A DNA stretch of 64,000 nucleotides from Pedosphaera sp. (GTDB taxonomy: Bacteria; Verrucomicrobiota; Verrucomicrobiia; Limisphaerales; JADLHS01). The position numbers and the translations under genes are program-made. The stretch is taken from NCBI GenBank assembly GCA_009695195.1, contig SIBJ01000001.1, positions 53,581 through 117,580 of the forward strand. Reading direction: 5' to 3'. How positions within the stretch are numbered: the stretch's first letter is position 1; each line of letters starts with the position of its first letter. This document shows positions 1-64,000 of this stretch, piece after piece. The notes below the pieces were generated by a model. The model made no database searches. It had not been told where the DNA came from and saw only the letters and a program-made list of their open reading frames with translations.

Positions 1-997
1 GGCCTGTGCCTGCTTGCAGTTTACCGGTCGGGCCGGCTTTCGCAATCATCGTTGCGTCGGTGTCGTTCAATTCAGATTGGTTCGCCATTTCCCGCCGGGC
101 TTTGATGAGGAAGCGATTCGCCGATTCGTAGTCGGGACGTTCGGGCAGTTTGGTTTCAGCCAGGGCGCGTTCGAAGTCGTGGTGCAGTTCCTTGCGCCAA
201 GCGTCCACTTCGGGCCACGGCATTTCGCCACGTTTAACGGCGAGCAATCGGTCGCGGTGCGCCTCGACACGCACGGGTACGCGGGCATCGCGCAACGTGG
301 CCGCGCCGGTGAGCAGCAGGCGCAGCAAGTGCATGGCGTGTTTCCAGCGCACCTCGCCGTGGTTGCGGATGTCCTGCTCGATCTTTTTGAACTGCGACAT
401 GGCGTAGCCGTTGAAGGTCTGGAAAATCATCTGGCTGAGAAAGGCGTCGCGCAAGGCCAGTAGTTCCTCGCCTAGAGGTGTGACCTTCTCGACGATCGGC
501 GAGTAGAGACATTCCAGAATGTTCGGATTCGCCTTGAGCGCCATGGTGAGGAACTTCTGCAATTCCCAGTAGCAGCTTTGCGTGGCGTTGTCCTCGAATT
601 GTTCCGGCGCGCCGAAGAGCGACCATTCCAGGTCGGCAGGCGCGAGGTAGATGCCGCGCCGGTCGGTGTCGGAGTCGTCGTGGTCCAGGCCGTACGCGCG
701 CGAGCCGACGACGCAGCGGTAGATGATGAATCGCTCAAGATCAAAGTTCGACTCTGACGTCCCGTCGCCGAGGCGGTCTTTGAAATGTTTCAGCACTTCG
801 AGTTGGTCACGGGCGAGCGATGCCTCGAAGCCGTCGGGGAAGCGCACGAGAAAATTCTTTTCCATTTCGCTCGCCGGCGTGCGCGTCACGACGCCAACGG
901 CGCCGCGCGGATGCACGAGCGAATTCTTCGTGCCTCGAACTTCGACCAGCGCAACAACCTGCGTCCCGGCAAAGATGTTATCTGGTTGATGCGACAT
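1..997 (-). CDS. Predicted nucleotidyltransferase-domain protein (PF10127-like), partial; the 3' end lies outside the window
   Basis: Absent from the ORF track because it has no stop inside the window. The reverse frame from the ATG (cat at 995-997) runs stop-free to base 1. The translation MSHQPDNIFAG...VVGSRAYGLDHDDSDTDRRGIYLAP...NPNILECLYSP carries a GSxxYG..SDxD nucleotidyltransferase-type motif. The + strand ORFs listed here look like shadow frames. Confidence 0.55.
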   Translation of the reverse strand, partial: MSHQPDNIFAGTQVVALVEVRGTKNSLVHPRGAVGVVTRTPASEMEKNFLVRFPDGFEASLARDQLEVLKHFKDRLGDGTSESNFDLERFIIYRCVVGSRAYGLDHDDSDTDRRGIYLAPADLEWSLFGAPEQFEDNATQSCYWELQKFLTMALKANPNILECLYSPIVEKVTPLGEELLALRDAFLSQMIFQTFNGYAMSQFKKIEQDIRNHGEVRWKHAMHLLRLLLTGAATLRDARVPVRVEAHRDRLLAVKRGEMPWPEVDAWRKELHHDFERALAETKLPERPDYESANRFLIKARREMANQSELNDTDATMIAKAGPTGKLQAGTG

Positions 998-1167
998 TTC
1001 GCGCAGACGGTAAGGATTTTCGACAGGAGATTCCAGCCCCGTTGTGTCGCCCTTACAGGGCTTGAAATTTTTTGACGGTTAACCCGGGGCGTTGTCCCGG
1101 GCTATCACCTCTCAGGCTTTCAGCCCTTGGGAGTTTGGGACTCGTGGAACTCGTCCCTCCGAAAAGG

Positions 1168-1455
1168 TCACTCCACAATCTTCGGCACCATGAAGAGGCC
1201 ATTGGCTTGGGCGGGCGCGTTGCGGAGGGCGTCTTCGTGCGGGAGCGAGGGGCGGACTTCGTCGGGGCGGGTCACGTTCACGCGCGGCGCGGCGTGGGCG
1301 GTCGGCTCGACGTTGGTCACGTCCAGTTCCTTGAGCTTCTCGATGTGTTCGAGGATGTGGCCGAGTTGCTCACCGAATTTCTGTTCTTCTTCCGGCGTGA
1401 GCGCGAGCCGCGCCAGATGCGCGACGTATTTGACATCCACTTGAACCGCTGACAT
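1168..1455 (-). CDS. gatC: Asp/Glu-tRNA amidotransferase subunit C
   Basis: 95-aa ORF MSAVQVDVKYVAHLARLALTPEEEQKFGEQL...; length and N-terminal motif are typical of GatC. Confidence 0.9.
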   Translation of the reverse strand: MSAVQVDVKYVAHLARLALTPEEEQKFGEQLGHILEHIEKLKELDVTNVEPTAHAAPRVNVTRPDEVRPSLPHEDALRNAPAQANGLFMVPKIVE

Positions 1456-1548
1456 GCCGCCAAGCTAAGGTGCGTTGTGCCGGCGGCAAAGCGGAAAGTG
1501 TTGCGATTGATTCAAAAACGCGTAGGGCGCAACCGATGGCGCGGCAGC

Positions 1549-1686
1549 GTCTTGGAGCGCGGTGGGTGAGGGCGAGGGCACACACCGCTTTGGGACGCGG
1601 AAACATCCAACGGAGCAGGCGGCCGAACATCGCAGAAAGAAAAGCGGTGTCAGCCCTGTTCCCCGCCAGCCACCGCACTCCAAGAC
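1549..1686. repeat. Hairpin repeat, family A (GTCTTGGAG(C/T)GCGGTGG...CACCGCTTT arms)
   Basis: The left arm 1549-1591 is the imperfect reverse complement of the right arm 1641-1686. The core GGA(C/G)TGCGGTGG...ACACCGCTTT recurs at 20649-20765 and 22375-22486. Confidence 0.6.
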
Positions 1687-1739
1687 CTTGCGGTGGTTCG
1701 GCGACTTGCAACCGACGACGAGGCGCTTAATCTCCGCGC

Positions 1740-3245
1740 ATGGCTGACGGCCCAACCCACCGCCCGCGCTGGCGACGCATCGTGTTGCGCGGCGGCGTGG
1801 TGCTCGTGGCACTCTATGTTCTGCTGTTGATTCCCGAGGCATCCCCGCCGATGCCGAAGGGCGCGGGCCAACAGCCGTTTGTTTGGAATCACGACACGTT
1901 TTGGTCCGCGCTGGAAGCGAAATTCATCGCGACGCGAAAGTTAAGTGCCGGTGAGTGTGAGGCTCAGTTCGACCGGTCACTGAAGCAAGTTTATCACGCG
2001 CTCGACTCGATCAACGCAACCAATCTCCCGCCAGATGCCCCGGCATTTGAAGAGCTGGAAATGGAATTCTTCCAACTCGCGCCCCTGGCCGCGGCTTGTC
2101 CGGCGCGCATGGGCGATTTCATGAAGGCCGCCGGGCAGATGCGGGATCACGTCAAATGGCACTCGCAATACTGGCCGCCGGATTCTGTGGAAGCCCGCCG
2201 CCGGATTTATCGTTTGCTCTACGGCGGACGGGCCGCAGTCGAGGAGGCGTTGCTGCAATCGCCGCAAGCCACCAACGCGCTTCAGGTCAATCACAACTAC
2301 GAGCTTCCCAAGACACCCGGTGCCGAAGTTCGCGGCGTGATGGTTCAAAGCGGCGATATTCTGGTTTCTCGCGGCGGCGCAGCCACATCGGCGCTCATCG
2401 CGCGCGGAAATGATTTTCCGGGAAACTTTTCGCACATCGCGCTGGTGCATGTGGACGCGCAAACCAAAAAAGTTTCTGTCATCGAAGCGCACATCGAAAG
2501 CGGCGTGGGCGTGCGGTCCATCGAAGCCTATCTCACGGAAACGAAACTCCGCATCCTGCTATTGCGACCGCATGGTCTCCTGCCCGCGCTCGCAGCGGAC
2601 CCGATGCTGCCGCACAAAGCCGCGTCGCTGGCGTTGAGCAACGCGCTCGCCGGACACATTCCCTACGACTTCGCGATGGACCACACCGACCCGGCGAAAC
2701 AATTCTGTTCCGAAGTCGCCTCGGCGGCATACCTGACGCAAGGCGTCACGTTATGGGCGGGCGTTTCGCATCTTTCGACGCCAGGCGTGACCTCATGGCT
2801 TGCCGCGCTGGGCGTGCGGAACTTTGAAACACAAGAGCCATCCGACCTCGAATACGATCCGCAACTGCGCGTCGTGGCCGAGTGGCGCGATCCGGACACG
2901 CTTTTCAAGGATCACGTGGACAATGGGGTCATTGCCGCGCTGCTCGAAGGTGCGGAACGCGGCGAGCGGCTCGCGCACAATCACTGGCTGCTGCCGCCCG
3001 TGCGGTTGATGAAAGCCTGGAGTGTGGTGTTGAACCAGTTTGGAAAGGTCGGTCCGATTCCCGAAGGCATGAGCGCCACCACTGCGTTGCGCGTGGATTG
3101 GTTGAAAGCGAATCACGCTGCGATCGCCGCGCGCGTGATGGTGGCAGCGGAAAAATTCAAAGCCGCGCGTGGTTACCCGCCGCCTTATTGGGAACTGCTT
3201 CGAATGGCGCGGGAAGCGAAGACCGGTTTGAATCCGCGGAAGTAA
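1740..3245 (+). CDS. Membrane-anchored YiiX/YaeF-like permuted papain-fold (NlpC/P60 superfamily) protein
   Basis: 501-aa ORF with an N-terminal TM helix (VVLVALYVLLLI). The motifs SGDILVSRG, FSHIALVH and QFCSEVASAAY are arranged as in the permuted papain-like amidase family C92. Function is tentative. Confidence 0.55.
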   Translation: MADGPTHRPRWRRIVLRGGVVLVALYVLLLIPEASPPMPKGAGQQPFVWNHDTFWSALEAKFIATRKLSAGECEAQFDRSLKQVYHALDSINATNLPPDAPAFEELEMEFFQLAPLAAACPARMGDFMKAAGQMRDHVKWHSQYWPPDSVEARRRIYRLLYGGRAAVEEALLQSPQATNALQVNHNYELPKTPGAEVRGVMVQSGDILVSRGGAATSALIARGNDFPGNFSHIALVHVDAQTKKVSVIEAHIESGVGVRSIEAYLTETKLRILLLRPHGLLPALAADPMLPHKAASLALSNALAGHIPYDFAMDHTDPAKQFCSEVASAAYLTQGVTLWAGVSHLSTPGVTSWLAALGVRNFETQEPSDLEYDPQLRVVAEWRDPDTLFKDHVDNGVIAALLEGAERGERLAHNHWLLPPVRLMKAWSVVLNQFGKVGPIPEGMSATTALRVDWLKANHAAIAARVMVAAEKFKAARGYPPPYWELLRMAREAKTGLNPRK

Positions 3246-3368
3246 TGCCATCCTCATTGATGGCCACGCCTCGTCACACGTTCGTAACAGTCGCGTTGAA
3301 ACGCGGCGGGGAATTGTAGTTCACGGCGGCGCGCGGTTCGGTCAGCCTTCAGTCGAGCAGAGGAACGT

Positions 3369-4922
3369 ATGAAAACAAACCAGGTCGGACTCTGGCAGAG
3401 GTTGGAACAATTCCAACTGGACTCGGCGGAAGCGGCGCTTCCGTTCTCGGCCCGGCTCGCCCGGGAAAACAACTGGCTGCCCGCCCACGCCCAGCGGGTC
3501 ATCGCCGAATACAAACGCTTCGCCTTCCTCGCGGTGGCGGCGGGACATCCGGTGTCGCCGTCCGGAGACGTGGACCAGGCGTGGCACTTGCACCTGACCT
3601 ACTCGCACAATTACTGGAAGGTCTTCTGCCCGGGAATCCTCGGGCAACCGCTCCACCACCAGCCGACGAAAGGCGGGAGCGATGAGCGCGAGAAGTTCGG
3701 CGATTGGTATCGGCAGACGCTGGAAAGTTATCGCGAACACTTCGGCGAAGAACCGCCGCGCGACATCTGGCCCACGCCGGAAGTCCACGCCGCGGAGAAG
3801 CACAACTTCGTCCGCGTGGACCGTGAGCGGAGCTGGGTGATCCCGAAGCCGCGTTTCTGGTCTCTCTCTCCCCGCGAGGAACGAGTGGGGAGAGAGATGG
3901 AGAGAGGGGCCGTTCAAAAAACGCGCCTCCTCTCCCCGGCCCTCTCCTCCGCGCCGCGCGGAGGAGAGGGAGTCTTAATCGTGAAGCTGTTCGCTGGCGT
4001 TGGTTTGTCTGTGCTCGGTGTGCTTTGCACCGGTGCGATGCTGGCGCAGGGCGCGAATCCGTTCGACTGGCGCGGGCCGGACTTCCTCAAGTTTTATCTC
4101 GCGCTCGCCGGGGTGTGCTTCGGCTGCGCGGTGTGGCTGCGCTGGAAATTGCGCCAGCCCGTCGAGTTGCCGGCGGATGATTTGTCCGATCTCGATCCGT
4201 ACGCGATGGCTTACCTCAATGGCGGGCGCGTGCTGGCGGTGAACGCTGCCGTCGCCAACCTGGCGAATCAAGGATTGCTCCACGTGGACACAAAGAAACG
4301 GAAGCTTACGAGCCTCGGGACGATTTCGCCGGACCATCACCCGTTGGAACGCGCGGTCCACTCGGTCGCGAGAAAATCCGGCGGTGAAACGATCAAGGAG
4401 TTGCGCGCAGGCGTTCGATTGGCGGTGGAACGTATCTCGGAGGATTTGAAAGCGCGCGGACTGGTCGTGGCCGACGCGCAGGCGCGGAAAGCGATCTGGT
4501 TCCCGCTGCTCATCGCCGCGCTCGCACCGGCGCTCGGCGGAATAAATATTCTCATCGGTGTGAGTCGCGGAAAGCCGGTCACGATCCTCGTGGTGCTGTG
4601 CATCGTGTCGGCCATCGTGATGCTGGTCGGTTTCGCGCGACGCCCGCTGCGTAGCCGATGGGGCGGCGCGATGTTGGATCAATTGAAAGAACGCCACGCG
4701 ACGTTGCGGCGGCCGGGAATCAACACCGCCGGTCTCGGGCCGGTTGAGTTCGCCACGGCCATCGGGTTGTTTGGTCTGACGGCGCTGGCCGGAACTGAAT
4801 TGGAGGACTTGCGCAAGACGCTCACGCCGCCGGGTGGCGGCGGGAGTTGCGGAAGTTCCTGCGGGAGCGGCTGTGGCGGCGGTTGCGGCGGCGGGTGTGG
4901 GGGCTGCGGCGGCGGGGATTGA
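3369..4922 (+). CDS. TIGR04222-type membrane protein with an N-terminal GRDP-like domain and a Gly/Cys-rich C-terminal tail
   Basis: The N-terminus YKRFAFLAVAAGHPVSPSGDVDQAWHLHLTYSHNYW...DIWP matches my recollection of the conserved N-domain of TIGR04222 proteins. Several TM helices follow. The tail is GGGGSCGSSCGSGCGGGCGGGCGGCGGGD. A GAGGAA motif lies 4 nt upstream of the ATG. Confidence 0.7.
   Translation: MKTNQVGLWQRLEQFQLDSAEAALPFSARLARENNWLPAHAQRVIAEYKRFAFLAVAAGHPVSPSGDVDQAWHLHLTYSHNYWKVFCPGILGQPLHHQPTKGGSDEREKFGDWYRQTLESYREHFGEEPPRDIWPTPEVHAAEKHNFVRVDRERSWVIPKPRFWSLSPREERVGREMERGAVQKTRLLSPALSSAPRGGEGVLIVKLFAGVGLSVLGVLCTGAMLAQGANPFDWRGPDFLKFYLALAGVCFGCAVWLRWKLRQPVELPADDLSDLDPYAMAYLNGGRVLAVNAAVANLANQGLLHVDTKKRKLTSLGTISPDHHPLERAVHSVARKSGGETIKELRAGVRLAVERISEDLKARGLVVADAQARKAIWFPLLIAALAPALGGINILIGVSRGKPVTILVVLCIVSAIVMLVGFARRPLRSRWGGAMLDQLKERHATLRRPGINTAGLGPVEFATAIGLFGLTALAGTELEDLRKTLTPPGGGGSCGSSCGSGCGGGCGGGCGGCGGGD
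3861..3972. repeat. Intragenic hairpin repeats, family M-like (CTCTCCCC / GGGGAGAG arms)
   Basis: Two inverted repeats lie inside the CDS: TCTCTCTCCCC-N13-GGGGAGAGAGA (3861-3897) and CTCCCCGGCCCTCTCCTCCGCG-CCGCGCGGAGGAGAGGGAG (3927-3972). They share the CCCCGGCCCTCTCC core with the elements at 46811-47018 and 59298-59339. Confidence 0.55.
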
Positions 4923-4929
4923 AACGGGC

Positions 4930-5409
4930 TTACTCCACCGACACGATCCGCGCCGCTTGTTTCCTGCTCGCGAGTTCAAGTTGCGGACGGTCGCCCTGCT
5001 TTTTGTCCATGAGTTGCGCGCCGAGCGGGGATTGCGGTGTGATGACGAGCACTTCCGTTTTATCCTGCACCAGTTCCGTGCCGCCGGCGCGCGGGCCGAG
5101 GAAGTAAAATGATTTCTCGCCGGCGATCTCCAATTCCACCAACGCGCCGAGGCCGATGGCTTCACCGGCGGCAAATTTGCGGCCATCGAGTTTTCCAAAC
5201 TCTTCAATGGCCGCTTCAAGTTCGGCGGCCTGTTTGGATTGGCCGCGCGCGAGGTAGGAGGCTTCGAGGCCACGCGTGTCGTATTTGCTCTCGGCCTTGC
5301 TTTGCTCGTGCGTGGCCTCGGCGCGGGAGTTTTGCGCCGCGCGGAAATAAACCGCCAATTCGCTCGTGAGTTGAACGACGATTTTTTGGATGAGGGCGCG
5401 TTTGTTCAT
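4930..5409 (-). CDS. GreA/GreB-family-like protein
   Basis: 159-aa ORF. It has an N-terminal coiled-coil-like region and the C-terminal segment GLGALVELE..GEKSFYFLGPRAGG...VITPQSPLGAQLMDKKQGD, which resembles the GreA/B C-terminal domain. Confidence 0.55.
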   Translation of the reverse strand: MNKRALIQKIVVQLTSELAVYFRAAQNSRAEATHEQSKAESKYDTRGLEASYLARGQSKQAAELEAAIEEFGKLDGRKFAAGEAIGLGALVELEIAGEKSFYFLGPRAGGTELVQDKTEVLVITPQSPLGAQLMDKKQGDRPQLELASRKQAARIVSVE

Positions 5410-5592
5410 GTGGGCGGGGAAAGCATAGCGAAATCATCGGCGGGCAGAAAGAGAACCTTGCTTTTCTACCGGAACCGTGCGATTCGGTTTCGCAATCAGC
5501 AACGCATGACGCCTGGCCTTTCAGCATGGGGTTCGTCTCTGCTCGCCGTGGGAAAAGCTCCGGTAAGCATGTTCCATTCAGCAGGCGGTTCG

Positions 5593-8514
5593 ATGGCTGT
5601 CGCCAAAAAGATGTTTATGAAAATTCGCTCCCTGCCCGCCCGACTGGCGTTCGTCATAGCTCTGGCAACCGCCGTGGCCTCCTCTTCCGCGGCGGTCCTC
5701 TCCGTCACTGGCAACGACACGCTCGTTGGCAACCGCCCGTTGAACCTGATCACCAACGGCAGCTTCGAGGCGGACGGCGGCGTGGCGACCAACTATTCTT
5801 ACTGGGCCACGGGCACTGGCTTCTTGCCAACCATGTCCCTGTCCGGCTGGAGTGCTTCCGGGCAGGTCGGCAGTTATGCATTTTGGGGCAGCGACGGATT
5901 TGGGGGTATCAACAACAGCGCCACGCTCCCGCATGGGACCAACGGAGTGTATTTCGGTGCCGGCATGATGGTATCGGTCAGTCCCTTCCCGACGGAAGCG
6001 AACAATGGCCTGGTCACGTTTGCCACCACCCCGGTGATTGTGCCCAAGCCGACCGACGGCCCGGTGACGTTGAAGCAAACCGTTTCGGGCCTCAACCCCA
6101 CCGCCACCTACTTGTTGGATTTTTGGACCAGCGGGGAAGATGTCGGGGGGACGGCCATGCCGGTGGATGGTTTCTTCGGCCTGGATATCACCGGCGAATC
6201 GCGGCTCTACTTCGCGGCGCCGAGTGGGAATGGGCCGATCGGAACGTCGCAACGTTACCAGGTTTATTTCACGCCGACCGCTTCGACGATCACGTTCCGG
6301 TGGCTCAACTGGGGGCATTACTTCAACAACACGAATGCCCTTTCCGATGAACTCGTGCTCGACGACGTCATCCTGAATCTGTTCACCAACGCGCCCACGC
6401 CGATTGATTGCAGTTGCGCAGCCAACCTCTCGTTCACCTGTCCCGCCGTGCTGCCCGACTTGTGCGCCACGCTGACGAATTGTTTCACCACGAACATGCT
6501 GCCCGGATCGTGCGTGCAGAACTTCCCGCCCGGGATGCCGCTCTCGGTCGGCGTGTATGTCGTCAACCTGCAGGTCCAGGATTTGCAGACCAACGCGTTC
6601 TCCTGCGCGGTGACGATCACGGTGAATCCACCGTCGAATGCCCCGCCGCTCACGGTGATTTGCCCGACGAACAAAACCGTCGAGTGCGGCAGCAACTGGA
6701 ATTTCGATCCGCCCGTCGTCACCTCGTCGTGCTGCGGTTTGATGATCACGCCAAGCGATGTCGTCGTGAGCAACAGCCCGTGCTCGCAAACCATCACGCG
6801 CACCTGGACGATCACCGACGGTTGCACGAACACGACGACTTGCAGTCAGGTCGTCACGCTCGTGGATACGACGCCACCCGGCACGCAATGCAACGGCCAG
6901 AATCTCGTCCCGAACGGCGACTTCGAGCGCTACACGAATTGTCCGTCGTCCATTTCGCAATTTGATTTTGCATCGCCGTGGTTCACCCCGACGGATGCGA
7001 CGACCGATTATTACAACAGTTGCGCCGGCCCCAATTCCTTCATGACCACGCCTACCGCCCTGGCCGGCTATCAGGTTCCATTGAGCGGTCAGGCTTACGC
7101 GGGCGCGGTGCTTTACACCAAGTTCGGCACGAACCCGACCAATTCCTACCGCGAGTATCTTGAAGTGCCGCTCGTCACAGCCCTGACGCCCGGGCAAAAA
7201 TACCTGGTGTCCTTTTACGTCAGTCGCGGGGAAGTTTACGGCCAGGCCATTGCCGACATCGGCGCGCGCTTCATGCCGCTCGCTTACACGATCTACGGTT
7301 CGATCAGCAACCCCTTTACCGGCGTGCTCGATTTCCCGACGCCACCGCATGTTGTTAATTCTCCGACCAACATCATCACCGATTCGACCAACTGGACGCT
7401 CATCCAAGGTCTCTACACCGCCGTCGGGTGGGAAAACCATCTCATCCTCGGCAACTTCAAGGACGATCCGAATACCACGGCCACGTTTGCGGGCGGCGCG
7501 TTCACCAATTACGCTTATTATTATTTCGACAACGTCTCCGTCGTCGCGATTTGCGATCCCGACCTGACGAACAAAGTCGTGCAGTGCGGCACGCCGTGGC
7601 AGTTTCCGCCGTTCCCGGTCATTGACAATTGCAGCGGCGGCAACATCACCGTCTCGAACTTCACGCTCACCACCAGCTATTGCCCCGACGTGACCACGCG
7701 CACTTGGTATCTCCAGGATCAATGCGGCAACTCCAACGTCATCACGCAGACGGTCACGGTCATTGACACGAATCCGCCGATCCTGATGTGCGGCGGCGGC
7801 GCGAACCTCGTCCCGAATCCGCAGTTCGAGGGCTATTCGTATTGCCCGTATTTCTTTTCGCAAGTCAATGCCGCGGGCCCGTGGTTCAATGCGACCATTG
7901 CCACGCCCGATTACATGAACACCTGCTCGACGCATCCCGGCGCGAGCGTGCCGAACAACGTCCCCGGTTCGCAAACGCCCTACAGCGGCAACGGCTACTT
8001 GGGCATCTTCACCTATTCGGTTTACGGAACGAATCCCGTGCCCGGCTACCGCGAATACATCGAAGCACCGCTGCTGTCCTCGCTCCAGGCGGGCACGACT
8101 TATCAGGTCTCCTTCCGCGTGAGCCTCGCGGATTACTCCGGCTGGGCCATGTCCGAGATCGGCGCGTTCTTCTCCGCCGGGCCGCTCACCGGCAACACGC
8201 AAGGGCCGCTCAACGTCACACCGCAGATCGAAAATCCTTCCGCCAACCTGCTGACTTCGACCAACGGCTGGATGCTCGTGCAGGGAACGTTCGTCGCGGT
8301 GGGCGGGGAGAACCACATCACCATCGGCAACTTCCGCAGCGACGCGAACACCACCGCCACGACCGCGTGGGGCACGAACAGTTCCTACTACTACATTGAT
8401 GACGTGGCGGTCACGCCGCTGTGTTCGTTCACGAACAAGACCGTTCTCTGCAACAGCCAATGGGATTTCGACACGCCGCTCGCGTACGACGAGTGCAGCG
8501 GGGATTATCTCTAG
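5593..8514 (+). CDS. Giant secreted Cys-rich modular surface protein, N-terminal part (ends at an in-frame TAG)
   Basis: Start placed at ATG 5593 (alternatives at 5611 and 5617). KIRSLPARLAFVIALATAVASSSA looks like a signal peptide. The track start at 5239 overlaps the divergent neighbouring gene. HYR/Ig-like modules (C..RTWTxxDxCxN...TxxDTxPP) alternate with jelly-roll-like modules of about 190 aa (NLVPNGDFE..YREY..GNF..YYYxDxV). Confidence 0.75.
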   Translation: MAVAKKMFMKIRSLPARLAFVIALATAVASSSAAVLSVTGNDTLVGNRPLNLITNGSFEADGGVATNYSYWATGTGFLPTMSLSGWSASGQVGSYAFWGSDGFGGINNSATLPHGTNGVYFGAGMMVSVSPFPTEANNGLVTFATTPVIVPKPTDGPVTLKQTVSGLNPTATYLLDFWTSGEDVGGTAMPVDGFFGLDITGESRLYFAAPSGNGPIGTSQRYQVYFTPTASTITFRWLNWGHYFNNTNALSDELVLDDVILNLFTNAPTPIDCSCAANLSFTCPAVLPDLCATLTNCFTTNMLPGSCVQNFPPGMPLSVGVYVVNLQVQDLQTNAFSCAVTITVNPPSNAPPLTVICPTNKTVECGSNWNFDPPVVTSSCCGLMITPSDVVVSNSPCSQTITRTWTITDGCTNTTTCSQVVTLVDTTPPGTQCNGQNLVPNGDFERYTNCPSSISQFDFASPWFTPTDATTDYYNSCAGPNSFMTTPTALAGYQVPLSGQAYAGAVLYTKFGTNPTNSYREYLEVPLVTALTPGQKYLVSFYVSRGEVYGQAIADIGARFMPLAYTIYGSISNPFTGVLDFPTPPHVVNSPTNIITDSTNWTLIQGLYTAVGWENHLILGNFKDDPNTTATFAGGAFTNYAYYYFDNVSVVAICDPDLTNKVVQCGTPWQFPPFPVIDNCSGGNITVSNFTLTTSYCPDVTTRTWYLQDQCGNSNVITQTVTVIDTNPPILMCGGGANLVPNPQFEGYSYCPYFFSQVNAAGPWFNATIATPDYMNTCSTHPGASVPNNVPGSQTPYSGNGYLGIFTYSVYGTNPVPGYREYIEAPLLSSLQAGTTYQVSFRVSLADYSGWAMSEIGAFFSAGPLTGNTQGPLNVTPQIENPSANLLTSTNGWMLVQGTFVAVGGENHITIGNFRSDANTTATTAWGTNSSYYYIDDVAVTPLCSFTNKTVLCNSQWDFDTPLAYDECSGDYL

Positions 8515-9480
8515 GTCTTCGTGACGACCAACTGGACCACTGGCATTTGTCCGAAAGTTCACACGCGCGTCTGGACGATTTACGACGCGTGCGTGAACTC
8601 GATCACCGCCACGCAGAGCGTCACGGAAGTGGATTTCACGCCGCCATTGCTGCTGTGCAACGGCGTGAACATGGTGCCGAACGGCGATTTCGAGAATTAC
8701 GTGCAATGCCCGCCGGCGTTTTCGTACCTGCAAAACGCCCAGCCGTGGTCGGGCTGGAGTTCGGAATTGTTTCACGCCTGCGCTCCCTTCAACTCCGGCG
8801 TGTCCGTGCCGGCAAACTTCATCGGTTCGCAAGCGCCGTTCTCCGGCTCCGGTTACGGCGGCTGCTACGTTTATTTCAACACGGGCAACAGCTCCAATTC
8901 CATCCGGGAATATCTGGAAACGCCGCTCATCGCGCCGTTGATCGCCGGGCAAACGTACGCGGTGTCGTTCCGGGTGAGCCGCGCTGATAATTGCACGCAC
9001 GCCATCGCGCAAATCGGCGCGGCCTTTTCCACCGGCAACATTTCGAACTACTTCGCCCTCACGCCGCAGGTCGTGAATCCCTCCGGCAACATCATCACCA
9101 ACTCCACCGGCTGGACGCTCATCTCCGGCGCCTTTACCGCCAGCGGGGGCGAAAACACGCTCACGCTCGGAAACTTTCTCCAGGACGCGAGCACCACCGC
9201 GCAGTTCATCGGCCCCGCCCTCATCAACAACAGCTCCTATTACTACTACGACGACGTGAAAGTCATTGCGCTCTGCACCAACGTCCCGGTCAAGACTGTG
9301 CCGTGCGGTTCACCGTGGAATTTCGATCCCGCGCCACTCGCCGTGGATCGTTGCAGCGGCAGCAACGTCACCGTCACGCTCGCGGGCACGGTCACGAACA
9401 CATCCTGCCCGCTCAACGTCGTCCGCACCTGGACCCTCACCGACGCCTGCGGTAACGCGACGAACTGGAGTCAGACCGTC
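6661..9480 (+). repeat. Tandem coding modules of about 870 bp (HYR-like plus jelly-roll-like); three full copies and a partial fourth
   Basis: Module starts CPTNKTVECGSNWNF (6661), CDPDLTNKVVQCGTPWQF (7551), CSFTNKTVLCNSQWDF (8421) and CTNVPVKTVPCGSPWNF (9276) give spacings of 890, 870 and 855 bp. Confidence 0.7.
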
Positions 9481-11571
9481 ATCGCCGCGACGAACGGCGG
9501 CGCGCTCACCGTGAACTGCGATTGCCTGATGGACGGCGCGATTGCGTTGCTCACCACGAACGCGTGCCAAGCCTTCGTGCCGAACCTGTCCGTGCTGTCG
9601 AACTCGCCGTGCATCTCCAACAACTGCGGCAGCATCAACATCACGCAAACACCGGCAGCGGGAACAATCGTTGGCGCGGGATCGCATCCCATCACGGTGA
9701 AGATTTCCAATTGCGCGGGCATCACCAACACCTGCGTCCTGCCGTTCTTCGTCAACGCGCCGCAACCCACGATCACTTGCCCGCCCAACCTCACGCTTTA
9801 CACCTGCACCAATTACGCCATCGCGAACTTCGCGCCGACCGCCACGGGCAACACCGGCGTCATCGTCTGCTCGCCGCCGTCGGGCAGTGCCTTCCCGATC
9901 AACACCACGACCACCGTGACCTGCACCGCCACAAACTCCTGCGGCGCGAGCGCGAGTTGCACGTTCACCGTCACCGTGCGCCCGCCGCATCCCAAGTGGG
10001 CCTGTTTCATCAAAGTCATCGGCATCATCACCTTCCCGCCGCCCACGGGCCGCATTATTTATCTGCCCAACTTCCCCGACGGCGGCAAGGGCGTGGACTT
10101 CGCCGATCTCAGCGGCACGGACGGCGTACGCTTCGATCTCGGCCCGGCGGAGAAATTCACGTTCAGCACCGTGCTGGATTTCGCCGCCCCCACCAACGCG
10201 AGCTTTGAACTGCGCCTCCCGCCCGGCGCGGGCACGACCATTAGCACACCGCTGGTCCGCTTCGAGCGCACGTGCGACACGAATTGCGGCTGGGCCGTCC
10301 GGCTGTCGCCCCAGATCGTGAGCGATCCGTCCGCGCAGTTCCGCGCCGTGGCCATCAGCGACGAAGGCGAATTGTTCAACTCCGTCACTTTGGACCGCGC
10401 GGCACTCGGCACGAATCGCTTCGCGATCATCGGCCCGATGGACGGCAATACGAACGCGTTGATCACGGTGACCTTCGACTTGCTCACGCGCGAACTCAGC
10501 CTCGGCCTGCCCGGTTGTGATTGGACGCCGAGCGCGCGGCACAAAGGCTGGGACGGCTGCATTTACGGAAACCCGCGGCCACGTCCCACCGGAACGAACA
10601 AAACCGCGCGCGTCATCATCACGCCGCAAACGCCGCTGCCCCTGCCGCCGATCACGGAACTCAGCCTCACGGTCAGCAACCTCGCGACGCTCGCCTTCGA
10701 CAATCCCGCCATCACCATGTCCGGCCGCAAGTGGGGCGACGGCCACGTCACGTTGATGAAGGCGTACGACGACGGCGCGGAGCGCGGCATGGAATTTTTC
10801 GCTGCCGGCACCGGCGGTGGCGTGAACGCGGAACTTGGCCACGCGGCGAGTTTCCAATTGCGCATGACTTCGCTCGACACCAACGGCCTGCCGCCGCTCG
10901 AGCAGCAATTCGCGATACGGGGTTGGCCGCCGGGTACAACCACAAACCGCCCGCCGCCGCCCATCATCAACCTGCGTCTCTCACCGGACCTCAACGGTCT
11001 TAGCGGCGTGGAACTCGCCGCGGAATTTGTCGAGTGGGGCGTTGCTAACGTCACGGTGCAGCTCTGGAACGGCACGGCACTCGTCGCCGAGACGAACCAC
11101 GTTCCTGCCACGCTTGTCAGTTCGCTCGTCATGTTGGGCGGCTTCCCTGGAATCATCGGTTGCTCCGGCGTCGGCATCGTGAGTCTTTCGGTGGACCCGC
11201 CGCGTACGCTGGACGTTTACGACGGTCTTTTCTGCCCCGGCTCCGTTGGCTGCATCGGCACGGAACTGCGCATCCTCCCGGAATTCATCCCCGCCCCGAC
11301 TCCGCCGACCGCTTACACCGGCTTCAGCGCGGCCATCGGCGACGGAATGGACTACTTGATTCACCGCCTGCAAACCACGCCGGCCTGCTCACCGGTGCCG
11401 CTGCACGTTGCGACCGCGCCTGGCGGAGTCACGTTGACTTGGGAAGGCGACGGCTTCCACCTTCAAGGCGCGGAAACTGTCGAGGGCCCGTGGTACGATT
11501 TGAATGTGGAATCACCGGCAACGATTCCGGCCAGCGCAACCGCGCGGGTTTTCAAGCTCCGATGCGATTGA
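8521..11571 (+). CDS. Giant surface protein, C-terminal part; same frame as 5593-8514 and likely a continuation
   Basis: The ORF is in the same frame as the upstream ORF (8521-5239 is divisible by 3). It begins mid-module (TTNWTTGICPKVHTRVWTIYDACVN..TEVDFTPP) and has no signal peptide of its own. It contains further jelly-roll and HYR-like domains (CPPNLTLYTCTNY...CTATNSCGASASCTFTVTV). Confidence 0.7.
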   Translation: MTTNWTTGICPKVHTRVWTIYDACVNSITATQSVTEVDFTPPLLLCNGVNMVPNGDFENYVQCPPAFSYLQNAQPWSGWSSELFHACAPFNSGVSVPANFIGSQAPFSGSGYGGCYVYFNTGNSSNSIREYLETPLIAPLIAGQTYAVSFRVSRADNCTHAIAQIGAAFSTGNISNYFALTPQVVNPSGNIITNSTGWTLISGAFTASGGENTLTLGNFLQDASTTAQFIGPALINNSSYYYYDDVKVIALCTNVPVKTVPCGSPWNFDPAPLAVDRCSGSNVTVTLAGTVTNTSCPLNVVRTWTLTDACGNATNWSQTVIAATNGGALTVNCDCLMDGAIALLTTNACQAFVPNLSVLSNSPCISNNCGSINITQTPAAGTIVGAGSHPITVKISNCAGITNTCVLPFFVNAPQPTITCPPNLTLYTCTNYAIANFAPTATGNTGVIVCSPPSGSAFPINTTTTVTCTATNSCGASASCTFTVTVRPPHPKWACFIKVIGIITFPPPTGRIIYLPNFPDGGKGVDFADLSGTDGVRFDLGPAEKFTFSTVLDFAAPTNASFELRLPPGAGTTISTPLVRFERTCDTNCGWAVRLSPQIVSDPSAQFRAVAISDEGELFNSVTLDRAALGTNRFAIIGPMDGNTNALITVTFDLLTRELSLGLPGCDWTPSARHKGWDGCIYGNPRPRPTGTNKTARVIITPQTPLPLPPITELSLTVSNLATLAFDNPAITMSGRKWGDGHVTLMKAYDDGAERGMEFFAAGTGGGVNAELGHAASFQLRMTSLDTNGLPPLEQQFAIRGWPPGTTTNRPPPPIINLRLSPDLNGLSGVELAAEFVEWGVANVTVQLWNGTALVAETNHVPATLVSSLVMLGGFPGIIGCSGVGIVSLSVDPPRTLDVYDGLFCPGSVGCIGTELRILPEFIPAPTPPTAYTGFSAAIGDGMDYLIHRLQTTPACSPVPLHVATAPGGVTLTWEGDGFHLQGAETVEGPWYDLNVESPATIPASATARVFKLRCD

Positions 11572-11573
11572 GC

Positions 11574-11615
11574 CGCTAATCTTCGCTAATCAGCGCTGAT
11601 GAGTGGAGATTAGCG
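11574..11615. terminator. Hairpin between convergent genes (candidate bidirectional terminator)
   Basis: CCGCTAATCT (11574-11583) pairs with AGATTAGCGG (11606-11615), and there is an inner ATCAGCGCTGAT palindrome. It sits exactly between the stop at 11571 (+) and the stop at 11617 (-). There is no clear U-tract. Confidence 0.4.
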
Positions 11616-11616
11616 G

Positions 11617-12480
11617 TCAAAGATACTTCGCCAAAATCGGTTTCAGTTCGGCGATGGTCTTCCGCGGCCAGACCTTCCGGTCGGTCATGATGGCGTTCTT
11701 GAGCGCGGAGTGGCACGGCCAGTTCGGTTCGGCGGGAATCTGCGCAATGGTGCGCGCGACGACGGCTTTGGCAGTCGCGGCGTTGCGCATCAGGTTGGCG
11801 ATGACCATTTCCACGGTCACGTGCGCTTCGTCCACTTTCCAGCAATCGTAGTCGGTGATCATCGCCATCGTGGCGTAGGCAATCTCGGCTTCGCGGGCGC
11901 ACTTGGCTTCGCCTAGATTCGTCATGCCGATGACGTCGTAACCGAGCTTGTGGTTGGTGATGGATTCGGCGCGGGTGCTGAAGGCCGGGCCTTCCATGTT
12001 CACATAAGTGCCGCCGTCGTGGACGCGGGCTTTCTGGATGCGCGCATTTTTCAAAAGGAGTTGCCGCAATTCTTCACAAACCGGATCAGCGAAAGCAATG
12101 TGCCCGACGATGCCGCGTCCGAAGAACGTGTGCTCGAAGTCGCGCTTGGTGCGGTCGAGGAACTGGTCAATGAGCACGATGTCGCACGGTTTGTATTTCG
12201 CCTGGAGCGAGCCGACGGCGCTGACGCTGATGATCCACGCGACGCCGAGTTTCTTCATGGCCCAGATGTTGGCACGATGATTCAACTCGCTCGGCAGGAT
12301 GCGATGTCCACGAGCATGGCGCGGGAGAAAAACGACTTCGCGCCCAGCGAGCTTGCCGGTGAGCAATTCATCCGACGGCGAACCGAACGGCGTTTTGACC
12401 TTCACCCATTTCTGGTGGGTGAAGCCTTCGAGGTTGTAAAGCCCGCTGCCACCGATGATGCCGATGCGATGTGAAGACAT
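11617..12480 (-). CDS. mtnP: S-methyl-5'-thioadenosine phosphorylase
   Basis: MSSHRIGIIGGSGLY...VVFLPRHARGHRILPSELNHRANIWAMKKLGV...; family-typical motifs and length (287 aa). Confidence 0.9.
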   Translation of the reverse strand: MSSHRIGIIGGSGLYNLEGFTHQKWVKVKTPFGSPSDELLTGKLAGREVVFLPRHARGHRILPSELNHRANIWAMKKLGVAWIISVSAVGSLQAKYKPCDIVLIDQFLDRTKRDFEHTFFGRGIVGHIAFADPVCEELRQLLLKNARIQKARVHDGGTYVNMEGPAFSTRAESITNHKLGYDVIGMTNLGEAKCAREAEIAYATMAMITDYDCWKVDEAHVTVEMVIANLMRNAATAKAVVARTIAQIPAEPNWPCHSALKNAIMTDRKVWPRKTIAELKPILAKYL

Positions 12481-12603
12481 GCGCGGGGTTATAGCAGCGC
12501 GGCTGACAGGTGCGAGCGAATTTTGTATTTTCCCGGCGGTTGCCGCTTGCCGCCGTGCGGATTATCCGGCAGGATATGTTCGCGTCGAAACCTCGACGTT
12601 TTT

Positions 12604-13911
12604 ATGTCACGCACCGGACGTCAAACCACCAACACCAGCAACGCGCTTTGCGTGATCATGGGCGGTGGGCAAGGCTCGCGCCTGTTTCCGCTGACCAAGG
12701 AGCGCTCCAAACCCGCCGTCCCGCTCGGCGGCAAATACCGGATCGTGGACATCCCGATCTCCAATTGCATCAACTCCGGCCTGCGACGCATCTACATCCT
12801 GACGCAGTTCAATTCCACGTCGCTGCACCGGCACATCTCGCAATCGTACAAGTTCGACCAGTTCACGGGCGGCTTCGTGGACGTGCTGGCGGCGCAACAA
12901 ACGCCCACCGACACCTCCTGGTATGAGGGCACGGCCGACGCGGTGCGGAAAAACCTGGTCAATTTTCTCAACCACGACTTCGAATACCTGATCATTCTCA
13001 GCGGCGACCAGCTTTACCGGATGAATTTCCGCGAGGTGGTCGCGCAGCACGCGGAGAGCGGCGCGGACATCACCATCGCGACCATCCCGGTGGGCCGCGC
13101 CGACGCGCAATCGCTCGGCATCATGCAGATCAACGAGGAACGGCGCATCACGCGCTTCGTCGAGAAGCCCAAGGACCCCACCGTCCTCGATTCGTTACGC
13201 CTGCCGGCGGATTGGCATCCAAAACTGGACATCGCGGGCGATCGGGAATTGTTCCTCGCCTCGATGGGCATCTACGTTTTCAACCGCGACGTCATCCGCG
13301 CGCTGCTCGACAACACGTTGTCCGACTTCGGCAAGCACATCATTCCGCAGGCGATCCAGACGCACAAAGTTTTCTCGTACGTTTTCCAGGGCTACTGGGA
13401 GGACATCGGGACGATTCGTTCCTTCTTCGAGGCGAACCTCGATCTCTGCTCGGAACTGCCGCGCTTCAATTTTTTCGACATGAGCGCGCCGATCTTCAGC
13501 CGGCCGCGCTTTCTGCCCGGCTCGAAGATCAACGGCGCGCAGATTGATCACGCGCTCGTCTCGGACGGCTGCATCATCAACCACGCGAAGATTTCCAACA
13601 GCATCATCGGCCTGCGCACCATCGTCGGCGAGGGCACGCAATTGCACCGCGTAGTGAACCTCGGCTGCGACTATTACGAATCCAACAGCTCGATCGAATA
13701 CCACGAGAAGGCGGGCAAGCCGCGCATTGGCATCGGTTCAGGCAGCCGCATCGAGAATGCGATCATTGACAAGAACGCCCGGGTCGGGAACAACGTCGTC
13801 ATCTCGCCCGCCGGCAAGCCGGAGAATCTGGATCACCCGCTTTACTTCATCCGCGACGGCGTGGTCATCATCCCAAAGGGCGGGACGATTCCGCACGGCA
13901 CAGTGGTTTGA
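12604..13911 (+). CDS. glgC: Glucose-1-phosphate adenylyltransferase
   Basis: VIMGGGQGSRLFPLTKERSKPAVPLGGKYRIVDIPISNCINSG...; start placed at ATG 12604 (MSRTGRQ). The track ORF extends further upstream to 12523. Confidence 0.9.
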   Translation: MSRTGRQTTNTSNALCVIMGGGQGSRLFPLTKERSKPAVPLGGKYRIVDIPISNCINSGLRRIYILTQFNSTSLHRHISQSYKFDQFTGGFVDVLAAQQTPTDTSWYEGTADAVRKNLVNFLNHDFEYLIILSGDQLYRMNFREVVAQHAESGADITIATIPVGRADAQSLGIMQINEERRITRFVEKPKDPTVLDSLRLPADWHPKLDIAGDRELFLASMGIYVFNRDVIRALLDNTLSDFGKHIIPQAIQTHKVFSYVFQGYWEDIGTIRSFFEANLDLCSELPRFNFFDMSAPIFSRPRFLPGSKINGAQIDHALVSDGCIINHAKISNSIIGLRTIVGEGTQLHRVVNLGCDYYESNSSIEYHEKAGKPRIGIGSGSRIENAIIDKNARVGNNVVISPAGKPENLDHPLYFIRDGVVIIPKGGTIPHGTVV

Positions 13912-13954
13912 GGCGCGCATTTACTTTCCGCCGCGCGGCTGCTAAAAATGCCGC

Positions 13955-14767
13955 GTGCTTGCCGCCGCCATCTGGAAATCCATGAACTCGCCGCGCACGC
14001 TTGCACTCATCGCCGGGCCGTGTGTCATCGAGCGGGAAAGCCTTTGCCTGCGCGTCGCGGAGTCGCTTCAGAAAACGTGCGCGCGGCTGAAAATCTTTTA
14101 CGTCTTCAAGGCCAGCTTCGACAAGGCCAATCGCACCTCCGGAAAATCTTTCCGCGGACCGGGCCTCGAATCCGGACTGAAAGTGCTCGGCAAGGTGCGC
14201 GCCGAATTCGGCGTGCCGGTGCTGACGGACGTTCACAACGAGGCGCAAGCCGCGGTCGCCGGCGAGGTCGTGGATATTTTGCAAATCCCCGCGTTTCTTT
14301 GCCGGCAGACGGATTTGATCGAAGCCGCCGTCGCCACCGGCCAGATCGTCAATCTCAAGAAAGGCCAGTTCCTTTCCCCGACGGAAATGAATCAAGTTGT
14401 TGCGAAAGCCCGCAGCGCAGGCGGTGAAAAAATCCTGCTCACCGAACGCGGCACAACCTTCGGCTACAACAATCTCGTGGCGGACATGCGCTCCATCCCG
14501 ATCCTGAAACGCACCGGCTGCCCGGTGATTTTTGACGCGACCCATTCCGTGCAACTCCCCGGCGGCGGCGGCGACAAATCGTCCGGCCAGCGCGAGTTCG
14601 CGCCGGTGCTCGCCAAAGCCGCCCTCGCCGCGGGCGCGAATGGAATCTTTATCGAGACACATCCGCAGCCGGACCAGGCGTTAAGCGACGGGCCAAACAT
14701 GATCGCGCTCGCGGACATGCCGGCGCTGTTACGCGAACTGGTGAAAGTTTTCGAGGCGGTCAGATGA
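13955..14767 (+). CDS. kdsA: 3-deoxy-8-phosphooctulonate synthase
   Basis: LIAGPCVIE...[17 protein letters not shown]...LTDVH...[15 protein letters not shown]; 270 aa. The start could instead be the internal MNSPRT. Confidence 0.9.
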
Positions 14768-14899
14768 AAAGCACCAAGCACCAAGCACCAAGCTCCAGAG
14801 AAATTCCAAGCTCCAAATTCCAAGCGGGGCCGGGCGCGCGGAGTTTGGAGCTTGGGTTTTGGAGCTTCTCTGGAGCTTGGTGCTTGGTGCTTGGAGCTT
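14768..14899. repeat. Long hairpin repeat, family C (AAGCACCAAGCTCCAGAGAAATTCCAAGCTCCAAATTCCAAG arms)
   Basis: The arms at 14768-14822 and 14844-14899 are reverse complements around a GC-rich loop, GGGGCCGGGCGCGCGG. A related copy lies at 31757-31892. Confidence 0.7.
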
Positions 14900-14909
14900 A
14901 ACCCCAATC

Positions 14910-15446
14910 GTGCCCCGCCAACCCTCCCCCCACCTCACCGCGCGCCTCAAACGCGTGAAGTTGTTCCTCTGCGACGTGGACGGCGTGCTCACTGACGCCT
15001 CCGTTTTCATCGGCGGCAGGGAAGAAATCAAACGCTTCAACATTCTGGACGGACTGGGAATTGTTTTGCTCCGGCGCGCCGGAATCAAAGTCGGTTGGAT
15101 TTCCAGCCGGCCATCGAGCGCCACCCAACTGCGCGCCGATGAATTGAAAATAGATTTCCTCGTCCAGCAAAAGGAAAGTAAAGTTGCCGGCGTTGAAACG
15201 ATCCTCGCGCAGACCGGCTTCACCTGGGCGCAGGTTTGTTACGTGGGCGACGACATCGTGGACCTTGGAGTTCTGAAACGCGCCGGCGTGGCGGTAGCGG
15301 TGGCCAACGCGACCGCCGAAGCGAAGGCCGCCGCGCATATCGTGACGAAAAAGCACGGCGGGCACGGCGCTGTGCGCGAGGTGGTGGAAAAGATTTTGAA
15401 ATCGCAGAACAAATGGACGCCCTTCGTTGTCGAATACGCGGCTTGA
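14910..15446 (+). CDS. kdsC: 3-deoxy-D-manno-octulosonate 8-phosphate phosphatase (HAD family)
   Basis: VKLFLCDVDGVLTDASVFIGG...DGLGIVLLRRAGIKVGWISSR...YVGDDIVDL. Start proposed at GTG 14910, because the track start (TTG 14859) lies inside the family C repeat. The start remains uncertain. Confidence 0.8.
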   Translation: MPRQPSPHLTARLKRVKLFLCDVDGVLTDASVFIGGREEIKRFNILDGLGIVLLRRAGIKVGWISSRPSSATQLRADELKIDFLVQQKESKVAGVETILAQTGFTWAQVCYVGDDIVDLGVLKRAGVAVAVANATAEAKAAAHIVTKKHGGHGAVREVVEKILKSQNKWTPFVVEYAA

Positions 15447-15921
15447 AACTTTGACCGGATTGAAAACGAGAACTCTTTTACTGTTCGCAGGCGTCGCGCT
15501 GCTGGCGTTGACGTGGTCGTTCGCGCGCGCGCAGCCGAAGCCCTTCACCATCGGCACGGCCAGCGATTTCTCGACCAGCATCTATTACGATCCGCCGTTG
15601 CAGGACAAATTGAAGGCCACTGTCATCGCCGCCGAAGCCGAGCAGAAAACGGACGGGCTGTTCCTGCTCAAAAAGCTGAAGCTCGACGCCTTTCGCGAAA
15701 CCGGCGAGCGCGAACTGACCGTCGAAGCGCCGGAATGTCTGTTCGATTCGTCCGCCCAGACCGCCAGTTCGGCGGGCGCGGTGCGCGTGCAAAGCGGCGA
15801 CGGCCGGCTACTGCTCGAAGGCGTGGGCTTTCTCTGGCAGCAAAAGACCGAGCACCTGACGATTTCCAATAAGATCAGCACCGTCATCACTGGCTTCCGC
15901 CCAACGAAAAAAGAACCATGA
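15427..15921 (+). CDS. LptC-like LPS export protein (putative)
   Basis: 164-aa ORF with a TTG start and an N-terminal anchor (LLLFAGVALLAL). It sits between kdsC and lptA, as in the canonical kdsC-lptC-lptA-lptB order. Sequence evidence on its own is weak. Confidence 0.5.
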   Translation: MSNTRLETLTGLKTRTLLLFAGVALLALTWSFARAQPKPFTIGTASDFSTSIYYDPPLQDKLKATVIAAEAEQKTDGLFLLKKLKLDAFRETGERELTVEAPECLFDSSAQTASSAGAVRVQSGDGRLLLEGVGFLWQQKTEHLTISNKISTVITGFRPTKKEP

Positions 15922-16469
15922 AAACCTTTTGGACCCTTCTCGCAATGTCCGGCTTGAGCGTGATGTTGATCGCGCAAACGAACGCGCCCGCCACCGCCGG
16001 CGCCGCGCGGCCTCAGACCAAGATCACGGCGGTGTCGGTGGACATGAGCGTGAAGGAGCGCCTGGCGGTTTACACCGGCAACGTCCGCGTCGAGGACCCG
16101 CTGATGACCCTGACCTGCGAATTGCTGACCGCGCGTATGTTCACCAACAGCATGAAACCCGAAAGCATCGTGGCCGAGAAAAACGTGGTTGTGGACTGCA
16201 CCGACAACAAGGGACAGACTGGCCGCGCGACCGCGGACAAATTGGTTTACAGCTACAAAGTCGCCGACGGCGTCACCAACGAGGGCATTGTGCTGACGGG
16301 AAATCCGCAGCTTACGACTTCGCAGTTGGGCAGCTTCATCGGTGACCCGATTGTTTGGGACATCACCAGCGGACGAATCGTTGCCCAGGCGCCGGTAACG
16401 CGGATCAATCTGCCGACCAACACCATCGCACCCGTGCTGGAAAAATTCTCCCCGGAGAAAAATAAATGA
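15918..16469 (+). CDS. lptA: LptA/OstA-like periplasmic LPS transport protein
   Basis: Signal peptide MKTFWTLLAMSGLSVMLIAQT; OstA-like strands (AVYTGNVRVEDP...ADKLVY). It overlaps lptC-like by 4 nt and lptB by 4 nt. Confidence 0.7.
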   Translation: MKTFWTLLAMSGLSVMLIAQTNAPATAGAARPQTKITAVSVDMSVKERLAVYTGNVRVEDPLMTLTCELLTARMFTNSMKPESIVAEKNVVVDCTDNKGQTGRATADKLVYSYKVADGVTNEGIVLTGNPQLTTSQLGSFIGDPIVWDITSGRIVAQAPVTRINLPTNTIAPVLEKFSPEKNK

Positions 16470-17242
16470 GACGTGCAGAGAACCAGTCATCCGCACCCAT
16501 CGCCGACAGCGAAGCGAACGGCGTTTTGCTTCGCACCGAAAAGCTGGTGAAGGAATACAAGACCCGTCGCGTGGTGAACGGCGTTTCCATCACGGTCGCG
16601 CCCGGCGAGATCGTCGGCTTGCTCGGGCCGAACGGCGCGGGCAAGACCACGACCTTCAACATGGTCGTCGGCGTCGTGAAGCCGGACGAGGGCGCGGTGA
16701 TGTTTCAGGACGGCGACATCACCCGCCTGCCGATGCACCAACGCGCGCGGCTCGGCATCGGTTATCTCACGCAGGAGCCGTCCGTTTTCCGCAAGCTCAC
16801 CGTCGAGCAAAACCTGCTGGCGATCCTCGAGACCTGCAAACTTTCGCGCGCCGAACGCGCCGTCCGCCTGAAATATCTCCTCGACGAACTCGACCTCGCG
16901 CCGCTCGCGCGCAATATGGCCTACACGTTGAGCGGCGGTGAAAAGCGCCGGCTCGAAATCACCCGCGCGCTCGTCACCAGCCCGAAACTGTTGCTGCTCG
17001 ACGAACCGCTCGCGGGCATTGATCCCATAGCGGTTTACGAGGTGCAAAAAATCATCCGCCGGCTGAAGGAGCGCGGTCTTGGGATCTTGATCACCGACCA
17101 CAGCGCGCGCGAAATGCTCAAGCTCGTGGATCGTGCCTATCTCATCCACCGCGGCGAAGTGGTTTACGAAGGCGACGCCGCGCGCATGGTCGAGGACCCG
17201 AAGGCGCGGGAGATTTATCTCGGGCCGGAGTTTAATATGTAA
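16466..17242 (+). CDS. lptB: LPS export ABC transporter ATP-binding protein
   Basis: Walker A GPNGAGKTT, signature LSGGEKRRLEI, Walker B LLLDEP, and the C-terminal LptB-type tail YLGPEF. Confidence 0.92.
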   Translation: MRRAENQSSAPIADSEANGVLLRTEKLVKEYKTRRVVNGVSITVAPGEIVGLLGPNGAGKTTTFNMVVGVVKPDEGAVMFQDGDITRLPMHQRARLGIGYLTQEPSVFRKLTVEQNLLAILETCKLSRAERAVRLKYLLDELDLAPLARNMAYTLSGGEKRRLEITRALVTSPKLLLLDEPLAGIDPIAVYEVQKIIRRLKERGLGILITDHSAREMLKLVDRAYLIHRGEVVYEGDAARMVEDPKAREIYLGPEFNM

Positions 17243-17251
17243 ATCCGAAAG

Positions 17252-17346
17252 CCGAACATCCAACACTCAACATCCAGATCGAACATCCAATTTGAACGGG
17301 CCGCGCGCCGGGTTCTTTGGATGTTGGTTGTTCGATGTTGGTTGTT
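17252..17346. repeat. Hairpin repeat, family D (GAACATCCAACACTCAACATCC arms)
   Basis: CCGAACATCCAACACTCAACATCCAGATCGAACATCCAA pairs with TTTGGATGTTGGTTGTTCGATGTTGGTTG around the GC-rich loop CGGGCCGCGCGCCGG. It lies between convergent lptB and the DUF554 gene. Confidence 0.6.
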
Positions 17347-17351
17347 TCGTT

Positions 17352-18134
17352 TCACTTCCAAAACCACGTGACCACCGGCGCCACCATCAGCGCCGGCAAA
17401 AAGTCCGCCAGTTCGACCTTCTTGAATTCAAAGATCACCAGTCCCACCGTGCAGATGATCAATCCACCCACGGCGTTCACGGAATCGAGCAGCGCGTACG
17501 CGTGCAGCCACGGCTGGAGATAGATCACGCACGCCAGCGTGAGGGTGCCTTGCAGCAGAAATACCGGCAGCGCGCAGAGCATCGAAGCCGCGCCGAACAG
17601 CCGCACGAAACTCATCATCGCCAGCGCGTCCATCACACCCTTGACCGCGAGCGGATAAAAATAACCATCGGCATCGGGGCGGTTCGGCAGACCGTCGTGG
17701 ATCGCGCCGAGGATCCCGAGCGGCGAGGCGCAGAACAGGATGGCGCACGCGTTCAGGCCGTTGGTGAATCGGAGCGCGCCATCCTTTTGCGTCTCCTCGA
17801 TAAGCCGGCGCGCGTACTGGCCGGCGCGATTCGACGCGTTTTGAAAATGCAGCAGCCGCCCGAGCCATTTGCCAAGCAGCACGGCGAGGAACGCGATCAC
17901 AATCTGCTTGAGCACCAGCGCGAACGGCCCGCCGACGCTCAACCACGAGAGCCGCAGCCCGTAAAAAATTGTGAACACGCCGATCGCGACCTTGAAGAAG
18001 GCCTGCGACTGCGCGGTCAACGGCGTGGACCGCGCCAGCCCGATCACGCCGCCGACGACGATGCCCGTTGCGTTCAAGATTGCGCCCGTCACGCGGCGAA
18101 CTGAACCACGCCGCGCGCCGCGAGCAAAGCGCAA
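17352..18134 (-). CDS. DUF554 family membrane protein
   Basis: VTGAILNATGIVVGGVIG...NGLNACAILFCASPLGILGAIHDGL...GGLIICTVGL matches my recollection of DUF554 (YdfK/YqgA-like). The true start may be the GTG about 14 codons downstream. Confidence 0.7.
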   Translation of the reverse strand: MRFARGARRGSVRRVTGAILNATGIVVGGVIGLARSTPLTAQSQAFFKVAIGVFTIFYGLRLSWLSVGGPFALVLKQIVIAFLAVLLGKWLGRLLHFQNASNRAGQYARRLIEETQKDGALRFTNGLNACAILFCASPLGILGAIHDGLPNRPDADGYFYPLAVKGVMDALAMMSFVRLFGAASMLCALPVFLLQGTLTLACVIYLQPWLHAYALLDSVNAVGGLIICTVGLVIFEFKKVELADFLPALMVAPVVTWFWK

Positions 18135-18143
18135 AGTGCGGAC

Positions 18144-18215
18144 GGAGCGCGGAATTCATTCCGCTTCGCCGCACCAACGCCAACCATCGCCGAAGCGGAA
18201 TAAATTCCGCGCTCC
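18144..18215. repeat. Hairpin repeat, family J (GGAGCGCGGAATTCATTCCGCTTCG arms)
   Basis: GGAGCGCGGAATTCATTCCGCTTCG ... CGAAGCGGAATAAATTCCGCGCTCC, an inverted repeat of about 25 bp. Confidence 0.6.
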
Positions 18216-18274
18216 GGAAAATTCATTGCGCCCGCTCTCAACGCAGCTAAAACTTCCCGGCAACTCAGACACTC

Positions 18275-19552
18275 ATGGAACGCACGATTAAAATCGCCCT
18301 CGTCGGCGCCGGCATGTTCGGCGGCGATGTCCACCTGCGCGCCTACGCCGACCTCCAGCGCTTCGGCATCGCCGGCCAGCTTGCGCGACTTGGCCTCGAC
18401 AAATATTCGCGCGACCTCGCGGCGGTGAAATTTGAAGTGGCCGCCGTCGCCACGCGTTCGGAGAAATCCGCCAGACGCTCCGCCGCCGCGTTCAAGAAAT
18501 GGACCGGTCATTCGCCGAAGCAATACTTCGGCGCCACGCCGTGGCTCGACATCCTCCGCGACTTCCCCGACCTCGACGTGCTGGCCGTCGCCACGCCGGA
18601 CAACTTGCACACGCCCGTCATCCTCGCCGCGCTCAAGACTGGTGTTCACGTCATCACGGAGAAACCTATGTGCCTCAACATCGCCGAGGCCGACCAAATC
18701 ATCGAACTCGCGCGCGCGAAGGACCGCGTCGTGGCCGTGGACATGCACAAGCGTTACGACCCCGATCACTTGCGCATCCGCGACGACATCCAGAAGCGCA
18801 TCGGCGAGCCGCTCTACGGCACGGCGTATCTCGAAGAGCCGCTTGAAGTTTCCACCAGCACGTTCAAGTGGGTCGAGCAAAGCGATCCGTTCAGCTACGT
18901 CGGGCCGCATTGGGTGGATTTGATCTGGCATTACTACCGGAGCAAGCCCGTCTCGCTCACCGCCGTCGGCCAGAAGAAACGCCTCGTGCGCGACGGCATC
19001 AACGCCTACGACGCCGTGCAGGTGCGCGTGGATTTCGCCAACGGCATGAGCATCAACTTCCACAACAACTGGATCACGCCGCCGGACTTTGAAGGCCCGG
19101 TGAACCAGGGCCACGAAATCGTCGGCGCGGACGGCAAGGTGGAAAGCGACCAGCAATATCGCGGCTTCCGCTGGTGGAACGCCGGCGGCGGCTCGCGCAC
19201 AAGCAACAACCATTTCACCCGCGACGTGAAACGCCCCGACGGCACGCAAGCCTGCGTCGGCTACGGCGTGGACAGCCTCACGGCGGGACTCGTGGCGATC
19301 TGCCGCATGAAATTTCTCGGCGCGACCCGCGATGCGGTGGCGGAGACTTATCCGACCGCCGAGGACGCGCGCATCGTGGTGGCCATCGTCCACGCGGCGC
19401 GGTTGGTGCGCGACTTGAATTTCAAATACCTGCAAGCCGGCAAAGGCGCACCCGTCACCGCGCGTTTCGGCAAGGACGGCATCACCGTTGTGGACCCGTT
19501 GGGCCAAGGCTCCCAGAAGCAGTTGCAAAAAATCTACCAGCAACCGCTTTGA
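18275..19552 (+). CDS. Gfo/Idh/MocA family oxidoreductase
   Basis: N-terminal Rossmann motif IKIALVGAGMFGG, then VATPDNLHTPVILAALKTGVHVITEKPM; 425 aa. Confidence 0.85.
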   Translation: MERTIKIALVGAGMFGGDVHLRAYADLQRFGIAGQLARLGLDKYSRDLAAVKFEVAAVATRSEKSARRSAAAFKKWTGHSPKQYFGATPWLDILRDFPDLDVLAVATPDNLHTPVILAALKTGVHVITEKPMCLNIAEADQIIELARAKDRVVAVDMHKRYDPDHLRIRDDIQKRIGEPLYGTAYLEEPLEVSTSTFKWVEQSDPFSYVGPHWVDLIWHYYRSKPVSLTAVGQKKRLVRDGINAYDAVQVRVDFANGMSINFHNNWITPPDFEGPVNQGHEIVGADGKVESDQQYRGFRWWNAGGGSRTSNNHFTRDVKRPDGTQACVGYGVDSLTAGLVAICRMKFLGATRDAVAETYPTAEDARIVVAIVHAARLVRDLNFKYLQAGKGAPVTARFGKDGITVVDPLGQGSQKQLQKIYQQPL

Positions 19553-19556
19553 GATG

Positions 19557-19650
19557 GTAGGGCGCGTCGCTCCGCGCGCGCCGTCCCCCGCCGGTATGCC
19601 AACCTCCAAATAATCCGGGAACGCGGCGCGCGCGGAGCGACGCGCCCTAC
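19557..19650. repeat. Hairpin repeat, family K (GTAGGGCGCGTCGCTCCGCGCGCGCC arms)
   Basis: GTAGGGCGCGTCGCTCCGCGCGCGCCG ... CGGCGCGCGCGGAGCGACGCGCCCTAC are perfect arms of about 27 bp separated by about 40 nt. It lies immediately 3' of the oxidoreductase gene. Confidence 0.65.
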
Positions 19651-19847
19651 CCAGCAACGGCGGAGCGCGGGCGGTCCCCGCCCGCAGCACTTCCGCAAGC
19701 CGAGAGCGGTTGGAAATTTCCGAGGTCTTCCCGCAATCCACGCGCTGCGACCCCGCCATCGCGGGATCGCGCTCCGTCAATAATACGGTTGTTGCAATTC
19801 CACCGGCGCGGGCAATTTCTTCGTTGCATCCATGCCAGGCTGGCGGT

Positions 19848-20285
19848 TCACGTTTTCACCAGCGGATTGCGGGTCTTGAGTTTCGGGAACAGGGAGAAGT
19901 CGCGGTCAGCCGTCCAGAGTTCGCGCACGCCGTTATGCAGGCACAGCGCGGCGATGCGCGCATCGTGGATGCGCGGGCCGGAGAGTTTCGCGGCCAGCGC
20001 CAGCTCGCGCAGCTTTTCAAAATAACCCGGACTTTCGGAGAGCAGATGCAGTTGAGGCGAGGTCATCAAAGAGTCGAGAAAACCCAGCACATTGGCGAGC
20101 GGCGAGGCTGGCTTATAGACACGGCCGCTGGTCACCACACCGATAAATTCATGCACACAAGGCCACGGCAGCGCCCACGGACTGCCGCCTTCGATGACCG
20201 GGCGCAGTTGTTCCATCGTGTCCGAGTGAAATTCCGAATCTTCCCGATAGGCGTAAACCAGCAGGTTGGTGTCGAGCGCAATCAT
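19848..20285 (-). CDS. vapC: Type II toxin, PIN-domain VapC family
   Basis: MIALDTNLLVYAY...IHDARIAALCLHNGVRELWTADRDF; conserved acidic PIN residues; 145 aa; 4-nt overlap with the upstream antitoxin. Confidence 0.85.
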   Translation of the reverse strand: MIALDTNLLVYAYREDSEFHSDTMEQLRPVIEGGSPWALPWPCVHEFIGVVTSGRVYKPASPLANVLGFLDSLMTSPQLHLLSESPGYFEKLRELALAAKLSGPRIHDARIAALCLHNGVRELWTADRDFSLFPKLKTRNPLVKT

Positions 20286-20530
20286 GCGCCGTGGCCCCGA
20301 TAAATTTCGTCACGGATTTTTTCCCACGAGGCGTTCTTGAATTCATCGGTCAGTCCGCCGCCGCGAAAGGTCACGGGCTTCCATTTCCATTTTGCGGGTT
20401 TGGCCTGCTTTTCCTTGAGCACGATCCGCAAGCCCTGTTCGGTCAACGAACGGAAGGTCGTCTTCTCCTTGCGCGCGACGCGTTGGACGCGTTCAAAGAG
20501 ATCGTCGGCAATTTCGATGGTTGTCTTCAT
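20282..20530 (-). CDS. vapB: Type II antitoxin, VapB-like (DUF2191-type)
   Basis: MKTTIEIADDLFERVQRVARKEKTTFRSLTEQGLRIVL; start at ATG 20530. The longer track ORF (to 20677) runs into repeat sequence. Confidence 0.75.
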   Translation of the reverse strand: MKTTIEIADDLFERVQRVARKEKTTFRSLTEQGLRIVLKEKQAKPAKWKWKPVTFRGGGLTDEFKNASWEKIRDEIYRGHGA

Positions 20531-20596
20531 AATATGGCGACCCATATTCGCATGGCTGGCCACCCCTATCAAGCGCCATTTATCAGTAGCGGTCAG

Positions 20597-20829
20597 GGTG
20601 GGTGCGATTAAAGGCAGGTGAGGGTGAGCGGGTGCTGGCGGTATTTTTGGACTGCGGTGGCAAGTCGGACGCGACACCGCTTTCGAGCGAACGAGGCGGG
20701 TTGCTCATTGCCCTCGCCGTCGTCGGTGCCAAAGCGGTGTCGCGTCCGACTTGCCACCGCAGTCCATTATGCCCTCACCCGTTTTTAATCACACGCTGCA
20801 CCCATGGGTGCGATTAAAGGCGGGTGGGG
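20597..20829. repeat. Composite repeat: a family A hairpin (20649-20765) nested between imperfect inverted copies of a GGGTGCGATTAAAGGC-GGTGAGGG motif
   Basis: GGACTGCGGTGGCAAGTCGGACGCGACACCGCTTT ... AAAGCGGTGTCGCGTCCGACTTGCCACCGCAGTCC are near-perfect arms. The flanking motif occurs at 20597-20626, inverted at 20771-20803, and direct again at 20806-20829. Confidence 0.6.
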
Positions 20830-20830
20830 A

Positions 20831-20936
20831 CCGGAGTGTGGCCGTCCCCGGCCACAGCAAGGTGGAGCGTACGGACGTCTTTTGAATTTCACAAATCTCC
20901 AAGCGTACGTGCGTTGCTGCGCCCGGGGACGGGCGC
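20831..20936. repeat. Repeat family B (GGCCGTCCCCGGCCACAGC ... GCGCCCGGGGACGGGCGC)
   Basis: An element of about 105 bp with small terminal hairpins. A recognisably similar copy in the opposite orientation lies at 26252-26356. Confidence 0.6.
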
Positions 20937-20990
20937 ACTCCGATCCCGCGTCGTGGCGGCGCTCTGCCGAGACGCCGCTACGCGCTTCCA

Positions 20991-22241
20991 TCACGCCTTC
21001 GCGTCCGTACCCGCGATGACATTCGTCGCGCCTTGCTTCGTCGGGTTGCGGAAGAAAATCAGGAAGATGACCAGCACCCCGATGGCCAGATACGCCGGCG
21101 TGAGCCAGACTTTTTGCCAATCATGGCCGATCACTTTGCCCGCCGCGTCGGTCAACGCATATTTCCCCAGCACTTTACCCGCGAGCATCGTTCCGACAAA
21201 CGCGCCGACGCCCCACAGGATGAACGCGATGAATCCCTGACACGCGCCGCGGATGCGTTCGTTCGCTTCGTCATCCACATACAATTGCCCGGCGATGAAA
21301 AGAAAATCGTAGCAGCAGCCGTGCAGCAGGATGGCGGTGAAAATAAATGCCGTCTGCGCCGCGCCCGCGTTGGCACTGTGCGCCAGCGCGAAATAGCGCA
21401 GTACCCAGCACAGGATGCCCATGAAGATCGTGACCTTGTAGCCGAAGCGTTTCAAAAACAGGGGCAGCAGCAGGAAGAAGATCACGTCGGACACCTGCGC
21501 GAACGAAGTTTTTACGAGCATGTTTTCCCATTTCATTTCGGTGAGATAGACACCGAGGTTCACGAAGTAGAAGTAGAGCGGAATACAAATGAGAAACATG
21601 CACAGGATGAAGATGGCGAACGACGGTTTCTTCAGCAGCGCGAGCGCGTCGAGGCCGAGGATTTCACCCAGGCTCACATTCGCGCCGGCCTTCTTCGGCG
21701 GCGTGTGCGGCAAGGTGAGGGAGAACAATCCGAACACGATGGACGCGCCGCCCGCGAGATAGAATTGGATAGGTGACTCCGCGCCATGCAGCGCATTGAG
21801 CGCGACGAGGCCGGCGATCCAGCCGACGGCGGACAGCATTTTCACGCGCGGAAAATCGGTCTTCGCATTCGCCAGATGATGCAGTGAGAGCGAGTTTCCC
21901 AACGCGAGGGTGGGAACATAGAGCGCGCAATAGAAAATCAGCGCGGGATAAAAGGTGGCGAAGGTCCGCATCTGCGGCAGCACGCACAACATCGCCCCGC
22001 CGAGAATGCCCAGCACCGCGAGCAACTTCTCCGAAGCAAACCAGCGGTCGGCGATCAGCCCGACCAGAAACGGCGAGATCATCGCGCCGATGGCGAACGC
22101 GCCGTAGGCCAGGCCGATTTGCGGTCCTTCGAACTTGAGCGTGTTGAAGAGATAAGCGCCCATGCTCACATACCACGCGCCCCAGATGAAGTATTGGAGG
22201 AACATGAAGACGCTGAGTTTGATTTTGAGTTGGGTTTGCAT
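20991..22241 (-). CDS. Nucleoside:H+ symporter family MFS permease (NupG/XapB-like)
   Basis: MQTQLKIKLSVFMFLQYFIWGAWYVSMGAYL...LVGLIADRWF matches the nucleoside permease N-terminus as I recall it. It is polytopic. Start placed at ATG 22241, because the track start at 22427 runs into repeat A. Confidence 0.8.
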   Translation of the reverse strand: MQTQLKIKLSVFMFLQYFIWGAWYVSMGAYLFNTLKFEGPQIGLAYGAFAIGAMISPFLVGLIADRWFASEKLLAVLGILGGAMLCVLPQMRTFATFYPALIFYCALYVPTLALGNSLSLHHLANAKTDFPRVKMLSAVGWIAGLVALNALHGAESPIQFYLAGGASIVFGLFSLTLPHTPPKKAGANVSLGEILGLDALALLKKPSFAIFILCMFLICIPLYFYFVNLGVYLTEMKWENMLVKTSFAQVSDVIFFLLLPLFLKRFGYKVTIFMGILCWVLRYFALAHSANAGAAQTAFIFTAILLHGCCYDFLFIAGQLYVDDEANERIRGACQGFIAFILWGVGAFVGTMLAGKVLGKYALTDAAGKVIGHDWQKVWLTPAYLAIGVLVIFLIFFRNPTKQGATNVIAGTDAKA

Positions 22242-22374
22242 AGGTGGTCGGGTTGAGTGCGCCGAACGTAGTGAAGTCTTCGCGTGGCGAGAAGAAGAAA
22301 ATGCTGGACGTTGCCGCCCAGAACGGTGGGCGGGGCCGGTGGCGTTTCCGCATCGGTTCCGCGGCGCGCGTCTT

Positions 22375-22486
22375 GGACTGCGGTGGCAAGTCCGACGCGA
22401 CACCGCTTTGGAAGGCGCGTTGACCAACCGAACCGCTCACGCCGTCCGAAAGCGCCGTCGGCGCTGGCGCTCTGTCGGCGCAGTCC
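22375..22486. repeat. Hairpin repeat, family A (degenerate copy)
   Basis: The left arm GGACTGCGGTGGCAAGTCCGACGCGACACCGCTTTGG is almost identical to that at 20649. The right arm ...CTCTGTCGGCGCAGTCC is diverged. Confidence 0.55.
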
Positions 22487-22585
22487 AAAAATGCAGCACC
22501 GCCGCGAGAAGAAAAAAATGCTGGACGCCGTTCGGCGACTCTGCGAGTAACGTCGCAGTCCTTGGCCGCGTCTGAACCCAAAGTT

Positions 22586-23923
22586 ATGAAAAAACTTCTC
22601 TCGACCCTGACGTTCGTTGCCCTCGCCGCACTCACTTCCCTCGCGGCGGACAAACCGTCCAAACCCAACATCCTGTTCATCCTCGCCGATGACACGGGCA
22701 TTGATGACTACGGCTGTTACGGCTCGGACCGGTTCAAGAAGTTGACGCCGAACATTGATGCGCTGGCGAAGTCGGGCCTGCGCTTCGAGCGTTGTTACGC
22801 CGAGCCGCTGTGCGGGCCGACGCGAACCACGCTCATGACCGCGCGTTACGTTTTCCGCACCGGCGCGATCAGCAATCCCATCACGCACGCGACGTCGTTC
22901 AAGGATGAACCGTCGCTCGCGCGGACTTTGAAGTCGGCCGGCTATGCCACGGGCATGGCCGGCAAGTGGGCGCAGATGGGCGACTCGCCGGGCGACTGGG
23001 GCTTCGATGAATTCATCACGGACAAAACGGCGGGCGGCTGGTATTGGCAGAACGGCTACAACAAAAACGGCCAGCACGTGGACGCGGGCAAGGAGGTTTA
23101 TTGCCCGGACGCTTGCCTCGACTTCACCAAAGATTTCTTCAAGCGCCACAAGGACGAGCCGTTTTATTTTTATTTCCAGACGCACCTCGTCCACGGCCCG
23201 ATCCTCCGCACACCGGACACGAAGGAAGGCACGAAAGGCGAGGAGGCGCTCTATGACGACAACATGGTTTACATGGACAAGCAGGTCGGCCAGCTCGTTG
23301 CCGAACTGGAGAAGCTCGGCCTGCGCGAGAAGACACTCATCGTGTTCTCCGGCGACAACGGCACGGCGAAACAATCCGGCACGATCGGCGGGCGGCAAAT
23401 CAACGGCCACAAAAGCACGGTGCTCGAAGGCGGCAGTCGCGTGCCGCTCATCGCCAACTGGCCGGGGGTGACGCCGAAAGGTAAAGTGCTCAACGACCTC
23501 ACCGACTTCACCGACTTTTTTCCGACCTTCGCGGAAGTCGCCGGCGCGAAGATGCCGAAGGACGTTAAAATTGACGGCCACAGCTTCGCCCCGCAACTGC
23601 TCGGCAAGAAAGGCAGTCCGCGCGACTGGATCTTCGTCCAACTCAACGCGAAGTGGTACGCGCGCAACGACGGCTGGAAGTTGAACGAGTCCGGCGAACT
23701 GTTCGACATGAGCGACGCGCCGTTCGTGGAGAAGCTCGTCGCCGCCGACGGCCAGAGCGCCGCCGCCAAAGCCGCGCACCAGAAACTTCAAGCCGTCCTC
23801 GCCGACCTTAATCCCGCCGCCGGCAAGACCGCCTCGGGCGCAGGCGATGCCGCGACCAAGGCGGCGAAACAGGCGAAGCGCAAGGCCAAACGGCTGGAGG
23901 CGGCGGGCGCGGCGAAACAGTGA
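22586..23923 (+). CDS. Secreted sulfatase (formylglycine-dependent arylsulfatase family)
   Basis: Signal peptide MKKLLSTLTFVALAALTSLAA; NILFILADD; sulfatase signature CGPTRTTLMTARY. It has an unusual Ala/Lys-rich C-terminal tail. Confidence 0.85.
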   Translation: MKKLLSTLTFVALAALTSLAADKPSKPNILFILADDTGIDDYGCYGSDRFKKLTPNIDALAKSGLRFERCYAEPLCGPTRTTLMTARYVFRTGAISNPITHATSFKDEPSLARTLKSAGYATGMAGKWAQMGDSPGDWGFDEFITDKTAGGWYWQNGYNKNGQHVDAGKEVYCPDACLDFTKDFFKRHKDEPFYFYFQTHLVHGPILRTPDTKEGTKGEEALYDDNMVYMDKQVGQLVAELEKLGLREKTLIVFSGDNGTAKQSGTIGGRQINGHKSTVLEGGSRVPLIANWPGVTPKGKVLNDLTDFTDFFPTFAEVAGAKMPKDVKIDGHSFAPQLLGKKGSPRDWIFVQLNAKWYARNDGWKLNESGELFDMSDAPFVEKLVAADGQSAAAKAAHQKLQAVLADLNPAAGKTASGAGDAATKAAKQAKRKAKRLEAAGAAKQ

Positions 23924-23950
23924 ACCGCGCTCGAAGGCGCGCGGCCGGGT

Positions 23951-24628
23951 TCAGGTCTTGTGCTTCGCCAGCACCCACGCGATGTGGATGCCTTGAATCA
24001 CGCCCATCGCGAGCAACAAGACGCCGGAGCCGCGTTCCATTTTGAGCATCGTGGCGTCGGTGATTTTTTGGTGACCGAGCGAGATGGCCCAGCTCAATCC
24101 GAAAAACCACAACCCCACGCCAAGCGCCACGCCGGCCAGACACGCGAATTTGCTTTTCCACGTCGGCTCCACCCAGCCATGCGAGATGAAAATCCCAACG
24201 AGCAAAATCCAGCCGAGCAACACGCCGGGGTTGGCCAGCGTCCGGACGAAGCCGATCATGAACGCCGAGTGCGGATGCAGTTTCTCCTCGATCTTGTCCG
24301 CGTCAACGCCGAGACGAATGGGGGCGGAAACGGTCTTGGCGAAGGTGAATTTGAACCCGAGGAACATCATGAAGAAGAAACTGAACACCTCCATGGCGGC
24401 TTTGATCCAGCGGGTTTCAAAAAAGGCCGCGAAGCCGGTTAAGGCGATGCCGCAATAGATCAACTCCATCAACGTCGCCCCGGTGCCGATCATCGCCGCC
24501 CACTTGAAGCCGCGCCGCGCGCCTTCGTTCATGATGGTGAGATTGACGGGCCCGACGGGAATGCAGAGCAGGATCCCAAAAAAGAATCCGGTGAGCGCCG
24601 CGAGGCCAAGCGTCTGGAATTGATCCAT
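23951..24628 (-). CDS. LysE/RhtB family amino-acid exporter
   Basis: 225 aa. The N-terminus GFFFGILLCIPVGPVNLTIMNEGARRG and six predicted TM segments are typical of LysE-type translocators. Confidence 0.8.
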   Translation of the reverse strand: MDQFQTLGLAALTGFFFGILLCIPVGPVNLTIMNEGARRGFKWAAMIGTGATLMELIYCGIALTGFAAFFETRWIKAAMEVFSFFFMMFLGFKFTFAKTVSAPIRLGVDADKIEEKLHPHSAFMIGFVRTLANPGVLLGWILLVGIFISHGWVEPTWKSKFACLAGVALGVGLWFFGLSWAISLGHQKITDATMLKMERGSGVLLLAMGVIQGIHIAWVLAKHKT

Positions 24629-24631
24629 GAT

Positions 24632-25495
24632 TCAGTTCGTTGCCGGCGGCGTCTCGTCGTCCTCCTCGTCCTCGATCTCATGCCGCATCCGGCCCGAGAT
24701 GAACGGACGCACGAAACCGTAGATCAAATAAACCGCGAAGAACGTCGGCAGCACGAATTGCAGCAGCTTGTCCCAGAGGATCACGAAGAACCCGATCACC
24801 AGCACGATGGCCACCATTTTCGGAAATGTGCGCGTGGCGCGAAAATCCAGTTTCTTGAACGTCGGATACTTCACCGTGCTCACCATCATCATCGAGAGGA
24901 ACACCAGCATCACCGGCAGCACAAAGCGCACATTACTCTCGCGGAACTTGGTGTAATCATGGTCCTCCGCCCACAGCAACAGCAGCGTGAGCGACGCCAC
25001 AAAGCCCGCCGCCGCCGGGATCGGGAAGCCGAGGAATTCCTTGCCGCCGCCACCGCCCTCCTTCGCCGCGATGCAGTTGAAGCGCGCCAGCCGGAACGCG
25101 CCGCAAATCAGATAAATCGAGGCGATGAACCAGCCGATCTTCGGGTAAAGCTTGAACACATCCTGCAACACGATGCGGTAAACGAGAAACGCCGGCGCGA
25201 CGCCGAACGAAACGATGTCCGCCAGCGAATCGAACTCGCGCCCGAACGGACTTTCATAACCTCCCATGCGCGCGACACGGCCATCGAGCAGATCGCAGAT
25301 GCACGCCAGCAAAATGTAGAACAGCGCCACGCGGATCGTGTGGCTGAACATGGGATCGTCGGGATTCGCGTCCACGATTTTCGTGAGCGCGACGAAGCCG
25401 CAGAACAGATTCCCCGCCGTGAGCAGGTTCGGCAGGAAATAAATCCGCAGCGGAACTCCGTCGTCGGGAGGGGGAGTTGGCGTGGGCGTCGTCAT
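24632..25495 (-). CDS. pssA: CDP-diacylglycerol--serine O-phosphatidyltransferase
   Basis: CDP-alcohol phosphatidyltransferase motif DLLDGRVARMGGYESPFGREFDSLADIVSFGVAPA. Confidence 0.9.
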   Translation of the reverse strand: MTTPTPTPPPDDGVPLRIYFLPNLLTAGNLFCGFVALTKIVDANPDDPMFSHTIRVALFYILLACICDLLDGRVARMGGYESPFGREFDSLADIVSFGVAPAFLVYRIVLQDVFKLYPKIGWFIASIYLICGAFRLARFNCIAAKEGGGGGKEFLGFPIPAAAGFVASLTLLLLWAEDHDYTKFRESNVRFVLPVMLVFLSMMMVSTVKYPTFKKLDFRATRTFPKMVAIVLVIGFFVILWDKLLQFVLPTFFAVYLIYGFVRPFISGRMRHEIEDEEDDETPPATN

Positions 25496-25499
25496 GCGG

Positions 25500-26186
25500 T
25501 CACTCGAAGGTTGCGATCACCGTTTCACCACCGACGACCTTGTCGCCGAGTTTACATTGGAGCTTCGCGCCCGGCGGGAAATAGACATCCGCGCGCGAGC
25601 CGAACTGCACGAGGCTGATGCGTTCGCCTTGCGCCACGGTTTCGTCCAGCGCCGTCCACACGATGATGCGCCGCGCGATCAAACCGGCGATGAGCCGGAT
25701 GCCGAGTTTCCGGCCAGGAAAATCCGTCGCGTTGAAACCGAGCAAAACATTTTCGTTGAACGTGCCGCTATCGCTCCGCGTTGCGCTGAGATACTGGCCG
25801 TCGCGATGTTTGTGGAAAACCAGCTTTGCGTTCACGGGCGCTTTCTGGACGTGAACGTCGAAGATGTTCAGGAAAATGGAGATCCGCTGGCACGCGCCGC
25901 CCATGAATTCGGCTTCGGTGGTTTCATCCACCACGTCCACCGTCCCGTGCGCGGGTGCGAGGATCAGGCCATTGCCCACGGGCACGCGCGCGTCGGGGTC
26001 GCGGAAAAAATTCAGGGTGAACAAACCGAATAACGCCCACAGCAGCAACAGCGCCGCGGCCAGCGCCGTCACCCAAAGGCCGGCGTGGCGATTGAAATAG
26101 CAAACCAACGCGACGGCGAGCGCCGGGATCAGCGTCAGCGCGATCAATCGCATCCCGGCCCGCTGCGCTTTGCCCGCGTGTTTCAT
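25500..26186 (-). CDS. psd: Phosphatidylserine decarboxylase proenzyme (short form)
   Basis: FFRDPDARVP...APAHGTV... and the C-terminal VQFGSRADVYFP (GS self-cleavage site). Start placed at ATG 26186; the track uses TTG 26228. Confidence 0.85.
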   Translation of the reverse strand: MKHAGKAQRAGMRLIALTLIPALAVALVCYFNRHAGLWVTALAAALLLLWALFGLFTLNFFRDPDARVPVGNGLILAPAHGTVDVVDETTEAEFMGGACQRISIFLNIFDVHVQKAPVNAKLVFHKHRDGQYLSATRSDSGTFNENVLLGFNATDFPGRKLGIRLIAGLIARRIIVWTALDETVAQGERISLVQFGSRADVYFPPGAKLQCKLGDKVVGGETVIATFE

Positions 26187-26251
26187 CGCGCCGAAGTTAG
26201 AGTCGCGCCGGGCGCGTTCAAAGAACAAAAGTTCGCGGCGCGTTGCGGAGC

Positions 26252-26356
26252 GCGCCCGTCCTCGGGCGCAGCAAGTCGCCTACGCCTGAAGGTTCGGGAA
26301 GTTCGGGCGGCTTTCGTACGTTCCACCTCGCTGTGGCCGGGGACGGCCACACTCCG
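26252..26356. repeat. Repeat family B (inverted relative to 20831-20936)
   Basis: GCGCCCGTCCTCGGGCGCAGCAAG...CTGTGGCCGGGGACGGCCACACTCCGG aligns by eye with the reverse complement of 20831-20936. Confidence 0.6.
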
Positions 26357-26468
26357 GATTCATTTCGAACGCGAACCGGCCCGGCGCGGTCACATACGCA
26401 CGAGCTTTTTCGCTTTGTGCCCGGAGCAATTCGCGTAGGCTCGCGTCAAACCGGTCGGGGATTTTCAA

Positions 26469-28787
26469 ATGAAACCTGTCACACTTCTTATCGCCGTGCT
26501 GTTGGCCGCCGGCGCTTTTGCCGTCGGCTACAAAATCGGCGGACGCGGTGCCGCGCCCACGAAAGCCGGGGAGCCGAACGCGGTCACGTCGTCGCCCGCC
26601 AACTCGGCCAATGCGCTGCCCAAGGTCAACGTCCGCTCCAAACGCGCCTCCGATCCCGCCGGGAAACCCGACAAGTCCGCCAAGCGCATGTCGCTCGCCG
26701 AGATCGAAACGGCGATCGGCGAGTTGAAAGGTCTTTCGCGTAACAAACTTTACGAACGCGTGAACGAGATCGTGAAAGGCGTGGACCCGGCGGACATCCC
26801 GGCGGTGATGGCCCTGGCCGCGAAGTTGCCGCAGGAAATCTCGAACGCGCTGCGTTACCAGTTGCTCCCGCGCTGGGCGGAAACGGACCCGAAGGCGGCG
26901 ATGGATTTCGCCGGCGGCATCAAGAATTTCAACGAGCGGCATCAGGCGATTCTCTCGGTGCTGCGCGGCTGGGCGAAGAATGATCCGCCGGGCGCGCTGG
27001 CGTGGATTCAACAATTACCACCCGGCCGGCTGAAAAACGAAGCGCCCGGCGCCATCGCGGGCATTATCGCCGAAAAGGACCCGAACGCGGCCTTCGAGTT
27101 GTTGAAGAACGTCAAGTCTGACCGCAGCTTCGGTTACAACTCGTATTACCAGTTGTTCGACACCTGGGCCAACAACGATCCCGCCGCCGCCGCCGCGAAG
27201 GCCGGTGAGATCAAGAACTGGCAGCAACGTCAGAACGCCTACCAGAACATCGCGCGCCGCTGGGCCGAGAAGGACGTGCCGGGCGCGCTCGCGTGGGCGA
27301 AGAGCCTGCCCGATGGCCGCGACCGTTCGAGCGCGATGGGCGCGGTGCTCGGCGCGTGGGCGGGAACCGATCCGCGTTCGGCGGCGGAGGCGGCGATCGC
27401 GTTGCCGCCGGGGCAGTCGCGCAACAGCGCGATCAGTTCGCTCGCGAGCCAGTGGGCCTCGTCGGATTTGACGGCGGCGCTGGCGTGGGCGCAGGCGTTG
27501 CCCGATGGCCAGGCGAAACAATCGGCATTGAACAGCATCAGCAGCCAGTGGGCGCAGAACGATCCGCAGGCGGCGTTGAAGTACGCGCTCGATATGCCGT
27601 CCGGCACGAAGAAAAATAGTCTACTCTCGACCATCGCTTCGCAGCTCGCGCAACAGGATCCGGAGGCGGCGCTGAAGTGGGCGCAGGAGTTGCCGCCGAG
27701 CCAGTCGAAGAACCAGATGTTGCAGAACATCGTGAACCAGCTTGCGTGGAACGATCCCAAGGCCGCGGCGGGTTTTGCTGTCAACATGCCGCCCGGCTGG
27801 CCGCGCAACAACGCCATCTCCCAGATCGCCAGCGGTTGGGCGCAACAAGACCCGAAGGAAGCCGGCGACTGGGTCAGCGCGCTGCCCGAAGGCCAGGCCA
27901 AGCGCGACGCGTTGCGAAATATTTCCTACCGCCTCGCCGAGACCGATCCGAAAGCCGCGGCGGAGTTCGCGATGAATCTGCCGGTGGGCCAGGCGCGGAA
28001 TGACTTCCTCGGCCAGGTCGCGTCGTCGTGGGCCCAATCGGACATCCCGGCCACGGTGGATTGGATCCGGCAAATGCCCGAAGGCGACGGCCAGCGCCGC
28101 GCGTTGAGCAGCCTGAGTTCTCAATGGGCGCAAACCGACCCACAAGCCGCGGCGACCTACGGCCTCTCGCTGCCCGCCGGCGCGGGGCAAAGTGATTTCC
28201 TCAACAACGTTGCGCGGCAATGGGGCGAGAGCGATCCCAAGGCCGCGCAAAGCTGGCTCGCGCAATTGCCCGAGGGCGAGGCGCGCCAACGGGCGATTGA
28301 CGGCATCGCGTCCGGCTGGGCGAACACCTCGCCGACGGAAGCCGCGAATTTTGTCGCGACGCTGCCCGCCGGGAAGTCGCAGAACAGCGCGGCGTTGAGC
28401 GTGATGTCCGCGTGGGCGAATGCCGACCCGGCGTCCGCCGCGAACTGGGCGGCGCAATTTCCCGAAGGCGACCTGCGCAAGAACGCGATGCAAAACCTGA
28501 TGAACTCGTGGGCGCAAAACGATCCGGGCGGCGCGGGAAAATTTCTCGAAGGCCTGCCCGCCGGCAAGTCGCGCGAATCGGCGATCCAAAGTTACATCAG
28601 CCAGTTGTCGCATCAGTCACCGGAATACGCCGCGCCGTTCGTGAACCAGATCGCCGACGACAACCAGCGCTTCAACTCCGCGCAAAACCTCGCGCACAAC
28701 TACAAGAACAATGACCCGATCGGCTACGCCAAATGGCTGACGACGCTGAACCTGCCCGAGGACAAATTGAAGCATCTGCCGAAGTGA
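26469..28787 (+). CDS. Membrane-anchored protein with about 19 tandem 32-residue helical repeats
   Basis: N-terminal TM helix (VTLLIAVLLAAGAFAV), then a Pro/Ala/Lys-rich linker. From about 26874 to about 28698 there are repeats with the consensus WAxxDPxxAxxWxxxLPxGxx(K/R)xxAxxxIxxx, for example WASSDLTAALAWAQALPDGQAKQSALNSISSQ. Confidence 0.75.
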   Translation: MKPVTLLIAVLLAAGAFAVGYKIGGRGAAPTKAGEPNAVTSSPANSANALPKVNVRSKRASDPAGKPDKSAKRMSLAEIETAIGELKGLSRNKLYERVNEIVKGVDPADIPAVMALAAKLPQEISNALRYQLLPRWAETDPKAAMDFAGGIKNFNERHQAILSVLRGWAKNDPPGALAWIQQLPPGRLKNEAPGAIAGIIAEKDPNAAFELLKNVKSDRSFGYNSYYQLFDTWANNDPAAAAAKAGEIKNWQQRQNAYQNIARRWAEKDVPGALAWAKSLPDGRDRSSAMGAVLGAWAGTDPRSAAEAAIALPPGQSRNSAISSLASQWASSDLTAALAWAQALPDGQAKQSALNSISSQWAQNDPQAALKYALDMPSGTKKNSLLSTIASQLAQQDPEAALKWAQELPPSQSKNQMLQNIVNQLAWNDPKAAAGFAVNMPPGWPRNNAISQIASGWAQQDPKEAGDWVSALPEGQAKRDALRNISYRLAETDPKAAAEFAMNLPVGQARNDFLGQVASSWAQSDIPATVDWIRQMPEGDGQRRALSSLSSQWAQTDPQAAATYGLSLPAGAGQSDFLNNVARQWGESDPKAAQSWLAQLPEGEARQRAIDGIASGWANTSPTEAANFVATLPAGKSQNSAALSVMSAWANADPASAANWAAQFPEGDLRKNAMQNLMNSWAQNDPGGAGKFLEGLPAGKSRESAIQSYISQLSHQSPEYAAPFVNQIADDNQRFNSAQNLAHNYKNNDPIGYAKWLTTLNLPEDKLKHLPK

Positions 28788-28791
28788 AGGG

Positions 28792-28873
28792 GCGTGTTGC
28801 GTGTTACGTGTTGCGTCAAGCAGCGAGGACGCCAACCGCAATACTTGACGCAACACGCAATACACAACACGCC
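28792..28873. repeat. Hairpin repeat, family E (CGTGTTGCGTGTT..GTGTTGCGTCAAG arms)
   Basis: GCGTGTTGCGTGTTACGTGTTGCGTCAAG ... CTTGACGCAACACGCAATACACAACACGC. A second copy lies at 34045-34116. Confidence 0.65.
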
Positions 28874-28895
28874 CGGTCAAAATACATTCGCGCCC

Positions 28896-31706
28896 TCAAC
28901 TTCCCGCCGTGTCCAGTTCATGAATCGCGTGCCGCAGCCGGCGCTCGATGAGCCGTTGCCGCTCGGGGGAGAGAATTTTCCCGCCGCCGAGTTCGTGGAC
29001 GTAGAAGCTGTCAATCGCCGCGCCTTTCTCGGTGCAGATGCGCGCGGCGGAGATGTCCAATTGCAATTCCGCCAGCGTTTGCGCGATGACATAAAGCAAG
29101 CCGATGCGGTCCTCGGTCTCGACTTCGATGAGCGTGCGCGTTTCCGAGGCGTCGTTGTCGAGGTGGATTTGCGTCGGAATATTTTCGCCGACGTAAGCCT
29201 GGAATAGCGGACGGGAAATCTTCTGGCGCGCGATGTGCGCGGCGAGGTCGGTGTCGTCGCGGATCAGGACCTTTGACAGCAGGGCTTCAAATTTTTCCCG
29301 CTGCTCGGCGTCGGCCAGGGCGCCGGTCTTGGCGTCAGCCACAAAAAACGTGTCCAGCGCGATGGCGTCGGTGCGGGTGAAAATCTGCGCGCTCAAGATC
29401 GTCAGCCCCGTGGCGCTGAGCGAGCCGGCGATCTTGCCGAACAGCCCGGCGCGGTCCCAGGTGCAGACCTGCACGGCGGTGTAGCCGCGGTCGGGTTCGT
29501 TGCGCCAGTCCACCTCGGGCGCGAGTGCGGTTTCGTCGTCGCCCAGCACCTGCGCGCGAATGAAGCGGTGCGTGAGTTTGAGGTCGGCGGCGATTTCGTC
29601 GGCCTGATGGATCTGGAAATAACGCACCGGGAGCGAGATGAAATGGGCGTTCACCTCTTCGGTGGTGACCGCGTCGGCGAGGATGGCTTTCGCCTCGGCG
29701 TAAAGTTCTTCGCGTTGTCTGGCCTCCGCGAGCACGAATTCCGTTCCGCCGGTGAGCAGCGGCAGCGTGCGGCTGTGCAGTTCGCGCAGCAGCGAATCCT
29801 TGAAGCCGTTCCACAACTTGTCGCTCGTCGCCAGCGCGTCGGCAAAGGAATGGAGCGTGAGCAGGTGGAGCATTTCCGGGTTGTGCATCTGCCGCGCAAA
29901 CGCGCGGATGACCGCAACATCATCCAGATCGCGCCGCTGGGAAATGTTGGCCATGAGCAGGTGATGCTCGATGACCGAGCGCAGGGTTTGCGTCGCGGTC
30001 GCGTCGAGCCGCAGGCGTTTCGCCACGCGCACCGCCATCGTCGCGCCGGTGACGGCGTGGCTGCGGTCGTGCGCGGACTTGCCGGTGTCGTGCAGCAGCA
30101 GCGCGAGATAGAGCAGAAACGGGCGCTCAAGACTTTGCAACATCGGCTCGTAGGTTTTGAAGATCGGTTCCTGCGCCTCCCACACGTGATCCAGTTTGTC
30201 GAGGCAGACGAGCGTGTGTTCGTCCGCGGCGTACTGATGATAAAACTCGTGCTGCACCAGGCACGTGAGTTTGCCGAACTCGGGAATGTATTTGCCGAGA
30301 AAATCCACCTCGTGCATCGCGCGCAGGACGGGCGCGACGTTGCCGCGTTGGTTGAGAATGGTGAGAAACGTTTCCGCGACGTGTTCGTCGAAGAGAAAAT
30401 CGCGGTCCACGAGTGAAAGCTGGTTGCGGATGAGTTGCGCGAGATCGGGATGCAACCGGAGGCCGCGCTGCTGCGCGTGCAGGAAAACGCGCATCAACCG
30501 CCGCGGCTGGTCACGGAAAATGCGGTTGGACGCGGCGTGGATCTCGCCGCCGATGAATTTCAATCCGTCCACCGGTTCGAGCGTTTCGGCGCGGCGCGGC
30601 TTGGGCAGCCAGGCGCGGATGGAAAGCCGGCTCGGCGGCTGGGGCGGCGGCGCGAGCGCCATGCGCTGCTCGAGCGTGCGCGTGATGAGAAAAATGTTGC
30701 GCATGTGAACGTAAACATCGCGCATGAATTTCTCGATGCGCTGGCTGGGCGAGCGGTCGCCGTAGCCGAGTGCGGTCGCGACGGCGGGCTGGAGATTTTT
30801 CGTGAGCGCGTCGAGCGGGCGGTTGACGTGGTAATGAAGTTCCGTCCGCACGCGCAGCAGGAAGTCGTACGCCGCCTCCAATTGTTCGCGCTCCTTCTCG
30901 GTGGCGAGTTCGTGCCGGCACAGGTCCGCCAGCGAGCGAGCGCGGTATTTGAAGAACGCCATCCAGAGGAGATTTTGAAAATCCCGCAGCCCGCCGCAGC
31001 CGTTCTTGATGTTCGGCTCCTGCATCGTGGCGGAGTTGCCGAACTTCGCGCGCCGCGACGCCTGGTCCTGGAGGCGCAACGCGATGTACTTCTCCTCGAA
31101 ACCGGCAACGCACTTCGCCACCACGGCTTTTTGGAAACGGGCGAAAAGTTTTTCGTCGCCGACGATCAAGCGCGATTCGATGAACGACGTTTTTGTCTCC
31201 ATGCTGCGCGCGTCGGACTTGTCGTTCGCCGCCGCGATGCAATCGGCGACGCTGCGGACGGCGTGGTTGGGCTTGAGGCCGAGATCGTAGAGCGGCAGCC
31301 AGACGCCGTTGATGATTTTCTCCAGCACGGGCAGCGGCTTGGAGTGCGCTGCGACCTGGCCTTCCTGCAAAAACATCAGGTCAATGTCGCTGTGCGGATT
31401 GAGTTCGCTGCGGCCATAACCGCCCAGCGCAACGACGGCGATGGGCGGGAACTGTTTGCGCGCCGAATCGGAAAGCGAGTTCACCGCCGCGTTCCAGTAG
31501 GCGTGGATGATGTGATCGAGGATCGCCGACCGCGCGGAACTGACGACGAGGCCACCCTTGCCGTTGCGATGCGCGAGCTTGAGGCGGTGCGTGGCGAGCT
31601 TGAGAAACGTGCGGAAGCGCGCGCGTTCCTGGTCGGGCGTCCGCCCGGGCGGCAACGTCAGCCGCGTCTCGGCGTCGGCGGCAATTTTTTTCAGCAAGTC
31701 CTGCAC
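28896..31706 (-). CDS. glnD: Bifunctional [protein-PII] uridylyltransferase/uridylyl-removing enzyme
   Basis: NTase motif VVALGGYGRSELNPHSDIDLMFL, HD domain LLHDTGK, and two C-terminal ACT-like domains. Start proposed at GTG 31706, because the track start at 31922 reads through the family C repeat. The start remains uncertain. Confidence 0.85.
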   Translation of the reverse strand: MQDLLKKIAADAETRLTLPPGRTPDQERARFRTFLKLATHRLKLAHRNGKGGLVVSSARSAILDHIIHAYWNAAVNSLSDSARKQFPPIAVVALGGYGRSELNPHSDIDLMFLQEGQVAAHSKPLPVLEKIINGVWLPLYDLGLKPNHAVRSVADCIAAANDKSDARSMETKTSFIESRLIVGDEKLFARFQKAVVAKCVAGFEEKYIALRLQDQASRRAKFGNSATMQEPNIKNGCGGLRDFQNLLWMAFFKYRARSLADLCRHELATEKEREQLEAAYDFLLRVRTELHYHVNRPLDALTKNLQPAVATALGYGDRSPSQRIEKFMRDVYVHMRNIFLITRTLEQRMALAPPPQPPSRLSIRAWLPKPRRAETLEPVDGLKFIGGEIHAASNRIFRDQPRRLMRVFLHAQQRGLRLHPDLAQLIRNQLSLVDRDFLFDEHVAETFLTILNQRGNVAPVLRAMHEVDFLGKYIPEFGKLTCLVQHEFYHQYAADEHTLVCLDKLDHVWEAQEPIFKTYEPMLQSLERPFLLYLALLLHDTGKSAHDRSHAVTGATMAVRVAKRLRLDATATQTLRSVIEHHLLMANISQRRDLDDVAVIRAFARQMHNPEMLHLLTLHSFADALATSDKLWNGFKDSLLRELHSRTLPLLTGGTEFVLAEARQREELYAEAKAILADAVTTEEVNAHFISLPVRYFQIHQADEIAADLKLTHRFIRAQVLGDDETALAPEVDWRNEPDRGYTAVQVCTWDRAGLFGKIAGSLSATGLTILSAQIFTRTDAIALDTFFVADAKTGALADAEQREKFEALLSKVLIRDDTDLAAHIARQKISRPLFQAYVGENIPTQIHLDNDASETRTLIEVETEDRIGLLYVIAQTLAELQLDISAARICTEKGAAIDSFYVHELGGGKILSPERQRLIERRLRHAIHELDTAGS

Positions 31707-31756
31707 GGGCGGGGAAGGTGCCGGGAAAGCTGGCTTGAAGAAAGCTTCAAAAAAAC

Positions 31757-31892
31757 GAAAGCTCCAAATTCCAACCTCCAAACTCCAGAGAAACTTCAAA
31801 TTCCAATTTCCAAAAACAGCGCGCTGGACGTGGCTCTTGGAATTTGGTGCTTGGAATTTCTCTGGAGCTTGGAGGTTGGTGCTTGGAACTTC
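31757..31892. repeat. Long hairpin repeat, family C
   Basis: GAAAGCTCCAAATTCCAACCTCCAAACTCCAGAGAAACTTCAAATTCCAA ... TTGGAATTTGGTGCTTGGAATTTCTCTGGAGCTTGGAGGTTGGTGCTTGGAAC. It shares the CTCCAGAGAAA / TTTCTCTGGAG core with 14768-14899. Confidence 0.7.
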
Positions 31893-31938
31893 GCGAAACT
31901 TGTCGCGCCGCGTGGTGTTCACCTAGACTCTGGCCGGA

Positions 31939-32547
31939 ATGTCCGTCAATCTCGATCCCGATGCCGCCCTGATGTTGCGCGTGAAAACGGGCGATGCCAG
32001 AGCTTTCACCGCGCTGGTCGAGAAGTACAAACAACCGGTGATGAATCTCGTCCGTCGCACGCTACGCGATGAGACGGAAGCGGAGGACCTCGCGCAAAAT
32101 GTATTCGTGCAAGTCTGGAAATCCGCGCCGCGCTACGAGGTCACCGCGAAGTTTTCGACCTGGCTGTTCACCATCGCGCGGAATCTTTGCCTGAACGAAA
32201 TCCGCCGGCGCTCGCGGCACCCCGCCGAATCCCTCGACGCGCCGCATCCCGAGCAGGACGAACAACCGAAGCATCAGATCGAGGACTTGAAGGTTGTTTC
32301 GCCGCCGGAGACTTTGTTGCAGGGCGAGCTGGTGAAAAAAGTTGAGGCCGCCATCCAGTCGCTGCCCGAGAACCAGCGCACCGCACTGCTGCTTTGCCGG
32401 CAGGATGAGATGAGTTACGAGGAGATCGCCGCGGTGCTGGGCTGTTCGCTCTCGGCGACGAAATCGCTCATCCATCGCGGCCGCGAAACGCTGAAGGAAC
32501 GGCTCAAACCTTACCTCCGCACCGGCCAGTGGGAGGAGACGAAATGA
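31939..32547 (+). CDS. ECF-type RNA polymerase sigma-70 family factor
   Basis: Region 2 (DLAQNVFVQVW..FSTWLFTIARNLCLNEIRR) and region 4 (RTALLLCRQDEMSYEEIAAVLGCSLSATKSLIHRGR). Confidence 0.9.
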   Translation: MSVNLDPDAALMLRVKTGDARAFTALVEKYKQPVMNLVRRTLRDETEAEDLAQNVFVQVWKSAPRYEVTAKFSTWLFTIARNLCLNEIRRRSRHPAESLDAPHPEQDEQPKHQIEDLKVVSPPETLLQGELVKKVEAAIQSLPENQRTALLLCRQDEMSYEEIAAVLGCSLSATKSLIHRGRETLKERLKPYLRTGQWEETK

Positions 32548-32592
32548 ACGCAACTTTCATACGCACACGGTTTTTAATCCAAAGGTGACTCG

Positions 32593-33081
32593 ATGAACAA
32601 CGACCCGGTTTACCAACGATTGCGTGAGATTGCCTGGCGGCGAAAGCTGACCGCGGCCGAGCAGGCGGAATTGCGCGCGTGGCTCGCCGCGCATCCCGAG
32701 GCGGCGGCGGAGCGCGAACTTGATTTCGCGCTGGACGACGCGCTCGCGCGATTGCCCGATGCGCCCGTGCCGTCAAATTTCACGGCTCGCGTTTTGCAAG
32801 GCATCGAGCGCGAAGCGATGCAGCCAGTGCCGCAGCCAAAGGATTGGGCGTGGCTCTGGCGCGTGCTCGTGCCGCGCGCAGCGGTGGCGATGGTGGTCGT
32901 GGGGGTCGGCGCGTTCGCGCTGCAACAGCACCGCACCCGCACCCGCATCGGCACGAGCGTCGCGACGGTGGTGGGTGTGCCGACGCTCCCCAGCCCGGAG
33001 ACGTTGGAAGATTTTGACGTGATCCAAAGATTGGGTTCCGAACCGATTGCGGACACGGAACTGCTCGCGTTGTTGAAATGA
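32593..33081 (+). CDS. Putative single-pass anti-sigma factor
   Basis: It lies immediately downstream of the ECF sigma gene. It has a helical N-domain and one TM segment (AAVAMVVVGVGAFAL), and overlaps the next gene by 4 nt. The call rests on context. Confidence 0.5.
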   Translation: MNNDPVYQRLREIAWRRKLTAAEQAELRAWLAAHPEAAAERELDFALDDALARLPDAPVPSNFTARVLQGIEREAMQPVPQPKDWAWLWRVLVPRAAVAMVVVGVGAFALQQHRTRTRIGTSVATVVGVPTLPSPETLEDFDVIQRLGSEPIADTELLALLK

Positions 33082-34034
33082 ACGAAGGCCGTAAATTTTT
33101 TCTGCTGCTGGCGATGCTGGCCGTCGGCGTGTCGGCGTTCGCCCAGACGAACGCGGTACTGCCGCCGTTGCCGCCGTTGAAATCGCCGGTGGACACGTTT
33201 CGCGAGTTGCTCAACATGACCTCGGCGGAACGGCAGAAAGCGCTCGCCACCGGTTCGGCCGAATGGCAGCGGCGGGTATTGGAAAAACTTCGCGGGTATC
33301 AGTCACTAGGCGCGGACGAACGCGAGTTGATACTGCGCGCCACGGAATTGCGCTGGTGGCTGCTGCAACTCATGCGCCAGCCGGCGACGAACCGCGCCGC
33401 CGGCCTCGTGCAGATTCCGGCGCATCTCCGCAAGCTCGTGGATGATCGGCTCTCGGTTTGGGATTTGCTCCCGCCACCGCTGCAAAAAGACCTGCTCGAC
33501 AACGAAGAGTTGGCGCAAAAGTTTACCCAGATTCAAGGCAGCACGCCGGATCAGCGCGAACGGATGCTGAAAAGTCTTTCGCCTGACCGTCGGCAGTGGC
33601 TCGAAGCGGGCCTCGAACGTTGGGCCGCGATGAACGCCGACGAACGCCGCAAAACCTGCGAACGCTTCGACCAGTATTTTGAACTGACGCCGCGCGAGAA
33701 GAAAAAAGTTCTGGCCACCCTTTCCGACACCGAACGCCAGCAGATGGAACAGGCGTTGCGTTCGTTCGAGAAACTTCCGCGCGAGAAGCGGATTCTTTGC
33801 GTCCGCTCCTTCGAGAAGTTCGCGGGCATGGACGTCGCGGAGCGCCAGCAATTTTTGAAGAACGCCGAGCGGTGGGAGAAAATGTCGCCGACCGAACGCA
33901 AAGCCTGGCGCGATCTCGTGAAAACGGTCCCGGAGTTTCCGCCGCTGCCGTCGGGTTTCGGCGAACTCTCGCCCCCGTTGCCGCCGTCATTGCCACGCGC
34001 CCCGCAACCGCCGGTGACGAATGGTGGCGGGTAG
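33078..34034 (+). CDS. Secreted DUF3106-like repeat protein
   Basis: Signal peptide [16 protein letters not shown]. Repeated motifs of the form ERxxxxxxRWxxMxxxER/LSPxxR ([41 protein letters not shown]) match my recollection of DUF3106 proteins found next to ECF sigma genes. Confidence 0.55.
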
Positions 34035-34044
34035 GACTGGCCTG

Positions 34045-34116
34045 ACGTGTTCCGTGTTCCGTGTTGCGTCAAGTGGCAAGGGACGTCGCTGCTACTTGAC
34101 GCAACACGCAACACGC
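34045..34116. repeat. Hairpin repeat, family E
   Basis: ACGTGTTCCGTGTTCCGTGTTGCGTCAAGT ... ACTTGACGCAACACGCAACACGC, between the DUF3106-like gene and trpB. Confidence 0.65.
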
Positions 34117-34173
34117 AAAGCCCGCCCACTTTCCCACTTTCTCCCCCGCCCGCTTTCGATTAGGGTCGAAAGC

Positions 34174-35388
<1,215 letters not shown>

Positions 35389-35402
35389 ACGCTTCGAAAG
35401 CT

Positions 35403-36698
35403 CTACCGCTGTGATTCACTGCTAGTCGAATTTGTGTAAGGATTGTTGGTGAAACTATGCGTGCTCAGAAGTTTCCAATCTGGCGATTGCACCGATGTGG
35501 ATGACGATGGATCTGGGTGGAATAACCGTTTCAGCTCGGTGCCTTCTGCGTGCGAAAGCACGATCCCAATCTCAATGCCAATCACCACGCATAGCGGAAA
35601 AGTGGTCCATGCCACATGCTCTGGCGGCTTGGGACGGTCGTAAGCCGGAGTGACTCCGGCAGCCACCATGCGGTCGAACAAATGCGGATGCACCTTCCGA
35701 TTACCTGGCATGACTGTAGGTAATTGGTTTGTTTCATACAGCCGCTCCAATGCCCTTGCATAGATTCCTTCCGCAGCTTGGTTGTCGCACGCAACCGCGT
35801 CGGCTCGCTCCTCCATTCGCCGCGCCAGCCGAAGACTGAACACCGTCAACAAGGCGCTACTCACCGCCAGAGTTGCAAGTCCTCCAAACGCGAACTCGTT
35901 GACCACAGGCTTCACAAACAACCATGGAAAAAACTTGAGTGATCCGACCCATCGCCCAACTCTCGTCATGCGCGGCTCGGTCAAGTGCCCGATTTCATGT
36001 GCACAGATCGCCGCAATTTCTGCTTCGGGGTGCACCTCAACAATTCGCCGACTGAATATCAAGTCACCAGTCAATGGCAACGCCGCTGCATACGAGACCG
36101 GGCTGTCAAGCAGCCACACCCTGCAAGGTTTGCCCATCCGTTGAGATACTTGAGCGACGATAAGCTTAAGCAAGGCCGGAGGTGGCCCCAGCAACCGGAA
36201 CAACCGGGCCAACCGGAGAAAAAGCCCGAGATTGATCCAAGTGTGAAAGATAAGCAATCCGCATCCAATCCACATCGTCTGCCCGGAAAATCGCTCCGGC
36301 ATCACGATGAATCCCGCGACAAATAATATCCAAACGCTGAACTGCAGCAACCACGAGGCAATCACCAACCCCAGCCAAACTCGAAAACTCGCCAATTCCG
36401 GAATCACCTCCCGGTCAAATGGAAATGACCCCAACAAAGTGCCCATCCACGCACACAGTGCTGTCAGAAACCAAGCCGCCTGAACCTCCGGCAAAATGAG
36501 TTTTTGTCCCAAGACCAACGTTGCGGGAATCAGCCAGATGTTTAACCGTGCCGAGACGTGTGCGGGGTATAAGCGCCGCGCTCGCTCTGTCCAGTGGTCG
36601 TCAAGGGAACGCCGCCACGGAATCAAAGCGAACCAATTCAATCCCCAAGCGAGCAATAGTGCCGCGCAGAAAATGCCCGTCAGCATCAGGAGAATCAC
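35403..36698 (-). CDS. Polytopic M48-family zinc metallopeptidase
   Basis: HEIGH motif (AICAHEIGHLTEP) with a downstream EERADAVA. Multiple TM segments flank it. The region looks more AT-rich by eye than its neighbours. Confidence 0.7.
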   Translation of the reverse strand: MILLMLTGIFCAALLLAWGLNWFALIPWRRSLDDHWTERARRLYPAHVSARLNIWLIPATLVLGQKLILPEVQAAWFLTALCAWMGTLLGSFPFDREVIPELASFRVWLGLVIASWLLQFSVWILFVAGFIVMPERFSGQTMWIGCGLLIFHTWINLGLFLRLARLFRLLGPPPALLKLIVAQVSQRMGKPCRVWLLDSPVSYAAALPLTGDLIFSRRIVEVHPEAEIAAICAHEIGHLTEPRMTRVGRWVGSLKFFPWLFVKPVVNEFAFGGLATLAVSSALLTVFSLRLARRMEERADAVACDNQAAEGIYARALERLYETNQLPTVMPGNRKVHPHLFDRMVAAGVTPAYDRPKPPEHVAWTTFPLCVVIGIEIGIVLSHAEGTELKRLFHPDPSSSTSVQSPDWKLLSTHSFTNNPYTNSTSSESQR

Positions 36699-37009
36699 TG
36701 CGCCGTGGATAACACTTCAATCCGACCGAGTCCAGCGTGTATGGAAGAATGGCGCAGACTCTTCCGTGCCCGGCTGCTGGACATGAAAACGTTGCGCGCG
36801 TGAGAGGACTTGGACTCTCGTACATCCGCTCTCACTTCGTCACAGCGCGACGAGCCCGATTGCTCGGACTGGAAGAACCACGACGCCTTTGAACGCGCCT
36901 TCGCCCGGCTGGAAAAAGATTTGCGGCGAGCATCGGGTGTTAGGAATCCGTCGTTAGCTTTCCATTGCGCGCTTGCCACGGCACAGTCGCAACTTGAAAC
37001 TCCCCGCGC

Positions 37010-38272
37010 TTGAACGTCGAACTCATCAACACCGGCAGCGAATTGCTGCTGGGCCGCGTGCTCAACACGCATCAGCAATGGCTTTGCCGCCGGCTCGCGG
37101 ACCTCGGTTACGTCGTCACGCGGCAGGTGGCGGTGGCGGACACGGGGCAGGACATCGAGCAGGCGGTGCGCGAAGCGCTTGGGCGCGCGGACCTCGTCAT
37201 CACCACCGGCGGGTTGGGGCCGACTTCGGATGACATCACGCGCGATCTGGTCGCGCAGTTGCTCGGGAAAAAACTTCACGAAGACGCGGCGGCGCTGGCA
37301 AACATCGAGAGGTTTTTCACCCAACGCAAACGCGTGATGCCCGTGAGCGTGCGCGTGCAGGCACTCGTGCCAGAGGATTCAATCGTGCTCCAAAACAGGC
37401 ATGGCACCGCGCCGGGACTCGCGATGGAGTTGAAGCCAAATCAGTTTCGAGCGGGAGGCAAAAGCAGTTGGCTCGTGATGTTGCCGGGGCCGCCGCGCGA
37501 ATTGCGGCCGATGTTCAACGATCAGGTGGTGCCGTTGCTGAAGCGCGAGTTGCCGCTGGAGAGCGAGTTCGTCTGCCGCACGTTGCGCACGACGGGCATT
37601 GGCGAATCGCTGGTGCAGGAAAAAATCAACGCGCCACTGGCCGCGCTGGTCGCGAAGGGTCTGGACGTGGGATATTGCGCGCACGTCGGGCAGGTGGACG
37701 TGCGGTTGGCCGCGCACGGCGAAGCGGCGGGGGCGGTGGTGCGCGATGGCGAGGGCATCGTGCGCGCGCTGCTGGCGAAGGAAATTTTTGGTGAGGAAGA
37801 TGAATTGTTGGAAGCGGTGATCGTGCGGCGGTTGACGGAACGTAAACAAACGCTCGCCCTCGCGGAGTCCTGCACGGGCGGGGCGATTGCGCATCGGCTC
37901 ACGAATGTTTCCGGCGCGTCGGCGGTGTTGCTCGCGAGTCTGGTGACTTACAGCAACGCGGCGAAGGAAAAATTTATCGGCGTGCGCGCCGAAACGCTCG
38001 CGCAACACGGCGCCGTGAGTGAAGCCACCGCCCGCGAAATGGCCGAAGGTTCGCGGCGGGAAACGGGCGCGGACTTCGCACTCTCGGTGACGGGCATTGC
38101 CGGACCGACGGGTGGCTCGGAGGCAAAGCCGGTCGGAACGGTGTTCATCGGCCTGGCGAGCGCGAAGGAGACGGTCTTGTTGAAACAATTCAACCCGTAC
38201 GACCGCGAAACGTTCAAGCAAGCGACGGCGAACCAGGCGTTGGAAATGTTGCGCCGCGCCATCTTCGGTTGA
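37010..38272 (+). CDS. cinA: CinA-family protein (competence/damage-inducible; NMN amidohydrolase domain)
   Basis: TTG start; MNVELINTGSELLLGRVLNTH...ITTGGLGPTSDDITR and the C-terminal PncC-like domain ESCTGGAIAHRLT..GAS. Confidence 0.88.
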   Translation: MNVELINTGSELLLGRVLNTHQQWLCRRLADLGYVVTRQVAVADTGQDIEQAVREALGRADLVITTGGLGPTSDDITRDLVAQLLGKKLHEDAAALANIERFFTQRKRVMPVSVRVQALVPEDSIVLQNRHGTAPGLAMELKPNQFRAGGKSSWLVMLPGPPRELRPMFNDQVVPLLKRELPLESEFVCRTLRTTGIGESLVQEKINAPLAALVAKGLDVGYCAHVGQVDVRLAAHGEAAGAVVRDGEGIVRALLAKEIFGEEDELLEAVIVRRLTERKQTLALAESCTGGAIAHRLTNVSGASAVLLASLVTYSNAAKEKFIGVRAETLAQHGAVSEATAREMAEGSRRETGADFALSVTGIAGPTGGSEAKPVGTVFIGLASAKETVLLKQFNPYDRETFKQATANQALEMLRRAIFG

Positions 38273-38279
38273 ACCCGCC

Positions 38280-38819
38280 ATGCCCGGCCAGATCAAACAC
38301 GTCGCCGCGAACTTCGTCGCGGAGTTGTGTCCGAACTGCGCGATGTGTTGCAACGGCGTTTTGTTCAAGGACGTGGAACTGCAACCCGACGATGACGCCG
38401 CAAAACTGAAGGCGCTCGGGCTGCCGGTTTCCAAAGCGCGCGTCGCGAAATTTCCCCAGCCGTGCGCGGCGCTCGAAGGTTGCACGTGCCGGATTTACGC
38501 CGACCGGCCGGTGCGCTGCTGGGATTTTGATTGTGCGTTGCTTCAGTCGGTCGCCAGCGGCGAAACGGACACGACAGCAGCGTTGCGGGTGATTCGTCGG
38601 ACGCGCGAGCGGTCGGAAAAAGTCCGCGCTTTGTTGCGGGAAGCCGGCGACACGGAGGAAACCCTCGCCCTGAGTCTGCGATTCAAGCGGACGAAGAAAA
38701 AGTTTGAGTCCTCGCCGCCGGACGATGAACGGGCCGACACCTTCAGCCGCCTCACGCTGGCCGTGCATGACCTCAATCTATTGCTGAGTGAAAAGTTTTA
38801 TCCATCGCCGGCGGACTGA
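38280..38819 (+). CDS. YkgJ-family cysteine-cluster (putative Zn/Fe-chelating) protein
   Basis: CPNCAMCCNG ... CAALEGCTCRIYADRPVRCWDFDC matches the CxxCxxCC pattern of UPF0153/YkgJ. It has a helical C-terminal tail. Confidence 0.7.
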   Translation: MPGQIKHVAANFVAELCPNCAMCCNGVLFKDVELQPDDDAAKLKALGLPVSKARVAKFPQPCAALEGCTCRIYADRPVRCWDFDCALLQSVASGETDTTAALRVIRRTRERSEKVRALLREAGDTEETLALSLRFKRTKKKFESSPPDDERADTFSRLTLAVHDLNLLLSEKFYPSPAD

Positions 38820-38846
38820 GCGATTCGATCAGTCAGGCGGACGCGA

Positions 38847-38959
38847 GTGGCGCGCGGCGATCACGCCGCTTCAGCGTCCGAACCGAAGGGAGTGGTCGTT
38901 TTGTATTCGACGCTACCAAGCGCTTGTGCGGTGAAGCGGCGTGAACGCCGCGCGCCGCC
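38847..38959. repeat. Hairpin repeat, family L (GGCGCGCGGCGATCACGCCGCTTCA arms)
   Basis: GTGGCGCGCGGCGATCACGCCGCTTCAGCG ... CGGTGAAGCGGCGTGAACGCCGCGCGCCGCC, with arms separated by about 55 nt. It lies between convergent genes. Confidence 0.6.
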
Positions 38960-38960
38960 T

Positions 38961-39776
38961 TCACACACTGGTCAACCCCGGCAACTTTTCCTCCAGCGCG
39001 GCCCGGAACTTCGCGGCGATTTTGGCGAAGCCTTCCTCGGTGGGATGCAATTCGTCGCCCCAATCGTTTCGCGTGAGCGTTCCCTGGGTGCGGACGTAAC
39101 ACCAGTTCTCGTGCGTTTGCTCGAGCGCCGTGTGCAGGTCGTCAAATTGCGAGAGCAGGTGGTCGATGATCTTTTGCTGGATGACATTGTTCACGATGCC
39201 CTTTTCCTCCTCCATGTATTGTTTGATCCACGGGCCGATGGCGAAGCACAGGAAATGCACCGGCTTGCCACTGACAACGGCGTAATCATAGGCATGCGTG
39301 AAAATCCACGCCTGCGGCTGGTAATCATCGCGCAAATGGGCCAGTTCCTCATACGCCAGCTTGATGGCCGCGAGCCGCGCCTCGAAACGCGTGTGGTTGA
39401 TGCACTGCATGTAGTCCATGCCGTCCTGATAATCGTTGAGCAGCGGCAGGAGTGAAGCGCCGACGATGTCGTTGCCGCCGCCGCTGAACAGGATGGCGTC
39501 CACCGCCACGTTCGCGTCGCGCAGCCGGTGTTGGAGGTTGAGGAATTCGGTGTATTGCTCGCCGCACATCATTTCGCGCGCCTCGTCGCCATTGCTTTGC
39601 AACTGGAACCACGTCGCCTGGTCGCCGTAGGCCTTGATGAGATGCTGGATGAGGCTCACGCGCAGCAGGGCGGGGAAGGCGAACCACGAGTCGCCTTCGA
39701 CGACAATGCCCTTGGCACCGGCGCGCTTGAGACGGACGAAATGTTGGAAGTTTGATTCGGGTCTGACTTCAGGCAT
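38961..39776 (-). CDS. SGNH/GDSL-type hydrolase
   Basis: Block I GDSWF, block III GGGND and block V DELHP. Start placed at ATG 39776 (MPEVRPE); the track start is 39848. Confidence 0.7.
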   Translation of the reverse strand: MPEVRPESNFQHFVRLKRAGAKGIVVEGDSWFAFPALLRVSLIQHLIKAYGDQATWFQLQSNGDEAREMMCGEQYTEFLNLQHRLRDANVAVDAILFSGGGNDIVGASLLPLLNDYQDGMDYMQCINHTRFEARLAAIKLAYEELAHLRDDYQPQAWIFTHAYDYAVVSGKPVHFLCFAIGPWIKQYMEEEKGIVNNVIQQKIIDHLLSQFDDLHTALEQTHENWCYVRTQGTLTRNDWGDELHPTEEGFAKIAAKFRAALEEKLPGLTSV

Positions 39777-39958
39777 GGCGATTCCTTTGGGTTGGTTGTG
39801 ATCGTTCCGGGCCGGCCCAAACAAAACTGATTTTGACGCTGGGGGCAAGTGCGCAACGCGCGAAAAATATGCCTGCTCTCATGCTAGGATTGGATCATTG
39901 CGCCCGGAGCAATGGAACCGCGAGCAGGAAGCCGTTTCGCAACGGTCGAAGGAATTGA

Positions 39959-40162
39959 CACAGGACCTGGCGGGAGCCGAAGCTCAAACCCAACCCCGAT
40001 GTGACGCGCAGCCTGGCAGAATATCGTGTGACGGATCAGCGGCGTCTGGAATCATTACAGTTGACCGATGACACGGCGGAGATTTTCGGACAGTTGACGC
40101 TCGCGGTGCATGATTTGAATCTCGCGTTGCGCCAGCATTTTTATCCCGCCGCCACGGATTGA
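39959..40162 (+). pseudogene. 3' fragment of a YkgJ-like paralogue (no start codon, upstream frame broken)
   Basis: The stop-to-stop frame translates to ...SLAEYRVTDQRRLESLQLTDDTAEIFGQLTLAVHDLNLALRQHFYPAATD*. This parallels the C-terminus of the 38280-38819 product (...ERADTFSRLTLAVHDLNLLLSEKFYPSPAD*). Confidence 0.5.
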
Positions 40163-40312
40163 GTGGTTTGCCGCGAGCCACATGAGGTCCGTTTGCCGTG
40201 GCTTGTCTCCTGCTAAAACTAATGCGGGTAGGAACGCCGCCGTTCGTGGAATTGATGCGGCGCTGACCTGGCGGATCGCGTGATCCGGGGAAACCGCCAA
40301 AGAGGCAAGTTT

Positions 40313-40528
40313 ATGACAGCCGAAAACTTCGTGGACCTGATCGAGGAGATGGTGGACGTGAAACTCCAGCAACACGTGGAGTCGCACATGAAACCGACGC
40401 CGGAGATCGCCGCCATTCTCGCGGAGAAAAAAATGACAGACGGACGGAGACTGAAACAGATTCGCGCGGAATTGATCCGGGCGTTAGGTGAAGGCGAAGC
40501 GCCAACCCGCCAGTTGCAAAGCGCGTGA
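40313..40528 (+). CDS. Small hypothetical protein (71 aa)
   Basis: ATG 40313 is preceded by AAGAGG. The predicted product is helical and charged (MTAENFVDLIEEMVDVKLQQH...). No recognisable family. Confidence 0.4.
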   Translation: MTAENFVDLIEEMVDVKLQQHVESHMKPTPEIAAILAEKKMTDGRRLKQIRAELIRALGEGEAPTRQLQSA

Positions 40529-40543
40529 AGCGCGCGGCCGCGG

Positions 40544-41461
40544 TCAGGCCGCGAGGATTTTTCCCAGTCGCGTCGCGAGGTCTTTCAACCCGTCGAGCGT
40601 GCCGCCGCCGCCCTGCTCGGTGATGGCCCAGCCGTGATAGCCCACGTCGTCGAGGGCGCGCAGGACGGTGGGCCAATTGTTTTCACCCTCAAGCAGCGGC
40701 ACATTGAAGCCGGCCCATTTGCCTTCCTTGTCGGCCTTGGTGCGGCTGAATTCCTTGATGTGCAATTTCTGGATGCGCTTGCCGAGCACGCGGATCCATT
40801 GTTCGGGCCAACCGGTGTTGATGACGTTGCCCACGTCGAAATGCCAGCCGACGGCGGGGCTCTTGAATTCGTCCACGAAGCGCGCGGCTTCGAGCGGGCT
40901 GAGGAGGAAATTGTTCCAGACGTTCTCAATGGCGATCTTCACGCCGAGTTCTTCGGCGAGCGGGACAGCTTTGCGGATTTCCGCCTGCGCCCGTTGCCAG
41001 GCGTCGGCATAGGAAACCTCCTTGTTCACGACGCCGGGAACGAGGAGGACGGAGGTCGCGCCGTAGCGTTTGGCGTCGCGGAGACATTGTTTCAACGCGG
41101 CGAGACCTTCCGCACGAATTTTCGGATCGGGATCGGTGAGCGGCTTGGCCCAATGCTGCGCGCCACAGACGCTCGGGATTTCGAGGCCGGCTTCGTCGCG
41201 CGCTTTCAACACTTCGTCCGCGTTCATGTGGCTCATCATCTCGACGCCGGCAAAGCCCGCTTCTTTTATGGCTTTCATCTTCTCGATGATCGAGCCTTTG
41301 AAGCCAACAGTGCCCCACATGATGGCCTTCTCGATTCGGCGCCCAGCCGCCGGCGACGCGGCTTGGTCGCGCGGCGCAACACATCCCGGCGCGACGGCGG
41401 CCACGGCGAGCGTCGCGCCGGTGGCTTTCAAAAAATCCCGGCGGGTGAAAACTGTTTTCAA
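40544..41461 (-). CDS. TAT-signal sugar phosphate isomerase/epimerase (xylose isomerase-like TIM barrel)
   Basis: Twin-arginine motif TRRDFLKATGATLAVAAV; TIM-barrel motifs (GFAGVEM, ENVWN, HIKE). Start proposed at TTG 41461, 20 nt after the upstream stop. Confidence 0.8.
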   Translation of the reverse strand: MKTVFTRRDFLKATGATLAVAAVAPGCVAPRDQAASPAAGRRIEKAIMWGTVGFKGSIIEKMKAIKEAGFAGVEMMSHMNADEVLKARDEAGLEIPSVCGAQHWAKPLTDPDPKIRAEGLAALKQCLRDAKRYGATSVLLVPGVVNKEVSYADAWQRAQAEIRKAVPLAEELGVKIAIENVWNNFLLSPLEAARFVDEFKSPAVGWHFDVGNVINTGWPEQWIRVLGKRIQKLHIKEFSRTKADKEGKWAGFNVPLLEGENNWPTVLRALDDVGYHGWAITEQGGGGTLDGLKDLATRLGKILAA

Positions 41462-41481
41462 ATTTCGAGGCGCGGCGGTGT

Positions 41482-42783
41482 TCAGGTCAGTTTCGAGAAG
41501 CCCGGTACGGCCATCGGCGGGACATCGAGTTTCATTTTCCAATCGAGTTTTTCGGGGACGAGTTGTTCCTCCGAGTTGAACGCTTCCTCCCACGTGACTT
41601 CCTGTCCGGTGTAGGCGGCCATGCGGCCCATGATCGCCATCATCGTGCTGTTCACCATCCGCGTGCTGTCGTTGATCGGTTCGCCTTTGCGAATGCTCGC
41701 GAAGAGTTCGTCGTGTTCCTGTTGATACATATCAACGGGGTTGGGGCCGCGATAACGCCAGGCTTCCTTGCCGTGAATCACGGGTCCGGCGGCGCCGGTG
41801 ATTTTCGCCGTGCCGCTCGTGCCGAGGATGTAATCGGAAACTTCGCCGTGAGCGTTGCTGAGCTGCCGCTGGCCCATGAACGCGCGCACGTCGTTGGGAA
41901 ACTCGTAGGTGACGAAAATATGATCGTAGATGTTGCCCTCATGGTTCGGGGAGTTGCGCCCGCCAACCGCCAGGGCTTTGAGCGGCGAGGTGTCTTTCAT
42001 CGCCCACGCAATCTTGTCCACGCTGTGGACGGCCTGCTCAACCAGGCCATCGCCGGACAGCCAGACGAAGTTATACCAATTCCGCACCTGCCACTCCAGA
42101 TCACCCATGCCAGCCGGGCGCTTGGCGGCGGGCGGCATCGGCTTCACGGGGCCCGCAAAGTAATTGGCATGAACGGCGCGGATTTCCCCGATCGCACCGG
42201 CGTGGATGCGTTGATAAAACTCCCGGCGCGCGGCCTCGTAGCGCCAGCAGAATCCGGCCACGAGCGAAAGTTTCTTCTCCTTCGCCAGCTTACCCGATTC
42301 GATCACGGACCGCACACCCGGCGCATCCGTGGCCATCGGCTTCTCGCAAAAAATGTGTTTGCCCGCCGCCACAGCGGCCTGGAGGTGAACCGGTCGAAAT
42401 CCTGGTGGCGAGGCCAGCAACACCACGTCCACCCCGCTCTCGATGACTTTTTGATACGCATCCAGGCCAACAAAACATTTTTCCGGCGTCACCTTCACCC
42501 GCCCGGGATGCGCCTTTTGCAACGCGGCGAGGCTGCCGTTGATTTTTTCCTCAAACGCGTCGCCCAGTGCGACCAGCACGACATTCTTGTCGGCGTTGAG
42601 CGCCTGGTCCGCCGCGCCCGAGCCGCGCCCGCCGCACCCGATGAGGCCGACGCGGAGGGTCTCGCTGTTTTCGCCGGCAAAAAGTCTCCCGGAGAGAATG
42701 GCGGGCGCGGAAAGAACGGCGCCCGCGGCGGCGGAGGTTTTGAGAAAATTTCGGCGGGTGGTGAGGAGGTCTGGATCAGTCAT
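41482..42783 (-). CDS. TAT-signal Gfo/Idh/MocA family oxidoreductase
   Basis: TTRRNFLKTSAAAGAVLSAP, then the Rossmann motif LRVGLIGCGGRGSG and ...HIFCEKPM. Confidence 0.85.
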   Translation of the reverse strand: MTDPDLLTTRRNFLKTSAAAGAVLSAPAILSGRLFAGENSETLRVGLIGCGGRGSGAADQALNADKNVVLVALGDAFEEKINGSLAALQKAHPGRVKVTPEKCFVGLDAYQKVIESGVDVVLLASPPGFRPVHLQAAVAAGKHIFCEKPMATDAPGVRSVIESGKLAKEKKLSLVAGFCWRYEAARREFYQRIHAGAIGEIRAVHANYFAGPVKPMPPAAKRPAGMGDLEWQVRNWYNFVWLSGDGLVEQAVHSVDKIAWAMKDTSPLKALAVGGRNSPNHEGNIYDHIFVTYEFPNDVRAFMGQRQLSNAHGEVSDYILGTSGTAKITGAAGPVIHGKEAWRYRGPNPVDMYQQEHDELFASIRKGEPINDSTRMVNSTMMAIMGRMAAYTGQEVTWEEAFNSEEQLVPEKLDWKMKLDVPPMAVPGFSKLT

Positions 42784-42871
42784 AATCGGTTACGGGCAGT
42801 GTTGCCCTGCCCATTGTACGCCGTCAAGCGTGGCCTCGTATTCTCTTATTCGCGGCGGCGACTTTTTTGGC

Positions 42872-42915
42872 CGCAGAGAAAACAGAAAGCGGCCAACTGA
42901 AATCAGTTGGCCGCT
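42872..42915 (-). terminator. Rho-independent terminator of the Cys-rich protein gene
   Basis: A perfect 12-bp stem AGCGGCCAACTG / CAGTTGGCCGCT (42888-42899 and 42904-42915) with a 4-nt loop. On the minus strand it is followed by TTCTGTTTTCTCT. Confidence 0.65.
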
Positions 42916-42936
42916 TCGTGAAACCCTTACGCCTTG

Positions 42937-43242
42937 CTAGTTCTTCTTATCTTCCTTCTTCTCCGGATTGCATTTTTCGCAGACCTTGCTGTCTTTCGAT
43001 GCTGCCACGCAGCATTTGTGAGTGCACTCCTTGCCCGCCGCAATGGCTTTGTCGCAACAATTATTCGCGTCGGTTTGGCACTTCTCGCACAGCTTGGCGT
43101 CCTTGTGCGCCGTCACGCAGCACTTGTGCTCGCACGCTTTGCCTTTGGCTTTGGCTTTGACGCAGCAACTCTCAGCATAGACTGGACTGGCTAACAGCGC
43201 ACAGGCGAATACCGTAGCAATCAATGTCTTGAACAGTTTCAT
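42937..43242 (-). CDS. Small secreted Lys- and Cys-rich protein with an internal duplication
   Basis: Signal peptide MKLFKTLIATVFACALLASPVYA. The mature part has two copies of CC-x9-C-x3-CC-x9-C-x2-C (CCVKAKAKGKACEHKCCVTAHKDAKLCEKC and CCDKAIAAGKECTHKCCVAASKDSKVCEKC). It has its own terminator. Confidence 0.7.
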   Translation of the reverse strand: MKLFKTLIATVFACALLASPVYAESCCVKAKAKGKACEHKCCVTAHKDAKLCEKCQTDANNCCDKAIAAGKECTHKCCVAASKDSKVCEKCNPEKKEDKKN

Positions 43243-43508
43243 TTTTTTAACCTTTCTCTGATGGTTTGGTTATTTGAACGCACCCGCTTGCTCGGATTTC
43301 CGATACAACTTCCGCCGGACGTAGAGCAATTTGGCAACGGGTGCATTGTATCGGGAAACGGACGGCTGTCCACCCGGTTTTATTCGGTTCGCCAACGCGC
43401 CCGGGCGAAAACACTCCAACAATCAAACTTTGTGAAATTAATCACAAAACGCCTTGCCTCGCCGCCAACGCCTGTTAGCCTCCTCCTAGGCGGTGTTGCC
43501 CGGCTTTT

Positions 43509-44018
43509 ATGCGTTCCCAAACTGAATTTGGCTACGATTCCCGAATCGAGGGGGATGTCATCCACACCCGCGTGGATGCAGCCCTAAATTGGTTTCGCAA
43601 GAACTCCATCTGGCCGATGCCGATGGGGTTGGCGTGTTGCGCCATTGAGCTGATGGCCACGGGCGCGAGCCGGTTCGACATCTCGCGCTTCGGCATGGAA
43701 GTCATGCGGTTTTCACCCCGGCAATCCGACTGCATGGTTGTCGCCGGCACGGTGACCTACAAGATGGCGCTGGCGGTGAAGCGCATCTATGACCAGATGG
43801 CCGAGCCGAAATACGTGATCGCCATGGGCGCGTGCGCCTCGACGGGCGGAATGTATCGGAGCTACTCGGTCTTGCAAGGGGTGGACAACATCATCCCGGT
43901 GGACGTTTACGTGGCGGGCTGTCCGCCGCGACCCGAGGCGTTGCTGGACGCGCTGATGAAATTGCAGAACAAGATTCAGTGCGAGCCGTTGCTGGCGGAT
44001 TTGAAGAAAGCAAGCTGA
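43509..44018 (+). CDS. nuoB: NADH-quinone oxidoreductase subunit B
   Basis: [15 protein letters not shown]...GACASTGG...VAGCPPRPE (the N2 cluster cysteines). Confidence 0.92.
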
Positions 44019-44029
44019 ACGGACTTTGA

Positions 44030-44105
44030 GACACGGATTTCACGGATTTCCACGGATTCAACAATTCTGGAAATCAATCCGTGAAAATTCGTGAAATCCG
44101 TGTCT
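44030..44105. repeat. Hairpin repeat, family F (ACACGGATTTCACGGATTTCCACGGATT arms)
   Basis: AGACACGGATTTCACGGATTTCCACGGATT ... AATCCGTGAAAATTCGTGAAATCCGTGTCT. It fills the nuoB-nuoC spacer. Confidence 0.65.
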
Positions 44106-44115
44106 GATTTTAGTT

Positions 44116-44694
44116 GTGAGCGCAGTTGACCAGACAAAGAAACTCAGAGCGCAGTTCGGAGATTTGGTCTCCGAACCGACGGAGTTTCGCGGTGAGCTTT
44201 CGCTGAACGTCGCGGACGCCGAGCGCGTCGTCGAGGTGTGCGAGTTCGCGAAGAAGGAACTGGGCTTCAACTATCTCGTGGACGTTTCGAGCGTGGACAA
44301 TTACGGCGACGACCCGCGCTGGACGATTGTTTATGAACTTTACGGCATCGCTCACAACCAATATCTGCGACTCAAGACGAACGTGAGCGAGGAGAAGTCC
44401 GAGTTGCCGACGGTCACGGGCGTGTGGCGCACGGCGGATTGGCACGAGCGCGAAATTTACGACATGATGGGAGTCCGCTTTCGCGGGCATCCCGACTTGC
44501 GCCGCATCATCATGTGGGAAGGCTATCCTTACTTTCCGTTGCGCAAAGATTTTCCGCTCGGCGGCAAACCGACCGAGTTGCCGGACGTGGCGTTCAGCCA
44601 ACCCGCACCCATCGAAGGCGGCCCGTTCGTCACCGCGCCGGGCGGCAAGAATGCCATCGAGCGCGAGCCGCGCGTGCGAACGCCGGAGAACTGA
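44116..44694 (+). CDS. nuoC: NADH-quinone oxidoreductase subunit C
   Basis: GTG start; ...VWRTADWHEREIYDMMGVRFRGHPDLRRI... is typical of NuoC. Confidence 0.9.
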   Translation: MSAVDQTKKLRAQFGDLVSEPTEFRGELSLNVADAERVVEVCEFAKKELGFNYLVDVSSVDNYGDDPRWTIVYELYGIAHNQYLRLKTNVSEEKSELPTVTGVWRTADWHEREIYDMMGVRFRGHPDLRRIIMWEGYPYFPLRKDFPLGGKPTELPDVAFSQPAPIEGGPFVTAPGGKNAIEREPRVRTPEN

Positions 44695-44713
44695 TTTCAT
44701 GGCTAAAGAATTT

Positions 44714-44801
44714 AACGCAGAGACGCAGAGGCCGCAGAGAGACGCGAAGGAATTCTTTGTGTTTTCTCTGCGAGCCTCTGCGGCCTCTGCGTCTCTGCGT
44801 T
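44714..44801. repeat. Hairpin repeat, family G (AACGCAGAGACGCAGAGGCCGCAGAGA arms)
   Basis: AACGCAGAGACGCAGAGGCCGCAGAGAGACGCG ... CTCTGCGAGCCTCTGCGGCCTCTGCGTCTCTGCGTT. A second copy lies at 54057-54153. It fills the nuoC-nuoD spacer. Confidence 0.7.
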
Positions 44802-44822
44802 TATTCGGCAACAATTAAGGCA

Positions 44823-46118
44823 ATGCCCGAAGTTCAAGAAATCGAAATCCGCGATTCCGCCGCGCAGTCCGCAGCGGCAGCTCGAGCTTTGCCCCGTCCG
44901 AGCGACGAAGATTTGCAGGACATGCAGGGCGAGAAGATGGTCCTCAACATGGGGCCGTCGCACCCGTCCACGCATGGCGTGTTGCGCATCATTCTTGAGC
45001 TGGACGGCGAGATCATCACCAAGGCGATTCCAGACATCGGCTATCTGCATCGCGGCGACGAGAAGATTGCCGAGAACATGACCTACACCCAGTTCATCCC
45101 TTACACGGATCGGCTGGATTATCTCGCGCCGATGGCGAACAACGTCGCCTACGCGCTCGCGGTCGAAAAACTGCTCGGCATCCACGACAAACTCCCGCCG
45201 CGTTGCCAATATCTCCGCGTGATTTGCGCGGAACTGGCGCGTATCTCGTCGCACTTGCTCGGCGTCGGCTGTTTCGCGATGGATGTGGGCGCGATGACGG
45301 TTTTCCTGCTCACGTTCACCGAGCGCGAAAAGATTTACAACCTCTGCGAATCCCTCACTGGAGCGCGATTCACGACGAGTTACACGCGCATCGGTGGCGT
45401 TTCGCGCGACACGCCGCCCGGTTGGTGCGACGCGGTGCGCAAGTTTCTCAACGAAGTCGTCGTCAACATCGCCGAGGTCGAGACGCTGCTCACGCGCAAC
45501 AAAATCTGGGTGGACCGCACGCGCGACGTGGGCGTGATCTCGAAGGAAGAGGCGATTGATTTCGGTCTGAGTGGTCCGAATTTGCGCGGCAGCGGCGTGG
45601 ATTACGATCTCCGCAAAGCGCAGCCGTATCTTTGTTACAAAGATTTGCAATTCGACGTGCCGCTCGGTTCGGTTGGCGATTGCTACGACCGCTACCTCGT
45701 GCGCATGGAGGAAATGCGCCAGAGCGTGCGCCTCGTCCATCAGTGCCTCGATAAACTGCCCGGCGGATTCGAGAACAAATCGAAAGAGCCGGTGAACGTG
45801 GCCGATGGCAAAATCGTGTTGCCGCCGAAGAACAAGGTCATGTCGAGCATGGAGGAATTGATTCATCAATTCATGCTCGTGACGCAGGGCATGAACTGTC
45901 CGCCCGGCGAAGTTTATTTTGGCCACGAAAATCCGAAGGGCGAACTCGGCTTTTACATCAACAGTCGCGGCGGTGGCACGCCGTATCGGATGAAGATCCG
46001 CAGCCCCAGCTTCGTGAACCTGAGCATCCTGTCGCACCTGTTGCCCGGCCACATGATGAGCGACACCGTGGCAATCTTGGGATCGTTCGACTTTGTGATG
46101 GGAGAATGTGACCGATGA
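44823..46118 (+). CDS. nuoD: NADH-quinone oxidoreductase subunit D
   Basis: LNMGPSHPSTHGVLR...GYLHRG.EK...; start placed at ATG 44823. The track ORF start at 44424 lies inside nuoC. Confidence 0.92.
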   Translation: MPEVQEIEIRDSAAQSAAAARALPRPSDEDLQDMQGEKMVLNMGPSHPSTHGVLRIILELDGEIITKAIPDIGYLHRGDEKIAENMTYTQFIPYTDRLDYLAPMANNVAYALAVEKLLGIHDKLPPRCQYLRVICAELARISSHLLGVGCFAMDVGAMTVFLLTFTEREKIYNLCESLTGARFTTSYTRIGGVSRDTPPGWCDAVRKFLNEVVVNIAEVETLLTRNKIWVDRTRDVGVISKEEAIDFGLSGPNLRGSGVDYDLRKAQPYLCYKDLQFDVPLGSVGDCYDRYLVRMEEMRQSVRLVHQCLDKLPGGFENKSKEPVNVADGKIVLPPKNKVMSSMEELIHQFMLVTQGMNCPPGEVYFGHENPKGELGFYINSRGGGTPYRMKIRSPSFVNLSILSHLLPGHMMSDTVAILGSFDFVMGECDR

Positions 46119-46600
46119 GCTTTTCCGTTCCCGCAAATCTTGAAGCCGAGATTGACGAGCTGATCACGCATTATCCCGTGAAGCGCAGCGCGTCGCTCAT
46201 GCTTCTGCACGCGTTGCAGGAACATTTCGGCCACATCTCGCCGGAAGCTACGCAATGGGTCGCAAAGAAACTTGGTCTTCAACCCATCAACGTTCACGAA
46301 CTCGTGACGTTCTATCCGATGTTCCGTCAATCTGCGCCGGGCAAACATCAGATCAAAGTCTGTCGCACGCTCAGTTGCGCGCTCGGTGGTTCGCACAAGT
46401 TGCACGAACATTTTTGCACGAAGCTCGGACTCGATCCGCATGCGCATGGTTTGCAAACGACAAAGGATGGAAAGTTCTCGGTCGAGTTCGTCGAGTGCCT
46501 CGCCGGTTGCGGCATGGCGCCAGTGATGATGTGCAACGAGGATTTCTTTGAAGGCGTATCTGAGAAAAAGGCCGATGAAATTCTGGGAGGCTGCAAGTGA
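46115..46600 (+). CDS. nuoE: NADH-quinone oxidoreductase subunit E
   Basis: 2Fe-2S motif VCRTLSCALGG...VECLAGCGMAPVMM; 4-nt overlap with nuoD. Confidence 0.9.
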   Translation: MSFSVPANLEAEIDELITHYPVKRSASLMLLHALQEHFGHISPEATQWVAKKLGLQPINVHELVTFYPMFRQSAPGKHQIKVCRTLSCALGGSHKLHEHFCTKLGLDPHAHGLQTTKDGKFSVEFVECLAGCGMAPVMMCNEDFFEGVSEKKADEILGGCK

Positions 46601-46647
46601 AGATGCTGAATTCGACATTCTTCATTCTGCCTTCTTCATTGGGAGAG

Positions 46648-46721
46648 TGGTTGCCCGACATGGATTTGAACCATGACAAACAGATTCAGAGTCTGCTGTG
46701 CTACCGTTACACCATCGGGCA
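46648..46721 (-). tRNA. tRNA-Gln (anticodon CTG), 74 nt with encoded CCA
   Basis: The reverse complement folds by hand into a cloverleaf: acceptor TGCCCGA/TCGGGCA (7 bp), D-arm GTGT-AACGGTA-GCAC, anticodon stem GCAGA/TCTGT with loop CTCTGAA, T-arm CATGG-TTCAAAT-CCATG, discriminator A, then CCA. Confidence 0.85.
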
Positions 46722-46810
46722 AACCGACGTGTCCGCTAAACTAGAGAATTTCGCAGGCCAGTCAAGCCGACAGACCGGTTCAACCGCGAACGACTTGAAT
46801 GGTTTTGACG

Positions 46811-47018
46811 CTCGCCCTCACCCCGGCCCTCTCCCCCGAGAAGAGGGAGAAGCTGCGCGCGGCTTACGAAAATTTGGCCGTCACAATTGCAGTCGCCATC
46901 TCTCTGCCGTTCGCTCCAAGGCGCTCACAACAAACTGCGATGTCCGTATCGCCACCAACCGGCGAACGATTCTCCCTCTCCTGGGGGAGAGGGCCGGGGT
47001 GAGGGTGGTCGTTCCCAC
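46811..47018. repeat. Inverted pair of family M elements (CTCACCCCGGCCCTCTCCCC / GGGGAGAGGGCCGGGGTGAG) flanking about 115 bp
   Basis: The left copy (46811-46852) and right copy (46968-47018) are mutual reverse complements, giving a MITE-like architecture in the nuoE-nuoF spacer next to the tRNA. Confidence 0.65.
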
Positions 47019-47056
47019 AAACATTTCACGCATCACGCATCACGCACCACGTTAAC

Positions 47057-48499
47057 ATGCCGCAAGAGTTCAAACTCATCCTCAAGCACCTCGATAACCC
47101 GGGTTACACGCCGGACATCGAATGCTATTTGCGACACGGCGGCTACGACGCGCTCAAAAAAGCACTCGCCATCCAGCCCAAGGATTTGCCCGACGGCAAG
47201 AAAGCATCGCCACAGGAACAGATTCGCGACGACGTGAAGCTTTCCGGCCTGCGCGGTCGCGGCGGCGCGGGTTTTTCGTGCGGACTCAAGTGGAGTTTCG
47301 TGGATCGCCGCAGCGGCAAACCGATTTATCTCATCTGCAACGCCGACGAATCCGAGCCGGGCACGTTCAAAGATCGCCAGATCATCCACAAAGACCCGCA
47401 TCAACTCATCGAGGGCATGATTGTCTCGTGCTTCGCGAACGACGTGAAGCTCGCCTACATCTACATCCGTGGCGAAATGCCCAAGGGCGCGAAGCTGCTG
47501 AACGCGGCGTTGAAGGAAGCTCGCGCGAAAAATTTCCTCGGCAAAAACATTTTGGGCAGCGGTTACGATTTGGAGATTCACGTTCATCGCGGCGCGGGTG
47601 CTTACATCTGCGGCGAGGAAACCGGCCTCATCGAATCGCTCGAAGGCAAGCGACCGTATCCGCGCATCAAGCCGCCGTATTTTCCCGCGGTGCTCGGGCT
47701 TTACATGTGCCCGACCATCGTCAACAACGTCGAGACGCTCTGCAACGTGAAGCACATCGTCACGATGGGCGGCCCGGAATTCGCGAAGCTCGGCACGCCG
47801 AACAACACCGGCACACGCATCGTGAGTTTGAGCGGCCAGGTGAAACGCCCCGGCTACTACGAGATCGAAGTCGGTAAAGCCACCATCGGCCAGCTTATCA
47901 ACGATCCCGCGTTCGGCGGCGGCTTGCTTGATGGAAGAAAACTTAAAGCGGTCATCCCCGGCGGTTCATCCTCAAAAGTTTTGAAGGCAGGCGAGAAATT
48001 CAAACTCAAGCGCAAGATCGAAGGCAAAGATGTCGAAGTGGAAACCGACATGCTTGATCTGCCGTATGATTTCGATTCGCTCCAGCAAGCGGGCACAATG
48101 AGCGGTTCGAGCGCGATCATCGTGATTGATGACAGCGTGGACATCGTCGGCGCGCTGGCGAATCTCTCCGAGTTTTACGCCCACGAAAGCTGCGGCCAAT
48201 GCACGCCGTGCCGTGAAGGCTCGCTCTGGATGAGCAAGACGCTGCATCGCCTCACGCACGGTGAAGGCCGCAAACAGGACGCGGATTATCTCGTGAAGAT
48301 CGCCGACAACATTCCCGGCGGTAAGACGATCTGCGCGTTCGGCGAAGCCTGCTCGTGGCCGGTGCAAAGTTTCGTCGCGAAGTTCAAAGATGAATTCGTT
48401 GCCAAAGGCGCAGCCGATGAAGAACGTCGCGCGAAAGAAAAAGTTCAACCAAAAATTGCCACGCCAGCGGAGCGAAAAGAATTAACGACCGCACATTAG
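47057..48499 (+). CDS. nuoF: NADH-quinone oxidoreductase subunit F
   Basis: GLRGRGGAGFS.G.KW (FMN/NADH site) and ESCGQCTPCREG (N3 cluster). Confidence 0.92.
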   Translation: MPQEFKLILKHLDNPGYTPDIECYLRHGGYDALKKALAIQPKDLPDGKKASPQEQIRDDVKLSGLRGRGGAGFSCGLKWSFVDRRSGKPIYLICNADESEPGTFKDRQIIHKDPHQLIEGMIVSCFANDVKLAYIYIRGEMPKGAKLLNAALKEARAKNFLGKNILGSGYDLEIHVHRGAGAYICGEETGLIESLEGKRPYPRIKPPYFPAVLGLYMCPTIVNNVETLCNVKHIVTMGGPEFAKLGTPNNTGTRIVSLSGQVKRPGYYEIEVGKATIGQLINDPAFGGGLLDGRKLKAVIPGGSSSKVLKAGEKFKLKRKIEGKDVEVETDMLDLPYDFDSLQQAGTMSGSSAIIVIDDSVDIVGALANLSEFYAHESCGQCTPCREGSLWMSKTLHRLTHGEGRKQDADYLVKIADNIPGGKTICAFGEACSWPVQSFVAKFKDEFVAKGAADEERRAKEKVQPKIATPAERKELTTAH

Positions 48500-48504
48500 A
48501 AATC

Positions 48505-48810
48505 ATGCCCAAGCTTTACGAATACTTCGGATTGATCGTGTTCTTCTACACCAATGAACATGAGCCGATTCACGTTCATGGCGAGTTTCAGAACGGCCAC
48601 GCCAAGGCGGAATTCTTTTTGAAAGAAGGCAACATCGTGCGGATTGTGTTCTCGAACGTGAACGGCAAACGCCCATTGCCGGGATACAAAATGAAGGATT
48701 TCAGAACCTTGGTGAACGCCAAAGCCGACGATATCGTCCGGCGTTGGATTGAATACTTTGTGTTCAAGAAACACAACAAGCCGGAAATCATTACCCGAAA
48801 AATCAAATGA
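48505..48810 (+). CDS. DUF4160 domain protein
   Basis: MPKLYEYFGLIVFFYTNEHEPIHVHGEFQNGHAKAEF matches my recollection of the DUF4160 N-terminal signature (xHxPxHxH). It starts 5 nt after the nuoF stop. The region looks AT-richer by eye. Confidence 0.8.
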   Translation: MPKLYEYFGLIVFFYTNEHEPIHVHGEFQNGHAKAEFFLKEGNIVRIVFSNVNGKRPLPGYKMKDFRTLVNAKADDIVRRWIEYFVFKKHNKPEIITRKIK

Positions 48811-49199
48811 AAGCGCTGGCGACAAAATATTTGGAAATCGTCCAAGCCGGATACGTTTCCGGCTACAAGATTCGATTGACGTTCAATGATGGGCTGGTTC
48901 GCGTCATGGACTTCGAGCCGTTTTTGCGCAAAGCCCTGAACCCCGACATCACAAAATACCGGCAATTTCGGAACTTCAAAAAATTCCATCTGCACTACGG
49001 TGATTTGATGTGGGGAGATTTCGATATGATTTTTCCGATAACGGATTTGCATCGCGGGAACATTCTCAAAGGGGAGGAAGCCGCTCTGTCTCACTTTGTG
49101 TTGAACGACACTGCCGCTCCGGCCAAACCAATTTCGGACAGGAAAACCAAAATTGTTTCTTACCAAAATGTGAAACGGAAAAAAGTTTTGCATGGCTGA
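48807..49199 (+). CDS. DUF2442 domain protein
   Basis: VSGYKIRLTFNDGLVRVMDFEPFL is the DUF2442-type beta motif. It has an ATGA overlap with the DUF4160 gene, which is the usual pairing, and its stop overlaps the nuoG start by 8 nt. Confidence 0.7.
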   Translation: MKALATKYLEIVQAGYVSGYKIRLTFNDGLVRVMDFEPFLRKALNPDITKYRQFRNFKKFHLHYGDLMWGDFDMIFPITDLHRGNILKGEEAALSHFVLNDTAAPAKPISDRKTKIVSYQNVKRKKVLHG

Positions 49200-50928
49200 C
49201 GCAACAACAACCGAAGTCAAGCCCGCGCCGCCTGCGATCGAAAAGATCAAGGTCAAGGTGGACGGGCGCGAAGTCGAAGTGCCGAAGCTCACGCCGGATT
49301 GGCAGGGCAAACTCGCGCCCACCACGATGCTGCAGGCGTGCGACATCGCGAAGAAGGATGTCCCGCATTATTGCTATCACCCGAAGCTGCCCGTCGCCGG
49401 TAATTGTCGCATGTGTCTCGTCGAGTTTGGCACGCCCGCACTCGGGCCGGATCGCAAGCCGGTGATGAATCCCGACGGCACGCCAAAGATTGCGAAGTCG
49501 CCGCGTCCGGCCATCGGTTGCGCCACGCCGATTTCGCCGGGAATGGAAATTTACACGAGCACTCCGGGCGTGAAGCAGATGCGCGAGGGCGTGCTCGAAT
49601 CGCTGCTCATCAATCATCCGCTCGATTGCCCGATCTGCGACCAAGCCGGCGAATGCAAGCTCCAGGAATATTCCGTGGACTACGGCCAGAGCGCGAGCCG
49701 TTTCGTTGAGGCAAAGGTTCACAAGCCCAAGGCCGTTGATCTCGGGCCGCGCATCATGCTCGACGCCGAGCGTTGCATTCTGTGCACGCGCTGCATCCGC
49801 TTCACAAAGGATGTCGCAGGCGACGACGCGCTGGGCATCGTGAATCGCGGCAGTTACAACACGATTGCGACGTTCCCCGGCCTGCCGTTCGACAACAACT
49901 ACACGCTCAACACCGTGGACATCTGTCCCGTCGGCGCGCTGACGTCGAAGGATTTTCGTTTCCAGATGCGTGTGTGGTTTCTCAAGGAAACTAAAAGCGT
50001 CTGCACGAGTTGCGCGACGGGTTGCAACGTCCTCATCAGCTCGCGCGAGGAAAAGATTTACCGCTACACGCCACGCGACAACGACGCCGTCAACGGTCCG
50101 TGGATGTGCGATGCGGGACGACTCAATTATAAGTGGATTCAACGCGAAGATCGGTTGAAGGATGTTTTAGTGGGGCAGGCTTCCAGCCTGCCTGTTTCAA
50201 AGTCCGGGCAGGCTGGAAGCTTGCCCCACTACAAATCTTCGTGGACTGCGGCACTCTCGGAAATTGCGGAGAAGCTCAAGCAAGCTCCGGCGGGTTCGGT
50301 GGCGATTGTTGTCTCGGCCTGCCAAACGAACGAAGAGCTTTGGCTGATCAGCAAACTCAAGGCGAAACTCGGTGCGATCAGTGATTCCGTCGAGCGCACA
50401 GGTGATGCCGACAAGTTGCTCGTCAGCGCTGACAAGAATCCCAACACAAACGGCGCGCGGCTCACCGGAATTTGCTTCAGCGAAATGGGAATCAACCTGC
50501 CCAAGATCGCGGACGGCATCGCGAGCGGAAAGATTAAGAGCCTCATCGTTTTCGGCGAAGACGTGACGAAGCACGGCATCAGCGCGGAATTGCTCGGCAA
50601 GCTGGACACGCTCATCGTCAGCGACATTTTGCCGAACGCCACAACGGCAGCCGCGCATTACGTTTTGCCTGGTTGCGCACACGCCGAGAAGCGCGGTTCG
50701 TTCACGAACACCAAAGGTCGTGTGCAAAAGTTCATGCAAGCCGTCCAGCCGCCCGGCGACGCCCGCGCCGAATGGGATTTTCTGCACGACTTGGTTTACA
50801 ACGTCACCGGCAAGAACGGTTTCCTGACCATCGAAGGTCTGTTCAACGAGATGGCGAAGGATGTTCCGGCGTTCAACGGTTTGACGTGGGCCAGCCTCAG
50901 TGACACGGGCGTGACGGTGAAGATTTGA
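49192..50928 (+). CDS. nuoG: NADH-quinone oxidoreductase subunit G
   Basis: N-terminal 2Fe-2S and 4Fe-4S motifs (CYHPKLPVAGNCRMCLVE, HPLDCPICDQAGECKLQ, CILCTRCIRF), then a molybdopterin-like domain. Confidence 0.9.
   Translation: MADATTTEVKPAPPAIEKIKVKVDGREVEVPKLTPDWQGKLAPTTMLQACDIAKKDVPHYCYHPKLPVAGNCRMCLVEFGTPALGPDRKPVMNPDGTPKIAKSPRPAIGCATPISPGMEIYTSTPGVKQMREGVLESLLINHPLDCPICDQAGECKLQEYSVDYGQSASRFVEAKVHKPKAVDLGPRIMLDAERCILCTRCIRFTKDVAGDDALGIVNRGSYNTIATFPGLPFDNNYTLNTVDICPVGALTSKDFRFQMRVWFLKETKSVCTSCATGCNVLISSREEKIYRYTPRDNDAVNGPWMCDAGRLNYKWIQREDRLKDVLVGQASSLPVSKSGQAGSLPHYKSSWTAALSEIAEKLKQAPAGSVAIVVSACQTNEELWLISKLKAKLGAISDSVERTGDADKLLVSADKNPNTNGARLTGICFSEMGINLPKIADGIASGKIKSLIVFGEDVTKHGISAELLGKLDTLIVSDILPNATTAAAHYVLPGCAHAEKRGSFTNTKGRVQKFMQAVQPPGDARAEWDFLHDLVYNVTGKNGFLTIEGLFNEMAKDVPAFNGLTWASLSDTGVTVKI
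50170..50229. repeat. Hairpin repeat, family N, inserted in frame within nuoG
   Basis: GTGGGGCAGGCTTCCAGCCTGCC-N14-GGCAGGCTGGAAGCTTGCCCCAC has 23-nt arms with one mismatch. It is 60 nt long, which is 20 codons (VGQASSLPVSKSGQAGSLPH). Confidence 0.7.
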
Positions 50929-50929
50929 A

Positions 50930-52018
50930 ATGATCGAAAGCGTCAATAACTGGCTCAATGGTTTGAGCCCCGCGCAAAGCCTGCTGCTTTTCACGAGCAT
51001 CAAGGCTGTCGTGTGCTTCGCAATCATGATGACCATGTTTGCTTACACCGTCGTGTTGGAGCGCCGCCTTTGCGCATGGATTCAAGATCGCATCGGGCCG
51101 AATCGCGTCGGGCCGTTCGGTTTGTTGCAACCGGCGGCGGATGGCATCAAAGCCTTTTTCAAAGAAGAAATGACGCCCGCGCATGTGCGCAAAGTATTCT
51201 TCACGCTCGCGCCGATGATTGCCTTGATCCCCGCTGTGTTGAACCTTGCGGTGATTCCTTTTGGGTCGACGCTTGGCAAGCAACACATGGTGCTCGCGGA
51301 TTTGAACGTCGGCATTCTCTACACATTCGGCATCGTGTCGCTGGGCGTTTACAGCATCGTGCTGGCGGGCTATGCGAGTAACTCCAAGTTCCCGTTCCTC
51401 GGCGGCATCCGCTCCAGCGCGCAACTGATCTCCTACGAAATCGCGATGGGCATGAGTGTCATTCCGATTTTCCTGTTCGTTGGCGATTTGAATTTGAATA
51501 GCGTGATCAAGGCGCAGACCGGCACGCAACTCGGCTTCCTGCCGAACTGGTTCGTCATCCAAAGCCCGATGACGTTTCTCGCGTTCTGCATTTTCCTCGT
51601 CGCCGCATTCGCGGAAACGAATCGCACGCCGTTCGATTTGCCAGAAGCCGAGCAAGAACTCGCGGGCGGTTACAACATCGAATACAGCTCCATCAAGTTC
51701 GCCATGTTCTTCATGGGGGAATACTGCAACATGATTCTCGTGTCCGCGATGATGGTGACGCTGTTCTTCGGCGGCTGGACTTTGCCGTGGTTCGGGCTCG
51801 ACCATGCGGCGACAACGCTGCTCGGCGGCGTGCTGCACATCGGCATTTTCCTCGGAAAGGTTTTTCTGTTCCTCGTGATGTTCGTCTGGATTCGCTGGAT
51901 GTGGCCGCGTTTCCGTTATGATCAACTCATGGACCTGGGCTGGCGGCGGTTCATTCCGCTCGCGCTGGCGAATATCTTGGTCACGGCCATCTGGCTCTGG
52001 TGGCAGAGCGGCAAATAA
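50930..52018 (+). CDS. nuoH: NADH-quinone oxidoreductase subunit H
   Basis: ERRLCAWIQDRIGPNRVGPFGLLQP.ADG.K...; a polytopic NuoH/ND1 signature. Confidence 0.92.
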   Translation: MIESVNNWLNGLSPAQSLLLFTSIKAVVCFAIMMTMFAYTVVLERRLCAWIQDRIGPNRVGPFGLLQPAADGIKAFFKEEMTPAHVRKVFFTLAPMIALIPAVLNLAVIPFGSTLGKQHMVLADLNVGILYTFGIVSLGVYSIVLAGYASNSKFPFLGGIRSSAQLISYEIAMGMSVIPIFLFVGDLNLNSVIKAQTGTQLGFLPNWFVIQSPMTFLAFCIFLVAAFAETNRTPFDLPEAEQELAGGYNIEYSSIKFAMFFMGEYCNMILVSAMMVTLFFGGWTLPWFGLDHAATTLLGGVLHIGIFLGKVFLFLVMFVWIRWMWPRFRYDQLMDLGWRRFIPLALANILVTAIWLWWQSGK

Positions 52019-52019
52019 C

Positions 52020-52562
52020 ATGATCGTCAAACGCAAACCACTGAATCTGTTCGAGCGGCTTTACCTGCCGGCCATCATCGGCGGGTTCAAAGTCACGCTG
52101 CGCCACTTCTTCAAGAAGAAGGTGACGATGCAATATCCCGAGGAGAAATGGGTCGTGCCCGATGGTTATCGCGGCGCGCCGTATCTTGTGAAGGATCAAG
52201 AAGGCAACACCAAGTGCGTGAGCTGCCAGCTTTGCGAATTCGTCTGTCCGCCCAAGGCCATCAAAATCATCCCCCCCGGCCCAGTGGTTTCCAACGCCGA
52301 CCGTCCGAACGCGGAGAAGATGCCGAAGGAATTCGAGATCAACATGCTCCGGTGCATCTTCTGCGGCTTCTGCCAGGAAGTCTGCCCGGAGGAAGCGATC
52401 TTCCTGCAAAAGGATTATTCGCTCACCGGCACGAGCCGCGCGGAAATGATTTACAACAAAGAAAAGCTCCTCGCCCTTGGCGGCGTCCACGCGGGCGTCC
52501 AGAAGTGGAAGCACAAAGCCGAAGAGGCGAAGGAGCAGGAAACTTTTCCGGTGAAGGTTTAG
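52020..52562 (+). CDS. nuoI: NADH-quinone oxidoreductase subunit I
   Basis: Two 4Fe-4S ferredoxin motifs, CVSCQLCEFVCP and CIFCGFCQEVCP. Start placed at ATG 52020. Confidence 0.9.
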   Translation: MIVKRKPLNLFERLYLPAIIGGFKVTLRHFFKKKVTMQYPEEKWVVPDGYRGAPYLVKDQEGNTKCVSCQLCEFVCPPKAIKIIPPGPVVSNADRPNAEKMPKEFEINMLRCIFCGFCQEVCPEEAIFLQKDYSLTGTSRAEMIYNKEKLLALGGVHAGVQKWKHKAEEAKEQETFPVKV

Positions 52563-52564
52563 CG

Positions 52565-53536
52565 ATGCGACGAATACTCCTCATAACAGCAGTCGTTCAA
52601 TGCCTGAGCGCTCTAAGCGCACAAGCCGTGACATTGCCTTTTGAGCAGAACTACGTTGAGCCATTCTACTCGTCAAAGCTTCAAGTGGTTTGGGCGGCCA
52701 CTAATCAATTGCCAGCGACGGCAAAGATTTACAAAGTTGTTCCGGCCAATTTTTCGTCGTCAGCCATTTCAAATCTTACGGCGCTGGGCGGTTCGGCAAA
52801 TCTCAAGCGTGGCGCAATGAACCTTTACAAGCCGACCGATGGGCGACTGCCTTTGGAGAAAGTCCCCGACAAGGCCAGAGCCTACGAACTTGGGATTGGC
52901 TTGCTCGCAAAGTTGGAGATTCCGGTTGGTGAATTGATGTCAGAGGGTGGAAAGCCGGTGGCTGGTTATTCTCCAGGCACGCGCGGTCACATGGACAAGG
53001 CCACTCGCAAGATGATAACCGAGCCTTGCACGATGGGAGTTCAGTTTCGGCGTGCGCTTGATGGCATCGAATGTTTCGGCCAGCAAGTCCGCATTCAATT
53101 TGAAAGTCAGGAGGCAATGACGCAGTTGGACGTCAGGTGGTGTGGCGTGCAAGCCGACAAGACCTGCGTGGTCGCCACTCCTGATCAAATCATTTCTTGG
53201 ATCAAGGAAGGGCGAGCACGGGCGCATCCGATTGAAACGACGGGCCAACGCTGGATCAGGGTCGCTGACATCAAGAAGGTCACAATTCGGCAAGTCCGGC
53301 TCTGCTACGATGCCGAGCCAGATACGGAGAACCCGGAGAAGTTCCCGAACTATTTGTATCCTTATTTGGGAATCGAAGCCGAAATCGAGTTCTCGTCCAC
53401 CGACCGCGAAACGTTGGGGATTTCCTGCCCCATCATCAAGGAAGCGTTAAGCAGCGCTAACCGTAAGACCAGCGAGTTCAACATTCTGCCAAAGACATTT
53501 TTCGAGAATGAAGCCCGGCGGGAGGGAAGCCAGTAA
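52565..53536 (+). CDS. Secreted hypothetical protein (323 aa) embedded between nuoI and nuoJ
   Basis: ATG 52565 lies 2 nt after the nuoI stop. Signal peptide MRRILLITAVVQCLSALSAQA. No family recognised. It ends 3 nt before nuoJ. The track ORF (52148-) extends spuriously upstream, out of frame, over nuoI. Confidence 0.65.
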   Translation: MRRILLITAVVQCLSALSAQAVTLPFEQNYVEPFYSSKLQVVWAATNQLPATAKIYKVVPANFSSSAISNLTALGGSANLKRGAMNLYKPTDGRLPLEKVPDKARAYELGIGLLAKLEIPVGELMSEGGKPVAGYSPGTRGHMDKATRKMITEPCTMGVQFRRALDGIECFGQQVRIQFESQEAMTQLDVRWCGVQADKTCVVATPDQIISWIKEGRARAHPIETTGQRWIRVADIKKVTIRQVRLCYDAEPDTENPEKFPNYLYPYLGIEAEIEFSSTDRETLGISCPIIKEALSSANRKTSEFNILPKTFFENEARREGSQ

Positions 53537-53539
53537 GCT

Positions 53540-54043
53540 ATGGAGGAAATCCTTTTCTATATCTTCGCTTTCCTGACGCTGATCTTCGGGGCGCTCGTCG
53601 TCGCGAATCCGTTCAGCCGCAACCCGGTCACGAGCGCGATGTTCTTGGTGTTAACCATCATCTCGATGGCGGGACTTTTTGTGCTGCTGCACGCGTTCTT
53701 CCTCGCGGCGGTGCAAGTGCTCGTCTATGCCGGCGCGGTCATGGTGCTGTTCCTCTTCGTCATCATGCTGCTGGACTTGAAAGAGGAAGAACGCCGCAAA
53801 GTCAAAAAGCTCAGCCTCGTCGCCGGATTGATTTCCATCGGCGCAATCGTCGGCATCTTCGTAAAGTCACTGCTCGCGACACAGCCCGTCAAGGATTTGC
53901 CCGCGCCGATGCACGACGGTGCGACCATCCCGCTCGGCAAGCTGCTGTTCACGAATTACCTGTTGCCGTTTGAAATCGTCTCGCTCCTGCTCCTCGTGGC
54001 GATGGTGGGGGTGATTTTGTTGAGCAAGAAAGATTTGAAATGA
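53540..54043 (+). CDS. nuoJ: NADH-quinone oxidoreductase subunit J
   Basis: 167 aa with 5 TM segments. AAVQVLVYAGAVMVLFLFVIMLL is typical of NuoJ. Confidence 0.88.
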   Translation: MEEILFYIFAFLTLIFGALVVANPFSRNPVTSAMFLVLTIISMAGLFVLLHAFFLAAVQVLVYAGAVMVLFLFVIMLLDLKEEERRKVKKLSLVAGLISIGAIVGIFVKSLLATQPVKDLPAPMHDGATIPLGKLLFTNYLLPFEIVSLLLLVAMVGVILLSKKDLK

Positions 54044-54056
54044 ACTATGGCCAGAT

Positions 54057-54153
54057 AAACGCAGAGCCGCAGAGCCGCAGAGAACGCGGAGAAACGCAGA
54101 GGAAATCATTTTCTTTTCTCCGCGAACCTCCGCGGCCTCTGCGTCTCTGCGTT
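54057..54153. repeat. Hairpin repeat, family G
   Basis: AAACGCAGAGCCGCAGAGCCGCAGAGAACGCGGAG ... CTCCGCGAACCTCCGCGGCCTCTGCGTCTCTGCGTTT. It fills the nuoJ-nuoK spacer. Confidence 0.7.
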
Positions 54154-54181
54154 TAGGTTTTTGCCCCACGGTTAAAAGAAA

Positions 54182-54487
54182 ATGAACGTCGGCCTCGAAC
54201 ATTATCTTGTGGTGAGTGCGCTGTTGTTCGCGCTCGGTCTGCTGGGCGTCATCACGCGACGCAACCTGCTTGTCGTTTACATGTCGCTGGAGTTGATGCT
54301 CAACTCGGCGAATCTCGCGCTCGTCTCCTTTTCGCGGTTCAACGACAACCTCAACGGTCAGGTGATGGTGTTCTTCATCATCACTGTGGCGGCGGCGGAA
54401 GTGGCAGTCGGCCTCGCGCTGATCGTGGCGCTCTACCGCAAGCGCCAGAGTGCGCACGTCGAAGACCTGACGAGCATGAAACTTTGA
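54182..54487 (+). CDS. nuoK: NADH-quinone oxidoreductase subunit K
   Basis: 101 aa. [22 protein letters not shown]....MS.ELMLN is the NuoK signature. Confidence 0.9.
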
Positions 54488-54507
54488 TGATGAAAGGCGA
54501 AAGAATT

Positions 54508-54743
54508 CAACGCAAAGGCGCAAAGACGCAAAGACGCGAGGAATCCTTTGCGCGACGGGCGTTGTGCGGCGTAGCGCAGGTTTCCAAACCTGCTGTATCG
54601 CCGATTTCCAAATCGGCGTGGCGTGTTGATTCAGAGCGCGTCGAACTTGCGGGCGGCCTGCGGGTTTGGAAACCCGCGATACAGCAGACTTGGAAGTCCG
54701 CGCTACAGACTTTGCGCCTTTGCGCCTTTGCGCCTTCGCGTTG
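54508..54743. repeat. Nested hairpin repeats: family H outer arms enclosing a family I element (54571-54706)
   Basis: Outer arms are CAACGCAAAGGCGCAAAGACGCAAAGACGCGAGG ... CTTTGCGCCTTTGCGCCTTTGCGCCTTCGCGTTG. The inner element is GTAGCGCAGGTTTCCAAACCTGCTGTATCG ... CGATACAGCAGACTTGGAAGTCCGCGCTAC, with further small hairpins. Confidence 0.65.
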
Positions 54744-54755
54744 GAAAATTACCGG

Positions 54756-56657
54756 ATGAAACTCGAAGCGCTACCTTGGTTGGTCTTGTTCCTGCCGCTG
54801 CTCGCGGCGGGCATAATCACGCTGTTCACCCTGCGCAACAAAACGGTCAGCGCCACGTTGTCCATTGGCGCGATTGTGACGGGCTTCGTCCTCACGCTGG
54901 CGGTCATCAAGTTCGGCGGCTGGGAAGCGCGCGAACTTTCCGTCAACTGGCTCTCCATCGGCGGCCTGAACGTGGACTTCGGCCTCAAACTCGACGCGCT
55001 CAGCCTGATGATGCTCCTCATCGTCACCGGCGTCGGCAGCGCGATTCATATTTATTCCTACGGCTACATGCGCGAAGACCCGGGCTTCTCACGCTTCTTC
55101 GCGTGCATGAGTCTGTTCACGTTCTCGATGCTTGGCATCGTGCTCTCGAACAATTTCCTCCAGATGTTCATTTTCTGGGAACTGGTCGGTGTGTCGAGCT
55201 ACCTGCTCATCGGTTTCTGGTTTGAAAAACCCAGCGCGGCGGATGCGGCGAAAAAGGCTTTCATCACGAACCGGCTCGGCGACTTCGGGTTCATGCTGGG
55301 CATCCTGACGATTTTCGCCATCGTCGGCTCGCTGAACTTCGGGACGATTCAAGAACTACTCAAAGTGAACCCAGCATTGTTCGGAGCATCAGCCACGCTC
55401 GCCGGTCTGTTGATTTTCTGCGGCGCGATGGGCAAGTCCGCCCAATTTCCGCTGCATGTCTGGCTGCCCGACGCGATGGAAGGCCCAACCCCCGTCAGCG
55501 CGCTCATCCACGCCGCGACCATGGTGGCCGCTGGTGTTTACATGCTGTGCCGCGCGTTCTTCATCTTCTCGCCGGATGCGCTGACCGCCATCGCCTGGAT
55601 CGGCGGTTTCACCGCCTTGCTCGCCGCGCTCATTGCCGTCCAGCAAAACGACATCAAGCGCATCCTCGCCTACTCGACGCTGTCGCAACTCGGCTACATG
55701 GTCATGGCTGTGGGCTTGACTGGGCCGACGCCCGCGATGTTTCATCTCACCACGCACGCGTTCTTCAAGGCGTTGCTGTTCCTCGGCGCAGGCTCGGTCA
55801 TTCACGCCATGCACCATGAGCAGGACATCTGGAAGATGGGCGCGCTCCGCAAGAAAATGCCCGTGACGTTTTGGACGTTCCTTGTCGGCACGCTCGCGCT
55901 CTGCGGCGTCCCGCCGTTCAGCGGCTTCTACTCGAAGGACGCGATCCTCGCGCAGGCGTTGCACGCGCACAACTACCCGCTCTTCGCCGTCGCCGTGTTC
56001 GTCGCGGTGCTGACGACGTTCTACATGTTCCGCTTGTTCTTCGTCGCGCTTGTCGGCGAACCCAGAACGAAGGAAGCCGAACACGCGCACGAATCGCCCG
56101 GCGTCATGATCTGGCCGCTGAGAATTCTCGCCTTGCTGAGCGTGATTGCTGGAGTGATGGGCATTAACAAGATTTTTGACCTGTACTCAAGTAGAGTGCT
56201 TCCTCCCTTTACGTATGAAATCCCCGTCGGCGAATTTTCAGGAGCAGTCAAATATGTAGGAAGGCTGCTCGAACCATTCCAACATGCGCCTGTCGCTGCG
56301 TTCGGTGGATTGATTGCTGTTGTGATTGGTTTCCTCGCCGCCAAGGTGCTTTACGGCAAAGCCAAGACCGATCCGCTGCCCGCCAAACTCGGCGCGTTGT
56401 CCCGCGCGATGGCGAACCGCTTTTACTTCGACGAAATTTACGAAGCCACGGTCATCCGCATCCACGACACCATCGCCGCGATCTCCGACTGGATTGATCG
56501 CTGGATCGTGGAAGGCTTTTGCATCGGCCTGGTGCGCGGCGGAACGGATTTGACGGGCCGCGCGCTGCGCCTGGTCCAAACGGGTAACCTCCAGACCTAC
56601 GCCTTCCTGTTCGTGCTCGGCGTGGCCGTGGTGCTGTGGTTCGTGCTGGGGAAATGA
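54756..56657 (+). CDS. nuoL: NADH-quinone oxidoreductase subunit L
   Basis: Start at ATG 54756 (MKLEALPWLVLFLPLL). Antiporter-like motifs FWELVGVSSYLLIGFW and KSAQFPLHVWLPDAMEGPTPVSALIHAATMV. Confidence 0.92.
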   Translation: MKLEALPWLVLFLPLLAAGIITLFTLRNKTVSATLSIGAIVTGFVLTLAVIKFGGWEARELSVNWLSIGGLNVDFGLKLDALSLMMLLIVTGVGSAIHIYSYGYMREDPGFSRFFACMSLFTFSMLGIVLSNNFLQMFIFWELVGVSSYLLIGFWFEKPSAADAAKKAFITNRLGDFGFMLGILTIFAIVGSLNFGTIQELLKVNPALFGASATLAGLLIFCGAMGKSAQFPLHVWLPDAMEGPTPVSALIHAATMVAAGVYMLCRAFFIFSPDALTAIAWIGGFTALLAALIAVQQNDIKRILAYSTLSQLGYMVMAVGLTGPTPAMFHLTTHAFFKALLFLGAGSVIHAMHHEQDIWKMGALRKKMPVTFWTFLVGTLALCGVPPFSGFYSKDAILAQALHAHNYPLFAVAVFVAVLTTFYMFRLFFVALVGEPRTKEAEHAHESPGVMIWPLRILALLSVIAGVMGINKIFDLYSSRVLPPFTYEIPVGEFSGAVKYVGRLLEPFQHAPVAAFGGLIAVVIGFLAAKVLYGKAKTDPLPAKLGALSRAMANRFYFDEIYEATVIRIHDTIAAISDWIDRWIVEGFCIGLVRGGTDLTGRALRLVQTGNLQTYAFLFVLGVAVVLWFVLGK

Positions 56658-57772
56658 AATCGCGATCTGCCAACAAAAAAACTTTGAGGAAGGCCCGCCC
56701 GGCCTCGCGGAAGATTGTCGCGACATCGTCGCGACAATTGGCGAAGGCTTCTCCCAAAGCCTTGCTGGTAGATGTGCGAGAACTGATTCTCGCCGCGCGC
56801 GCGGGCGTGGCGCGCACGGTCAATGCCGGCCTGACTCTGCTCTATTGGGAGGTTGGGAATCGCATTCGCGTGGATGTCCTCAAGGAGCGGCGAGCTGGTT
56901 ACGGCGAGGAAATTGTGCAGACGTTGTCGGCACAATTGGAAATCGAGTTCGGGCGCGGGTTCAGCAAGCGCAACCTTTTCAGCATGGTCGCTTTTGCCGA
57001 GGCATTTCCTGACCGGAAGATTGTGCAGACACTGTCTGCACAATTGGGCTGGAGTCATTTCAAGGAAATCATTCCGCAGCAGGATGAATTGAAGCGCGAC
57101 TTCTACGCCGAGATGTGTCGCATGGAGCGATGGAATGTGCGGACGCTGCGGCGGAAAATCGGTGGAATGCTTTTCGAGCGCACCGCCATCTCAAAGAAGC
57201 CCGACCAACTCATCCGCCAGGAACTCAAAGCTCTCCGCGAGGAAGACCAACTCACCCCCGACCTCGTCTTCCGTGATCCTTATGTGCTGGATTTTCTCAA
57301 GCTCAAGGACAGCTACAGCGAAGGCGACCTCGAAGCCGCGATTCTGCGCGAGATCGAGTCGTTCATTCTGGAACTCGGTGAGGGCTTCTGCTTCGTCGCG
57401 CGGCAGAAGCGGATGCAGATTGACGACCGCGATTACCATCTTGACCTGTTGTTCTTCCATCGCAAGCTGCGCCGGCTCGTGGCGATTGATTTGAAGCTGG
57501 ATGATTTCGAGGCCGCCGACAAAGGGCAGATGGAACTCTACCTGAACTGGCTCAAGAAACATGAGCAAAGCCCGGACGAAGCGCCGCCGCTCGGCATCAT
57601 CCTGTGCGCGGGCAAACGGCAGGAACACGTCGAACTGTTGCAAATGGAACGCGACGGCATTCACGTTGCCAGCTACGTGACGAAGTTGATTCCGAAGAAG
57701 CAACTCGAGCGAAAGCTTCACCAGGCTGTGCGCTTGGCAAGGGCCCGGCTGGAGGAAACCAAACTTAGATGA
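56654..57772 (+). CDS. DUF1016/YhcG-family PD-(D/E)xK nuclease-domain protein
   Basis: The N-terminal DUF1016-like helical domain (NAGLTLLYWEVGNRI...YGEEIVQTLSAQL, a duplicated IVQTLSAQL motif, WSHFKEI) and the C-terminal nuclease core (GFCFVARQKRMQIDDRDYHLDLLFFHRKLRRLVAIDLK) match YhcG as I recall it. ATGA overlaps occur at both ends, with nuoL and nuoM. Confidence 0.8.
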   Translation: MKSRSANKKTLRKARPASRKIVATSSRQLAKASPKALLVDVRELILAARAGVARTVNAGLTLLYWEVGNRIRVDVLKERRAGYGEEIVQTLSAQLEIEFGRGFSKRNLFSMVAFAEAFPDRKIVQTLSAQLGWSHFKEIIPQQDELKRDFYAEMCRMERWNVRTLRRKIGGMLFERTAISKKPDQLIRQELKALREEDQLTPDLVFRDPYVLDFLKLKDSYSEGDLEAAILREIESFILELGEGFCFVARQKRMQIDDRDYHLDLLFFHRKLRRLVAIDLKLDDFEAADKGQMELYLNWLKKHEQSPDEAPPLGIILCAGKRQEHVELLQMERDGIHVASYVTKLIPKKQLERKLHQAVRLARARLEETKLR

Positions 57773-59418
57773 CGACGTTGACCTTAATCTTTGCGCTGCC
57801 GTTGCTCGCCGCAATCGCGCTGGCGTTTGTGCCGCGCAACTTTGCCGTCATCATGCGCGCCGTGGCGGTGGGTGTGACCTTCGTCACGATGCTGCTGGCG
57901 GTGCTGATGTTTTGGCGGTTCGACGCGAAGGCGGAAGGCTATCAATTCGTCAGCACCATTCCCGGACTCGGCGCGGAGTCGCTCGGTATCGCCTGCAAGC
58001 TGGGCGTGGACGGTTTGAACGTCGGGCTGGTGTTGATGGGCGCGATCGTTGCGTTCGCGGCGGCGTGTTGCTCGTTTGAGATCAAGTCGCGGGAGAAGGA
58101 GTTTTACATCCTGCTGCTCGTAATGACCGGTGGCATCCTTGGCGCGTTCATGTCGCTCGATCTGTTCTTCTTCTACTTCTTCCACGAACTCGCGCTCGTG
58201 CCGACGTTCATCATGATCGGCGTGTGGGGTCGCGGGGAGAAGAAGAACTACGCCACGTTTCAGATCACGCTTTACCTGAGCATCGGCGCATTGCTGGCGC
58301 TCATCGGCCTCATCGCGCTTTACCTGCAAGTGCCGGCGGACGTTCGCACGTTCGACATCCCGACGCTCACAAAGTTTTTCACGGAACATCCAATGGCGCT
58401 CGCGTCGCAGAAATTTATTTTCCCGATGCTGCTGTTTGGCTTCGGAATTCTCGTTTCGCTCTGGCCGTTTCATTCGTGGGCGGCGCTGGGTTACTGTTCT
58501 GCGCCGAGCGCGACGGCGATGTTGCACGCGGGTGTGCTGAAAAAGTTCGGGCTCTACGGTTTGATCCGCGTGGCGCTGCCGTTCATGCCACAGGCGGCGC
58601 AGACTTGGATGCAAATCCTCGCGTGGCTCGCGCTTGGCAACGTGCTTTACGTCGGCTGGGTCGCGATGAAGCAAAAGAACCTGAACCTGCTCATCGGCAA
58701 TTCCAGCGTGGCGCACATGGGCATGATCTTCCTCGGCATTGCGAGCCTGAACCTCATCGGCGTGACCGGCGCGGTGGTCATCATGATCGCGCACGGCTTC
58801 CTCGCGGCGCTGACGTTCGGCTTGAGCGGCTACATCTACAACCAGACCGGCACGCTCGAAATGAGCGAACTCGGCGGGCTGGCGAAGAAGCTGCGTTTCA
58901 TCGGCGTGGCGTTCGTGATGGCGGCGATGGCGGGTTGCGGCCTGCCGGGCTTCTTGAATTTCGTCGGCGAGGTCACGGTGTTTTTCGGCGCCTGGGCTCA
59001 ACCAAGCTTGCGCGTCGTCACCGTGCTGGCGGTGTGGGGCGCCCTGATCATTGGTGCAGTTTACATGCTGCGCGCGGTGCGGGCGGCCTTGCATGGCCCG
59101 ATGCCGGAGAAGTGGGCAGACGTTTCCGACGCAAACCTGTGGCGCAAACTACCCTATGCCCTTTTGCTTGCGAGTTTGCTGGTGTTTGGTTTCTTCCCGA
59201 AGTTGCTCACGGAAAAAATCAAGCCGGTGACGGAACAGATTGTGAACATGGCGGTGGTGAAGGCGGTTGTTGCCGAGAAGCCGGACGCAAAAAATCCCCT
59301 CACCCCGGCCCTCTCCCCTTCTGAAGGGGAGAGGGAGAATCGTCGGCAGTTGTCTGGCAGTTTCGGTGCTGCTGGTGACTTGATACCCGACAAAAAATTG
59401 CCAATAGCCAAGAAATGA
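57769..59418 (+). CDS. nuoM: NADH-quinone oxidoreductase subunit M (with a repeat-derived C-terminal extension)
   Basis: Antiporter-like TM core (FFHELALVPTFIMIGVWG, HAGVLKKFGLYG). The last 50 or so codons (KNPLTPALSPSEGERENRRQ...) run through the family M repeat. Confidence 0.9.
   Translation: MTTLTLIFALPLLAAIALAFVPRNFAVIMRAVAVGVTFVTMLLAVLMFWRFDAKAEGYQFVSTIPGLGAESLGIACKLGVDGLNVGLVLMGAIVAFAAACCSFEIKSREKEFYILLLVMTGGILGAFMSLDLFFFYFFHELALVPTFIMIGVWGRGEKKNYATFQITLYLSIGALLALIGLIALYLQVPADVRTFDIPTLTKFFTEHPMALASQKFIFPMLLFGFGILVSLWPFHSWAALGYCSAPSATAMLHAGVLKKFGLYGLIRVALPFMPQAAQTWMQILAWLALGNVLYVGWVAMKQKNLNLLIGNSSVAHMGMIFLGIASLNLIGVTGAVVIMIAHGFLAALTFGLSGYIYNQTGTLEMSELGGLAKKLRFIGVAFVMAAMAGCGLPGFLNFVGEVTVFFGAWAQPSLRVVTVLAVWGALIIGAVYMLRAVRAALHGPMPEKWADVSDANLWRKLPYALLLASLLVFGFFPKLLTEKIKPVTEQIVNMAVVKAVVAEKPDAKNPLTPALSPSEGERENRRQLSGSFGAAGDLIPDKKLPIAKK
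59298..59339. repeat. Family M hairpin inside the 3' end of nuoM
   Basis: CCTCACCCCGGCCCTCTCCCC-TTCTGAA-GGGGAGAGGGAGAA shares its core with 46811-47018 and 3927-3972. Confidence 0.6.
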
Positions 59419-60875
59419 ATTTGTCATTGATGAGTTTGGAAATCGTGGTGGTCTTGCTTGGCATTACCGTGCTGATGGCGGATTTGTGGCTGCCGGCGGA
59501 GCGCAAGCGGATGCTCGGCTACGCGGCGGCGGCGGCGTTGGGGCTTCTCTTTCTGAATACGTTTACCAGTCATTGCAGTTGCAGTTTGACGGATGGTCAA
59601 ACGGCCAGTACTGCGGGCGGGATGTTCATCCAGGACGGCTTGTCGGTTTTCTTCAAACGCTTTTTCCTGATCGCCGCGGTGCTGGTATTGATTCTGGCGG
59701 TGGAGTTTTCGGATCGCATCGCGGTGGGCGTGTCCGAGTATTACTCGCTCATCATCTTCGCCCTGGCGGGGATGTTGTTTGCCGCATCCGCGAACGACTT
59801 CGTGATGCTTTTCGTTTCCATCGAACTCATCACGATCACGTTTTACGTGCTGACGAGTTTTACGCGTGGCAAGGTTGTCGCGTTGGAGGCGGGCGTGAAG
59901 TATCTGATTCTCGGCGCGCTGGCATCGGCATTCATGGTTTACGGCATCGCGCTGGTTTGGGGAACGACCGGTAAATTCAACTTCAGCGAACTCTCGATGG
60001 TTTCGGCGAAGTTTGCGGAGAACAAGTTGTTCCTGTTCGGCGTGTTGTTCATCCTCGTTGGTCTGGGTTTCAAGATCGCGGCGTTCCCGTTCCAGATGTG
60101 GACGCCGGATGTTTATCAAGGCGCGCCCACCCCGACGACCGCGTTCCTCGCCGTCGGTTCAAAGGCCGCCGGCTTCGTTCTGCTGCTGCGCTTCCTGTTC
60201 ACCGCCATTCCGGAAGTGACGGCGCACTGGAAAAATCTGCTCATTGTGATTTCCGGCATCACGATTCTCTACGGCAATCTCTGCGCCATTCCACAGCGAA
60301 ATCTGAAACGGTTGCTGGGTTATTCCAGCATTGCCCATGCGGGGTATCTTTTGCTGGGTGTGGCCGCGTTGACAAATGCGGGTCAATCGGCAGTGCTTTA
60401 CTATCTGAGCGGTTACCTGTTTACGACGCTGGCGGCGTTCACGGTGATTGCGTTGGTGATGCGGCATCTCGACACGGAAGACATCAGCGGCTTGGCGGGA
60501 TTGAGCCAGCGTTCGCCGCTGCTGGCTGCAACCCTAACACTGGCGATGATTTCGCTGGCGGGCATTCCGCCGCTGGCGGGATTCTTTGGAAAATTCCTGC
60601 TGCTGAAAGCCGTCATCGAGCAGGGCGCGACGAACCACGGTTACTATTGCCTCGTGTTCACAGCGCTCGTCGGCGTGGTGATCTCGCTCTACTACTACTT
60701 CGGCGTCGTCCGCGCGATTTACTGGAGCAAGGATGTGCCGGACCGTTCGCCGATTTGCATTTCGCGGCCGATGCGGCTCGCGGTTTGGGTTTGCATCGCT
60801 GGGATGTTCTGGCTGGGACTTTTCCCCAACGCCGTGCTCAAGCTGGCGGACTCCGCGGTGAGTGTTCTGAAGTAA
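59415..60875 (+). CDS. nuoN: NADH-quinone oxidoreductase subunit N
   Basis: ATGA overlap with nuoM. Antiporter-like core (FKIAAFPFQMWTPDVYQGAPTPTTAFLAVGSKAAGF). Confidence 0.9.
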   Translation: MNLSLMSLEIVVVLLGITVLMADLWLPAERKRMLGYAAAAALGLLFLNTFTSHCSCSLTDGQTASTAGGMFIQDGLSVFFKRFFLIAAVLVLILAVEFSDRIAVGVSEYYSLIIFALAGMLFAASANDFVMLFVSIELITITFYVLTSFTRGKVVALEAGVKYLILGALASAFMVYGIALVWGTTGKFNFSELSMVSAKFAENKLFLFGVLFILVGLGFKIAAFPFQMWTPDVYQGAPTPTTAFLAVGSKAAGFVLLLRFLFTAIPEVTAHWKNLLIVISGITILYGNLCAIPQRNLKRLLGYSSIAHAGYLLLGVAALTNAGQSAVLYYLSGYLFTTLAAFTVIALVMRHLDTEDISGLAGLSQRSPLLAATLTLAMISLAGIPPLAGFFGKFLLLKAVIEQGATNHGYYCLVFTALVGVVISLYYYFGVVRAIYWSKDVPDRSPICISRPMRLAVWVCIAGMFWLGLFPNAVLKLADSAVSVLK

Positions 60876-60888
60876 TCCGGTCGCCCGG

Positions 60889-61362
60889 TCACTTGCCGAT
60901 CGAAATCAGGAGGCAGGCGGGTTCGCGGAACATTGCGTTGTCGGAGGCGCCGGGCGAAACCGCTTTTCCCGATACCGCGCCCCAGGGCCGGTCGCTTTCG
61001 CCCCAGCAGAAATATTTTCCACCGGTCGGCGTCGAAGGCAGCGGGCGTGGAACAGCCAGGCGAATGATGAGCAGGTCCAGGATTCTACGACCGAGGCTGC
61101 GTTCGCCGCCGGGGCGACTTCGACGAAGCCCTTCGATCAACGGGCCGCTGACGATCAAATCGCTTTTGCCGATTCGCAGCGGAGGGGAATTGGACTTCAC
61201 CTGCAAAATCCGGTCCCAGTGCGCCGGGCTGTAATCCCAAGCGGGCATGGCGACGGCGGACGATGAAGCCTTGAGCGAAACGTTTGTGGATTCCGCGCCT
61301 GCCCAACCGGCGAACGCGGTCAGCAGCGCTACGATGGTCAACTTTCTGGAAGCCGCAGCCAC
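60889..61362 (-). CDS. Hypothetical secreted protein (157 aa)
   Basis: GTG 61362 gives (M)AAASRKLTIVALLTAFAGWAGA, which is signal-peptide-like. The longer track ORF upstream of this point is Arg-rich shadow sequence. No family recognised. Confidence 0.4.
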   Translation of the reverse strand: MAAASRKLTIVALLTAFAGWAGAESTNVSLKASSSAVAMPAWDYSPAHWDRILQVKSNSPPLRIGKSDLIVSGPLIEGLRRSRPGGERSLGRRILDLLIIRLAVPRPLPSTPTGGKYFCWGESDRPWGAVSGKAVSPGASDNAMFREPACLLISIGK

Positions 61363-61397
61363 AAAGAACTGACCCGCGCGAACCCGAATTCGTTCAA

Positions 61398-62816
61398 CTA
61401 CACGGTGCGCATCTGGACGGCGTCCACGACCTGATCGCCGACCAGGATCGAGCCGATGATGACGATGGTCTGGCCCTGGGAGATAAAATTCTTTTCCGTG
61501 AGTTCCTTCACGGCGTCTTCGATGGTGTTTTCGGGATTGATCATGTCGAACGGTACGACGAGCGGGGTCAATCCCCAGTTCAAGGTCAGCCCCGCCGCGA
61601 CCTCCGCGCGGGCGCACAGGGCGTAAACCTTCGAGTAACGCGGGCGCATCCAGGCGGTGTGCCGCGCGACGTGGCCGAGCCGGGTGAAAACGAAAATGGC
61701 CTCGGCTTTCAAATCGTTCGCGAGGACGACGGCGCTCTTGACGAGTTTCTGGCGCGCGGTGCTCAACTCGGCGTGCGCCTCGTAATGCGCGCCGCCGCTG
61801 CGCTCGATCCGCCGTGCGATGCGGTCGAAAACTTCGATGCACTGCAACGGATATTTGCCCACGGTCGTCTCGCCGCTGAGCATGATGGCGTCGGCTTGTT
61901 CAAAAACCGCGTTCGCCACGTCGGTGACTTCGGCGCGCGTGGGCATGGGGGAGGCGATCATGCTCTCGAGCATGTGCGTGGCGACGATGACGGGCTTGCC
62001 GGTACGCAGACACGATTTCACGATGCGGCGTTGGACGATCGGAAGTTCCTCGTACGGAATCTCGATGCCGAGGTCGCCGCGCGCGATCATCACCCCATCG
62101 GCGGCGGCGATGATCTCGTCCAGATTCCTGAGCGCTTGCTGATCTTCAATCTTGGCGATGACGAGCGGCGGCGGTTTGCCCTCTCCAAAAAGTTCACGGA
62201 GCTGCTGGAGATCGCGGGCTTCGCGGACGAAGGAGAGGGCGATGAAGTCCACGCCCAGCTCCAGGCCGAGTTCGACGTCCTTGATGTCCTTGGCGGTGAG
62301 CGCGGGGAGGCTGACTTTGACGCCGGGGAGATTGATATGGCGGCGGCTGCCGAGTTTGCCGGCGGTGAGGACTTCGCACTCGACGCGGTTGCCGGACTTG
62401 GCGAGGACTTTCATGTGGATCGCGCCGTTGTCGAGCAGCACCACGTCGCCGACGCTGATGTCGTTGACGAAATTCTCGTAGTTCACGTCCACGGAATGTT
62501 CCTCCTCGCTGCGTTCGCCGCGGACGGTGAGCGTGAATTTCTCGCCGGGTTTCAAATCGAGCGGCACGGGCAGGTCGCCGGTGCGGATGGCCGGGCCTTG
62601 CGTGTCCATGAGAATACCGACGAAGCGCCGGCTCGCGGCGGCGGCGGCGCGGATGTCGGTGACGACGCGGCGCACCCAATCGTGCGTGGCGTGGGACATG
62701 TTGAGGCGGAAAACATTCACGCCCGCTGCGATGAGTTGCGCGAGCATGGCGGGCGAATCCGTGGCGGGGCCGAGCGTGGCGATGATCTTGGTTTTTCTCT
62801 GCGCTTCCGTCGGCAT
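61398..62816 (-). CDS. pyk: Pyruvate kinase
   Basis: RKTKIIATLGPAT...NVFRLNMSHATH...MIARGDLGIEIP...VATHMLESM. Start placed at ATG 62816. Confidence 0.92.
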   Translation of the reverse strand: MPTEAQRKTKIIATLGPATDSPAMLAQLIAAGVNVFRLNMSHATHDWVRRVVTDIRAAAAASRRFVGILMDTQGPAIRTGDLPVPLDLKPGEKFTLTVRGERSEEEHSVDVNYENFVNDISVGDVVLLDNGAIHMKVLAKSGNRVECEVLTAGKLGSRRHINLPGVKVSLPALTAKDIKDVELGLELGVDFIALSFVREARDLQQLRELFGEGKPPPLVIAKIEDQQALRNLDEIIAAADGVMIARGDLGIEIPYEELPIVQRRIVKSCLRTGKPVIVATHMLESMIASPMPTRAEVTDVANAVFEQADAIMLSGETTVGKYPLQCIEVFDRIARRIERSGGAHYEAHAELSTARQKLVKSAVVLANDLKAEAIFVFTRLGHVARHTAWMRPRYSKVYALCARAEVAAGLTLNWGLTPLVVPFDMINPENTIEDAVKELTEKNFISQGQTIVIIGSILVGDQVVDAVQMRTV

Positions 62817-62924
62817 GGGCGAAGAATAGCGAGCCGGCGGCAGCGAGAAAGTTTTTCCGGTGGAAAACGGGACTTGCCAACGTTCCGGCCCGTCCGCATA
62901 TTTTTGCCCGGAAAGAAAAAATTT

Positions 62925-63158
62925 ATGGCAGACCTGGCAAACAAATACGAAGTCAACGTCGGCGGCAAATATTACGTGGACAATCAGTGCATTGATTGCG
63001 ACCTCTGCCGCGAGACCGCGCCGGACAATTACAAGCGTCACGAAGACGGCGGCTATTCGTTCGTCTATAAGCAACCAGAGAATCCGGAAGAGGAAGCGCG
63101 CTGCAAGGAAGCGAAGGAAGGCTGCCCGGTCGAAGCCATCGGCGACAACGGCGGGTAG
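62925..63158 (+). CDS. Small 4Fe-4S ferredoxin (77 aa)
   Basis: ATG 62925; CIDCDLCRETAP ... CPVEAI is a single-cluster Cys pattern. It forms the 3' end of a long shadow ORF antisense to pyk. Confidence 0.75.
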   Translation: MADLANKYEVNVGGKYYVDNQCIDCDLCRETAPDNYKRHEDGGYSFVYKQPENPEEEARCKEAKEGCPVEAIGDNGG

Positions 63159-63184
63159 TTTTGCGCCGTAAATGTTTTCCCAGA

Positions 63185-63217
63185 CCCGCGGGCGAAAAGC
63201 TCGCGGGGGTTTTGTTT
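63185..63217 (+). terminator. Rho-independent terminator after the ferredoxin gene
   Basis: The stem CCCGCGGGC / GCTCGCGGG is 9 bp including one G-U pair, with loop GAAAA, followed by GGTTTTGTTTCC. Confidence 0.55.
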
Positions 63218-63307
63218 CCGCTGATCACCGGCGGGCGGGCCGCCGCCGGGGCGCAATGGAATAAAATTCCCGGTTGCGCACCGCGCGGATGCGCTTATGT
63301 TGCCCGC

Positions 63308-63514
63308 GTGAACTGGCAGCAGATCCTCTCCCTCATCATCGTGGCCGCGGCCGCGGCGGCGTTGGCGCGGGGCGCCTGGCGCCGGCGCAAATTCCGTTTC
63401 GACCGCGACACGCATTGCGGGTGCGCGGCGACCGGCACCGCTCACAACCAGAGTTCAATCGTTTTTCACGCGCGCAAAGGCGAACGACCGCGGGTGGTCG
63501 TCAAAATGAAATAA
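63308..63514 (+). CDS. Small membrane protein with a Cys motif (putative)
   Basis: GTG 63308 gives (M)NWQQILSLIIVAAAAAALARGAWRRRKF...HCGCAA: one TM helix, a basic stretch and CxC. This loosely recalls FeoB-associated Cys-rich peptides. Support is weak. Confidence 0.3.
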   Translation: MNWQQILSLIIVAAAAAALARGAWRRRKFRFDRDTHCGCAATGTAHNQSSIVFHARKGERPRVVVKMK

Positions 63515-63561
63515 GGTGGCGCTTGCGTCATTTTCGACGCTAAGATACTTTCCTCACGCAC

Positions 63562-63978
63562 ATGGCCGTAAACAAAATCAGTTCGACTTTGAATTTCGTC
63601 AGCCAGACGGCGATGGCCAGCCCGAAAGGAACGGCCAACGGGCATTGGGTGCCGAACACCGACGTGTATGTCAGCGACGCCGGCTTGGTCATCAAAGTCG
63701 AGCTGGCGGGGATGAAAAGCGAAAACCTCGAGATCAGCGTCGAAGGCAACCGCCTCCGCATCGCCGGCAACCGGCCGGATGGCTGCCGCGCCGCCAAATG
63801 CAATTTCCTCGTGATGGAAATCAATTATGGTCCATTCGAGAGTTTGATCGAGCTTCCGCCGGGGTACGATTTGAGCCAGGCCAAGGCCGCCTATTTGAAC
63901 GGCTTCCTGCGCGTGGATGTGCCCGTGGCCGTTTCCCAGTCAAAGAGCACCAAGGTGCACGTCGCCGAAGGCAACTAG
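63562..63978 (+). CDS. Hsp20/alpha-crystallin family small heat-shock protein
   Basis: WVPNTDVYVSDAGLVIKVELAGMKSENLEISVEGNRLRIAG...AAYLNGFLRVDVP is an alpha-crystallin domain. Confidence 0.9.
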   Translation: MAVNKISSTLNFVSQTAMASPKGTANGHWVPNTDVYVSDAGLVIKVELAGMKSENLEISVEGNRLRIAGNRPDGCRAAKCNFLVMEINYGPFESLIELPPGYDLSQAKAAYLNGFLRVDVPVAVSQSKSTKVHVAEGN

Positions 63979-64000
63979 CCTTCACCGAGTTTTTCAACGG

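Follow-up and report, generated by a model that had tools for sequence, protein, structure and literature searches.

GTAG-tagged REP and REPIN elements with RAYT (Y1/HUH) transposases, which Nunvar in 2010 and Bertels and Rainey in 2011 are said to have described, are among the systems closest to the repeats analyzed here. Di Nocera et al. (2013, PMC3733652) described GTAG-tagged REPs in Planctomycetes and in the verrucomicrobium Opitutus terrae, so that the remark of an initial annotation of this locus that no formal description was known for the clade is not supported.

The locus is a 64-kb stretch of DNA (hereafter, the window) from a metagenome-assembled genome (MAG) of Pedosphaera sp. (Verrucomicrobiota), and a database protein with the name 'MAG ... 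[Pedosphaera sp.]' matches its NuoG at 100% identity. Pedosphaera is a soil/freshwater member of the Verrucomicrobia. The elements of the window resemble the Correia elements of Neisseria, the enterobacterial ERIC/IRU and the pneumococcal BOX/RUP elements in that they are 70-240 bp long, consist nearly entirely of inverted repeat, are dispersed, vary between strains and are often transcribed together with neighboring genes, but they differ in that neither a fixed target duplication nor a parent IS was found for them. In those families, we know of no arms built from 7-10-nt tandem units and of no mini-ORFs bridging adjacent genes.

Hairpin repeats in the window

A strict ungapped scan (arms of at least 20 nt, at least 85% complementary, span of at most 320) identified 17 long inverted repeats in the window, against a chance expectation of ~0.1; first-order Markov simulations of the window (n=10) yielded 0-1 each. 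Predicted fold energies of the elements ranged from -30 to -120 kcal/mol, with z < -3 relative to dinucleotide shuffles in 14 intergenic gaps. The families A-N of the initial annotation were all recovered where they had been placed or a few bases off, with arms of 22-55 nt that were 71-100% complementary in every listed element, and self-BLASTN of the window bore out the grouping of copies (A, B, C, E, G, M). Tandem sub-repeats, which had been ascribed to the arms in general, are present in C, D, E, F, G and H; A, B, J, K, L, M and N have none. Three further palindromes were absent from the earlier list:

11573..11616: palindrome of 44 nt between convergent HYR-domain and PNP_UDP_1 genes, z = -5.8
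42887-42916: canonical terminator palindrome, read on the minus strand
56911-57045: palindrome within a DUF1016 gene

Placement had been described too sweepingly. Under an approximate gene model of the window, ~14-18 (roughly 60%) of the 28 gaps longer than 70 bp contain an element, rather than nearly all; the location of most copies at gene 3' ends or between convergent genes was likewise overstated, with only ~5 elements in convergent gaps and another ~5 in spacers between divergent genes. Of the rest, ~8 lie between co-directional genes, mostly within the nuo or the kdsA-lptB operon, and 3 within genes, namely, N (nuoG), M3 (nuoM) and M0 (ORF 3369-4922).

Four or more structural classes

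The window contains four or more structural classes of hairpin repeat. One consists of K, N and I, whose arms begin with GTAG (or GTAT/TTAG), continue into a small palindrome and are arranged as inverted doublets. This architecture matches the published definition of GTAG REPs, a superfamily already known from Verrucomicrobia (PMC3733652).

19556..19651, convergent gap: K, GTAG-tagged REP inverted doublet (REPIN-like), arms GGTAGGGCGCGTCGCTCCGCGCGCGCCG 100% complementary
50165..50234, plus strand: N, GTAG-type REP doublet, in frame within nuoG, encoding GQASSLPVSKSGQAGSLPHY
54508..54743: H (CGCAAAGN periodic arms) with I nested, a composite between nuoK and nuoL
54571-54706, nested in H: I, four GTAG/GTAT-tagged REP units, two per arm

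K begins 3 nt past the stop codon of a GFO_IDH_MocA oxidoreductase gene (18275-19552) and has copies at three other loci, the one in L121 with one compensatory pair changed. N, which is not intergenic, is missing from 561-aa NuoG relatives at 92-93% identity in the NuoG alignment; in further relatives, this codon position holds a singlet or a different doublet, and N is common, as protein sequence, to many database NuoG entries. In common with known GTAG REP/REPIN elements, the short palindromes of K, N and I bear a GTAG-like tag at the 5' end and form long hairpins as head-to-head doublets; they are mostly extragenic with occasional in-frame copies in genes, and several families coexist in a genome, with RAYT genes and cognate flanking REPs in related genomes. 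Unlike them, the window families have no RAYT found for them, GTAG is missing from most window elements (A, B, J, L, C-H, M), and doublet arms reach 28-55 nt.

The TGGAST/GGAGYG-tagged hairpins (A, J, L, B) occur as singlets and inverted doublets:

1544..1691, divergent spacer between gatC and a C92 peptidase gene: A1, diverged inverted doublet of TGGAST-tagged A units (1553-1591, plus strand; 1641-1682, minus strand; spacer 84 nt)
20602..20794: composite element with an outer inverted repeat (20602-20624 / 20772-20794) around A2, -102 kcal/mol
20648-20766, nested in that repeat: A2, perfect 36-nt A-unit doublet
22374..22409, plus strand, divergent spacer between a nucleoside-symporter gene and a sulfatase gene: A3, A-unit singlet
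20827..20947: B1, inverted doublet of GGAGTG-tagged small hairpins (TGTGGCCG-TCCC-CGGCCACA), with a partial match at one other locus
26246..26357: B2, second family B copy, inverted relative to B1, 81% over 112 nt (self-BLASTN)
18143..18216, divergent spacer: J, inverted doublet of GGAGCG-tagged REP-like units (GGAGCGCGGAAT-TCA-ATTCCGCTTC)
38849..38956, convergent gap: L, inverted doublet of REP-like units (GGCGCGCGGCG-ATCA-CGCCGCTTC), with the architecture of J

In self-BLASTN, the A copies at 20647 and 22373 are 97% identical, and the copy at 1544 is the diverged doublet, the arms of which are 92-96% identical to doublets at two other loci; the loop variant of A2 is also present at two. J has matches of 96-100% at two loci and similar units at three more. 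A scan of other sequences revealed the A-unit pattern in more than 117 stretches among the matches listed, and the unit occurs, with compensatory stem changes, in Verrucomicrobiota, Acidobacteriota and other phyla; it is not lineage-specific, as the repertoire as a whole had been called. Two stem pairs covary (UA 24/CG 16 and CG 29/GC 11), with a score reached by 0 of 500 shuffles. Relative to flanking genes, 17 units are in sense and 13 in antisense orientation, and this lack of strand bias fits a DNA-level element. With ~90% sequence identity across phyla, the A unit departs from classical REP families, which, to our knowledge, differ even from species to species.

A third class consists of CCCTCACCCCGG-CCCTCTCCCC units (M), with an identical 22-mer at 46815, 46984 (reverse complement) and 59297 (self-BLASTN):

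3861..3990: M0, three small CT/GA-rich hairpins related to the M unit (CCTCTCCCCGGCCCTCTCC...GGAGGAGAGGG)
46808..47012, tRNA-Gln/nuoF junction: M1, two M units (CCCTCACCCCGGCCCTCTCCCCC), inverted, 145 nt apart
59297..59335, plus strand: M3, single M unit plus hairpin, in frame in the nuoM C-terminal tail

M1 has orthologous copies in two related genomes (L118, L205), and the nuoM tail with M3 ends in an ATGA overlap with nuoN. M0 is probably read in frame within ORF 3369-4922, judging from the open frame. N, and probably M3 and M0, resemble Rickettsia palindromic elements (RPE) as in-frame palindromic repeats in conserved protein genes, located at tolerant surface positions and polymorphic among relatives; sequence, host phylum and element class differ, and the window families are mostly intergenic.

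Finally, the periodic-arm hairpins (C/D, E, F, G/H) have arms composed of 7-10-nt tandem units:

14769..14899, kdsA/kdsC junction: C1, CCAAGCN heptads, core CTCCAGAGAA, GC-rich loop, -98 kcal/mol
31759..31891, upstream of a sigma-factor gene, at or just before the glnD start: C2, second family C copy
17246..17347, between convergent lptB and DUF554 gene: D, AACATCC/CAACACT heptads, superfamily of C
28785..28879, overlapping the stop codon of gene 26460-28787, convergent with glnD: E1, GTGTTRC heptads
34046..34118, between a DUF3106 gene and a trpB-like gene: E2, second family E copy, open in frame with an ORF starting at 34021
44029..44105, nuoB/nuoC junction: F, CACGGATTT x3
44714..44801, nuoC/nuoD junction: G1, three copies of CGCAGAGN followed by CGCGAAGGAAT
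54056..54155, nuoJ/nuoK junction: G2, second family G copy

Self-BLASTN aligned C1 (14774) with C2 (31759) at 80% over 128 nt, E1 with E2 at 82% over 76 nt, and G1 with G2 at 84% over 88 nt. C1 is situated within the kdsA-kdsC-lptCAB operon. The core CTCCAGAGAA is common to the C-type elements of the window and four other loci, D-related copies are present at six, and G-type elements share their ends, AACGCAGAG...CGCGAAGGAAT in the window and the variant AACGCAGAG...CCGCGGAGAAT in L121.

Probable turnover among related genomes

Contrary to a possible uniqueness of the elements to the window, A (A1), C, D, G/H, J, K, M and N all have copies at loci of other genomes. The same families recur in seven related nuo operons, where they occupy different junctions. 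The nuoB/nuoC junction, occupied by F in the window, is empty in L118, L120, L204 and L207 and holds F-like hairpins in L121 and L206; in L120 and L204, nuoC/nuoD (G1 in the window) is compact as well. L120 is also compact at nuoJ/nuoK and nuoK/nuoL, where the window holds G2 and H/I, and carries C-type hairpins at nuoD/nuoE, nuoI/nuoJ and nuoM/nuoN, where the window has none. At nuoJ/nuoK, L121 has a G-type element, as does the window, and a single junction may hold different families in different genomes. The occurrence of the same families at different nuo junctions, together with compact empty sites in close relatives, points to mobility or turnover rather than to conserved regulators, and the copies elsewhere and the presence/absence polymorphism at orthologous sites uphold the reading of the elements as multi-family, repeated REP/BIME/MITE-like hairpins.

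Elements also nest, I in H, a K-type in a D-type element (L121) and A2 in its outer inverted repeat. Such mosaics of palindromic units within one intergenic region (H with I; outer repeat with A2 and B1), along with sites within operons, recall enterobacterial BIMEs, to which the window elements have no sequence relation and the protein partners of which are IHF and gyrase. Filled sites show 4-8-bp duplications that include ATGA; rather than being a transposition signature, these may have been selected because they keep the stop and start codons intact. At the G2 site, AAATGAAC is duplicated relative to the empty L120 site, and the periodic-arm hairpins do not generally have direct repeats at their flanks.

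Mini-ORFs at operon junctions

Of 24 operon-junction hairpins, 17 are spanned by a mini-ORF that connects the stop of the upstream gene with the start of the downstream gene, compared with 5.7 expected when the element sequence is kept and the frame alone shifted (P~6e-9, with the junctions not all independent because some are orthologous). The discovery set contributed 9 of 14 junctions and a replication set from four further genomes, with third-party gene coordinates, 8 of 10. C1 is spanned by a 45-codon mini-ORF that begins at an ATGA stop/start overlap, G1 by one of 39 codons that ends 5 nt ahead of the nuoD ATG, and the H/I composite by one of 90 codons that ends in an ATGA overlap with nuoL.

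Transposases and origin of the repeats

Within the 64-kb window, we found no cognate transposase of any kind, Y1 included. Relatives do encode RAYTs, flanked by REPs of other types; none was found with K, N, I, A or periodic-arm units at its flanks, and 361 kb of Y1 loci contained zero A units. Y1_Tnp genes with their own flanking inverted REPs are present in L121 and L085, this arrangement largely holds for 26 metagenome Y1_Tnp loci (of 80 fetched), and in L205 and L206, Y1_Tnp genes lie between nuoH and nuoI.

Overall, the initial interpretation is partly supported. We consider it probable (about 0.7) that the window holds a mixed population of small, non-autonomous hairpin repeats of the REP/REPIN/MITE kind, shaped by selfish spread or turnover. 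In our assessment, the hairpins are unlikely to be, first and foremost, cis-acting RNA or DNA structures under selection (bidirectional or I-shaped terminators, 3'-end mRNA stabilizers, intra-operon processing or attenuation signals, gyrase or nucleoid-protein sites), repeated through convergent or conserved function. Such selection would fit the very stable stems, the position of C1, D, E1, F, K and G2, which begin 0-12 nt past a stop codon, the five elements in convergent gaps, and the retention of M1 and of the nuoJ/nuoK G-type element at orthologous sites; the A-unit covariation and compensatory changes are also compatible with it, and REPs of E. coli stabilize upstream mRNA and bind gyrase and IHF. 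However, 17 of 21 elements lack a T-run after the stem, eight lie between co-directional genes, most in operons that need read-through, and three are within coding sequence, translated in frame, which also speaks against the earlier proposal that they act as terminators. With intrinsic (Rho-independent) terminators they share GC-rich stem-loops near stop codons, and 42887-42916 is one true case, but the stems are far longer, most without a U-tract, and many are located where transcription must continue. Further evidence against selected structures comes from the element-free or differently occupied junctions of close relatives, the unbiased orientation of A units relative to transcription, and the lack of any Rfam family match for the elements.

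Somewhat less likely again is growth of the periodic-arm hairpins (C-H) in place, by slippage of short tandem units and template-switch (quasi-palindrome) copying, with similar elements elsewhere being parallel products of mutational bias. The number and variants of the 7-10-nt units differ between copies, as in the 80% identical C1 and C2, the same architecture recurs in other genomes with many different unit sequences, and neither consistent target-site duplications nor an associated transposase were found, all as this scenario would have it; by contrast, the non-repetitive C core and G-type ends are common across loci and genomes, and whole 90-140-nt elements occupy sites measuring 0-10 nt in close relatives, which looks like insertion, not gradual growth. 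Assembly or binning artefacts, such as fold-back chimeras, might be suspected in a MAG, and short-read assemblies break at two elements, an ENA contig of the same organism terminating at ~31757, at C2, and a short-read contig from that organism within A1. Nevertheless, the independent ENA ERZ1305449, Logan SRR8561390 and NCBI MAG assemblies encode identical flanking proteins, and this agreement effectively refutes an artefact; the same families also appear in well over 100 contigs from unrelated projects, orthologous junctions included, and N is in frame in its many NuoG entries.

Under the preferred reading, the hairpin repeats would be selfish DNA that spreads or turns over. For the GTAG class, mobilization in trans is most likely, by a Y1/HUH transposase of the RAYT type whose gene lies at another place in the genome. 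Copies would survive only where harm is small: immediately after stop codons, in spacers, in in-frame protein loops or tails and at operon junctions. Any mRNA-stabilizing or transcription-barrier effect would be secondary. The new point that emerges here is the bridging mini-ORFs across operon-junction hairpins: survivors at these junctions would usually be enclosed by a mini-ORF extending from at or next to the upstream stop to at or next to the downstream start, and the ribosome translating it would melt the hairpin and keep translational coupling.

A dense population of hairpin repeats

An inverted-repeat search of the window returned 95 inverted-repeat pairs, the longest of which coincide with the hairpins reported by the initial annotation, and RNAfold in 140-nt windows gave outliers down to -102 kcal/mol at those positions, the individual elements being predicted to fold as near-perfect hairpins. 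A strict ungapped scan (arms of at least 20 nt, complementarity of at least 85%) found 17 elements, compared with 0-1 per Markov-simulated window (n = 10), and self-BLASTN showed families A, B, C, E, G and M to be multi-copy inside the window. Summed element lengths cover ~2.3 kb, or 3.7% of the window. The search, the folding, the simulations and self-BLASTN bear out the existence of dense, multi-family hairpin repeats that had been noticed from sequence alone: this is a real REP/REPIN/MITE-like repeat population, of a general kind that is already known and with one class, marked by a GTAG tag, already described for Verrucomicrobia. At the Rfam 15 gathering score, only tRNA-Gln reached threshold in a scan of the window; at permissive thresholds, the sub-threshold matches were to generic long-hairpin miRNA models and are meaningless. 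Short-read contigs of the source organism break at C2 and within A1, as expected from multi-copy repeats.

Hairpin families in the window (letter, family; number, copy; start positions)
GTAG class: K, 19556; N, 50165; I, 54571 (nested in H)
TGGAST/GGAGYG-tagged class: A1, 1544; A2, 20648 (inside 20602-20794); A3, 22374; B1, 20827; B2, 26246; J, 18143; L, 38849
Periodic-arm class: C1, 14769; C2, 31759; D, 17246; E1, 28785; E2, 34046; F, 44029; G1, 44714; G2, 54056; H, 54508
M units: M0, 3861; M1, 46808; M3, 59297

Structural classes

In the GTAG class (K, N and I), an arm consists of a GTAG (or GTAT/TTAG) tag and a small palindrome, and two arms pair into a REPIN-like hairpin. All three families carry the tag and are inverted doublets with 14-42-nt spacers, as in REPINs; I has two units per arm.

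K unit: GGTAGGGCGCG-T-CGC-TCC-GCG-CGCGCC
N unit: one arm GTAGTGGGGCAAGC-TTCC-AGCCTGCC, the other arm tagged TTAG
I units: GTAGCGCAGGTTTCCAAACCTGC and GTATCGCCGATTTCCAAATCGGC

The GTAG REP superfamily has been published for Opitutus terrae (Verrucomicrobia) and Rhodopirellula baltica, intragenic copies included (PMC3733652), and beyond that paper we found no descriptions of the element sequences, or of Pedosphaera or Verrucomicrobia repeats, in the open-access literature. The tag is missing from A, B, J, L, C-H and M; A, J, L and B share the inverted-doublet architecture, but with other tags, and form the TGGAST/GGAGYG-tagged class. The A unit reads TGGA(C/G)T-GCGGYG-G-S-AA-[variable inner stem-loop]-S-A-CRCCGC-TTT and is a singlet in A3 and an inverted doublet in both A1 and A2. 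J and L (GG[A/C]GCGCGG...CCGCTTC) follow a plan of conserved tag plus variable stem, as does a unit from comparison locus L095, GTCTTGGAGTGCGCCAG-TCCTC-CTGGCGCTTT.

The arms of the periodic class are built from short tandem units: CCAAnnn heptads flanking a core, CCAGAGAA or CCAGATCG, in C and D, which we treat as one superfamily; GTGTTRC heptads in E; CACGGATTT in F; and [CGCARAGN]3 followed by CGCGARGGAAT in G and H, treated as another superfamily. We considered these arms as CsrA-type GGA-motif sponges or iteron-like protein sites and rejected both: perfect stems sequester the motifs, which also vary by family. The M unit, CCCTCACCCCGG-CCCTCTCCCC plus a hairpin, stands alone in M3 and M0, and M1 is made up of two inverted copies separated by 145 nt.

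Gene setting and the terminator question

The window NuoG is 100% identical to an NCBI protein named 'MAG ... Pedosphaera sp.' on a 221-kb contig. The gene map, based on Pfam scans and third-party gene calls, comprises the following.

gatC and HYR-domain giants
kdsA-kdsC-lptC-lptA-lptB
PIN toxin-antitoxin pair, sulfatase, glnD
ECF sigma factor, trpB-like gene, cinA
43.5-60.9 kb: complete nuoB-N operon, broken by an opposite-strand tRNA-Gln and by DUF4160 and DUF1016 genes

Under this approximate gene model, about five elements lie in convergent gaps (one at 11573, D, K, E1 and L), about five in divergent spacers (A1, J, A3, B2 and C2), and about eight in co-directional spacers (C1, A2+B1, E2, F, G1, M1, G2 and H/I), most of the latter within the kdsA-lptB or nuo operons; three are in frame within genes: nuoG contains N, the tail of nuoM contains M3 and, judging from its open frame, ORF 3369-4922 contains M0. 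With only about five convergent elements, the initial description of most copies as sitting at gene 3′ ends or between convergent genes was overstated, and so was the claim that nearly every gap over 70 bp contains one, given that a family member is present in about 17-18 of the 28 such gaps and the whole-gap fold reaches z < -3 in 14 of them.

The proposal that the elements act as terminators is not supported. An intrinsic terminator closes a transcription unit with a stem and, directly behind it, a U/T-rich tract, and the elements overall lack this arrangement: only for C2 (- strand), G2, B2 and a palindrome outside the families (42887-42916) did the 8 nt behind the stem contain at least five T, and the eight co-directional placements, mostly in operons, together with the three intragenic ones also speak against termination. 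That palindrome (- strand), a 13-bp GC-rich stem followed by the T-rich tract CTGTTTTCTCT, is a canonical intrinsic terminator located downstream of a GFO/IDH/MocA oxidoreductase gene (41482-42783) and exemplifies an ordinary terminator in the source genome, in contrast to the repeat hairpins. We also dismissed a stop-codon-free design of the elements, as the depletion is modest (64 stops versus 87±7 in dinucleotide shuffles) and the same as in the coding background.

Two other features of the nuo region were recorded. The tRNA-Gln(CTG) at 46648-46721 (- strand) occupies the nuoE/nuoF spacer, and the same tRNA-like sequence is found at this position in comparison loci L204, L205 and L207. The DUF1016/YhcG gene (56636-57772) contains, in its N-terminal coding region, two near-perfect 26-nt palindromes at 56911-57045, 83 nt apart, AATTGTGCAGAC(G/A)(T/C)TGTC(G/T)GCACAATT, each encoding IVQTLSAQL and unrelated to every hairpin family.

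Operon-junction hairpins are usually enclosed in bridging mini-ORFs

Most hairpins at operon junctions lie inside a mini-ORF. Its start coincides with the upstream stop or is a few nucleotides away from it, often being the ATG of what was once an ATGA overlap; its end falls at most 12 nt from the downstream start or overlaps that start, or else the mini-ORF continues in frame into the downstream gene.

kdsA-kdsC junction, window: mini-ORF of 45 codons
nuoC-nuoD junction, window: mini-ORF of 39 codons
nuoK-nuoL junction, window: mini-ORF of 90 codons through the nested H/I composite, ending in ATGA
nuoD-nuoE and nuoM-nuoN junctions, related operon L120: mini-ORFs each running from one ATGA to the next

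In the discovery set, 9 of 14 junctions were bridged, compared with 2.2±1.2 when the element interiors were shuffled, and in a replication set from four further genomes, using third-party gene coordinates, 8 of 10 were bridged (1.5±1.1 with shuffled interiors). Under a conservative null, in which the element is left intact and only the frames are shifted, the combined 17 of 24 exceeded the expected 5.7 (P ~6e-9), the 24 junctions including orthologous ones and therefore not all being independent. F-type elements at nuoB-nuoC and GTAG doublets at nuoG-nuoH do not follow the rule.

An insertion into an essential operon might survive if translation traverses the hairpin and hands over to the next cistron; on this view, even a very stable hairpin would leave polycistronic expression unaffected as long as ribosomes translate through it. 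Ribosomes terminating in E. coli stall when a REP lies within ~15 nt of the stop codon, and similar stalling here would make the bridging arrangement advantageous.

Turnover at orthologous sites

In an alignment of NuoG homologues, the proteins fall into several length classes. At the N site, 561-aa relatives (92-93% identity) read KDVLV-RGQ-KSSWT where the window protein reads KDVLV-GQASSLPVSKSGQAGSLPHY-KSSWT, and further relatives have either one unit (GQAGSPSHY) or doublets unlike N there; the nuoM tail containing M3 is 39 aa longer in the window than in L120. N, and probably M3, are RPE-like, that is, in-frame repeats in conserved genes that are absent from orthologues. NuoG has a second variable site, at alignment columns ~483-503 (nuoG ~50600 in the window), where some relatives (P0021, P0035, P0052 and P0111) have a ~20-aa insertion, e.g. 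LLMNSVKSDKLRDKELTSEVV, that is absent in the window and not obviously repeat-derived.

Seven related nuo operons were compared, from L118-L121 and L204-L207, with L119 represented only by a 5-kb nuoF-nuoH fragment. Where the window has F, G1 and H/I (nuoB-nuoC, nuoC-nuoD and nuoK-nuoL, respectively), L120 has gaps of 3-10 nt, and where the window has G2 (nuoJ-nuoK), L120 has an ATGA overlap; conversely, L120 carries C-type hairpins at nuoD-nuoE, nuoI-nuoJ and nuoM-nuoN and a GTAG doublet at nuoG-nuoH, all four junctions being compact in the window. L121 contains an F-like hairpin at nuoB-nuoC, G-type elements at nuoC-nuoD and nuoJ-nuoK, an H-type element at nuoG-nuoH, and a K-type element nested inside a D-type one at nuoK-nuoL, and L204-L207 show other combinations, including a GAAGATG-period family at nuoJ-nuoK and M-type pairs at nuoL-nuoM. 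M1 is kept orthologously in L118 and L205. Comparison of filled and empty sites revealed duplications of 8 bp (AAATGAAC), 7 bp (GATGAAA) and 4 bp (ATGA), each including the stop/start overlap; around ~35 periodic-arm hairpins, no consistent flanking direct repeats (target-site duplications) were found.

The nuo operon (window 43509-60875; L118, L120, L121, L204-L207) is also, in this clade, a hotspot of small gene insertions between cistrons that differ by genome, such as DUF4160/DUF2442, Unstab_antitox/ParE, HicAB, AbiEii, NTP_transf_2, D12 methyltransferase, DUF1016, aspartyl protease and Y1_Tnp genes. The ~1 kb between nuoI and nuoJ in the window (52563-53539) contains no Pfam-recognisable gene and no hairpin; ORF 52148-53536, which covers this region, has no family match. 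This junction is compact or hairpin-only in L120, L204, L206 and L207 and holds an unannotated 193-aa ORF in L205.

The A unit beyond the window

The A-unit pattern matches the window five times and none of 100 shuffles. A genome-collection scan found it, among the matches listed, on more than 117 contig stretches labelled Limisphaerales, Pedosphaera, Akkermansiaceae, Opitutaceae, Haloferula, Luteolibacter, Chthoniobacter, Kiritimatiellia, Lentisphaerales, Phycisphaerae, Pyrinomonadaceae and Blastocatellia (both Acidobacteriota) and a few others, this taxonomy being that of the contig labels, some of which, for MAGs, are evidently wrong. Contamination alone would not readily account for the lineage-specific loop variants, such as AATCCCGAT...ATCGGGAG in Pyrinomonadaceae. 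In a set of 113 unique units, the first free stem position is T-A in 65, C-G in 40 and other in 8, and the second is C-G in 84, G-C in 20 and other in 9; for units 36 nt long, pairing holds in 92.5% of cells, with a covariation score reached by 0 of 500 shuffles. We read these data as compensatory change within a subfamily that has been conserved in Verrucomicrobiota, Kiritimatiellota, Lentisphaerota, Planctomycetota and Acidobacteriota. With respect to genes, the orientation of A units is unbiased (17 sense, 13 antisense). In L019 (3089-4326) and L034 (2131-2480), 3-5 copies are arrayed head-to-tail in the same orientation with a period of ~157 nt, unlike the inverted doublets found elsewhere.

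BLASTN against the A-unit loci and later loci recovered relatives of A1 (each arm at 92-96% identity in L037 and L049), J, K (L082, L103, L121), C, D, G/H, M and N (L030, L121, L147), and none of E, F, I or L; F-like hairpins nevertheless occupy the same operon junction in L121 and L206.

Candidate transposases

Neither Pfam scans of ~45 ORFs nor tblastn with a Y1 protein detected a Y1_Tnp or other transposase in the window. L121 encodes a 147-aa Y1_Tnp protein (E = 5e-23; 13107-13550) between nuoH and nuoI, flanked by its own inverted REPs, ATTAACACCCCGC-ttta-GCGGGGTG on one side and CACCCCGC-tgaa-GCGGGGTGTTAATGAG on the other. Y1 genes lie between nuoH and nuoI also in L205 (13284-13733) and L206 (13073-13525), and most of the 26 loci inspected among 80 fetched metagenome loci share the L121 arrangement, often at the same operon position. 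In L121, L205/L206 and most of the 26, the flanking REPs are TTAATGAG-tagged, with hairpins GAAACCGT-tgaa-ACGGTTTC. This RAYT-like gene, conserved in position in many Verrucomicrobiota (including many of L122-L201) and absent from the window, has the appearance of a REPtron passed on vertically. RAYT-REP systems occur commonly in the Pedosphaera-related clade, and window families such as K, N and I may be linked to them.

For the A unit, the Y1 genes of two A-unit loci were considered as partners and rejected: the gene in L085 is flanked by GTAG REPs (GTAGCCCATAGC...) and that in L093 by another REP type, so their proximity to A units is coincidental. None of the 80 fetched RAYT loci contains an A unit, 812 kb of A-unit loci yielded no parent IS or recurrent transposase-like ORF near the elements, and ORF clustering across 117 A-unit loci showed no enriched gene, the only recurrent clusters being large paralogue families (two-component systems, sulfatases, GFO oxidoreductases). 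The REP type in L093 (~1248-1478), GGGCTGAAAGCCCG(C/T)(C/A)ATGTGATAGCCCAG, appears abundant and flanks a different Y1 transposase, a sign of tagged-palindrome diversity in Verrucomicrobiota.

Apparent novelty and implications

Our joint reading, which we hold tentatively at a probability of about 0.45, is that, in Pedosphaera-like Verrucomicrobiota, junction hairpins persist almost only inside bridging mini-ORFs and that the window contains a third tagged REP-like superfamily, both apparently undescribed. We read the plan of this superfamily as a (T)TGGAST/GGAGYG tag followed by a bulged hairpin and TTT. The periodic-arm hairpins, built from tandem units of 7-10 nt, would add another architecture without a previous description. 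Neither Rfam nor the open-access literature appears to describe the bridging mini-ORFs, the periodic arms or the cross-phylum A superfamily with its TGGAST tag and compensatory stem changes.

To our knowledge, REP/REPIN biology rests almost entirely on Proteobacteria. The window provides an unusually dense example from PVC bacteria, with four structural classes in 64 kb, and filled and empty sites in the essential, conserved nuo operon make turnover directly visible. In practice, such repeats can break short-read assemblies, yield false 'hypothetical proteins' and vary the length of conserved proteins such as NuoG. If functional, the mini-ORF pattern would amount to a simple rule by which strong secondary structure is tolerated within operons; it would also supply annotations with small ORFs, whether spurious or real. 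The cross-phylum A unit, if upheld, would call for an enzyme or constraint that holds a 36-nt hairpin almost unchanged from phylum to phylum.

Follow-up and report, generated by a model that had tools for sequence, protein, structure and literature searches.

The closest described counterparts of the protein reported here are bacterial metallothioneins such as SmtA/BmtA and MymT, which are small, rich in cysteine and free of aromatic residues, and which carry Lys beside their Cys and an occasional His ligand (PMC7558416 for the SmtA and MymT facts). Exported proteins that hold copper through Cys are known as well, namely Csp1, a Tat-exported four-helix bundle, and CopG, which has a thioredoxin-like fold and a CxCC motif for a tetranuclear cluster, both with Cu(I) on Cys thiolates (PMC7558416). 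The known metallothioneins are cytosolic. To our knowledge, exported counterparts of them are a class barely known in bacteria. Cox17, a small, Lys-rich protein of the twin-Cx9C (CHCH) type in the mitochondrial intermembrane space, binds Cu(I) through adjacent Cys and forms disulfides with its Cx9C pairs. A set of 7 Cys and 1 His is found in the RING (C3HC4) cross-brace zinc domain, in the order pair, gap, C-x-H, pair, gap, pair. In the PVC superphylum, OmcA and the YTV proteins are small, exported and rich in Cys, with a possible disulfide-linked envelope. A further layout places repeats at the end of a protein, which is thereby retained at the surface through repeat avidity, as with the GW modules of Listeria InlB.

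The locus described here lies in a 64-kb window (the whole stretch of DNA that was analysed). The original prediction had proposed a stand-alone gene for a 101-aa protein with two seven-Cys units, divergently oriented from nuoB. We recovered the same ORF and sequence; the signal peptide and the ensuing duplicated CC-x9-C-x3-CC-x9-C-x2-C, with 14 Cys, were seen in the sequence and in a motif scan, and nuoB was found in the divergent orientation with a match to its Pfam family. The features of the locus are as follows.

43509..44018, plus strand: nuoB, divergent from the Cys-rich gene (PF01058 Oxidored_q6, 8.6e-30)
43345..43372, minus strand: sigma-70-like promoter, TGGACA-16-TACAAT, inferred from a consensus scan (10/12 matches)
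43243..43338, minus strand: 5' UTR of ~95 nt with a long imperfect hairpin at its start, its extent inferred from the promoter position
43251..43258, minus strand: ribosome-binding site GAGAAAGG, 8 nt 5' of the ATG, read from the sequence
42937..43242, minus strand: coding sequence of 101 codons plus stop with an ATG start, from the ORF list
43174..43242, minus strand: Sec-type (SPase I) signal peptide, residues 1-23, MKLFKTLIATVFACALLASPVYA, judged by eye from the sequence
43078..43167, minus strand: module copy 1, residues 26-55, CCVKAKAKGKACEHKCCVTAHKDAKLCEKC, from the motif scan and per-column conservation
43060..43077, minus strand: linker QTDANN, residues 56-61, from the alignment
42970..43059, minus strand: module copy 2, residues 62-91, CCDKAIAAGKECTHKCCVAASKDSKVCEKC, from the motif scan and conservation
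42940..42969, minus strand: Lys/Glu-rich tail NPEKKEDKKN, predicted to be disordered (pLDDT <50 for residues 96-101)
42876..42917, minus strand: intrinsic terminator, consisting of a hairpin (42886..42917) and a U-rich run, from a terminator scan

Judged from its sequence and relatives, the Cys-rich ORF is a real, free-standing gene for an exported protein. dN/dS was 0.05-0.18, with synonymous sites saturated; homologues of the window protein numbered 178 at E <= 0.01, and an identical protein is encoded on two further public contigs. A six-frame scan of the window found the pattern CC-x(7-12)-C-x3-CC-x(7-12)-C-x2-C only at 43167 and 43059, both inside this ORF. The mature part of 78 aa comprises 14 Cys (18%), 18 Lys, 11 Ala and no Phe, Trp or Tyr, and its hydrophobic residues amount to 4 Val, 1 Leu and 1 Ile.

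The signal consists of a basic N-region (MKLFK), a hydrophobic core (TLIATVFACALLA) and a C-terminal stretch (SPVYA, then ES) with predicted cleavage before E24. V-Y-A stands immediately before E24, and the same layout recurs in all small family members; by eye, the residues at -3 and -1 are small and no RR occurs, as in Sec substrates of signal peptidase I. The twin-arginine motif is absent here; two downstream genes carry Tat signals. VFAC, which had been offered as an alternative weak lipobox, has Phe at -2 (lipobox [LVI][ASTVI][GAS]C), and close homologues have Gly or Ala in place of Cys14 while conserving an A-x-A-type cleavage site directly before [EQ]SCC; a lipoprotein was therefore rejected. 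Because the signal is of the Sec and not the Tat type, a cofactor must be acquired after export, which excludes pre-assembled Fe-S clusters. A haem or Fe-S cofactor was likewise rejected, given the lack of a CxxCH motif and of a Tat signal: the units end in CEKCQ and CEKCN, and only three distant half-unit variants read CxxCH.

The 30-residue unit follows CC-x9-C-x-H-x-CC-x9-C-x2-C, with the seven Cys invariant in 203/203 units and the His present in 200/203. Its halves align as CC-x2-A-x3-(G)-K-x-C, in which C1, C2, A5, K10 and C12 are invariant in both, and the fourth ligand position is His in the first half-unit and Cys in the second (Cys3His + Cys4). The unit looks like a duplicated 15-residue half-unit, and lone half-units (CC-x9-C-x2-C, with exactly 4 Cys) occur in P0161, P0174 and P0145. 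Of 90 single-unit proteins, 86 carry exactly 7 Cys after removal of the signal peptide and, this number being odd, not all Cys can pair intramolecularly. Aromatics are absent after the first CC in 116/120 homologues, Lys is conserved beside Cys at unit positions 10, 25 and 29, and the side chains of the unit have a mean charge of +2.8 (sd 1.2), with no negative value among the small proteins. Linkers measure 5-6 residues in 81 two-unit homologues, and tails have a median of 11 residues with 28% Lys. For the window protein, AF2 predicted four short helices and no bundle, including helices at residues 26-32 and 40-47 (pLDDT ~84 for the copy 1 block). A single unit modelled from 99 units reached a pLDDT of 91.3 with both CC pairs at helix N-termini, and on this model the unit is an autonomous module, each half-unit being predicted as a short helix from the CC pair followed by a loop with C-x-H (first) or C-x2-C (second).

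In line with the original prediction, no known family could be assigned to the protein. A Pfam scan at E <= 10 returned 0 families, NCBIfam and PDB sequences gave no match, a PDB profile search with the unit profile gave 0 matches, and Foldseek against the PDB retrieved nothing with the full model, while all hits with the unit model had E > 4; a literature search found no description of the motif or family. For eight other family members, NCBIfam matched only the LRR parts. By these searches, the unit is a portable domain absent from Pfam, NCBIfam and the PDB. The unit profile, which was built from 99 units, retrieved 310 cluster representatives (50% identity) at E <= 1e-3, and one metagenome scan yielded >434 relatives. 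The window protein, exported and with two canonical units, fits the family defined here as the 'C7H module'. The family appears to be common in soil Verrucomicrobiota and is highly conserved, in a core-gene-like manner, across many soil MAGs. Small Cys-rich proteins are easily dismissed as annotation noise; the window protein belongs to a strongly conserved family.

The module is confined to proteins with signal peptides. It also occurs in >40 clusters of long exported proteins, in 1-5 mostly C-terminal copies, and the units end <=14 residues from the C-terminus in ~30/41 long proteins. These long carriers are mainly PSCyt1 cytochrome c and LRR proteins linked to the PSCyt2/PSD1/DUF1501 system; the partner domains found in long proteins are LRR, PSCyt1, DUF1080, ThuA, cyclophilin, EF-hand and AhpC, with weak internalin LRR matches among the long relatives. 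We regard the window gene as encoding a free version of the module that many exported PSCyt1/LRR proteins carry as a fusion, and such fusions favour a generic module function, be it binding, anchoring or metal handling. The small genes stand in tandem at 5/18 and 11/80 loci, two-unit forms arose independently at least twice and long proteins carry 2-5 units, a repeated, independent multiplication suggesting that function scales with unit number.

In composition alone, the window protein shows the low mass, high Cys content and lack of aromatics that define metallothioneins operationally, as well as their Lys beside Cys and a His, and by analogy the likely job common to both would be to hold several Zn2+ or Cu+ ions in thiolate centres. 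In contrast to the cytosolic metallothioneins, it has a signal peptide and a rigidly spaced, AF2-predicted helical repeat that is also a domain of large proteins; membership of Metallothio_Pro or SmtA/BmtA was rejected, with 0 matches in Pfam at E <= 10 and 0 in the PDB, which includes SmtA (1JJD). With Cox17-type proteins it has in common the small size, the Lys-richness, an oxidising compartment, a CC pair and two C-x9-C spacings (here C27-x9-C37 and C42-x9-C52), and by Cox17 usage two disulfides plus a Cys3His site are therefore conceivable here. Unlike in CHCH proteins, the helices are predicted to span 7-8 residues, a conserved Gly breaks the first Cx9C and the loop between the halves has 4 residues. 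We rejected twin-Cx9C/CHCH membership on the short predicted helices, the lack of a Pfam match and an hhalign probability of 0.7% against human Cox17.

The predicted sites can be likened to the Cu(I)-thiolate sites of the exported Csp1 and CopG, whereas the window protein is a Sec-exported string of 30-residue modules, and Pfam and PDB searches found no homology to either; a Csp (DUF326) bundle was rejected in view of the missing Pfam match, the lack of a bundle in the model and the lack of a twin-arginine. The unit shares the ligand inventory and order of the RING domain, which suggests, by analogy only, two metal sites per unit; its pairs, however, are CC and not C-x2-C, it is exported and 30 residues long, and Pfam and Foldseek detected no similarity. 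OmcA and the YTV proteins resemble the window protein in PVC setting, small size, export, Cys content and the possible disulfide-linked envelope, but OmcA is a lipoprotein while the window protein is not, and the Cys spacing differs from OmcA/YTV. Chlam_OMP3 membership was rejected because Pfam gave no match, hhalign gave a probability of 0.3% against OmcA and Cys14 is not conserved. Finally, the long relatives, as LRR proteins ending in 2-5 basic repeats, recall the InlB GW modules and dockerins, although these are unrelated to C7H modules in sequence and size; from this architecture, an attachment role for the C7H modules would be our guess by analogy.

Metal binding is the best-supported reading of the sequence, considering the 7 Cys and near-invariant His, the half-units, the odd Cys number, the lack of aromatics and the Lys residues. 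Specifically, we propose a metal-thiolate (Zn2+/Cu+) module that acts as a constitutive periplasmic binding or buffering unit, a proposal about evenly poised between right and wrong. The protein would be exported unfolded by Sec and cut by signal peptidase I, yielding a soluble, periplasmic (or secreted) product of 78 residues and ~8 kDa. Each half-unit would supply four soft ligands, Cys3His or Cys4, so that the mature protein would have four tetrads, and thiophilic metal ions (Zn2+ or Cu+) acquired after export would be bound there. The metal-thiolate centres would hold the fold together, and the conserved Lys beside Cys would offset their negative charge; the positive charge of the unit would balance a [M(II)2Cys7His]3- centre. 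This portable exported unit would be found free in 1-2 copies, or as C-terminal strings of 1-5 copies on PSCyt1-cytochrome/LRR and other exported proteins, and may serve metal buffering, hand-over or metal-stabilised binding by avidity. Such portable use, free and fused, would make a constitutive role likelier than that of an inducible detoxification sponge.

As a metal ligand, His can stand in for Cys and vice versa, whereas in a disulfide it cannot; the His/Cys swap between the half-units therefore counts for the metal reading. Several points count against it: the periplasm is oxidising, disulfides are the usual fate of Cys-rich mini-domains that are exported, disulfide knots typically contain adjacent CC pairs, and the same Zn is rarely bound by two adjacent Cys. 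Furthermore, ~8 units have N, K, R or M where the His would be, while Cys is never replaced, and neither a metal-homeostasis gene nor a recognisable metal-regulator site accompanies the gene at ~110 loci. The C-terminal, multi-copy placement on unrelated exported proteins fits anchoring or binding as well as it fits a metal module.

If the module does bind metal, the protein would be an exported, Sec-dependent counterpart of metallothionein and would bear on zinc and copper buffering outside the cytoplasm in uncultured soil bacteria. The PSCyt1-LRR fusion ties the module to PSCyt2/PSD1/DUF1501, a very large uncharacterised protein system of PVC bacteria, and biochemical findings on the 8-kDa protein would therefore also hold for hundreds of larger ones. 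In a speculative extension that we consider unlikely, the C7H unit on PSCyt1-cytochrome/LRR proteins would pass on metal ions or electrons, in analogy to free CopZ versus the metal-binding domains of copper-ATPases. Under this transfer reading, the module would represent, again with low confidence, a new kind of exported metal-thiolate domain of PVC-type bacteria, free in the periplasm and in strings; were it true, it would provide the first functional handle on PSCyt2/PSD1/DUF1501, which ranks among the largest uncharacterised protein systems of Planctomycetota and Verrucomicrobiota.

Alternatively, the unit might be a metal-free disulfide mini-domain with three disulfides and one free thiol, serving as an envelope-anchoring or cross-linking module, which we consider possible if somewhat doubtful. 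Long proteins might then attach to the envelope via their C-terminal strings and the small Lys-rich proteins might be abundant cross-linkers, a tentative picture that has a parallel in the disulfide-cross-linked Cys-rich envelope proteins of other PVC bacteria. The CC pairs and 7 invariant Cys would give exactly this pairing, and the His is dispensable in a few units; yet a Cys-to-His swap in which the supposed partner Cys remains invariant is hard to explain by disulfides, and simple cross-linking needs neither invariant spacing nor Lys beside Cys. An anchor would agree with the restriction of the module to signal-peptide proteins, with 1-5 C-terminal copies on unrelated partners, as for cell-wall-binding repeats, and with constitutive-looking, monocistronic genes among housekeeping genes. 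Cys-rich YTV proteins occur in planctomycete cell-wall preparations (PMC8567305), but no Pfam family, YTV and Chlam_OMP3 included, matched at E <= 10, OmcA showed no homology and the window protein is not a lipoprotein. If the disulfide anchor held instead, the module would be a new element in the Cys-rich envelope theme of the PVC superphylum.

A narrower version of the periplasmic metal (Cu, Zn or Cd) sponge or chaperone of the original prediction, in which stress from these heavy metals induces the protein as part of a metal-resistance response, seems improbable. The metallothionein-like composition speaks for it, as do the tandem and internal duplications, which raise copy number as in metallothionein genes. 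However, in a survey of gene neighbourhoods at ~110 loci, made up of 80 loci from metagenomes, 19 from genomes and 10 encoding contigs, genes for metal transport, metal regulation or resistance did not recur beside the small genes, and this holds for the CopA, Cus, Czc, Znu, MerR, ArsR and CsoR types. The small genes, which often occur as tandem duplicates, are monocistronic and constitutive-looking and lie among housekeeping genes, with neighbours such as GMP synthase, peptidase U32, ribosomal protein S1, NuoB and helicases; no conserved partner genes other than housekeeping genes and nuoB emerged at the ~110 loci. Core-gene-like conservation over many soil MAGs also argues against an inducible sponge, as does the promoter spacer, an ordinary 16 bp and not the 19-20 bp of the MerR type. 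Within the intergenic region, a conserved, CRP-like TGTGA-N6-TCACA box is the sole strong palindrome. This box occurs solely at loci with nuoB and is missing upstream of the Cys-rich gene elsewhere; it was therefore assigned to nuo and counts against the sponge. Adjacency to nuoB recurs at 7/19 genome and 5/80 metagenome loci, in several subfamilies, and nuoB as a functional partner was rejected because the adjacency reflects conserved gene order and the box travels with nuoB.

A role as a secreted bioactive peptide is very improbable, be it as an antimicrobial of the cationic, defensin-like kind, as an effector, or as a precursor that yields a ribosomally made, modified peptide. The protein is indeed small, cationic (+6) and Cys-rich with a signal peptide, and Cys-rich repeats behind a leader resemble multi-core precursors, but at the loci examined the gene adjoined neither a maturase or radical-SAM enzyme nor a protease/ABC exporter or immunity gene, the N-terminus is an ordinary signal peptide, and large enzymes and LRR proteins carry the module as a fusion. 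Hydrophobic residues are nearly missing from the mature part, and membrane action is therefore unlikely. A RiPP precursor (e.g., SCIFF/ranthipeptide) was rejected, since no neighbourhood contained a maturase and the N-terminus is a signal peptide and not a leader. A chance reading frame or a lipoprotein has a negligible probability. Antisense ORFs of 86-97 aa do overlap the coding sequence (ORF list) and VFAC is loosely lipobox-like, but purifying selection acts in this frame, hundreds of homologues keep the Cys invariant, promoter, RBS and terminator are all conserved, and Cys14 varies among homologues.

Regarding expression signals, conservation of the -35 (GTGGACA) and -10 (TAnAnT) columns of the promoter extends to the intergenic regions at the orthologous loci L004, L021 and L012, and AGAAAGG(A) precedes the start codon in most orthologous loci. 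The 5' UTR in the window folds at -20.8 kcal/mol (z = -0.33, not significant). Many related loci have a GC-rich hairpin ~-80 to -89 from the ATG, and a GC-rich 5'-UTR hairpin with a UGRGUG loop was found at 10-12 related loci and is absent from the window, most of these folds not being significant. A riboswitch or leader RNA was rejected on these mostly non-significant folds and on an Rfam search that returned nothing credible.

Just past the stop codon, 14 perfect pairs (8 G-C) enclose a 4-nt loop and are followed by UUUCUGUUUUCUCU, that is, a GC-rich hairpin with a U-run, as in intrinsic (Rho-independent) terminators. The folding energy of this 69-nt region is -32.1 kcal/mol (z = -5.84), a value reached by 0/200 shuffles. 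The gene thus has the strong terminator of its own that had been claimed, although the stem has 14 bp and not 12. The impression of an AT-richer locus was borne out by a GC of 0.50-0.54 vs 0.60 for the window. Amino acids and the neighbours' codon usage predict a GC of 0.536, and 0.521 was observed; the low GC stems from Lys, Cys and Asn codons, and horizontal transfer or foreign DNA was rejected as its cause because amino-acid composition accounts for the dip. GC3 is 0.68, inside the range of the neighbouring genes.

The cysteine-rich gene in the window encodes an exported protein of 101 residues with a signal peptide and a Lys-rich tail. Its surroundings contain the following features.

42937-43242, minus strand: cysteine-rich ORF, ATG start, 101 codons
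Upstream of this ORF: ribosome-binding site GAGAAAGG
43372-43345, minus strand: predicted sigma-70-like promoter TGGACA-16-TACAAT, upstream of the cysteine-rich gene
43431-43446: CRP-type palindrome TGTGAAATTAATCACA, a perfect match to TGTGA-N6-TCACA, between nuoB and the cysteine-rich gene
40544-42783, minus strand: genes for a GFO/IDH/MocA oxidoreductase and a xylose-isomerase-like TIM-barrel protein, both with Tat signals, beyond the terminator on the same strand as the cysteine-rich gene

The original prediction described an ORF carrying two copies of a cysteine motif, and this description is borne out by the translation (MKLFKTLIATVFACALLASPVYA followed directly by ESCCVKAKAKGKACEHKCCVTAHKDAKLCEKCQTDANNCCDKAIAAGKECTHKCCVAASKDSKVCEKCNPEKKEDKKN) and by a scan of the entire window in all six frames, in which the pattern occurred at only two places, both inside this ORF. 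Aromatic residues are absent from the mature part of 78 residues, which contains 14 Cys, 18 Lys and 11 Ala. Divergent orientation from nuoB (PF01058, at 43509) was likewise read correctly, and the gene has its own terminator as proposed, with a perfect stem and a U-run, except that the stem has 14 bp rather than 12 (folding energy of the region -32.1 kcal/mol, z = -5.84). Across both units, comparison with 14 orthologues gave a dN/dS of 0.05-0.18 wherever synonymous sites were unsaturated, the -35, -10 and ribosome-binding site are kept in orthologous loci, and two further public contigs encode an identical protein. We show that the ORF is a genuine gene and that selection on it is strong. The locus is AT-richer, as had been judged by eye (GC 0.50-0.54 versus 0.60 for the window). 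The observed GC of the gene (0.521, versus 0.536 expected from its amino acids and its neighbours' codon usage) and its GC3 (0.68, inside the local range) give no indication of foreign DNA; the dip stems from Lys, Cys and Asn codons together with intergenic DNA.

The weak lipobox suggested at VFAC is not conserved; what is conserved instead is an A-x-A-type signal-peptidase I site preceding [EQ]SCC. Both downstream neighbours carry Tat signals and are therefore periplasmic cofactor-bearing enzymes. In contrast, the cysteine-rich protein has no twin-arginine motif, and is therefore exported unfolded, gaining any cofactor outside the cytoplasm. The two neighbours are syntenic in a related locus (L004). 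With the listed GTG start at 41593, the Tat motif of the TIM-barrel protein falls at residues 49-68, so that its true start probably lies further downstream.

Among 5.8 billion proteins searched, 178 were homologous at E <= 0.01. None of these has a Pfam domain, and each is either unnamed or labelled "hypothetical"; the few named by organism belong to Verrucomicrobia or Limisphaerales MAGs. Per-column conservation was calculated over 203 units, i.e., copies of the 30-residue CC-x9-C-x-H-x-CC-x9-C-x2-C module, from 83 two-unit and 37 one-unit proteins. The seven Cys are invariant in every unit and the His is kept in 200 of 203, with Ala5, Gly9, Lys10, Ala20, Lys25 and Lys29 near-invariant. About eight units have N, K, R or M in place of the His, and Cys is replaced in none. 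Exactly seven Cys occur in the mature part of 86 of 90 single-unit proteins, and the mean side-chain charge of a unit is +2.8, never falling below zero in the small proteins.

The two halves of the unit align with each other, sharing CC-x2-A-x3-(G)-K-x-C, after which the first continues with x-H and the second with x2-C (half-versus-half hhalign, global P = 0.0013, weak because just 15 columns were compared), and some relatives contain a lone half-unit, CC-x9-C-x2-C. A unit thus combines one Cys3His tetrad with one Cys4 tetrad, and the window protein consists of four such sets. Three distant small relatives (P0161, P0174 and P0145) carry an extra N-terminal half-unit, CC-x9-C-x2-C-H-P, and hence a CxxCH like that of a haem c site, which may be a coincidence or a real haem site; the window protein lacks a half-unit of this type.

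As the original prediction anticipated, the protein could not be assigned to a known family. For the window protein, the Pfam scan (E <= 10) and the PDB sequence search gave no match, and NCBIfam gave nothing credible (sole matches at E 0.27 and 7.1, far under curated cut-offs). The unit profile found no match in the PDB, NCBIfam matches of eight other family members were confined to their LRR parts, and hhalign found no relationship to Cox17 or chlamydial OmcA. AlphaFold2 modelled the whole protein at pLDDT 71, with the units at about 84, and a single unit with 99 aligned units at 91.3. The predicted unit has two short helices, one starting at each CC pair and leading into a loop; Foldseek found no structural match for the models in the PDB. 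The motif was nowhere described in the literature searched.

The module also appears in much larger proteins. A 35-column profile built from 99 units and run against 1.84 billion cluster representatives matched 310 proteins at E <= 1e-3, including small secreted forms of 60-140 aa with one or two units. Among the best 145 matches, 41 are long exported proteins (188-1732 aa, one to five units), and in about 30 of these the last unit ends at most 14 residues from the C-terminus. Pfam placed LRR in 28 of the 41 and PSCyt1 (planctomycete cytochrome c) in 23, whereas 3-keto-disaccharide hydrolase, DUF2231, EF-hand, cyclophilin, ThuA, Laminin_G_3, AhpC/Redoxin and PSCyt2+PSD1 were each seen only once or twice; the unit itself was covered by no library model. 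In locus L025 (928-8247), a PSCyt1-LRR-four-unit gene immediately precedes genes for PSCyt1-PSCyt2-PSD1 and DUF1501, and in L024 (496-7130), from another organism, the equivalent parts form a single 1732-aa fusion protein followed by DUF1501, which ties the module-bearing protein to the uncharacterised PSCyt2/PSD1/DUF1501 system. The annotation of one long form, "c-type cytochrome [Candidatus Hydrogenedentota]", indicates that the module reaches beyond Verrucomicrobiota. None of the resources queried describes the family, its fold or its C-terminal use on PSCyt1/LRR proteins; the general type, small exported proteins rich in cysteine and probably metal-binding, is already known.

Genomic context was sampled at 19 loci from genomes, on 10 encoding contigs and at 80 loci from metagenomes. 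At least 434 relatives came from the metagenome scan, and many of the sample identifiers resemble those of JGI soil or rhizosphere projects. The small genes are monocistronic, with flanks of 150-300 bp. Genes seen repeatedly beside them encode GMP synthase (14 loci), peptidase U32 (10), ribosomal protein S1 (8), a ThuA-cytochrome c protein (7) and a PF01182 protein of the sugar-phosphate isomerase/6-phosphogluconolactonase family (5); fewer loci have neighbours such as an MFS transporter (5 genome loci), DnaN or helicases. Metal transporters, metal regulators, Dsb proteins and maturases did not recur across this sample. The two-unit gene is directly followed by a one-unit paralogue in five (L011, L012, L017, L018 and L019) of 18 genome loci, tandem one-unit pairs occur in 11 of 80 metagenome loci (e.g., L078, L080 and L090), and the two-unit protein of L093 derives independently from one-unit-type repeats. 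Copy number in this family has thus grown repeatedly.

A GC-rich 5'-UTR hairpin lies ~80-89 nt before the ATG in L005, L007, L014, L016, L009, L021, L012, L019, L006, L010 and L002/L003, with G/U-rich loops (UGGGUG, UGAGUG, UGAGUC, UGUGUG, UGGGUAG) and compensatory outer-stem changes among L009, L012 and L019; its folds are mostly non-significant against shuffles, and the window 5' UTR carries a different hairpin. The contigs of L004, L009, L012 and L019 are titled "uncultured Bifidobacteriaceae bacterium", a label that looks wrong judging by their sequences: nuoB of the first three is 87-94% identical to that of the window, L004 also has the neighbouring oxidoreductase genes, and L019, whose fetched stretch has no nuoB, encodes a two-unit family protein (72% identity over the aligned part) plus a one-unit paralogue, like Verrucomicrobia MAGs.

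With regard to function, we give about an even chance to the window protein carrying an exported metal-thiolate module. Supporting points are the Cys or His at the equivalent fourth-ligand position of the half-units, putative ligands in sets of four, the odd Cys count, the lack of aromatics, conserved Lys beside Cys, charge balance, CC pairs at predicted helix N-termini, Sec export and repeated copy-number growth. Zn2+ and Cu+ are the obvious candidates, and Csp1 and CopG exemplify Cys-based copper sites functional outside the cytoplasm (PMC7558416). Such a module could serve as a constitutive metal buffer or hand-over unit or, alternatively, as a metal-stabilised binding bead acting via avidity. 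Housekeeping neighbours and fusions to long proteins favour a constitutive role and argue against a stress-induced sponge. A Cox17-like mixed unit, with two disulfides and one Cys3His site, is possible and is counted within the metal reading. The main rival reading, which we consider less probable, is that the module is disulfide-stabilised, has one essential free thiol and anchors or cross-links proteins in the envelope, which would suit the oxidising compartment, the CC pairs, the C-terminal multi-copy placement on unrelated proteins and the PVC tradition of Cys-rich envelope proteins, of which the YTV proteins are an example (PMC8567305). Readings of the window protein as a RiPP precursor, antimicrobial peptide, lipoprotein, haem-binding or Fe-S protein are unlikely.

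NuoB is a neighbour at 7 of 19 genome loci and 5 of 80 metagenome loci, and this adjacency recurs across several cysteine-rich subfamilies, which may reflect an old chromosomal position; no evidence of a functional tie between the two genes was found in the loci compared. The TGTGA-N6-TCACA box precedes the nuoB ATG by about 72 bp, and the 64-kb window has no second site of this kind, with 0.04 expected by chance. It was found in seven nuoB-adjacent loci, namely six two-unit loci, where it is invariant, and L093. Cysteine-rich genes without an adjacent nuoB lack the box upstream, as do four single-unit loci in which nuoB is adjacent (L078, L080, L082 and L090). From this distribution, we assign the box to the nuo promoter, as a probable operator for a CRP/FNR-family regulator of the nuo operon. 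Within the nuo row, a tRNA-Gln(CTG) gene (46648-46721, minus strand) lies on the opposite strand between nuoE (ending at 46600) and nuoF (starting at 47057). Between nuoF and nuoG, a DUF4160/DUF2442 gene pair (48505-49199, plus strand; 101 and 130 aa) overlaps both by a few bases and looks like a small cassette of two genes set into the complex I operon.

Follow-up and report, generated by a model that had tools for sequence, protein, structure and literature searches.

Organization of the nuo cluster

The window, meaning the whole 64-kb stretch of DNA analysed here, harbours a nuo cluster in the order nuoA–E, a minus-strand tRNA-Gln gene and nuoF–N, with Pfam confirming the identity of nuoB, C, D, E, F and G. 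By its NuoF sequence the window is placed in the Verrucomicrobiota, within the Limisphaerales or 'subdivision 3' group. The two genes that flank the tRNA, both on the plus strand, are nuoE (46115–46600; 161 aa; PF01257, E=3.7e-44), which ends in a TGA codon at 46598–46600, and nuoF (47057–48499; 480 aa; PF01512 and PF10589). The spacer separating them measures 456 bp, in agreement with the original prediction, which also described it as far longer than the other nuo junctions; this latter claim does not hold, as the nuoF–nuoG junction extends to 692 bp. That region is of low GC content and houses a DUF4160/DUF2442 gene pair, the members of which are chained to each other and to their neighbours by a 5-nt gap and two overlaps. 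Shorter intervals of about 97 nt (nuoB–nuoC) and about 128 nt (nuoC–nuoD) both contain repeat hairpins, the latter displaying an inverted pair of 9-nt tandem arrays. The nuoC–nuoD junction is crossed by a 39-codon ORF (44699–44818) that begins 4 nt after the nuoC stop and ends 4 nt before the nuoD ATG.

Short tandem arrays are found at either end of the nuoE–nuoF spacer. Within the 47 nt that separate nuoE from the tRNA, TRF detects 3.6 copies of CATTCTT (units of about 7 nt; 46616–46640), and relatives carry arrays of the same length at the same position that are built from different units. A heptamer array of 3.7 TCACGCA copies (TRF; 47026–47051) lies directly upstream of the nuoF start, with similar (nnnCACG)n arrays preceding nuoF in many relatives.

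A tRNA-Gln gene head-on to nuo

ARAGORN calls only one tRNA in the window, a 74-nt tRNA-Gln with anticodon CTG on the minus strand (46648–46721). The same sequence matches RF00005 at 66 bits (gathering score 29; E=4e-12) over model positions 1–71 of 71, and no other Rfam match is present in the window. The molecule has a U1–A72 first pair, discriminator A73 and an encoded CCA at 46650–46648; its 3′ end lies 47 nt past the nuoE stop and its 5′ end 335 nt from the nuoF ATG. The tRNA call itself, along with its anticodon, first pair, CCA and head-on placement, is thus as originally described.

Alignment of 74 copies reveals that U1–A72 is kept in all of them, and that compensatory changes have occurred in the acceptor, anticodon and T stems. 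Versions of the anticodon stem include GCAGA/TCTGT, AGTGA/TCACT and GCTGC/GCAGT, those of the T stem CATGG/CCATG and CTAGG/CCTAG, and those of the acceptor stem CCCGA/TCGGG and CCGAA/TTCGG. By the ARAGORN and Rfam calls and these covarying stems, the tRNA-Gln is a genuine gene under selection; it is apparently expressed, and oriented head-on to nuo. The opposite, plus-strand reading of this sequence was also considered as a 'mirror tRNA' forming a stable barrier or processing structure; it was set aside, as its predicted fold (−19.6 kcal/mol, z=−1.1) is unremarkable.

Upstream of the tRNA, on the same minus strand, is its own putative sigma-70-type promoter (46738–46765), consisting of a −35 box TTGACT (46765–46760), a 16-nt spacer and a −10 box TAGTTT (46743–46738), with 16 nt between the −10 box and the mature 5′ end. 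The pattern TTGACT-N16-TAnnnT is invariant in 74/74 aligned loci, situated about 16 nt 5′ of the mature tRNA, and it was by this conservation, not by a consensus scan, that the promoter was recognized. A simple scan for promoters and terminators across 46000–47300 returned no promoter, missing this one because its −10 box matches at only 3 of 6 positions, and only two terminator-like sites, a number at chance level. None of these lies directly after the tRNA and, as no terminator is visible, tRNA transcripts must enter antisense nuoE.

The original prediction also drew attention to gatC, which is indeed present in the window on the minus strand (1168–1455). Together with U1–A72, an identity element of the transamidation route, it fits an indirect charging of this tRNA-Gln, as would be expected from GatCAB biology.

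Conservation of the nested tRNA

The position of the tRNA was followed in 80 species-level GTDB genomes with a NuoF 79–94 % identical to that of the window. Sufficient upstream DNA was available for 73 of these, the remaining seven loci ending <270 nt upstream of nuoF, and all 73 informative genomes possess a minus-strand tRNA-Gln(CTG) between nuoE and nuoF. Starting from the tRNA instead of nuoF, metagenomes were scanned for its first 25 nt, yielding 80 contigs; about 59 of them have nuoF pointing away from the tRNA (divergent) and nuoE pointing towards it (convergent). Outside nuo, this 25-mer was encountered only in contigs of widely varying GC content (0.39–0.69) that have other T stems or a UUG anticodon, and which presumably derive from other taxa. 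Counting genomes and metagenomes together, more than 130 loci share the nested arrangement, which thus extends through a whole group of soil Verrucomicrobia.

The most distant of these is the metagenomic locus L092, which has the same arrangement at 64 % NuoF identity, 46 % NuoE identity and 47 % GC, and which by NuoF is nearer to the clade of the window (64 %) than to the Verrucomicrobiales (56 %). In the latter order, the only one from which outgroups were drawn, nuoE and nuoF of Luteolibacter luteus and Haloferula luteola are 8–10 nt apart with no tRNA between them. On the strand opposite to nuoF, and 2.9 kb downstream of it, L. luteus harbours a tRNA-Gln(CTG)/(TTG) pair that is absent from Haloferula and another MAG; this is taken as a probable coincidence and not as a linkage of tRNA-Gln to nuo in the Verrucomicrobiales. 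From this distribution, the tRNA is an ancient resident of the operon that predates the diversification of the Limisphaerales/subdivision 3 and a deeper sister branch. The tRNA-targeted integration implied by the original prediction sits poorly with a gene found in every informative genome and down to 64 % NuoF identity.

Compact geometry and insertions on both sides of the tRNA

In the commonest form of the locus the nuoE stop lies 0–5 nt from the 3′ end of the tRNA, and the 5′ end of the tRNA 46–54 nt from the nuoF ATG, so that the −35 box of the tRNA promoter is mostly 3–9 nt from the nuoF start. Spacing as compact as this can accommodate neither a promoter for nuoF nor, outside nuoE, a terminator for the tRNA.

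The gaps on either side of the tRNA are, on comparison of these loci, insertion hot spots, and spacer architecture varies even between very close relatives. In the window the nuoE-side gap is 47 nt and the nuoF-side gap 335 nt; the corresponding values are 5 and 53 nt in L082 (NuoF 96 % identical), 721 and 53 nt in L081 (NuoF 98 % identical), and 5 and 605 nt in L105. About 20 loci have one or two genes added on the nuoE side, always co-oriented with nuo and linked in a chain in which start and stop codons overlap, the first start often falling on the stop codon of nuoE. This cargo includes PIN-domain proteins (L061, L081), a DNA methylase accompanied by a partner gene (L079) and a recurrent protein of about 200 aa that Pfam does not recognize, amongst others. 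Inserts on the nuoF side are of at least eight unrelated kinds.

These geometries bear directly on the proposal, made in the original prediction, that the tRNA divides nuo into two transcription units, nuoA–E and nuoF–N, each with its own promoter. Such a division would be in keeping with the strong, conserved head-on promoter of the tRNA, with the room for a promoter that expanded spacers could provide, and with the fragmented clusters of the Verrucomicrobiales, in which nuoDEF stands alone with an antisense gene upstream of nuoD. We nevertheless regard it as unlikely: the 46–54 nt between tRNA and nuoF ATG in compact loci are filled by the tRNA promoter, no sigma-70-like site is seen on the plus strand of the window's spacer, and the overlap of cargo-gene starts with the stop codon of nuoE implies a plus-strand mRNA that continues past nuoE. 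A split operon would also leave unexplained the stop-free frame, the phase of the nuoE stop and the stop codon beside the nuoF ATG that are described below. Because the tRNA constrains the sequence of its gene body, a plus-strand promoter may lie hidden there. Overall, comparison of the spacer among relatives, with compact forms that leave nuoF no promoter room and a coupled plus-strand ORF kept across the tRNA, speaks against the split originally proposed.

An open reading frame bridging nuoE and nuoF

The ORF list of the window contains a plus-strand frame of 152 codons (46597–47055) that fills the spacer almost exactly. It opens with a GTG that shares bases with the nuoE stop (GTGA) and closes with a TAA that one C separates from the ATG of nuoF. 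Between these points the bridge ORF traverses the antisense tRNA and both of the inverted repeat elements, termed M, which are considered in the next section. When read on the plus strand, the tRNA has stops in two frames, whilst the third is open (TGG TTG CCC GAC ATG GAT TTG AAC ...); the bridge ORF uses this sole stop-free frame. Its peptide has no Pfam match, and gene callers either miss bridge ORFs or label them hypothetical proteins.

The generality of this feature was evaluated in 119 loci containing nuoE, tRNA and nuoF (70 genomic, 49 metagenomic), which are phylogenetically related and hence not independent. An ORF with a start codon spans the entire tRNA in 114 of the 119. Between its stop and the nuoF ATG a median of only 13 nt would be left untranslated, the distance being ≤3 nt in 49 loci and ≤50 nt in 104, with just 10 of the 114 leaving >50 nt before nuoF; by comparison, 93 loci of the set have a spacer longer than 50 nt. 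In most of the compact loci the ORF stops 12–49 nt short of nuoF. A relay of two coupled small ORFs was considered for compact loci, and discarded as a general explanation since it occurs in only 11.

As a control for frame, we used the 54 loci with a nuoF-side spacer of ≥80 nt. The tRNA frame is free of internal stops in 38 of these, compared with 1 and 7 for the other two frames; the stop falls 0–2 nt before the ATG in 32, and the ORF overlaps nuoF in four. The pattern extends across unrelated inserts and is also present in the deep branch L092.

The nuoE side displays a corresponding preference in phase. For nuoE–tRNA gaps of ≤60 nt, 52 have a length of 2 modulo 3, as opposed to 8 and 19 for the other phases, and it is this phase that places an NTGA overlap start in the tRNA frame. 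Loci with gaps of 46 or 52 nt have instead a conserved in-frame ATG 42 nt before the tRNA, and where cargo is present the bridge ORF usually starts on the stop of the cargo gene. A further indication comes from the T-stem variant CTAGG, which adds a TAG to the usual frame and removes a TGA from another. Where this variant occurs in tight-gap loci, of which there are five, the gap is always 1 or 3 nt and fits the new frame, compared with gaps of 2, 5 or 8 nt in 21/26 tight-gap loci with the usual tRNA (Fisher p=0.0015 for the difference). In four of the five CTAGG loci, the gap base joined to the TG of the tRNA's TGG creates an ATG or GTG start; the fifth, L002, has a GTGA overlap.

Across loci, bridge ORFs range from 27 to about 230 codons, and only the stretch dictated by the tRNA is constant. 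Substitutions between orthologous spacers show no third-position bias, being spread about evenly over the three codon positions, and a functional peptide was rejected as the main reading on these grounds. The even spread fits selection for translation rather than for a peptide, a pattern that non-coding DNA would match too.

This raises the possibility of a frozen accident, in which the bridge ORF would be a compositional by-product and nuoF would be expressed from read-through RNA with an untranslated spacer. Besides the unbiased substitutions and the lack of a Pfam match for the peptide, individual spacers are stop-poor, such that 5–70 % of dinucleotide shuffles carry no stop in the tRNA frame (15 % for the window; full range across loci 0.0005–0.72); the case for a maintained frame therefore rests on the ensemble of related loci. 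In that ensemble, an accident accounts poorly for the 38:1:7 distribution of stop-free frames in expanded loci, for terminal stops placed 0–2 nt before the nuoF ATG in 32 of these 54 loci, for the 52:8:19 phase bias with gap lengths that co-vary with the tRNA variant, and for the same pattern in L092. An accidental origin thus appears improbable, if to no greater extent than the division of the operon discussed above.

The inverted M pair and its conserved unit

In the window, the nuoF-side gap is largely occupied by a conserved unit of about 250 nt (46767–47020, plus strand), delimited by its inverted repeats and orthologous copies and located between the tRNA promoter and nuoF. It comprises a left flank, a first M element (M1; 46808–46852), a core (46853–46967), an inverted second element (M2; 46968–47012) and a right flank. 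The 30-nt arms at 46808–46837 and 46983–47012 show 90 % complementarity and are extended by a second pair of 18 nt (89 %) to about 46851 and about 46970, bracketing some 115–118 nt; base pairing between the arms is predicted to give a stem of about 44 bp. This substantiates the inverted pair of family M elements around 115 bp that was noted originally.

M is a repeated sequence: a 20-mer of the family, CCTCACCCCGGCCCTCTCCC, occurs four times in the window and the core of the hairpin three times, each against an expectation of 0.01. Further M hairpins are situated at 3929 and 59297, giving four copies per 64 kb. The latter example (59297–59342) lies in frame within the NuoM C-terminal tail, immediately ahead of the overlapping start of nuoN. 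A different inverted M doublet, with another core, is present in L061.

Orthologues of the unit occur at the same site in L001 (84 % identity), L056 and L052 (both 80 %) and, in more diverged form, L038, the NuoF proteins of which are 84–94 % identical to that of the window; the unit is missing from the closest relatives L081, L082 and L002. The 115-nt core matches only the nuoE–nuoF locus of L001, L056 and L052, and was found nowhere else in the approximately 800 kb searched (88 loci and the window). Of the original description as 'MITE-like', the terminal inverted repeats therefore stand, and the dispersed copies expected of a MITE are lacking within this sample, where in other species the core is confined to this locus; for this reason we do not file the unit as a MITE. 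Given a short repeated palindrome that also forms inverted doublets in both the window and L061, we would call M a REP/REPIN-like hairpin family.

It might still be argued that the M pair is a recent MITE that landed beside the tRNA and provides nuoF with a promoter or regulatory hairpin. Terminal inverted repeats of 30–44 nt with 90 % complementarity, the multi-copy M hairpins and the L061 doublet, and the absence of the unit from L081, L082 and L002 would all be compatible with such an event. Set against this are the presence of the whole unit, flanks and core included, at one site in L001, L056, L052 and L038, a core found nowhere else in the sequence searched, and the lack of any direct repeat evident by eye flanking 46808 and 47012. 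Moreover, the approximately 250-nt unit is stop-free in the bridge frame. Taken together, we deem a recent insertion of this kind very unlikely.

A model for expression across the tRNA

On sequence grounds, we consider it probable that transcription of nuo runs on through the nested head-on tRNA, with translational coupling across it, and that the operon is not split. The gene, its conservation, its promoter, the geometry of the locus and the ORF statistics are matters of observation; read-through transcription, actual translation of the spacer and the reason for that translation are what we infer from them, with read-through suggested by spacers too short to house a promoter for nuoF, combined with a coupled bridge ORF. 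In this model, RNA polymerase would proceed from nuoE across the opposite-strand tRNA gene, making nuo a single operon, with the tRNA produced from its own promoter in the opposite direction. Ribosomes finishing nuoE would restart at the overlapping NTGA start and translate the bridge ORF, whose stop coincides with the nuoF start or lies up to about 50 nt from it, and would thereby be passed on to nuoF. The latter has no obvious Shine–Dalgarno sequence and would lack a promoter of its own, re-initiation there being supported by the bridge. A translated spacer would also avert Rho-type polarity, a role for Rho that is suggested by general bacterial biology. In the window, the nuoF-side gap has taken in the 250-nt unit, which has stayed open in the bridge frame. 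A similar logic of keeping the RNA translated seems to apply at other nuo junctions too, namely nuoC–nuoD with its 39-codon ORF, nuoF–nuoG with its chained DUF4160/DUF2442 pair, and the end of nuoM with its in-frame M hairpin.

Antisense or head-on interference at the tRNA is possible given this arrangement. By extension, the tRNA could act as a valve, whereby firing of a growth-rate-controlled tRNA-Gln promoter sets how much nuo transcription reaches nuoF–N, through collisions of polymerases or pairing of the two transcripts; the bridge ORF would then be a counter-measure that keeps the read-through RNA alive. Were this so, the supply of complex I subunits would be tied to translational demand. 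As a reading of the locus it strikes us as distinctly unlikely.

Returning to the coupled read-through that we favour, its interest lies in a presumably highly transcribed tRNA gene that has been maintained head-on within a highly conserved respiratory operon over very long evolutionary time, and in a cell that apparently copes by keeping the spacer RNA translated in the open frame of the tRNA, whatever inserts there. If confirmed, it would represent a natural and widely replicated case of selection for translation as such, not for a protein, with a coding frame running across an active opposite-strand tRNA gene, and would lend itself to work on head-on transcription conflicts, Rho polarity and translational coupling. 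The locus is also of relevance to annotation, where bridge ORFs are missed or appear as hypothetical proteins.

Comparison with known systems

In a non-exhaustive survey of the literature, we found no description of a tRNA gene inside nuo, or of a coding frame kept across an antisense tRNA gene. Several known systems do, however, resemble parts of this locus. The nuo operons of enterobacteria contain the nuoG RNA motif (RF01748), a conserved non-coding element in the form of a small hairpin. The window likewise has a conserved non-coding element within its nuo operon, which differs in being an opposite-strand gene. Rickettsia palindromic elements (RPE) are inserted in frame within coding genes, and M hairpins similarly lie within open frames that remain unbroken, namely the NuoM tail (59297–59342) and the bridge ORF. 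M, however, belongs to a different sequence family and phylum, and the bridge ORF may exist only to be translated. M also recalls REP/BIME, REPIN and MITE sequences, being a repeated, GC-rich hairpin some 45 nt in length that is located between operon genes and forms inverted doublets; it departs from these in that the spacer between the arms of the doublet differs by locus, and in that the doublet with its core is orthologous rather than dispersed.

The junctions themselves are reminiscent of ATGA/TGATG translational coupling, as nuoE and the bridge ORF overlap (GTGA), the bridge ORF and nuoF adjoin (TAA-C-ATG), and the DUF4160/DUF2442 and DUF2442/nuoG pairs have overlapping or adjacent stop and start codons. 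Unlike classic coupling, the coupled 'gene' here is a variable filler ORF that is constant only where the tRNA dictates.

Operons are usually viewed as uninterrupted, and genes running backwards within them have been recognized only recently, mostly as protein genes in Staphylococcus. The closest structural parallel is that of noncontiguous operons, the hallmark of which is mutual repression by RNase III or transcriptional interference (Saenz-Lahoya et al. 2019; PMC11034616); in the text of the S. aureus atlas (PMC11034616), the term 'tRNA' occurs 0 times. In its structure the nuo locus conforms to this class, with an opposite-orientation gene lying amongst co-oriented, linked nuo genes. It is set apart by an interrupter that is a tRNA and not a protein gene, by conservation of the arrangement over an order-level clade, and by an overlapped stretch that is apparently translated as a coupling ORF.

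Gene insertion at two nuo junctions

The space between nuoE and the antisense tRNA-Gln(CUG), which abuts the 3′ end of the tRNA, harbours a variety of cargo genes in one set of related loci (L012, L017, L025, L029, L031, L036, L037, L045, L046, L057, L061, L062, L065, L067, L075, L079 and L081), in every case in the orientation of nuo. Among them are genes for PIN-domain proteins, for an N6/N4 DNA methylase (accompanied by a partner gene), for a JAB/DUF4329-like protein and for DUF6998, together with one for a recurring protein of approximately 200 aa that matches no Pfam family. Several begin with a start codon placed on the nuoE stop, and their own ends coincide with the start of the bridge ORF, the plus-strand frame that crosses the tRNA and ends at or near the start of nuoF. 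The nuo transcript seems to carry selfish ‘addiction’ modules as passengers.

With regard to the nuoF–nuoG junction, the window contains a DUF4160 gene (48505–48810) and a DUF2442 gene (48807–49199), which form a toxin–antitoxin-like pair with a GC content of 0.45–0.47, compared with approximately 0.57 in the surroundings. Both are chained to nuoF and nuoG, via a 5 nt gap and then overlapping stop and start codons. The corresponding junction of the close relative L081 holds another small gene, Unstab_antitox, whilst in L082–84 a small gene is absent. Because its content differs in this way, nuoF–nuoG represents a second insertion hot spot.

Tandem arrays within and beyond the nuoE–nuoF junction

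The nuoE–tRNA gap is often 41–52 nt in length, most commonly 46–47 nt, and is then built from around four copies of a 7–8 nt unit. This arrangement is found in the window (46601–46647) and in L003, L004, L006, L007, L013, L014, L022, L034, L038, L041, L044, L047, L052, L054, L056 and L060. The unit itself is species-dependent, with AATCGTA, CTTCAGCC, ACTCCGC and TTCTTCA all represented, and the array seems to undergo concerted evolution, with length and position remaining fixed. Arrays of a similar kind, (nnnCACG)n, occur upstream of the nuoF ATG, and the arrays on both sides of the tRNA are free of stops in the bridge frame.

Many intergenic regions of the window contain two tandem arrays of a 7–9 nt unit that are mutually inverted (14769–14899, 17255–17346, 28792–28872, 31762–31891, 34046–34118, 44032–44102, 44715–44800, 54060–54152 and 54510–54740). 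Between nuoB and nuoC, for example, 2.8 copies of CACGGATTTC are followed by 2.8 copies of AATCCGTGAA. Paired in this manner, the arrays would form long hairpins made of repeats; we know of no named family to which they belong.

Variant loci and comparison with Verrucomicrobiales

One metagenome contig, L113, carries two tandem tRNA-Gln(CTG) genes between nuoE and nuoF, at 1555 and 2483. In L101 and L155 a match to the opening 25 nt of the tRNA does not continue into a complete tRNA, and these partial matches may be fragments like those left at integration sites. The near relative L105 (contig Ga0154020_10390202), with NuoF identical over its first 35 residues and NuoE at 92 % identity, has a tRNA–nuoF spacer of 605 nt that contains no stops in the tRNA frame, as opposed to 11 and 7 in the others. 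The spacer appears to encode a genuine secreted or lipoprotein-like domain, joined to the segment derived from the tRNA. Finally, this nuo locus is clearly verrucomicrobial in general, yet several MAG records (among L011, L018, L019, L025, L029, L039, L046, L049, L059, L079 and L080) are named as Bifidobacteriaceae, Klebsiella, Pseudomonadales, Methylomirabilota, Acidobacteria-type genera or Proteobacteria, probably reflecting mis-binning or mislabelling in public records.

In Verrucomicrobiales, nuoDEF are separate from the remaining nuo genes, and an antisense NAGPA gene lies immediately upstream of nuoD. Luteolibacter luteus (L086, CP051774) possesses a tandem tRNA-Gln(CTG) and tRNA-Gln(TTG) pair (14321–14551), located 2.9 kb downstream of nuoF and on the opposite strand to it, with A1–U72 and no encoded CCA. 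This pair is not at the corresponding position in Haloferula luteola or another MAG. The gatC gene that the original prediction had placed in the window is indeed present, on the minus strand at 1168–1455 (Pfam PF02686, E=9e-24).

In-frame elements elsewhere in nuo

The bridging pattern of nuoE–nuoF is repeated at nuoC–nuoD, where a 39-codon ORF (44699–44818) crosses inverted 9 nt arrays, starting 4 nt past the nuoC stop and ending 4 nt before the nuoD ATG (44823). At nuoB–nuoC the bridge is incomplete and meets a stop 24 nt ahead of the nuoC start. A copy of the M hairpin, the repeated GC-rich palindrome also found between the tRNA and nuoF, lies in frame at 59297–59342, within the C-terminal tail of NuoM (57769–59418) and approximately 75 nt upstream of the overlapping nuoN start (59415). 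Rickettsia has comparable palindromic elements that lie in frame within genes.
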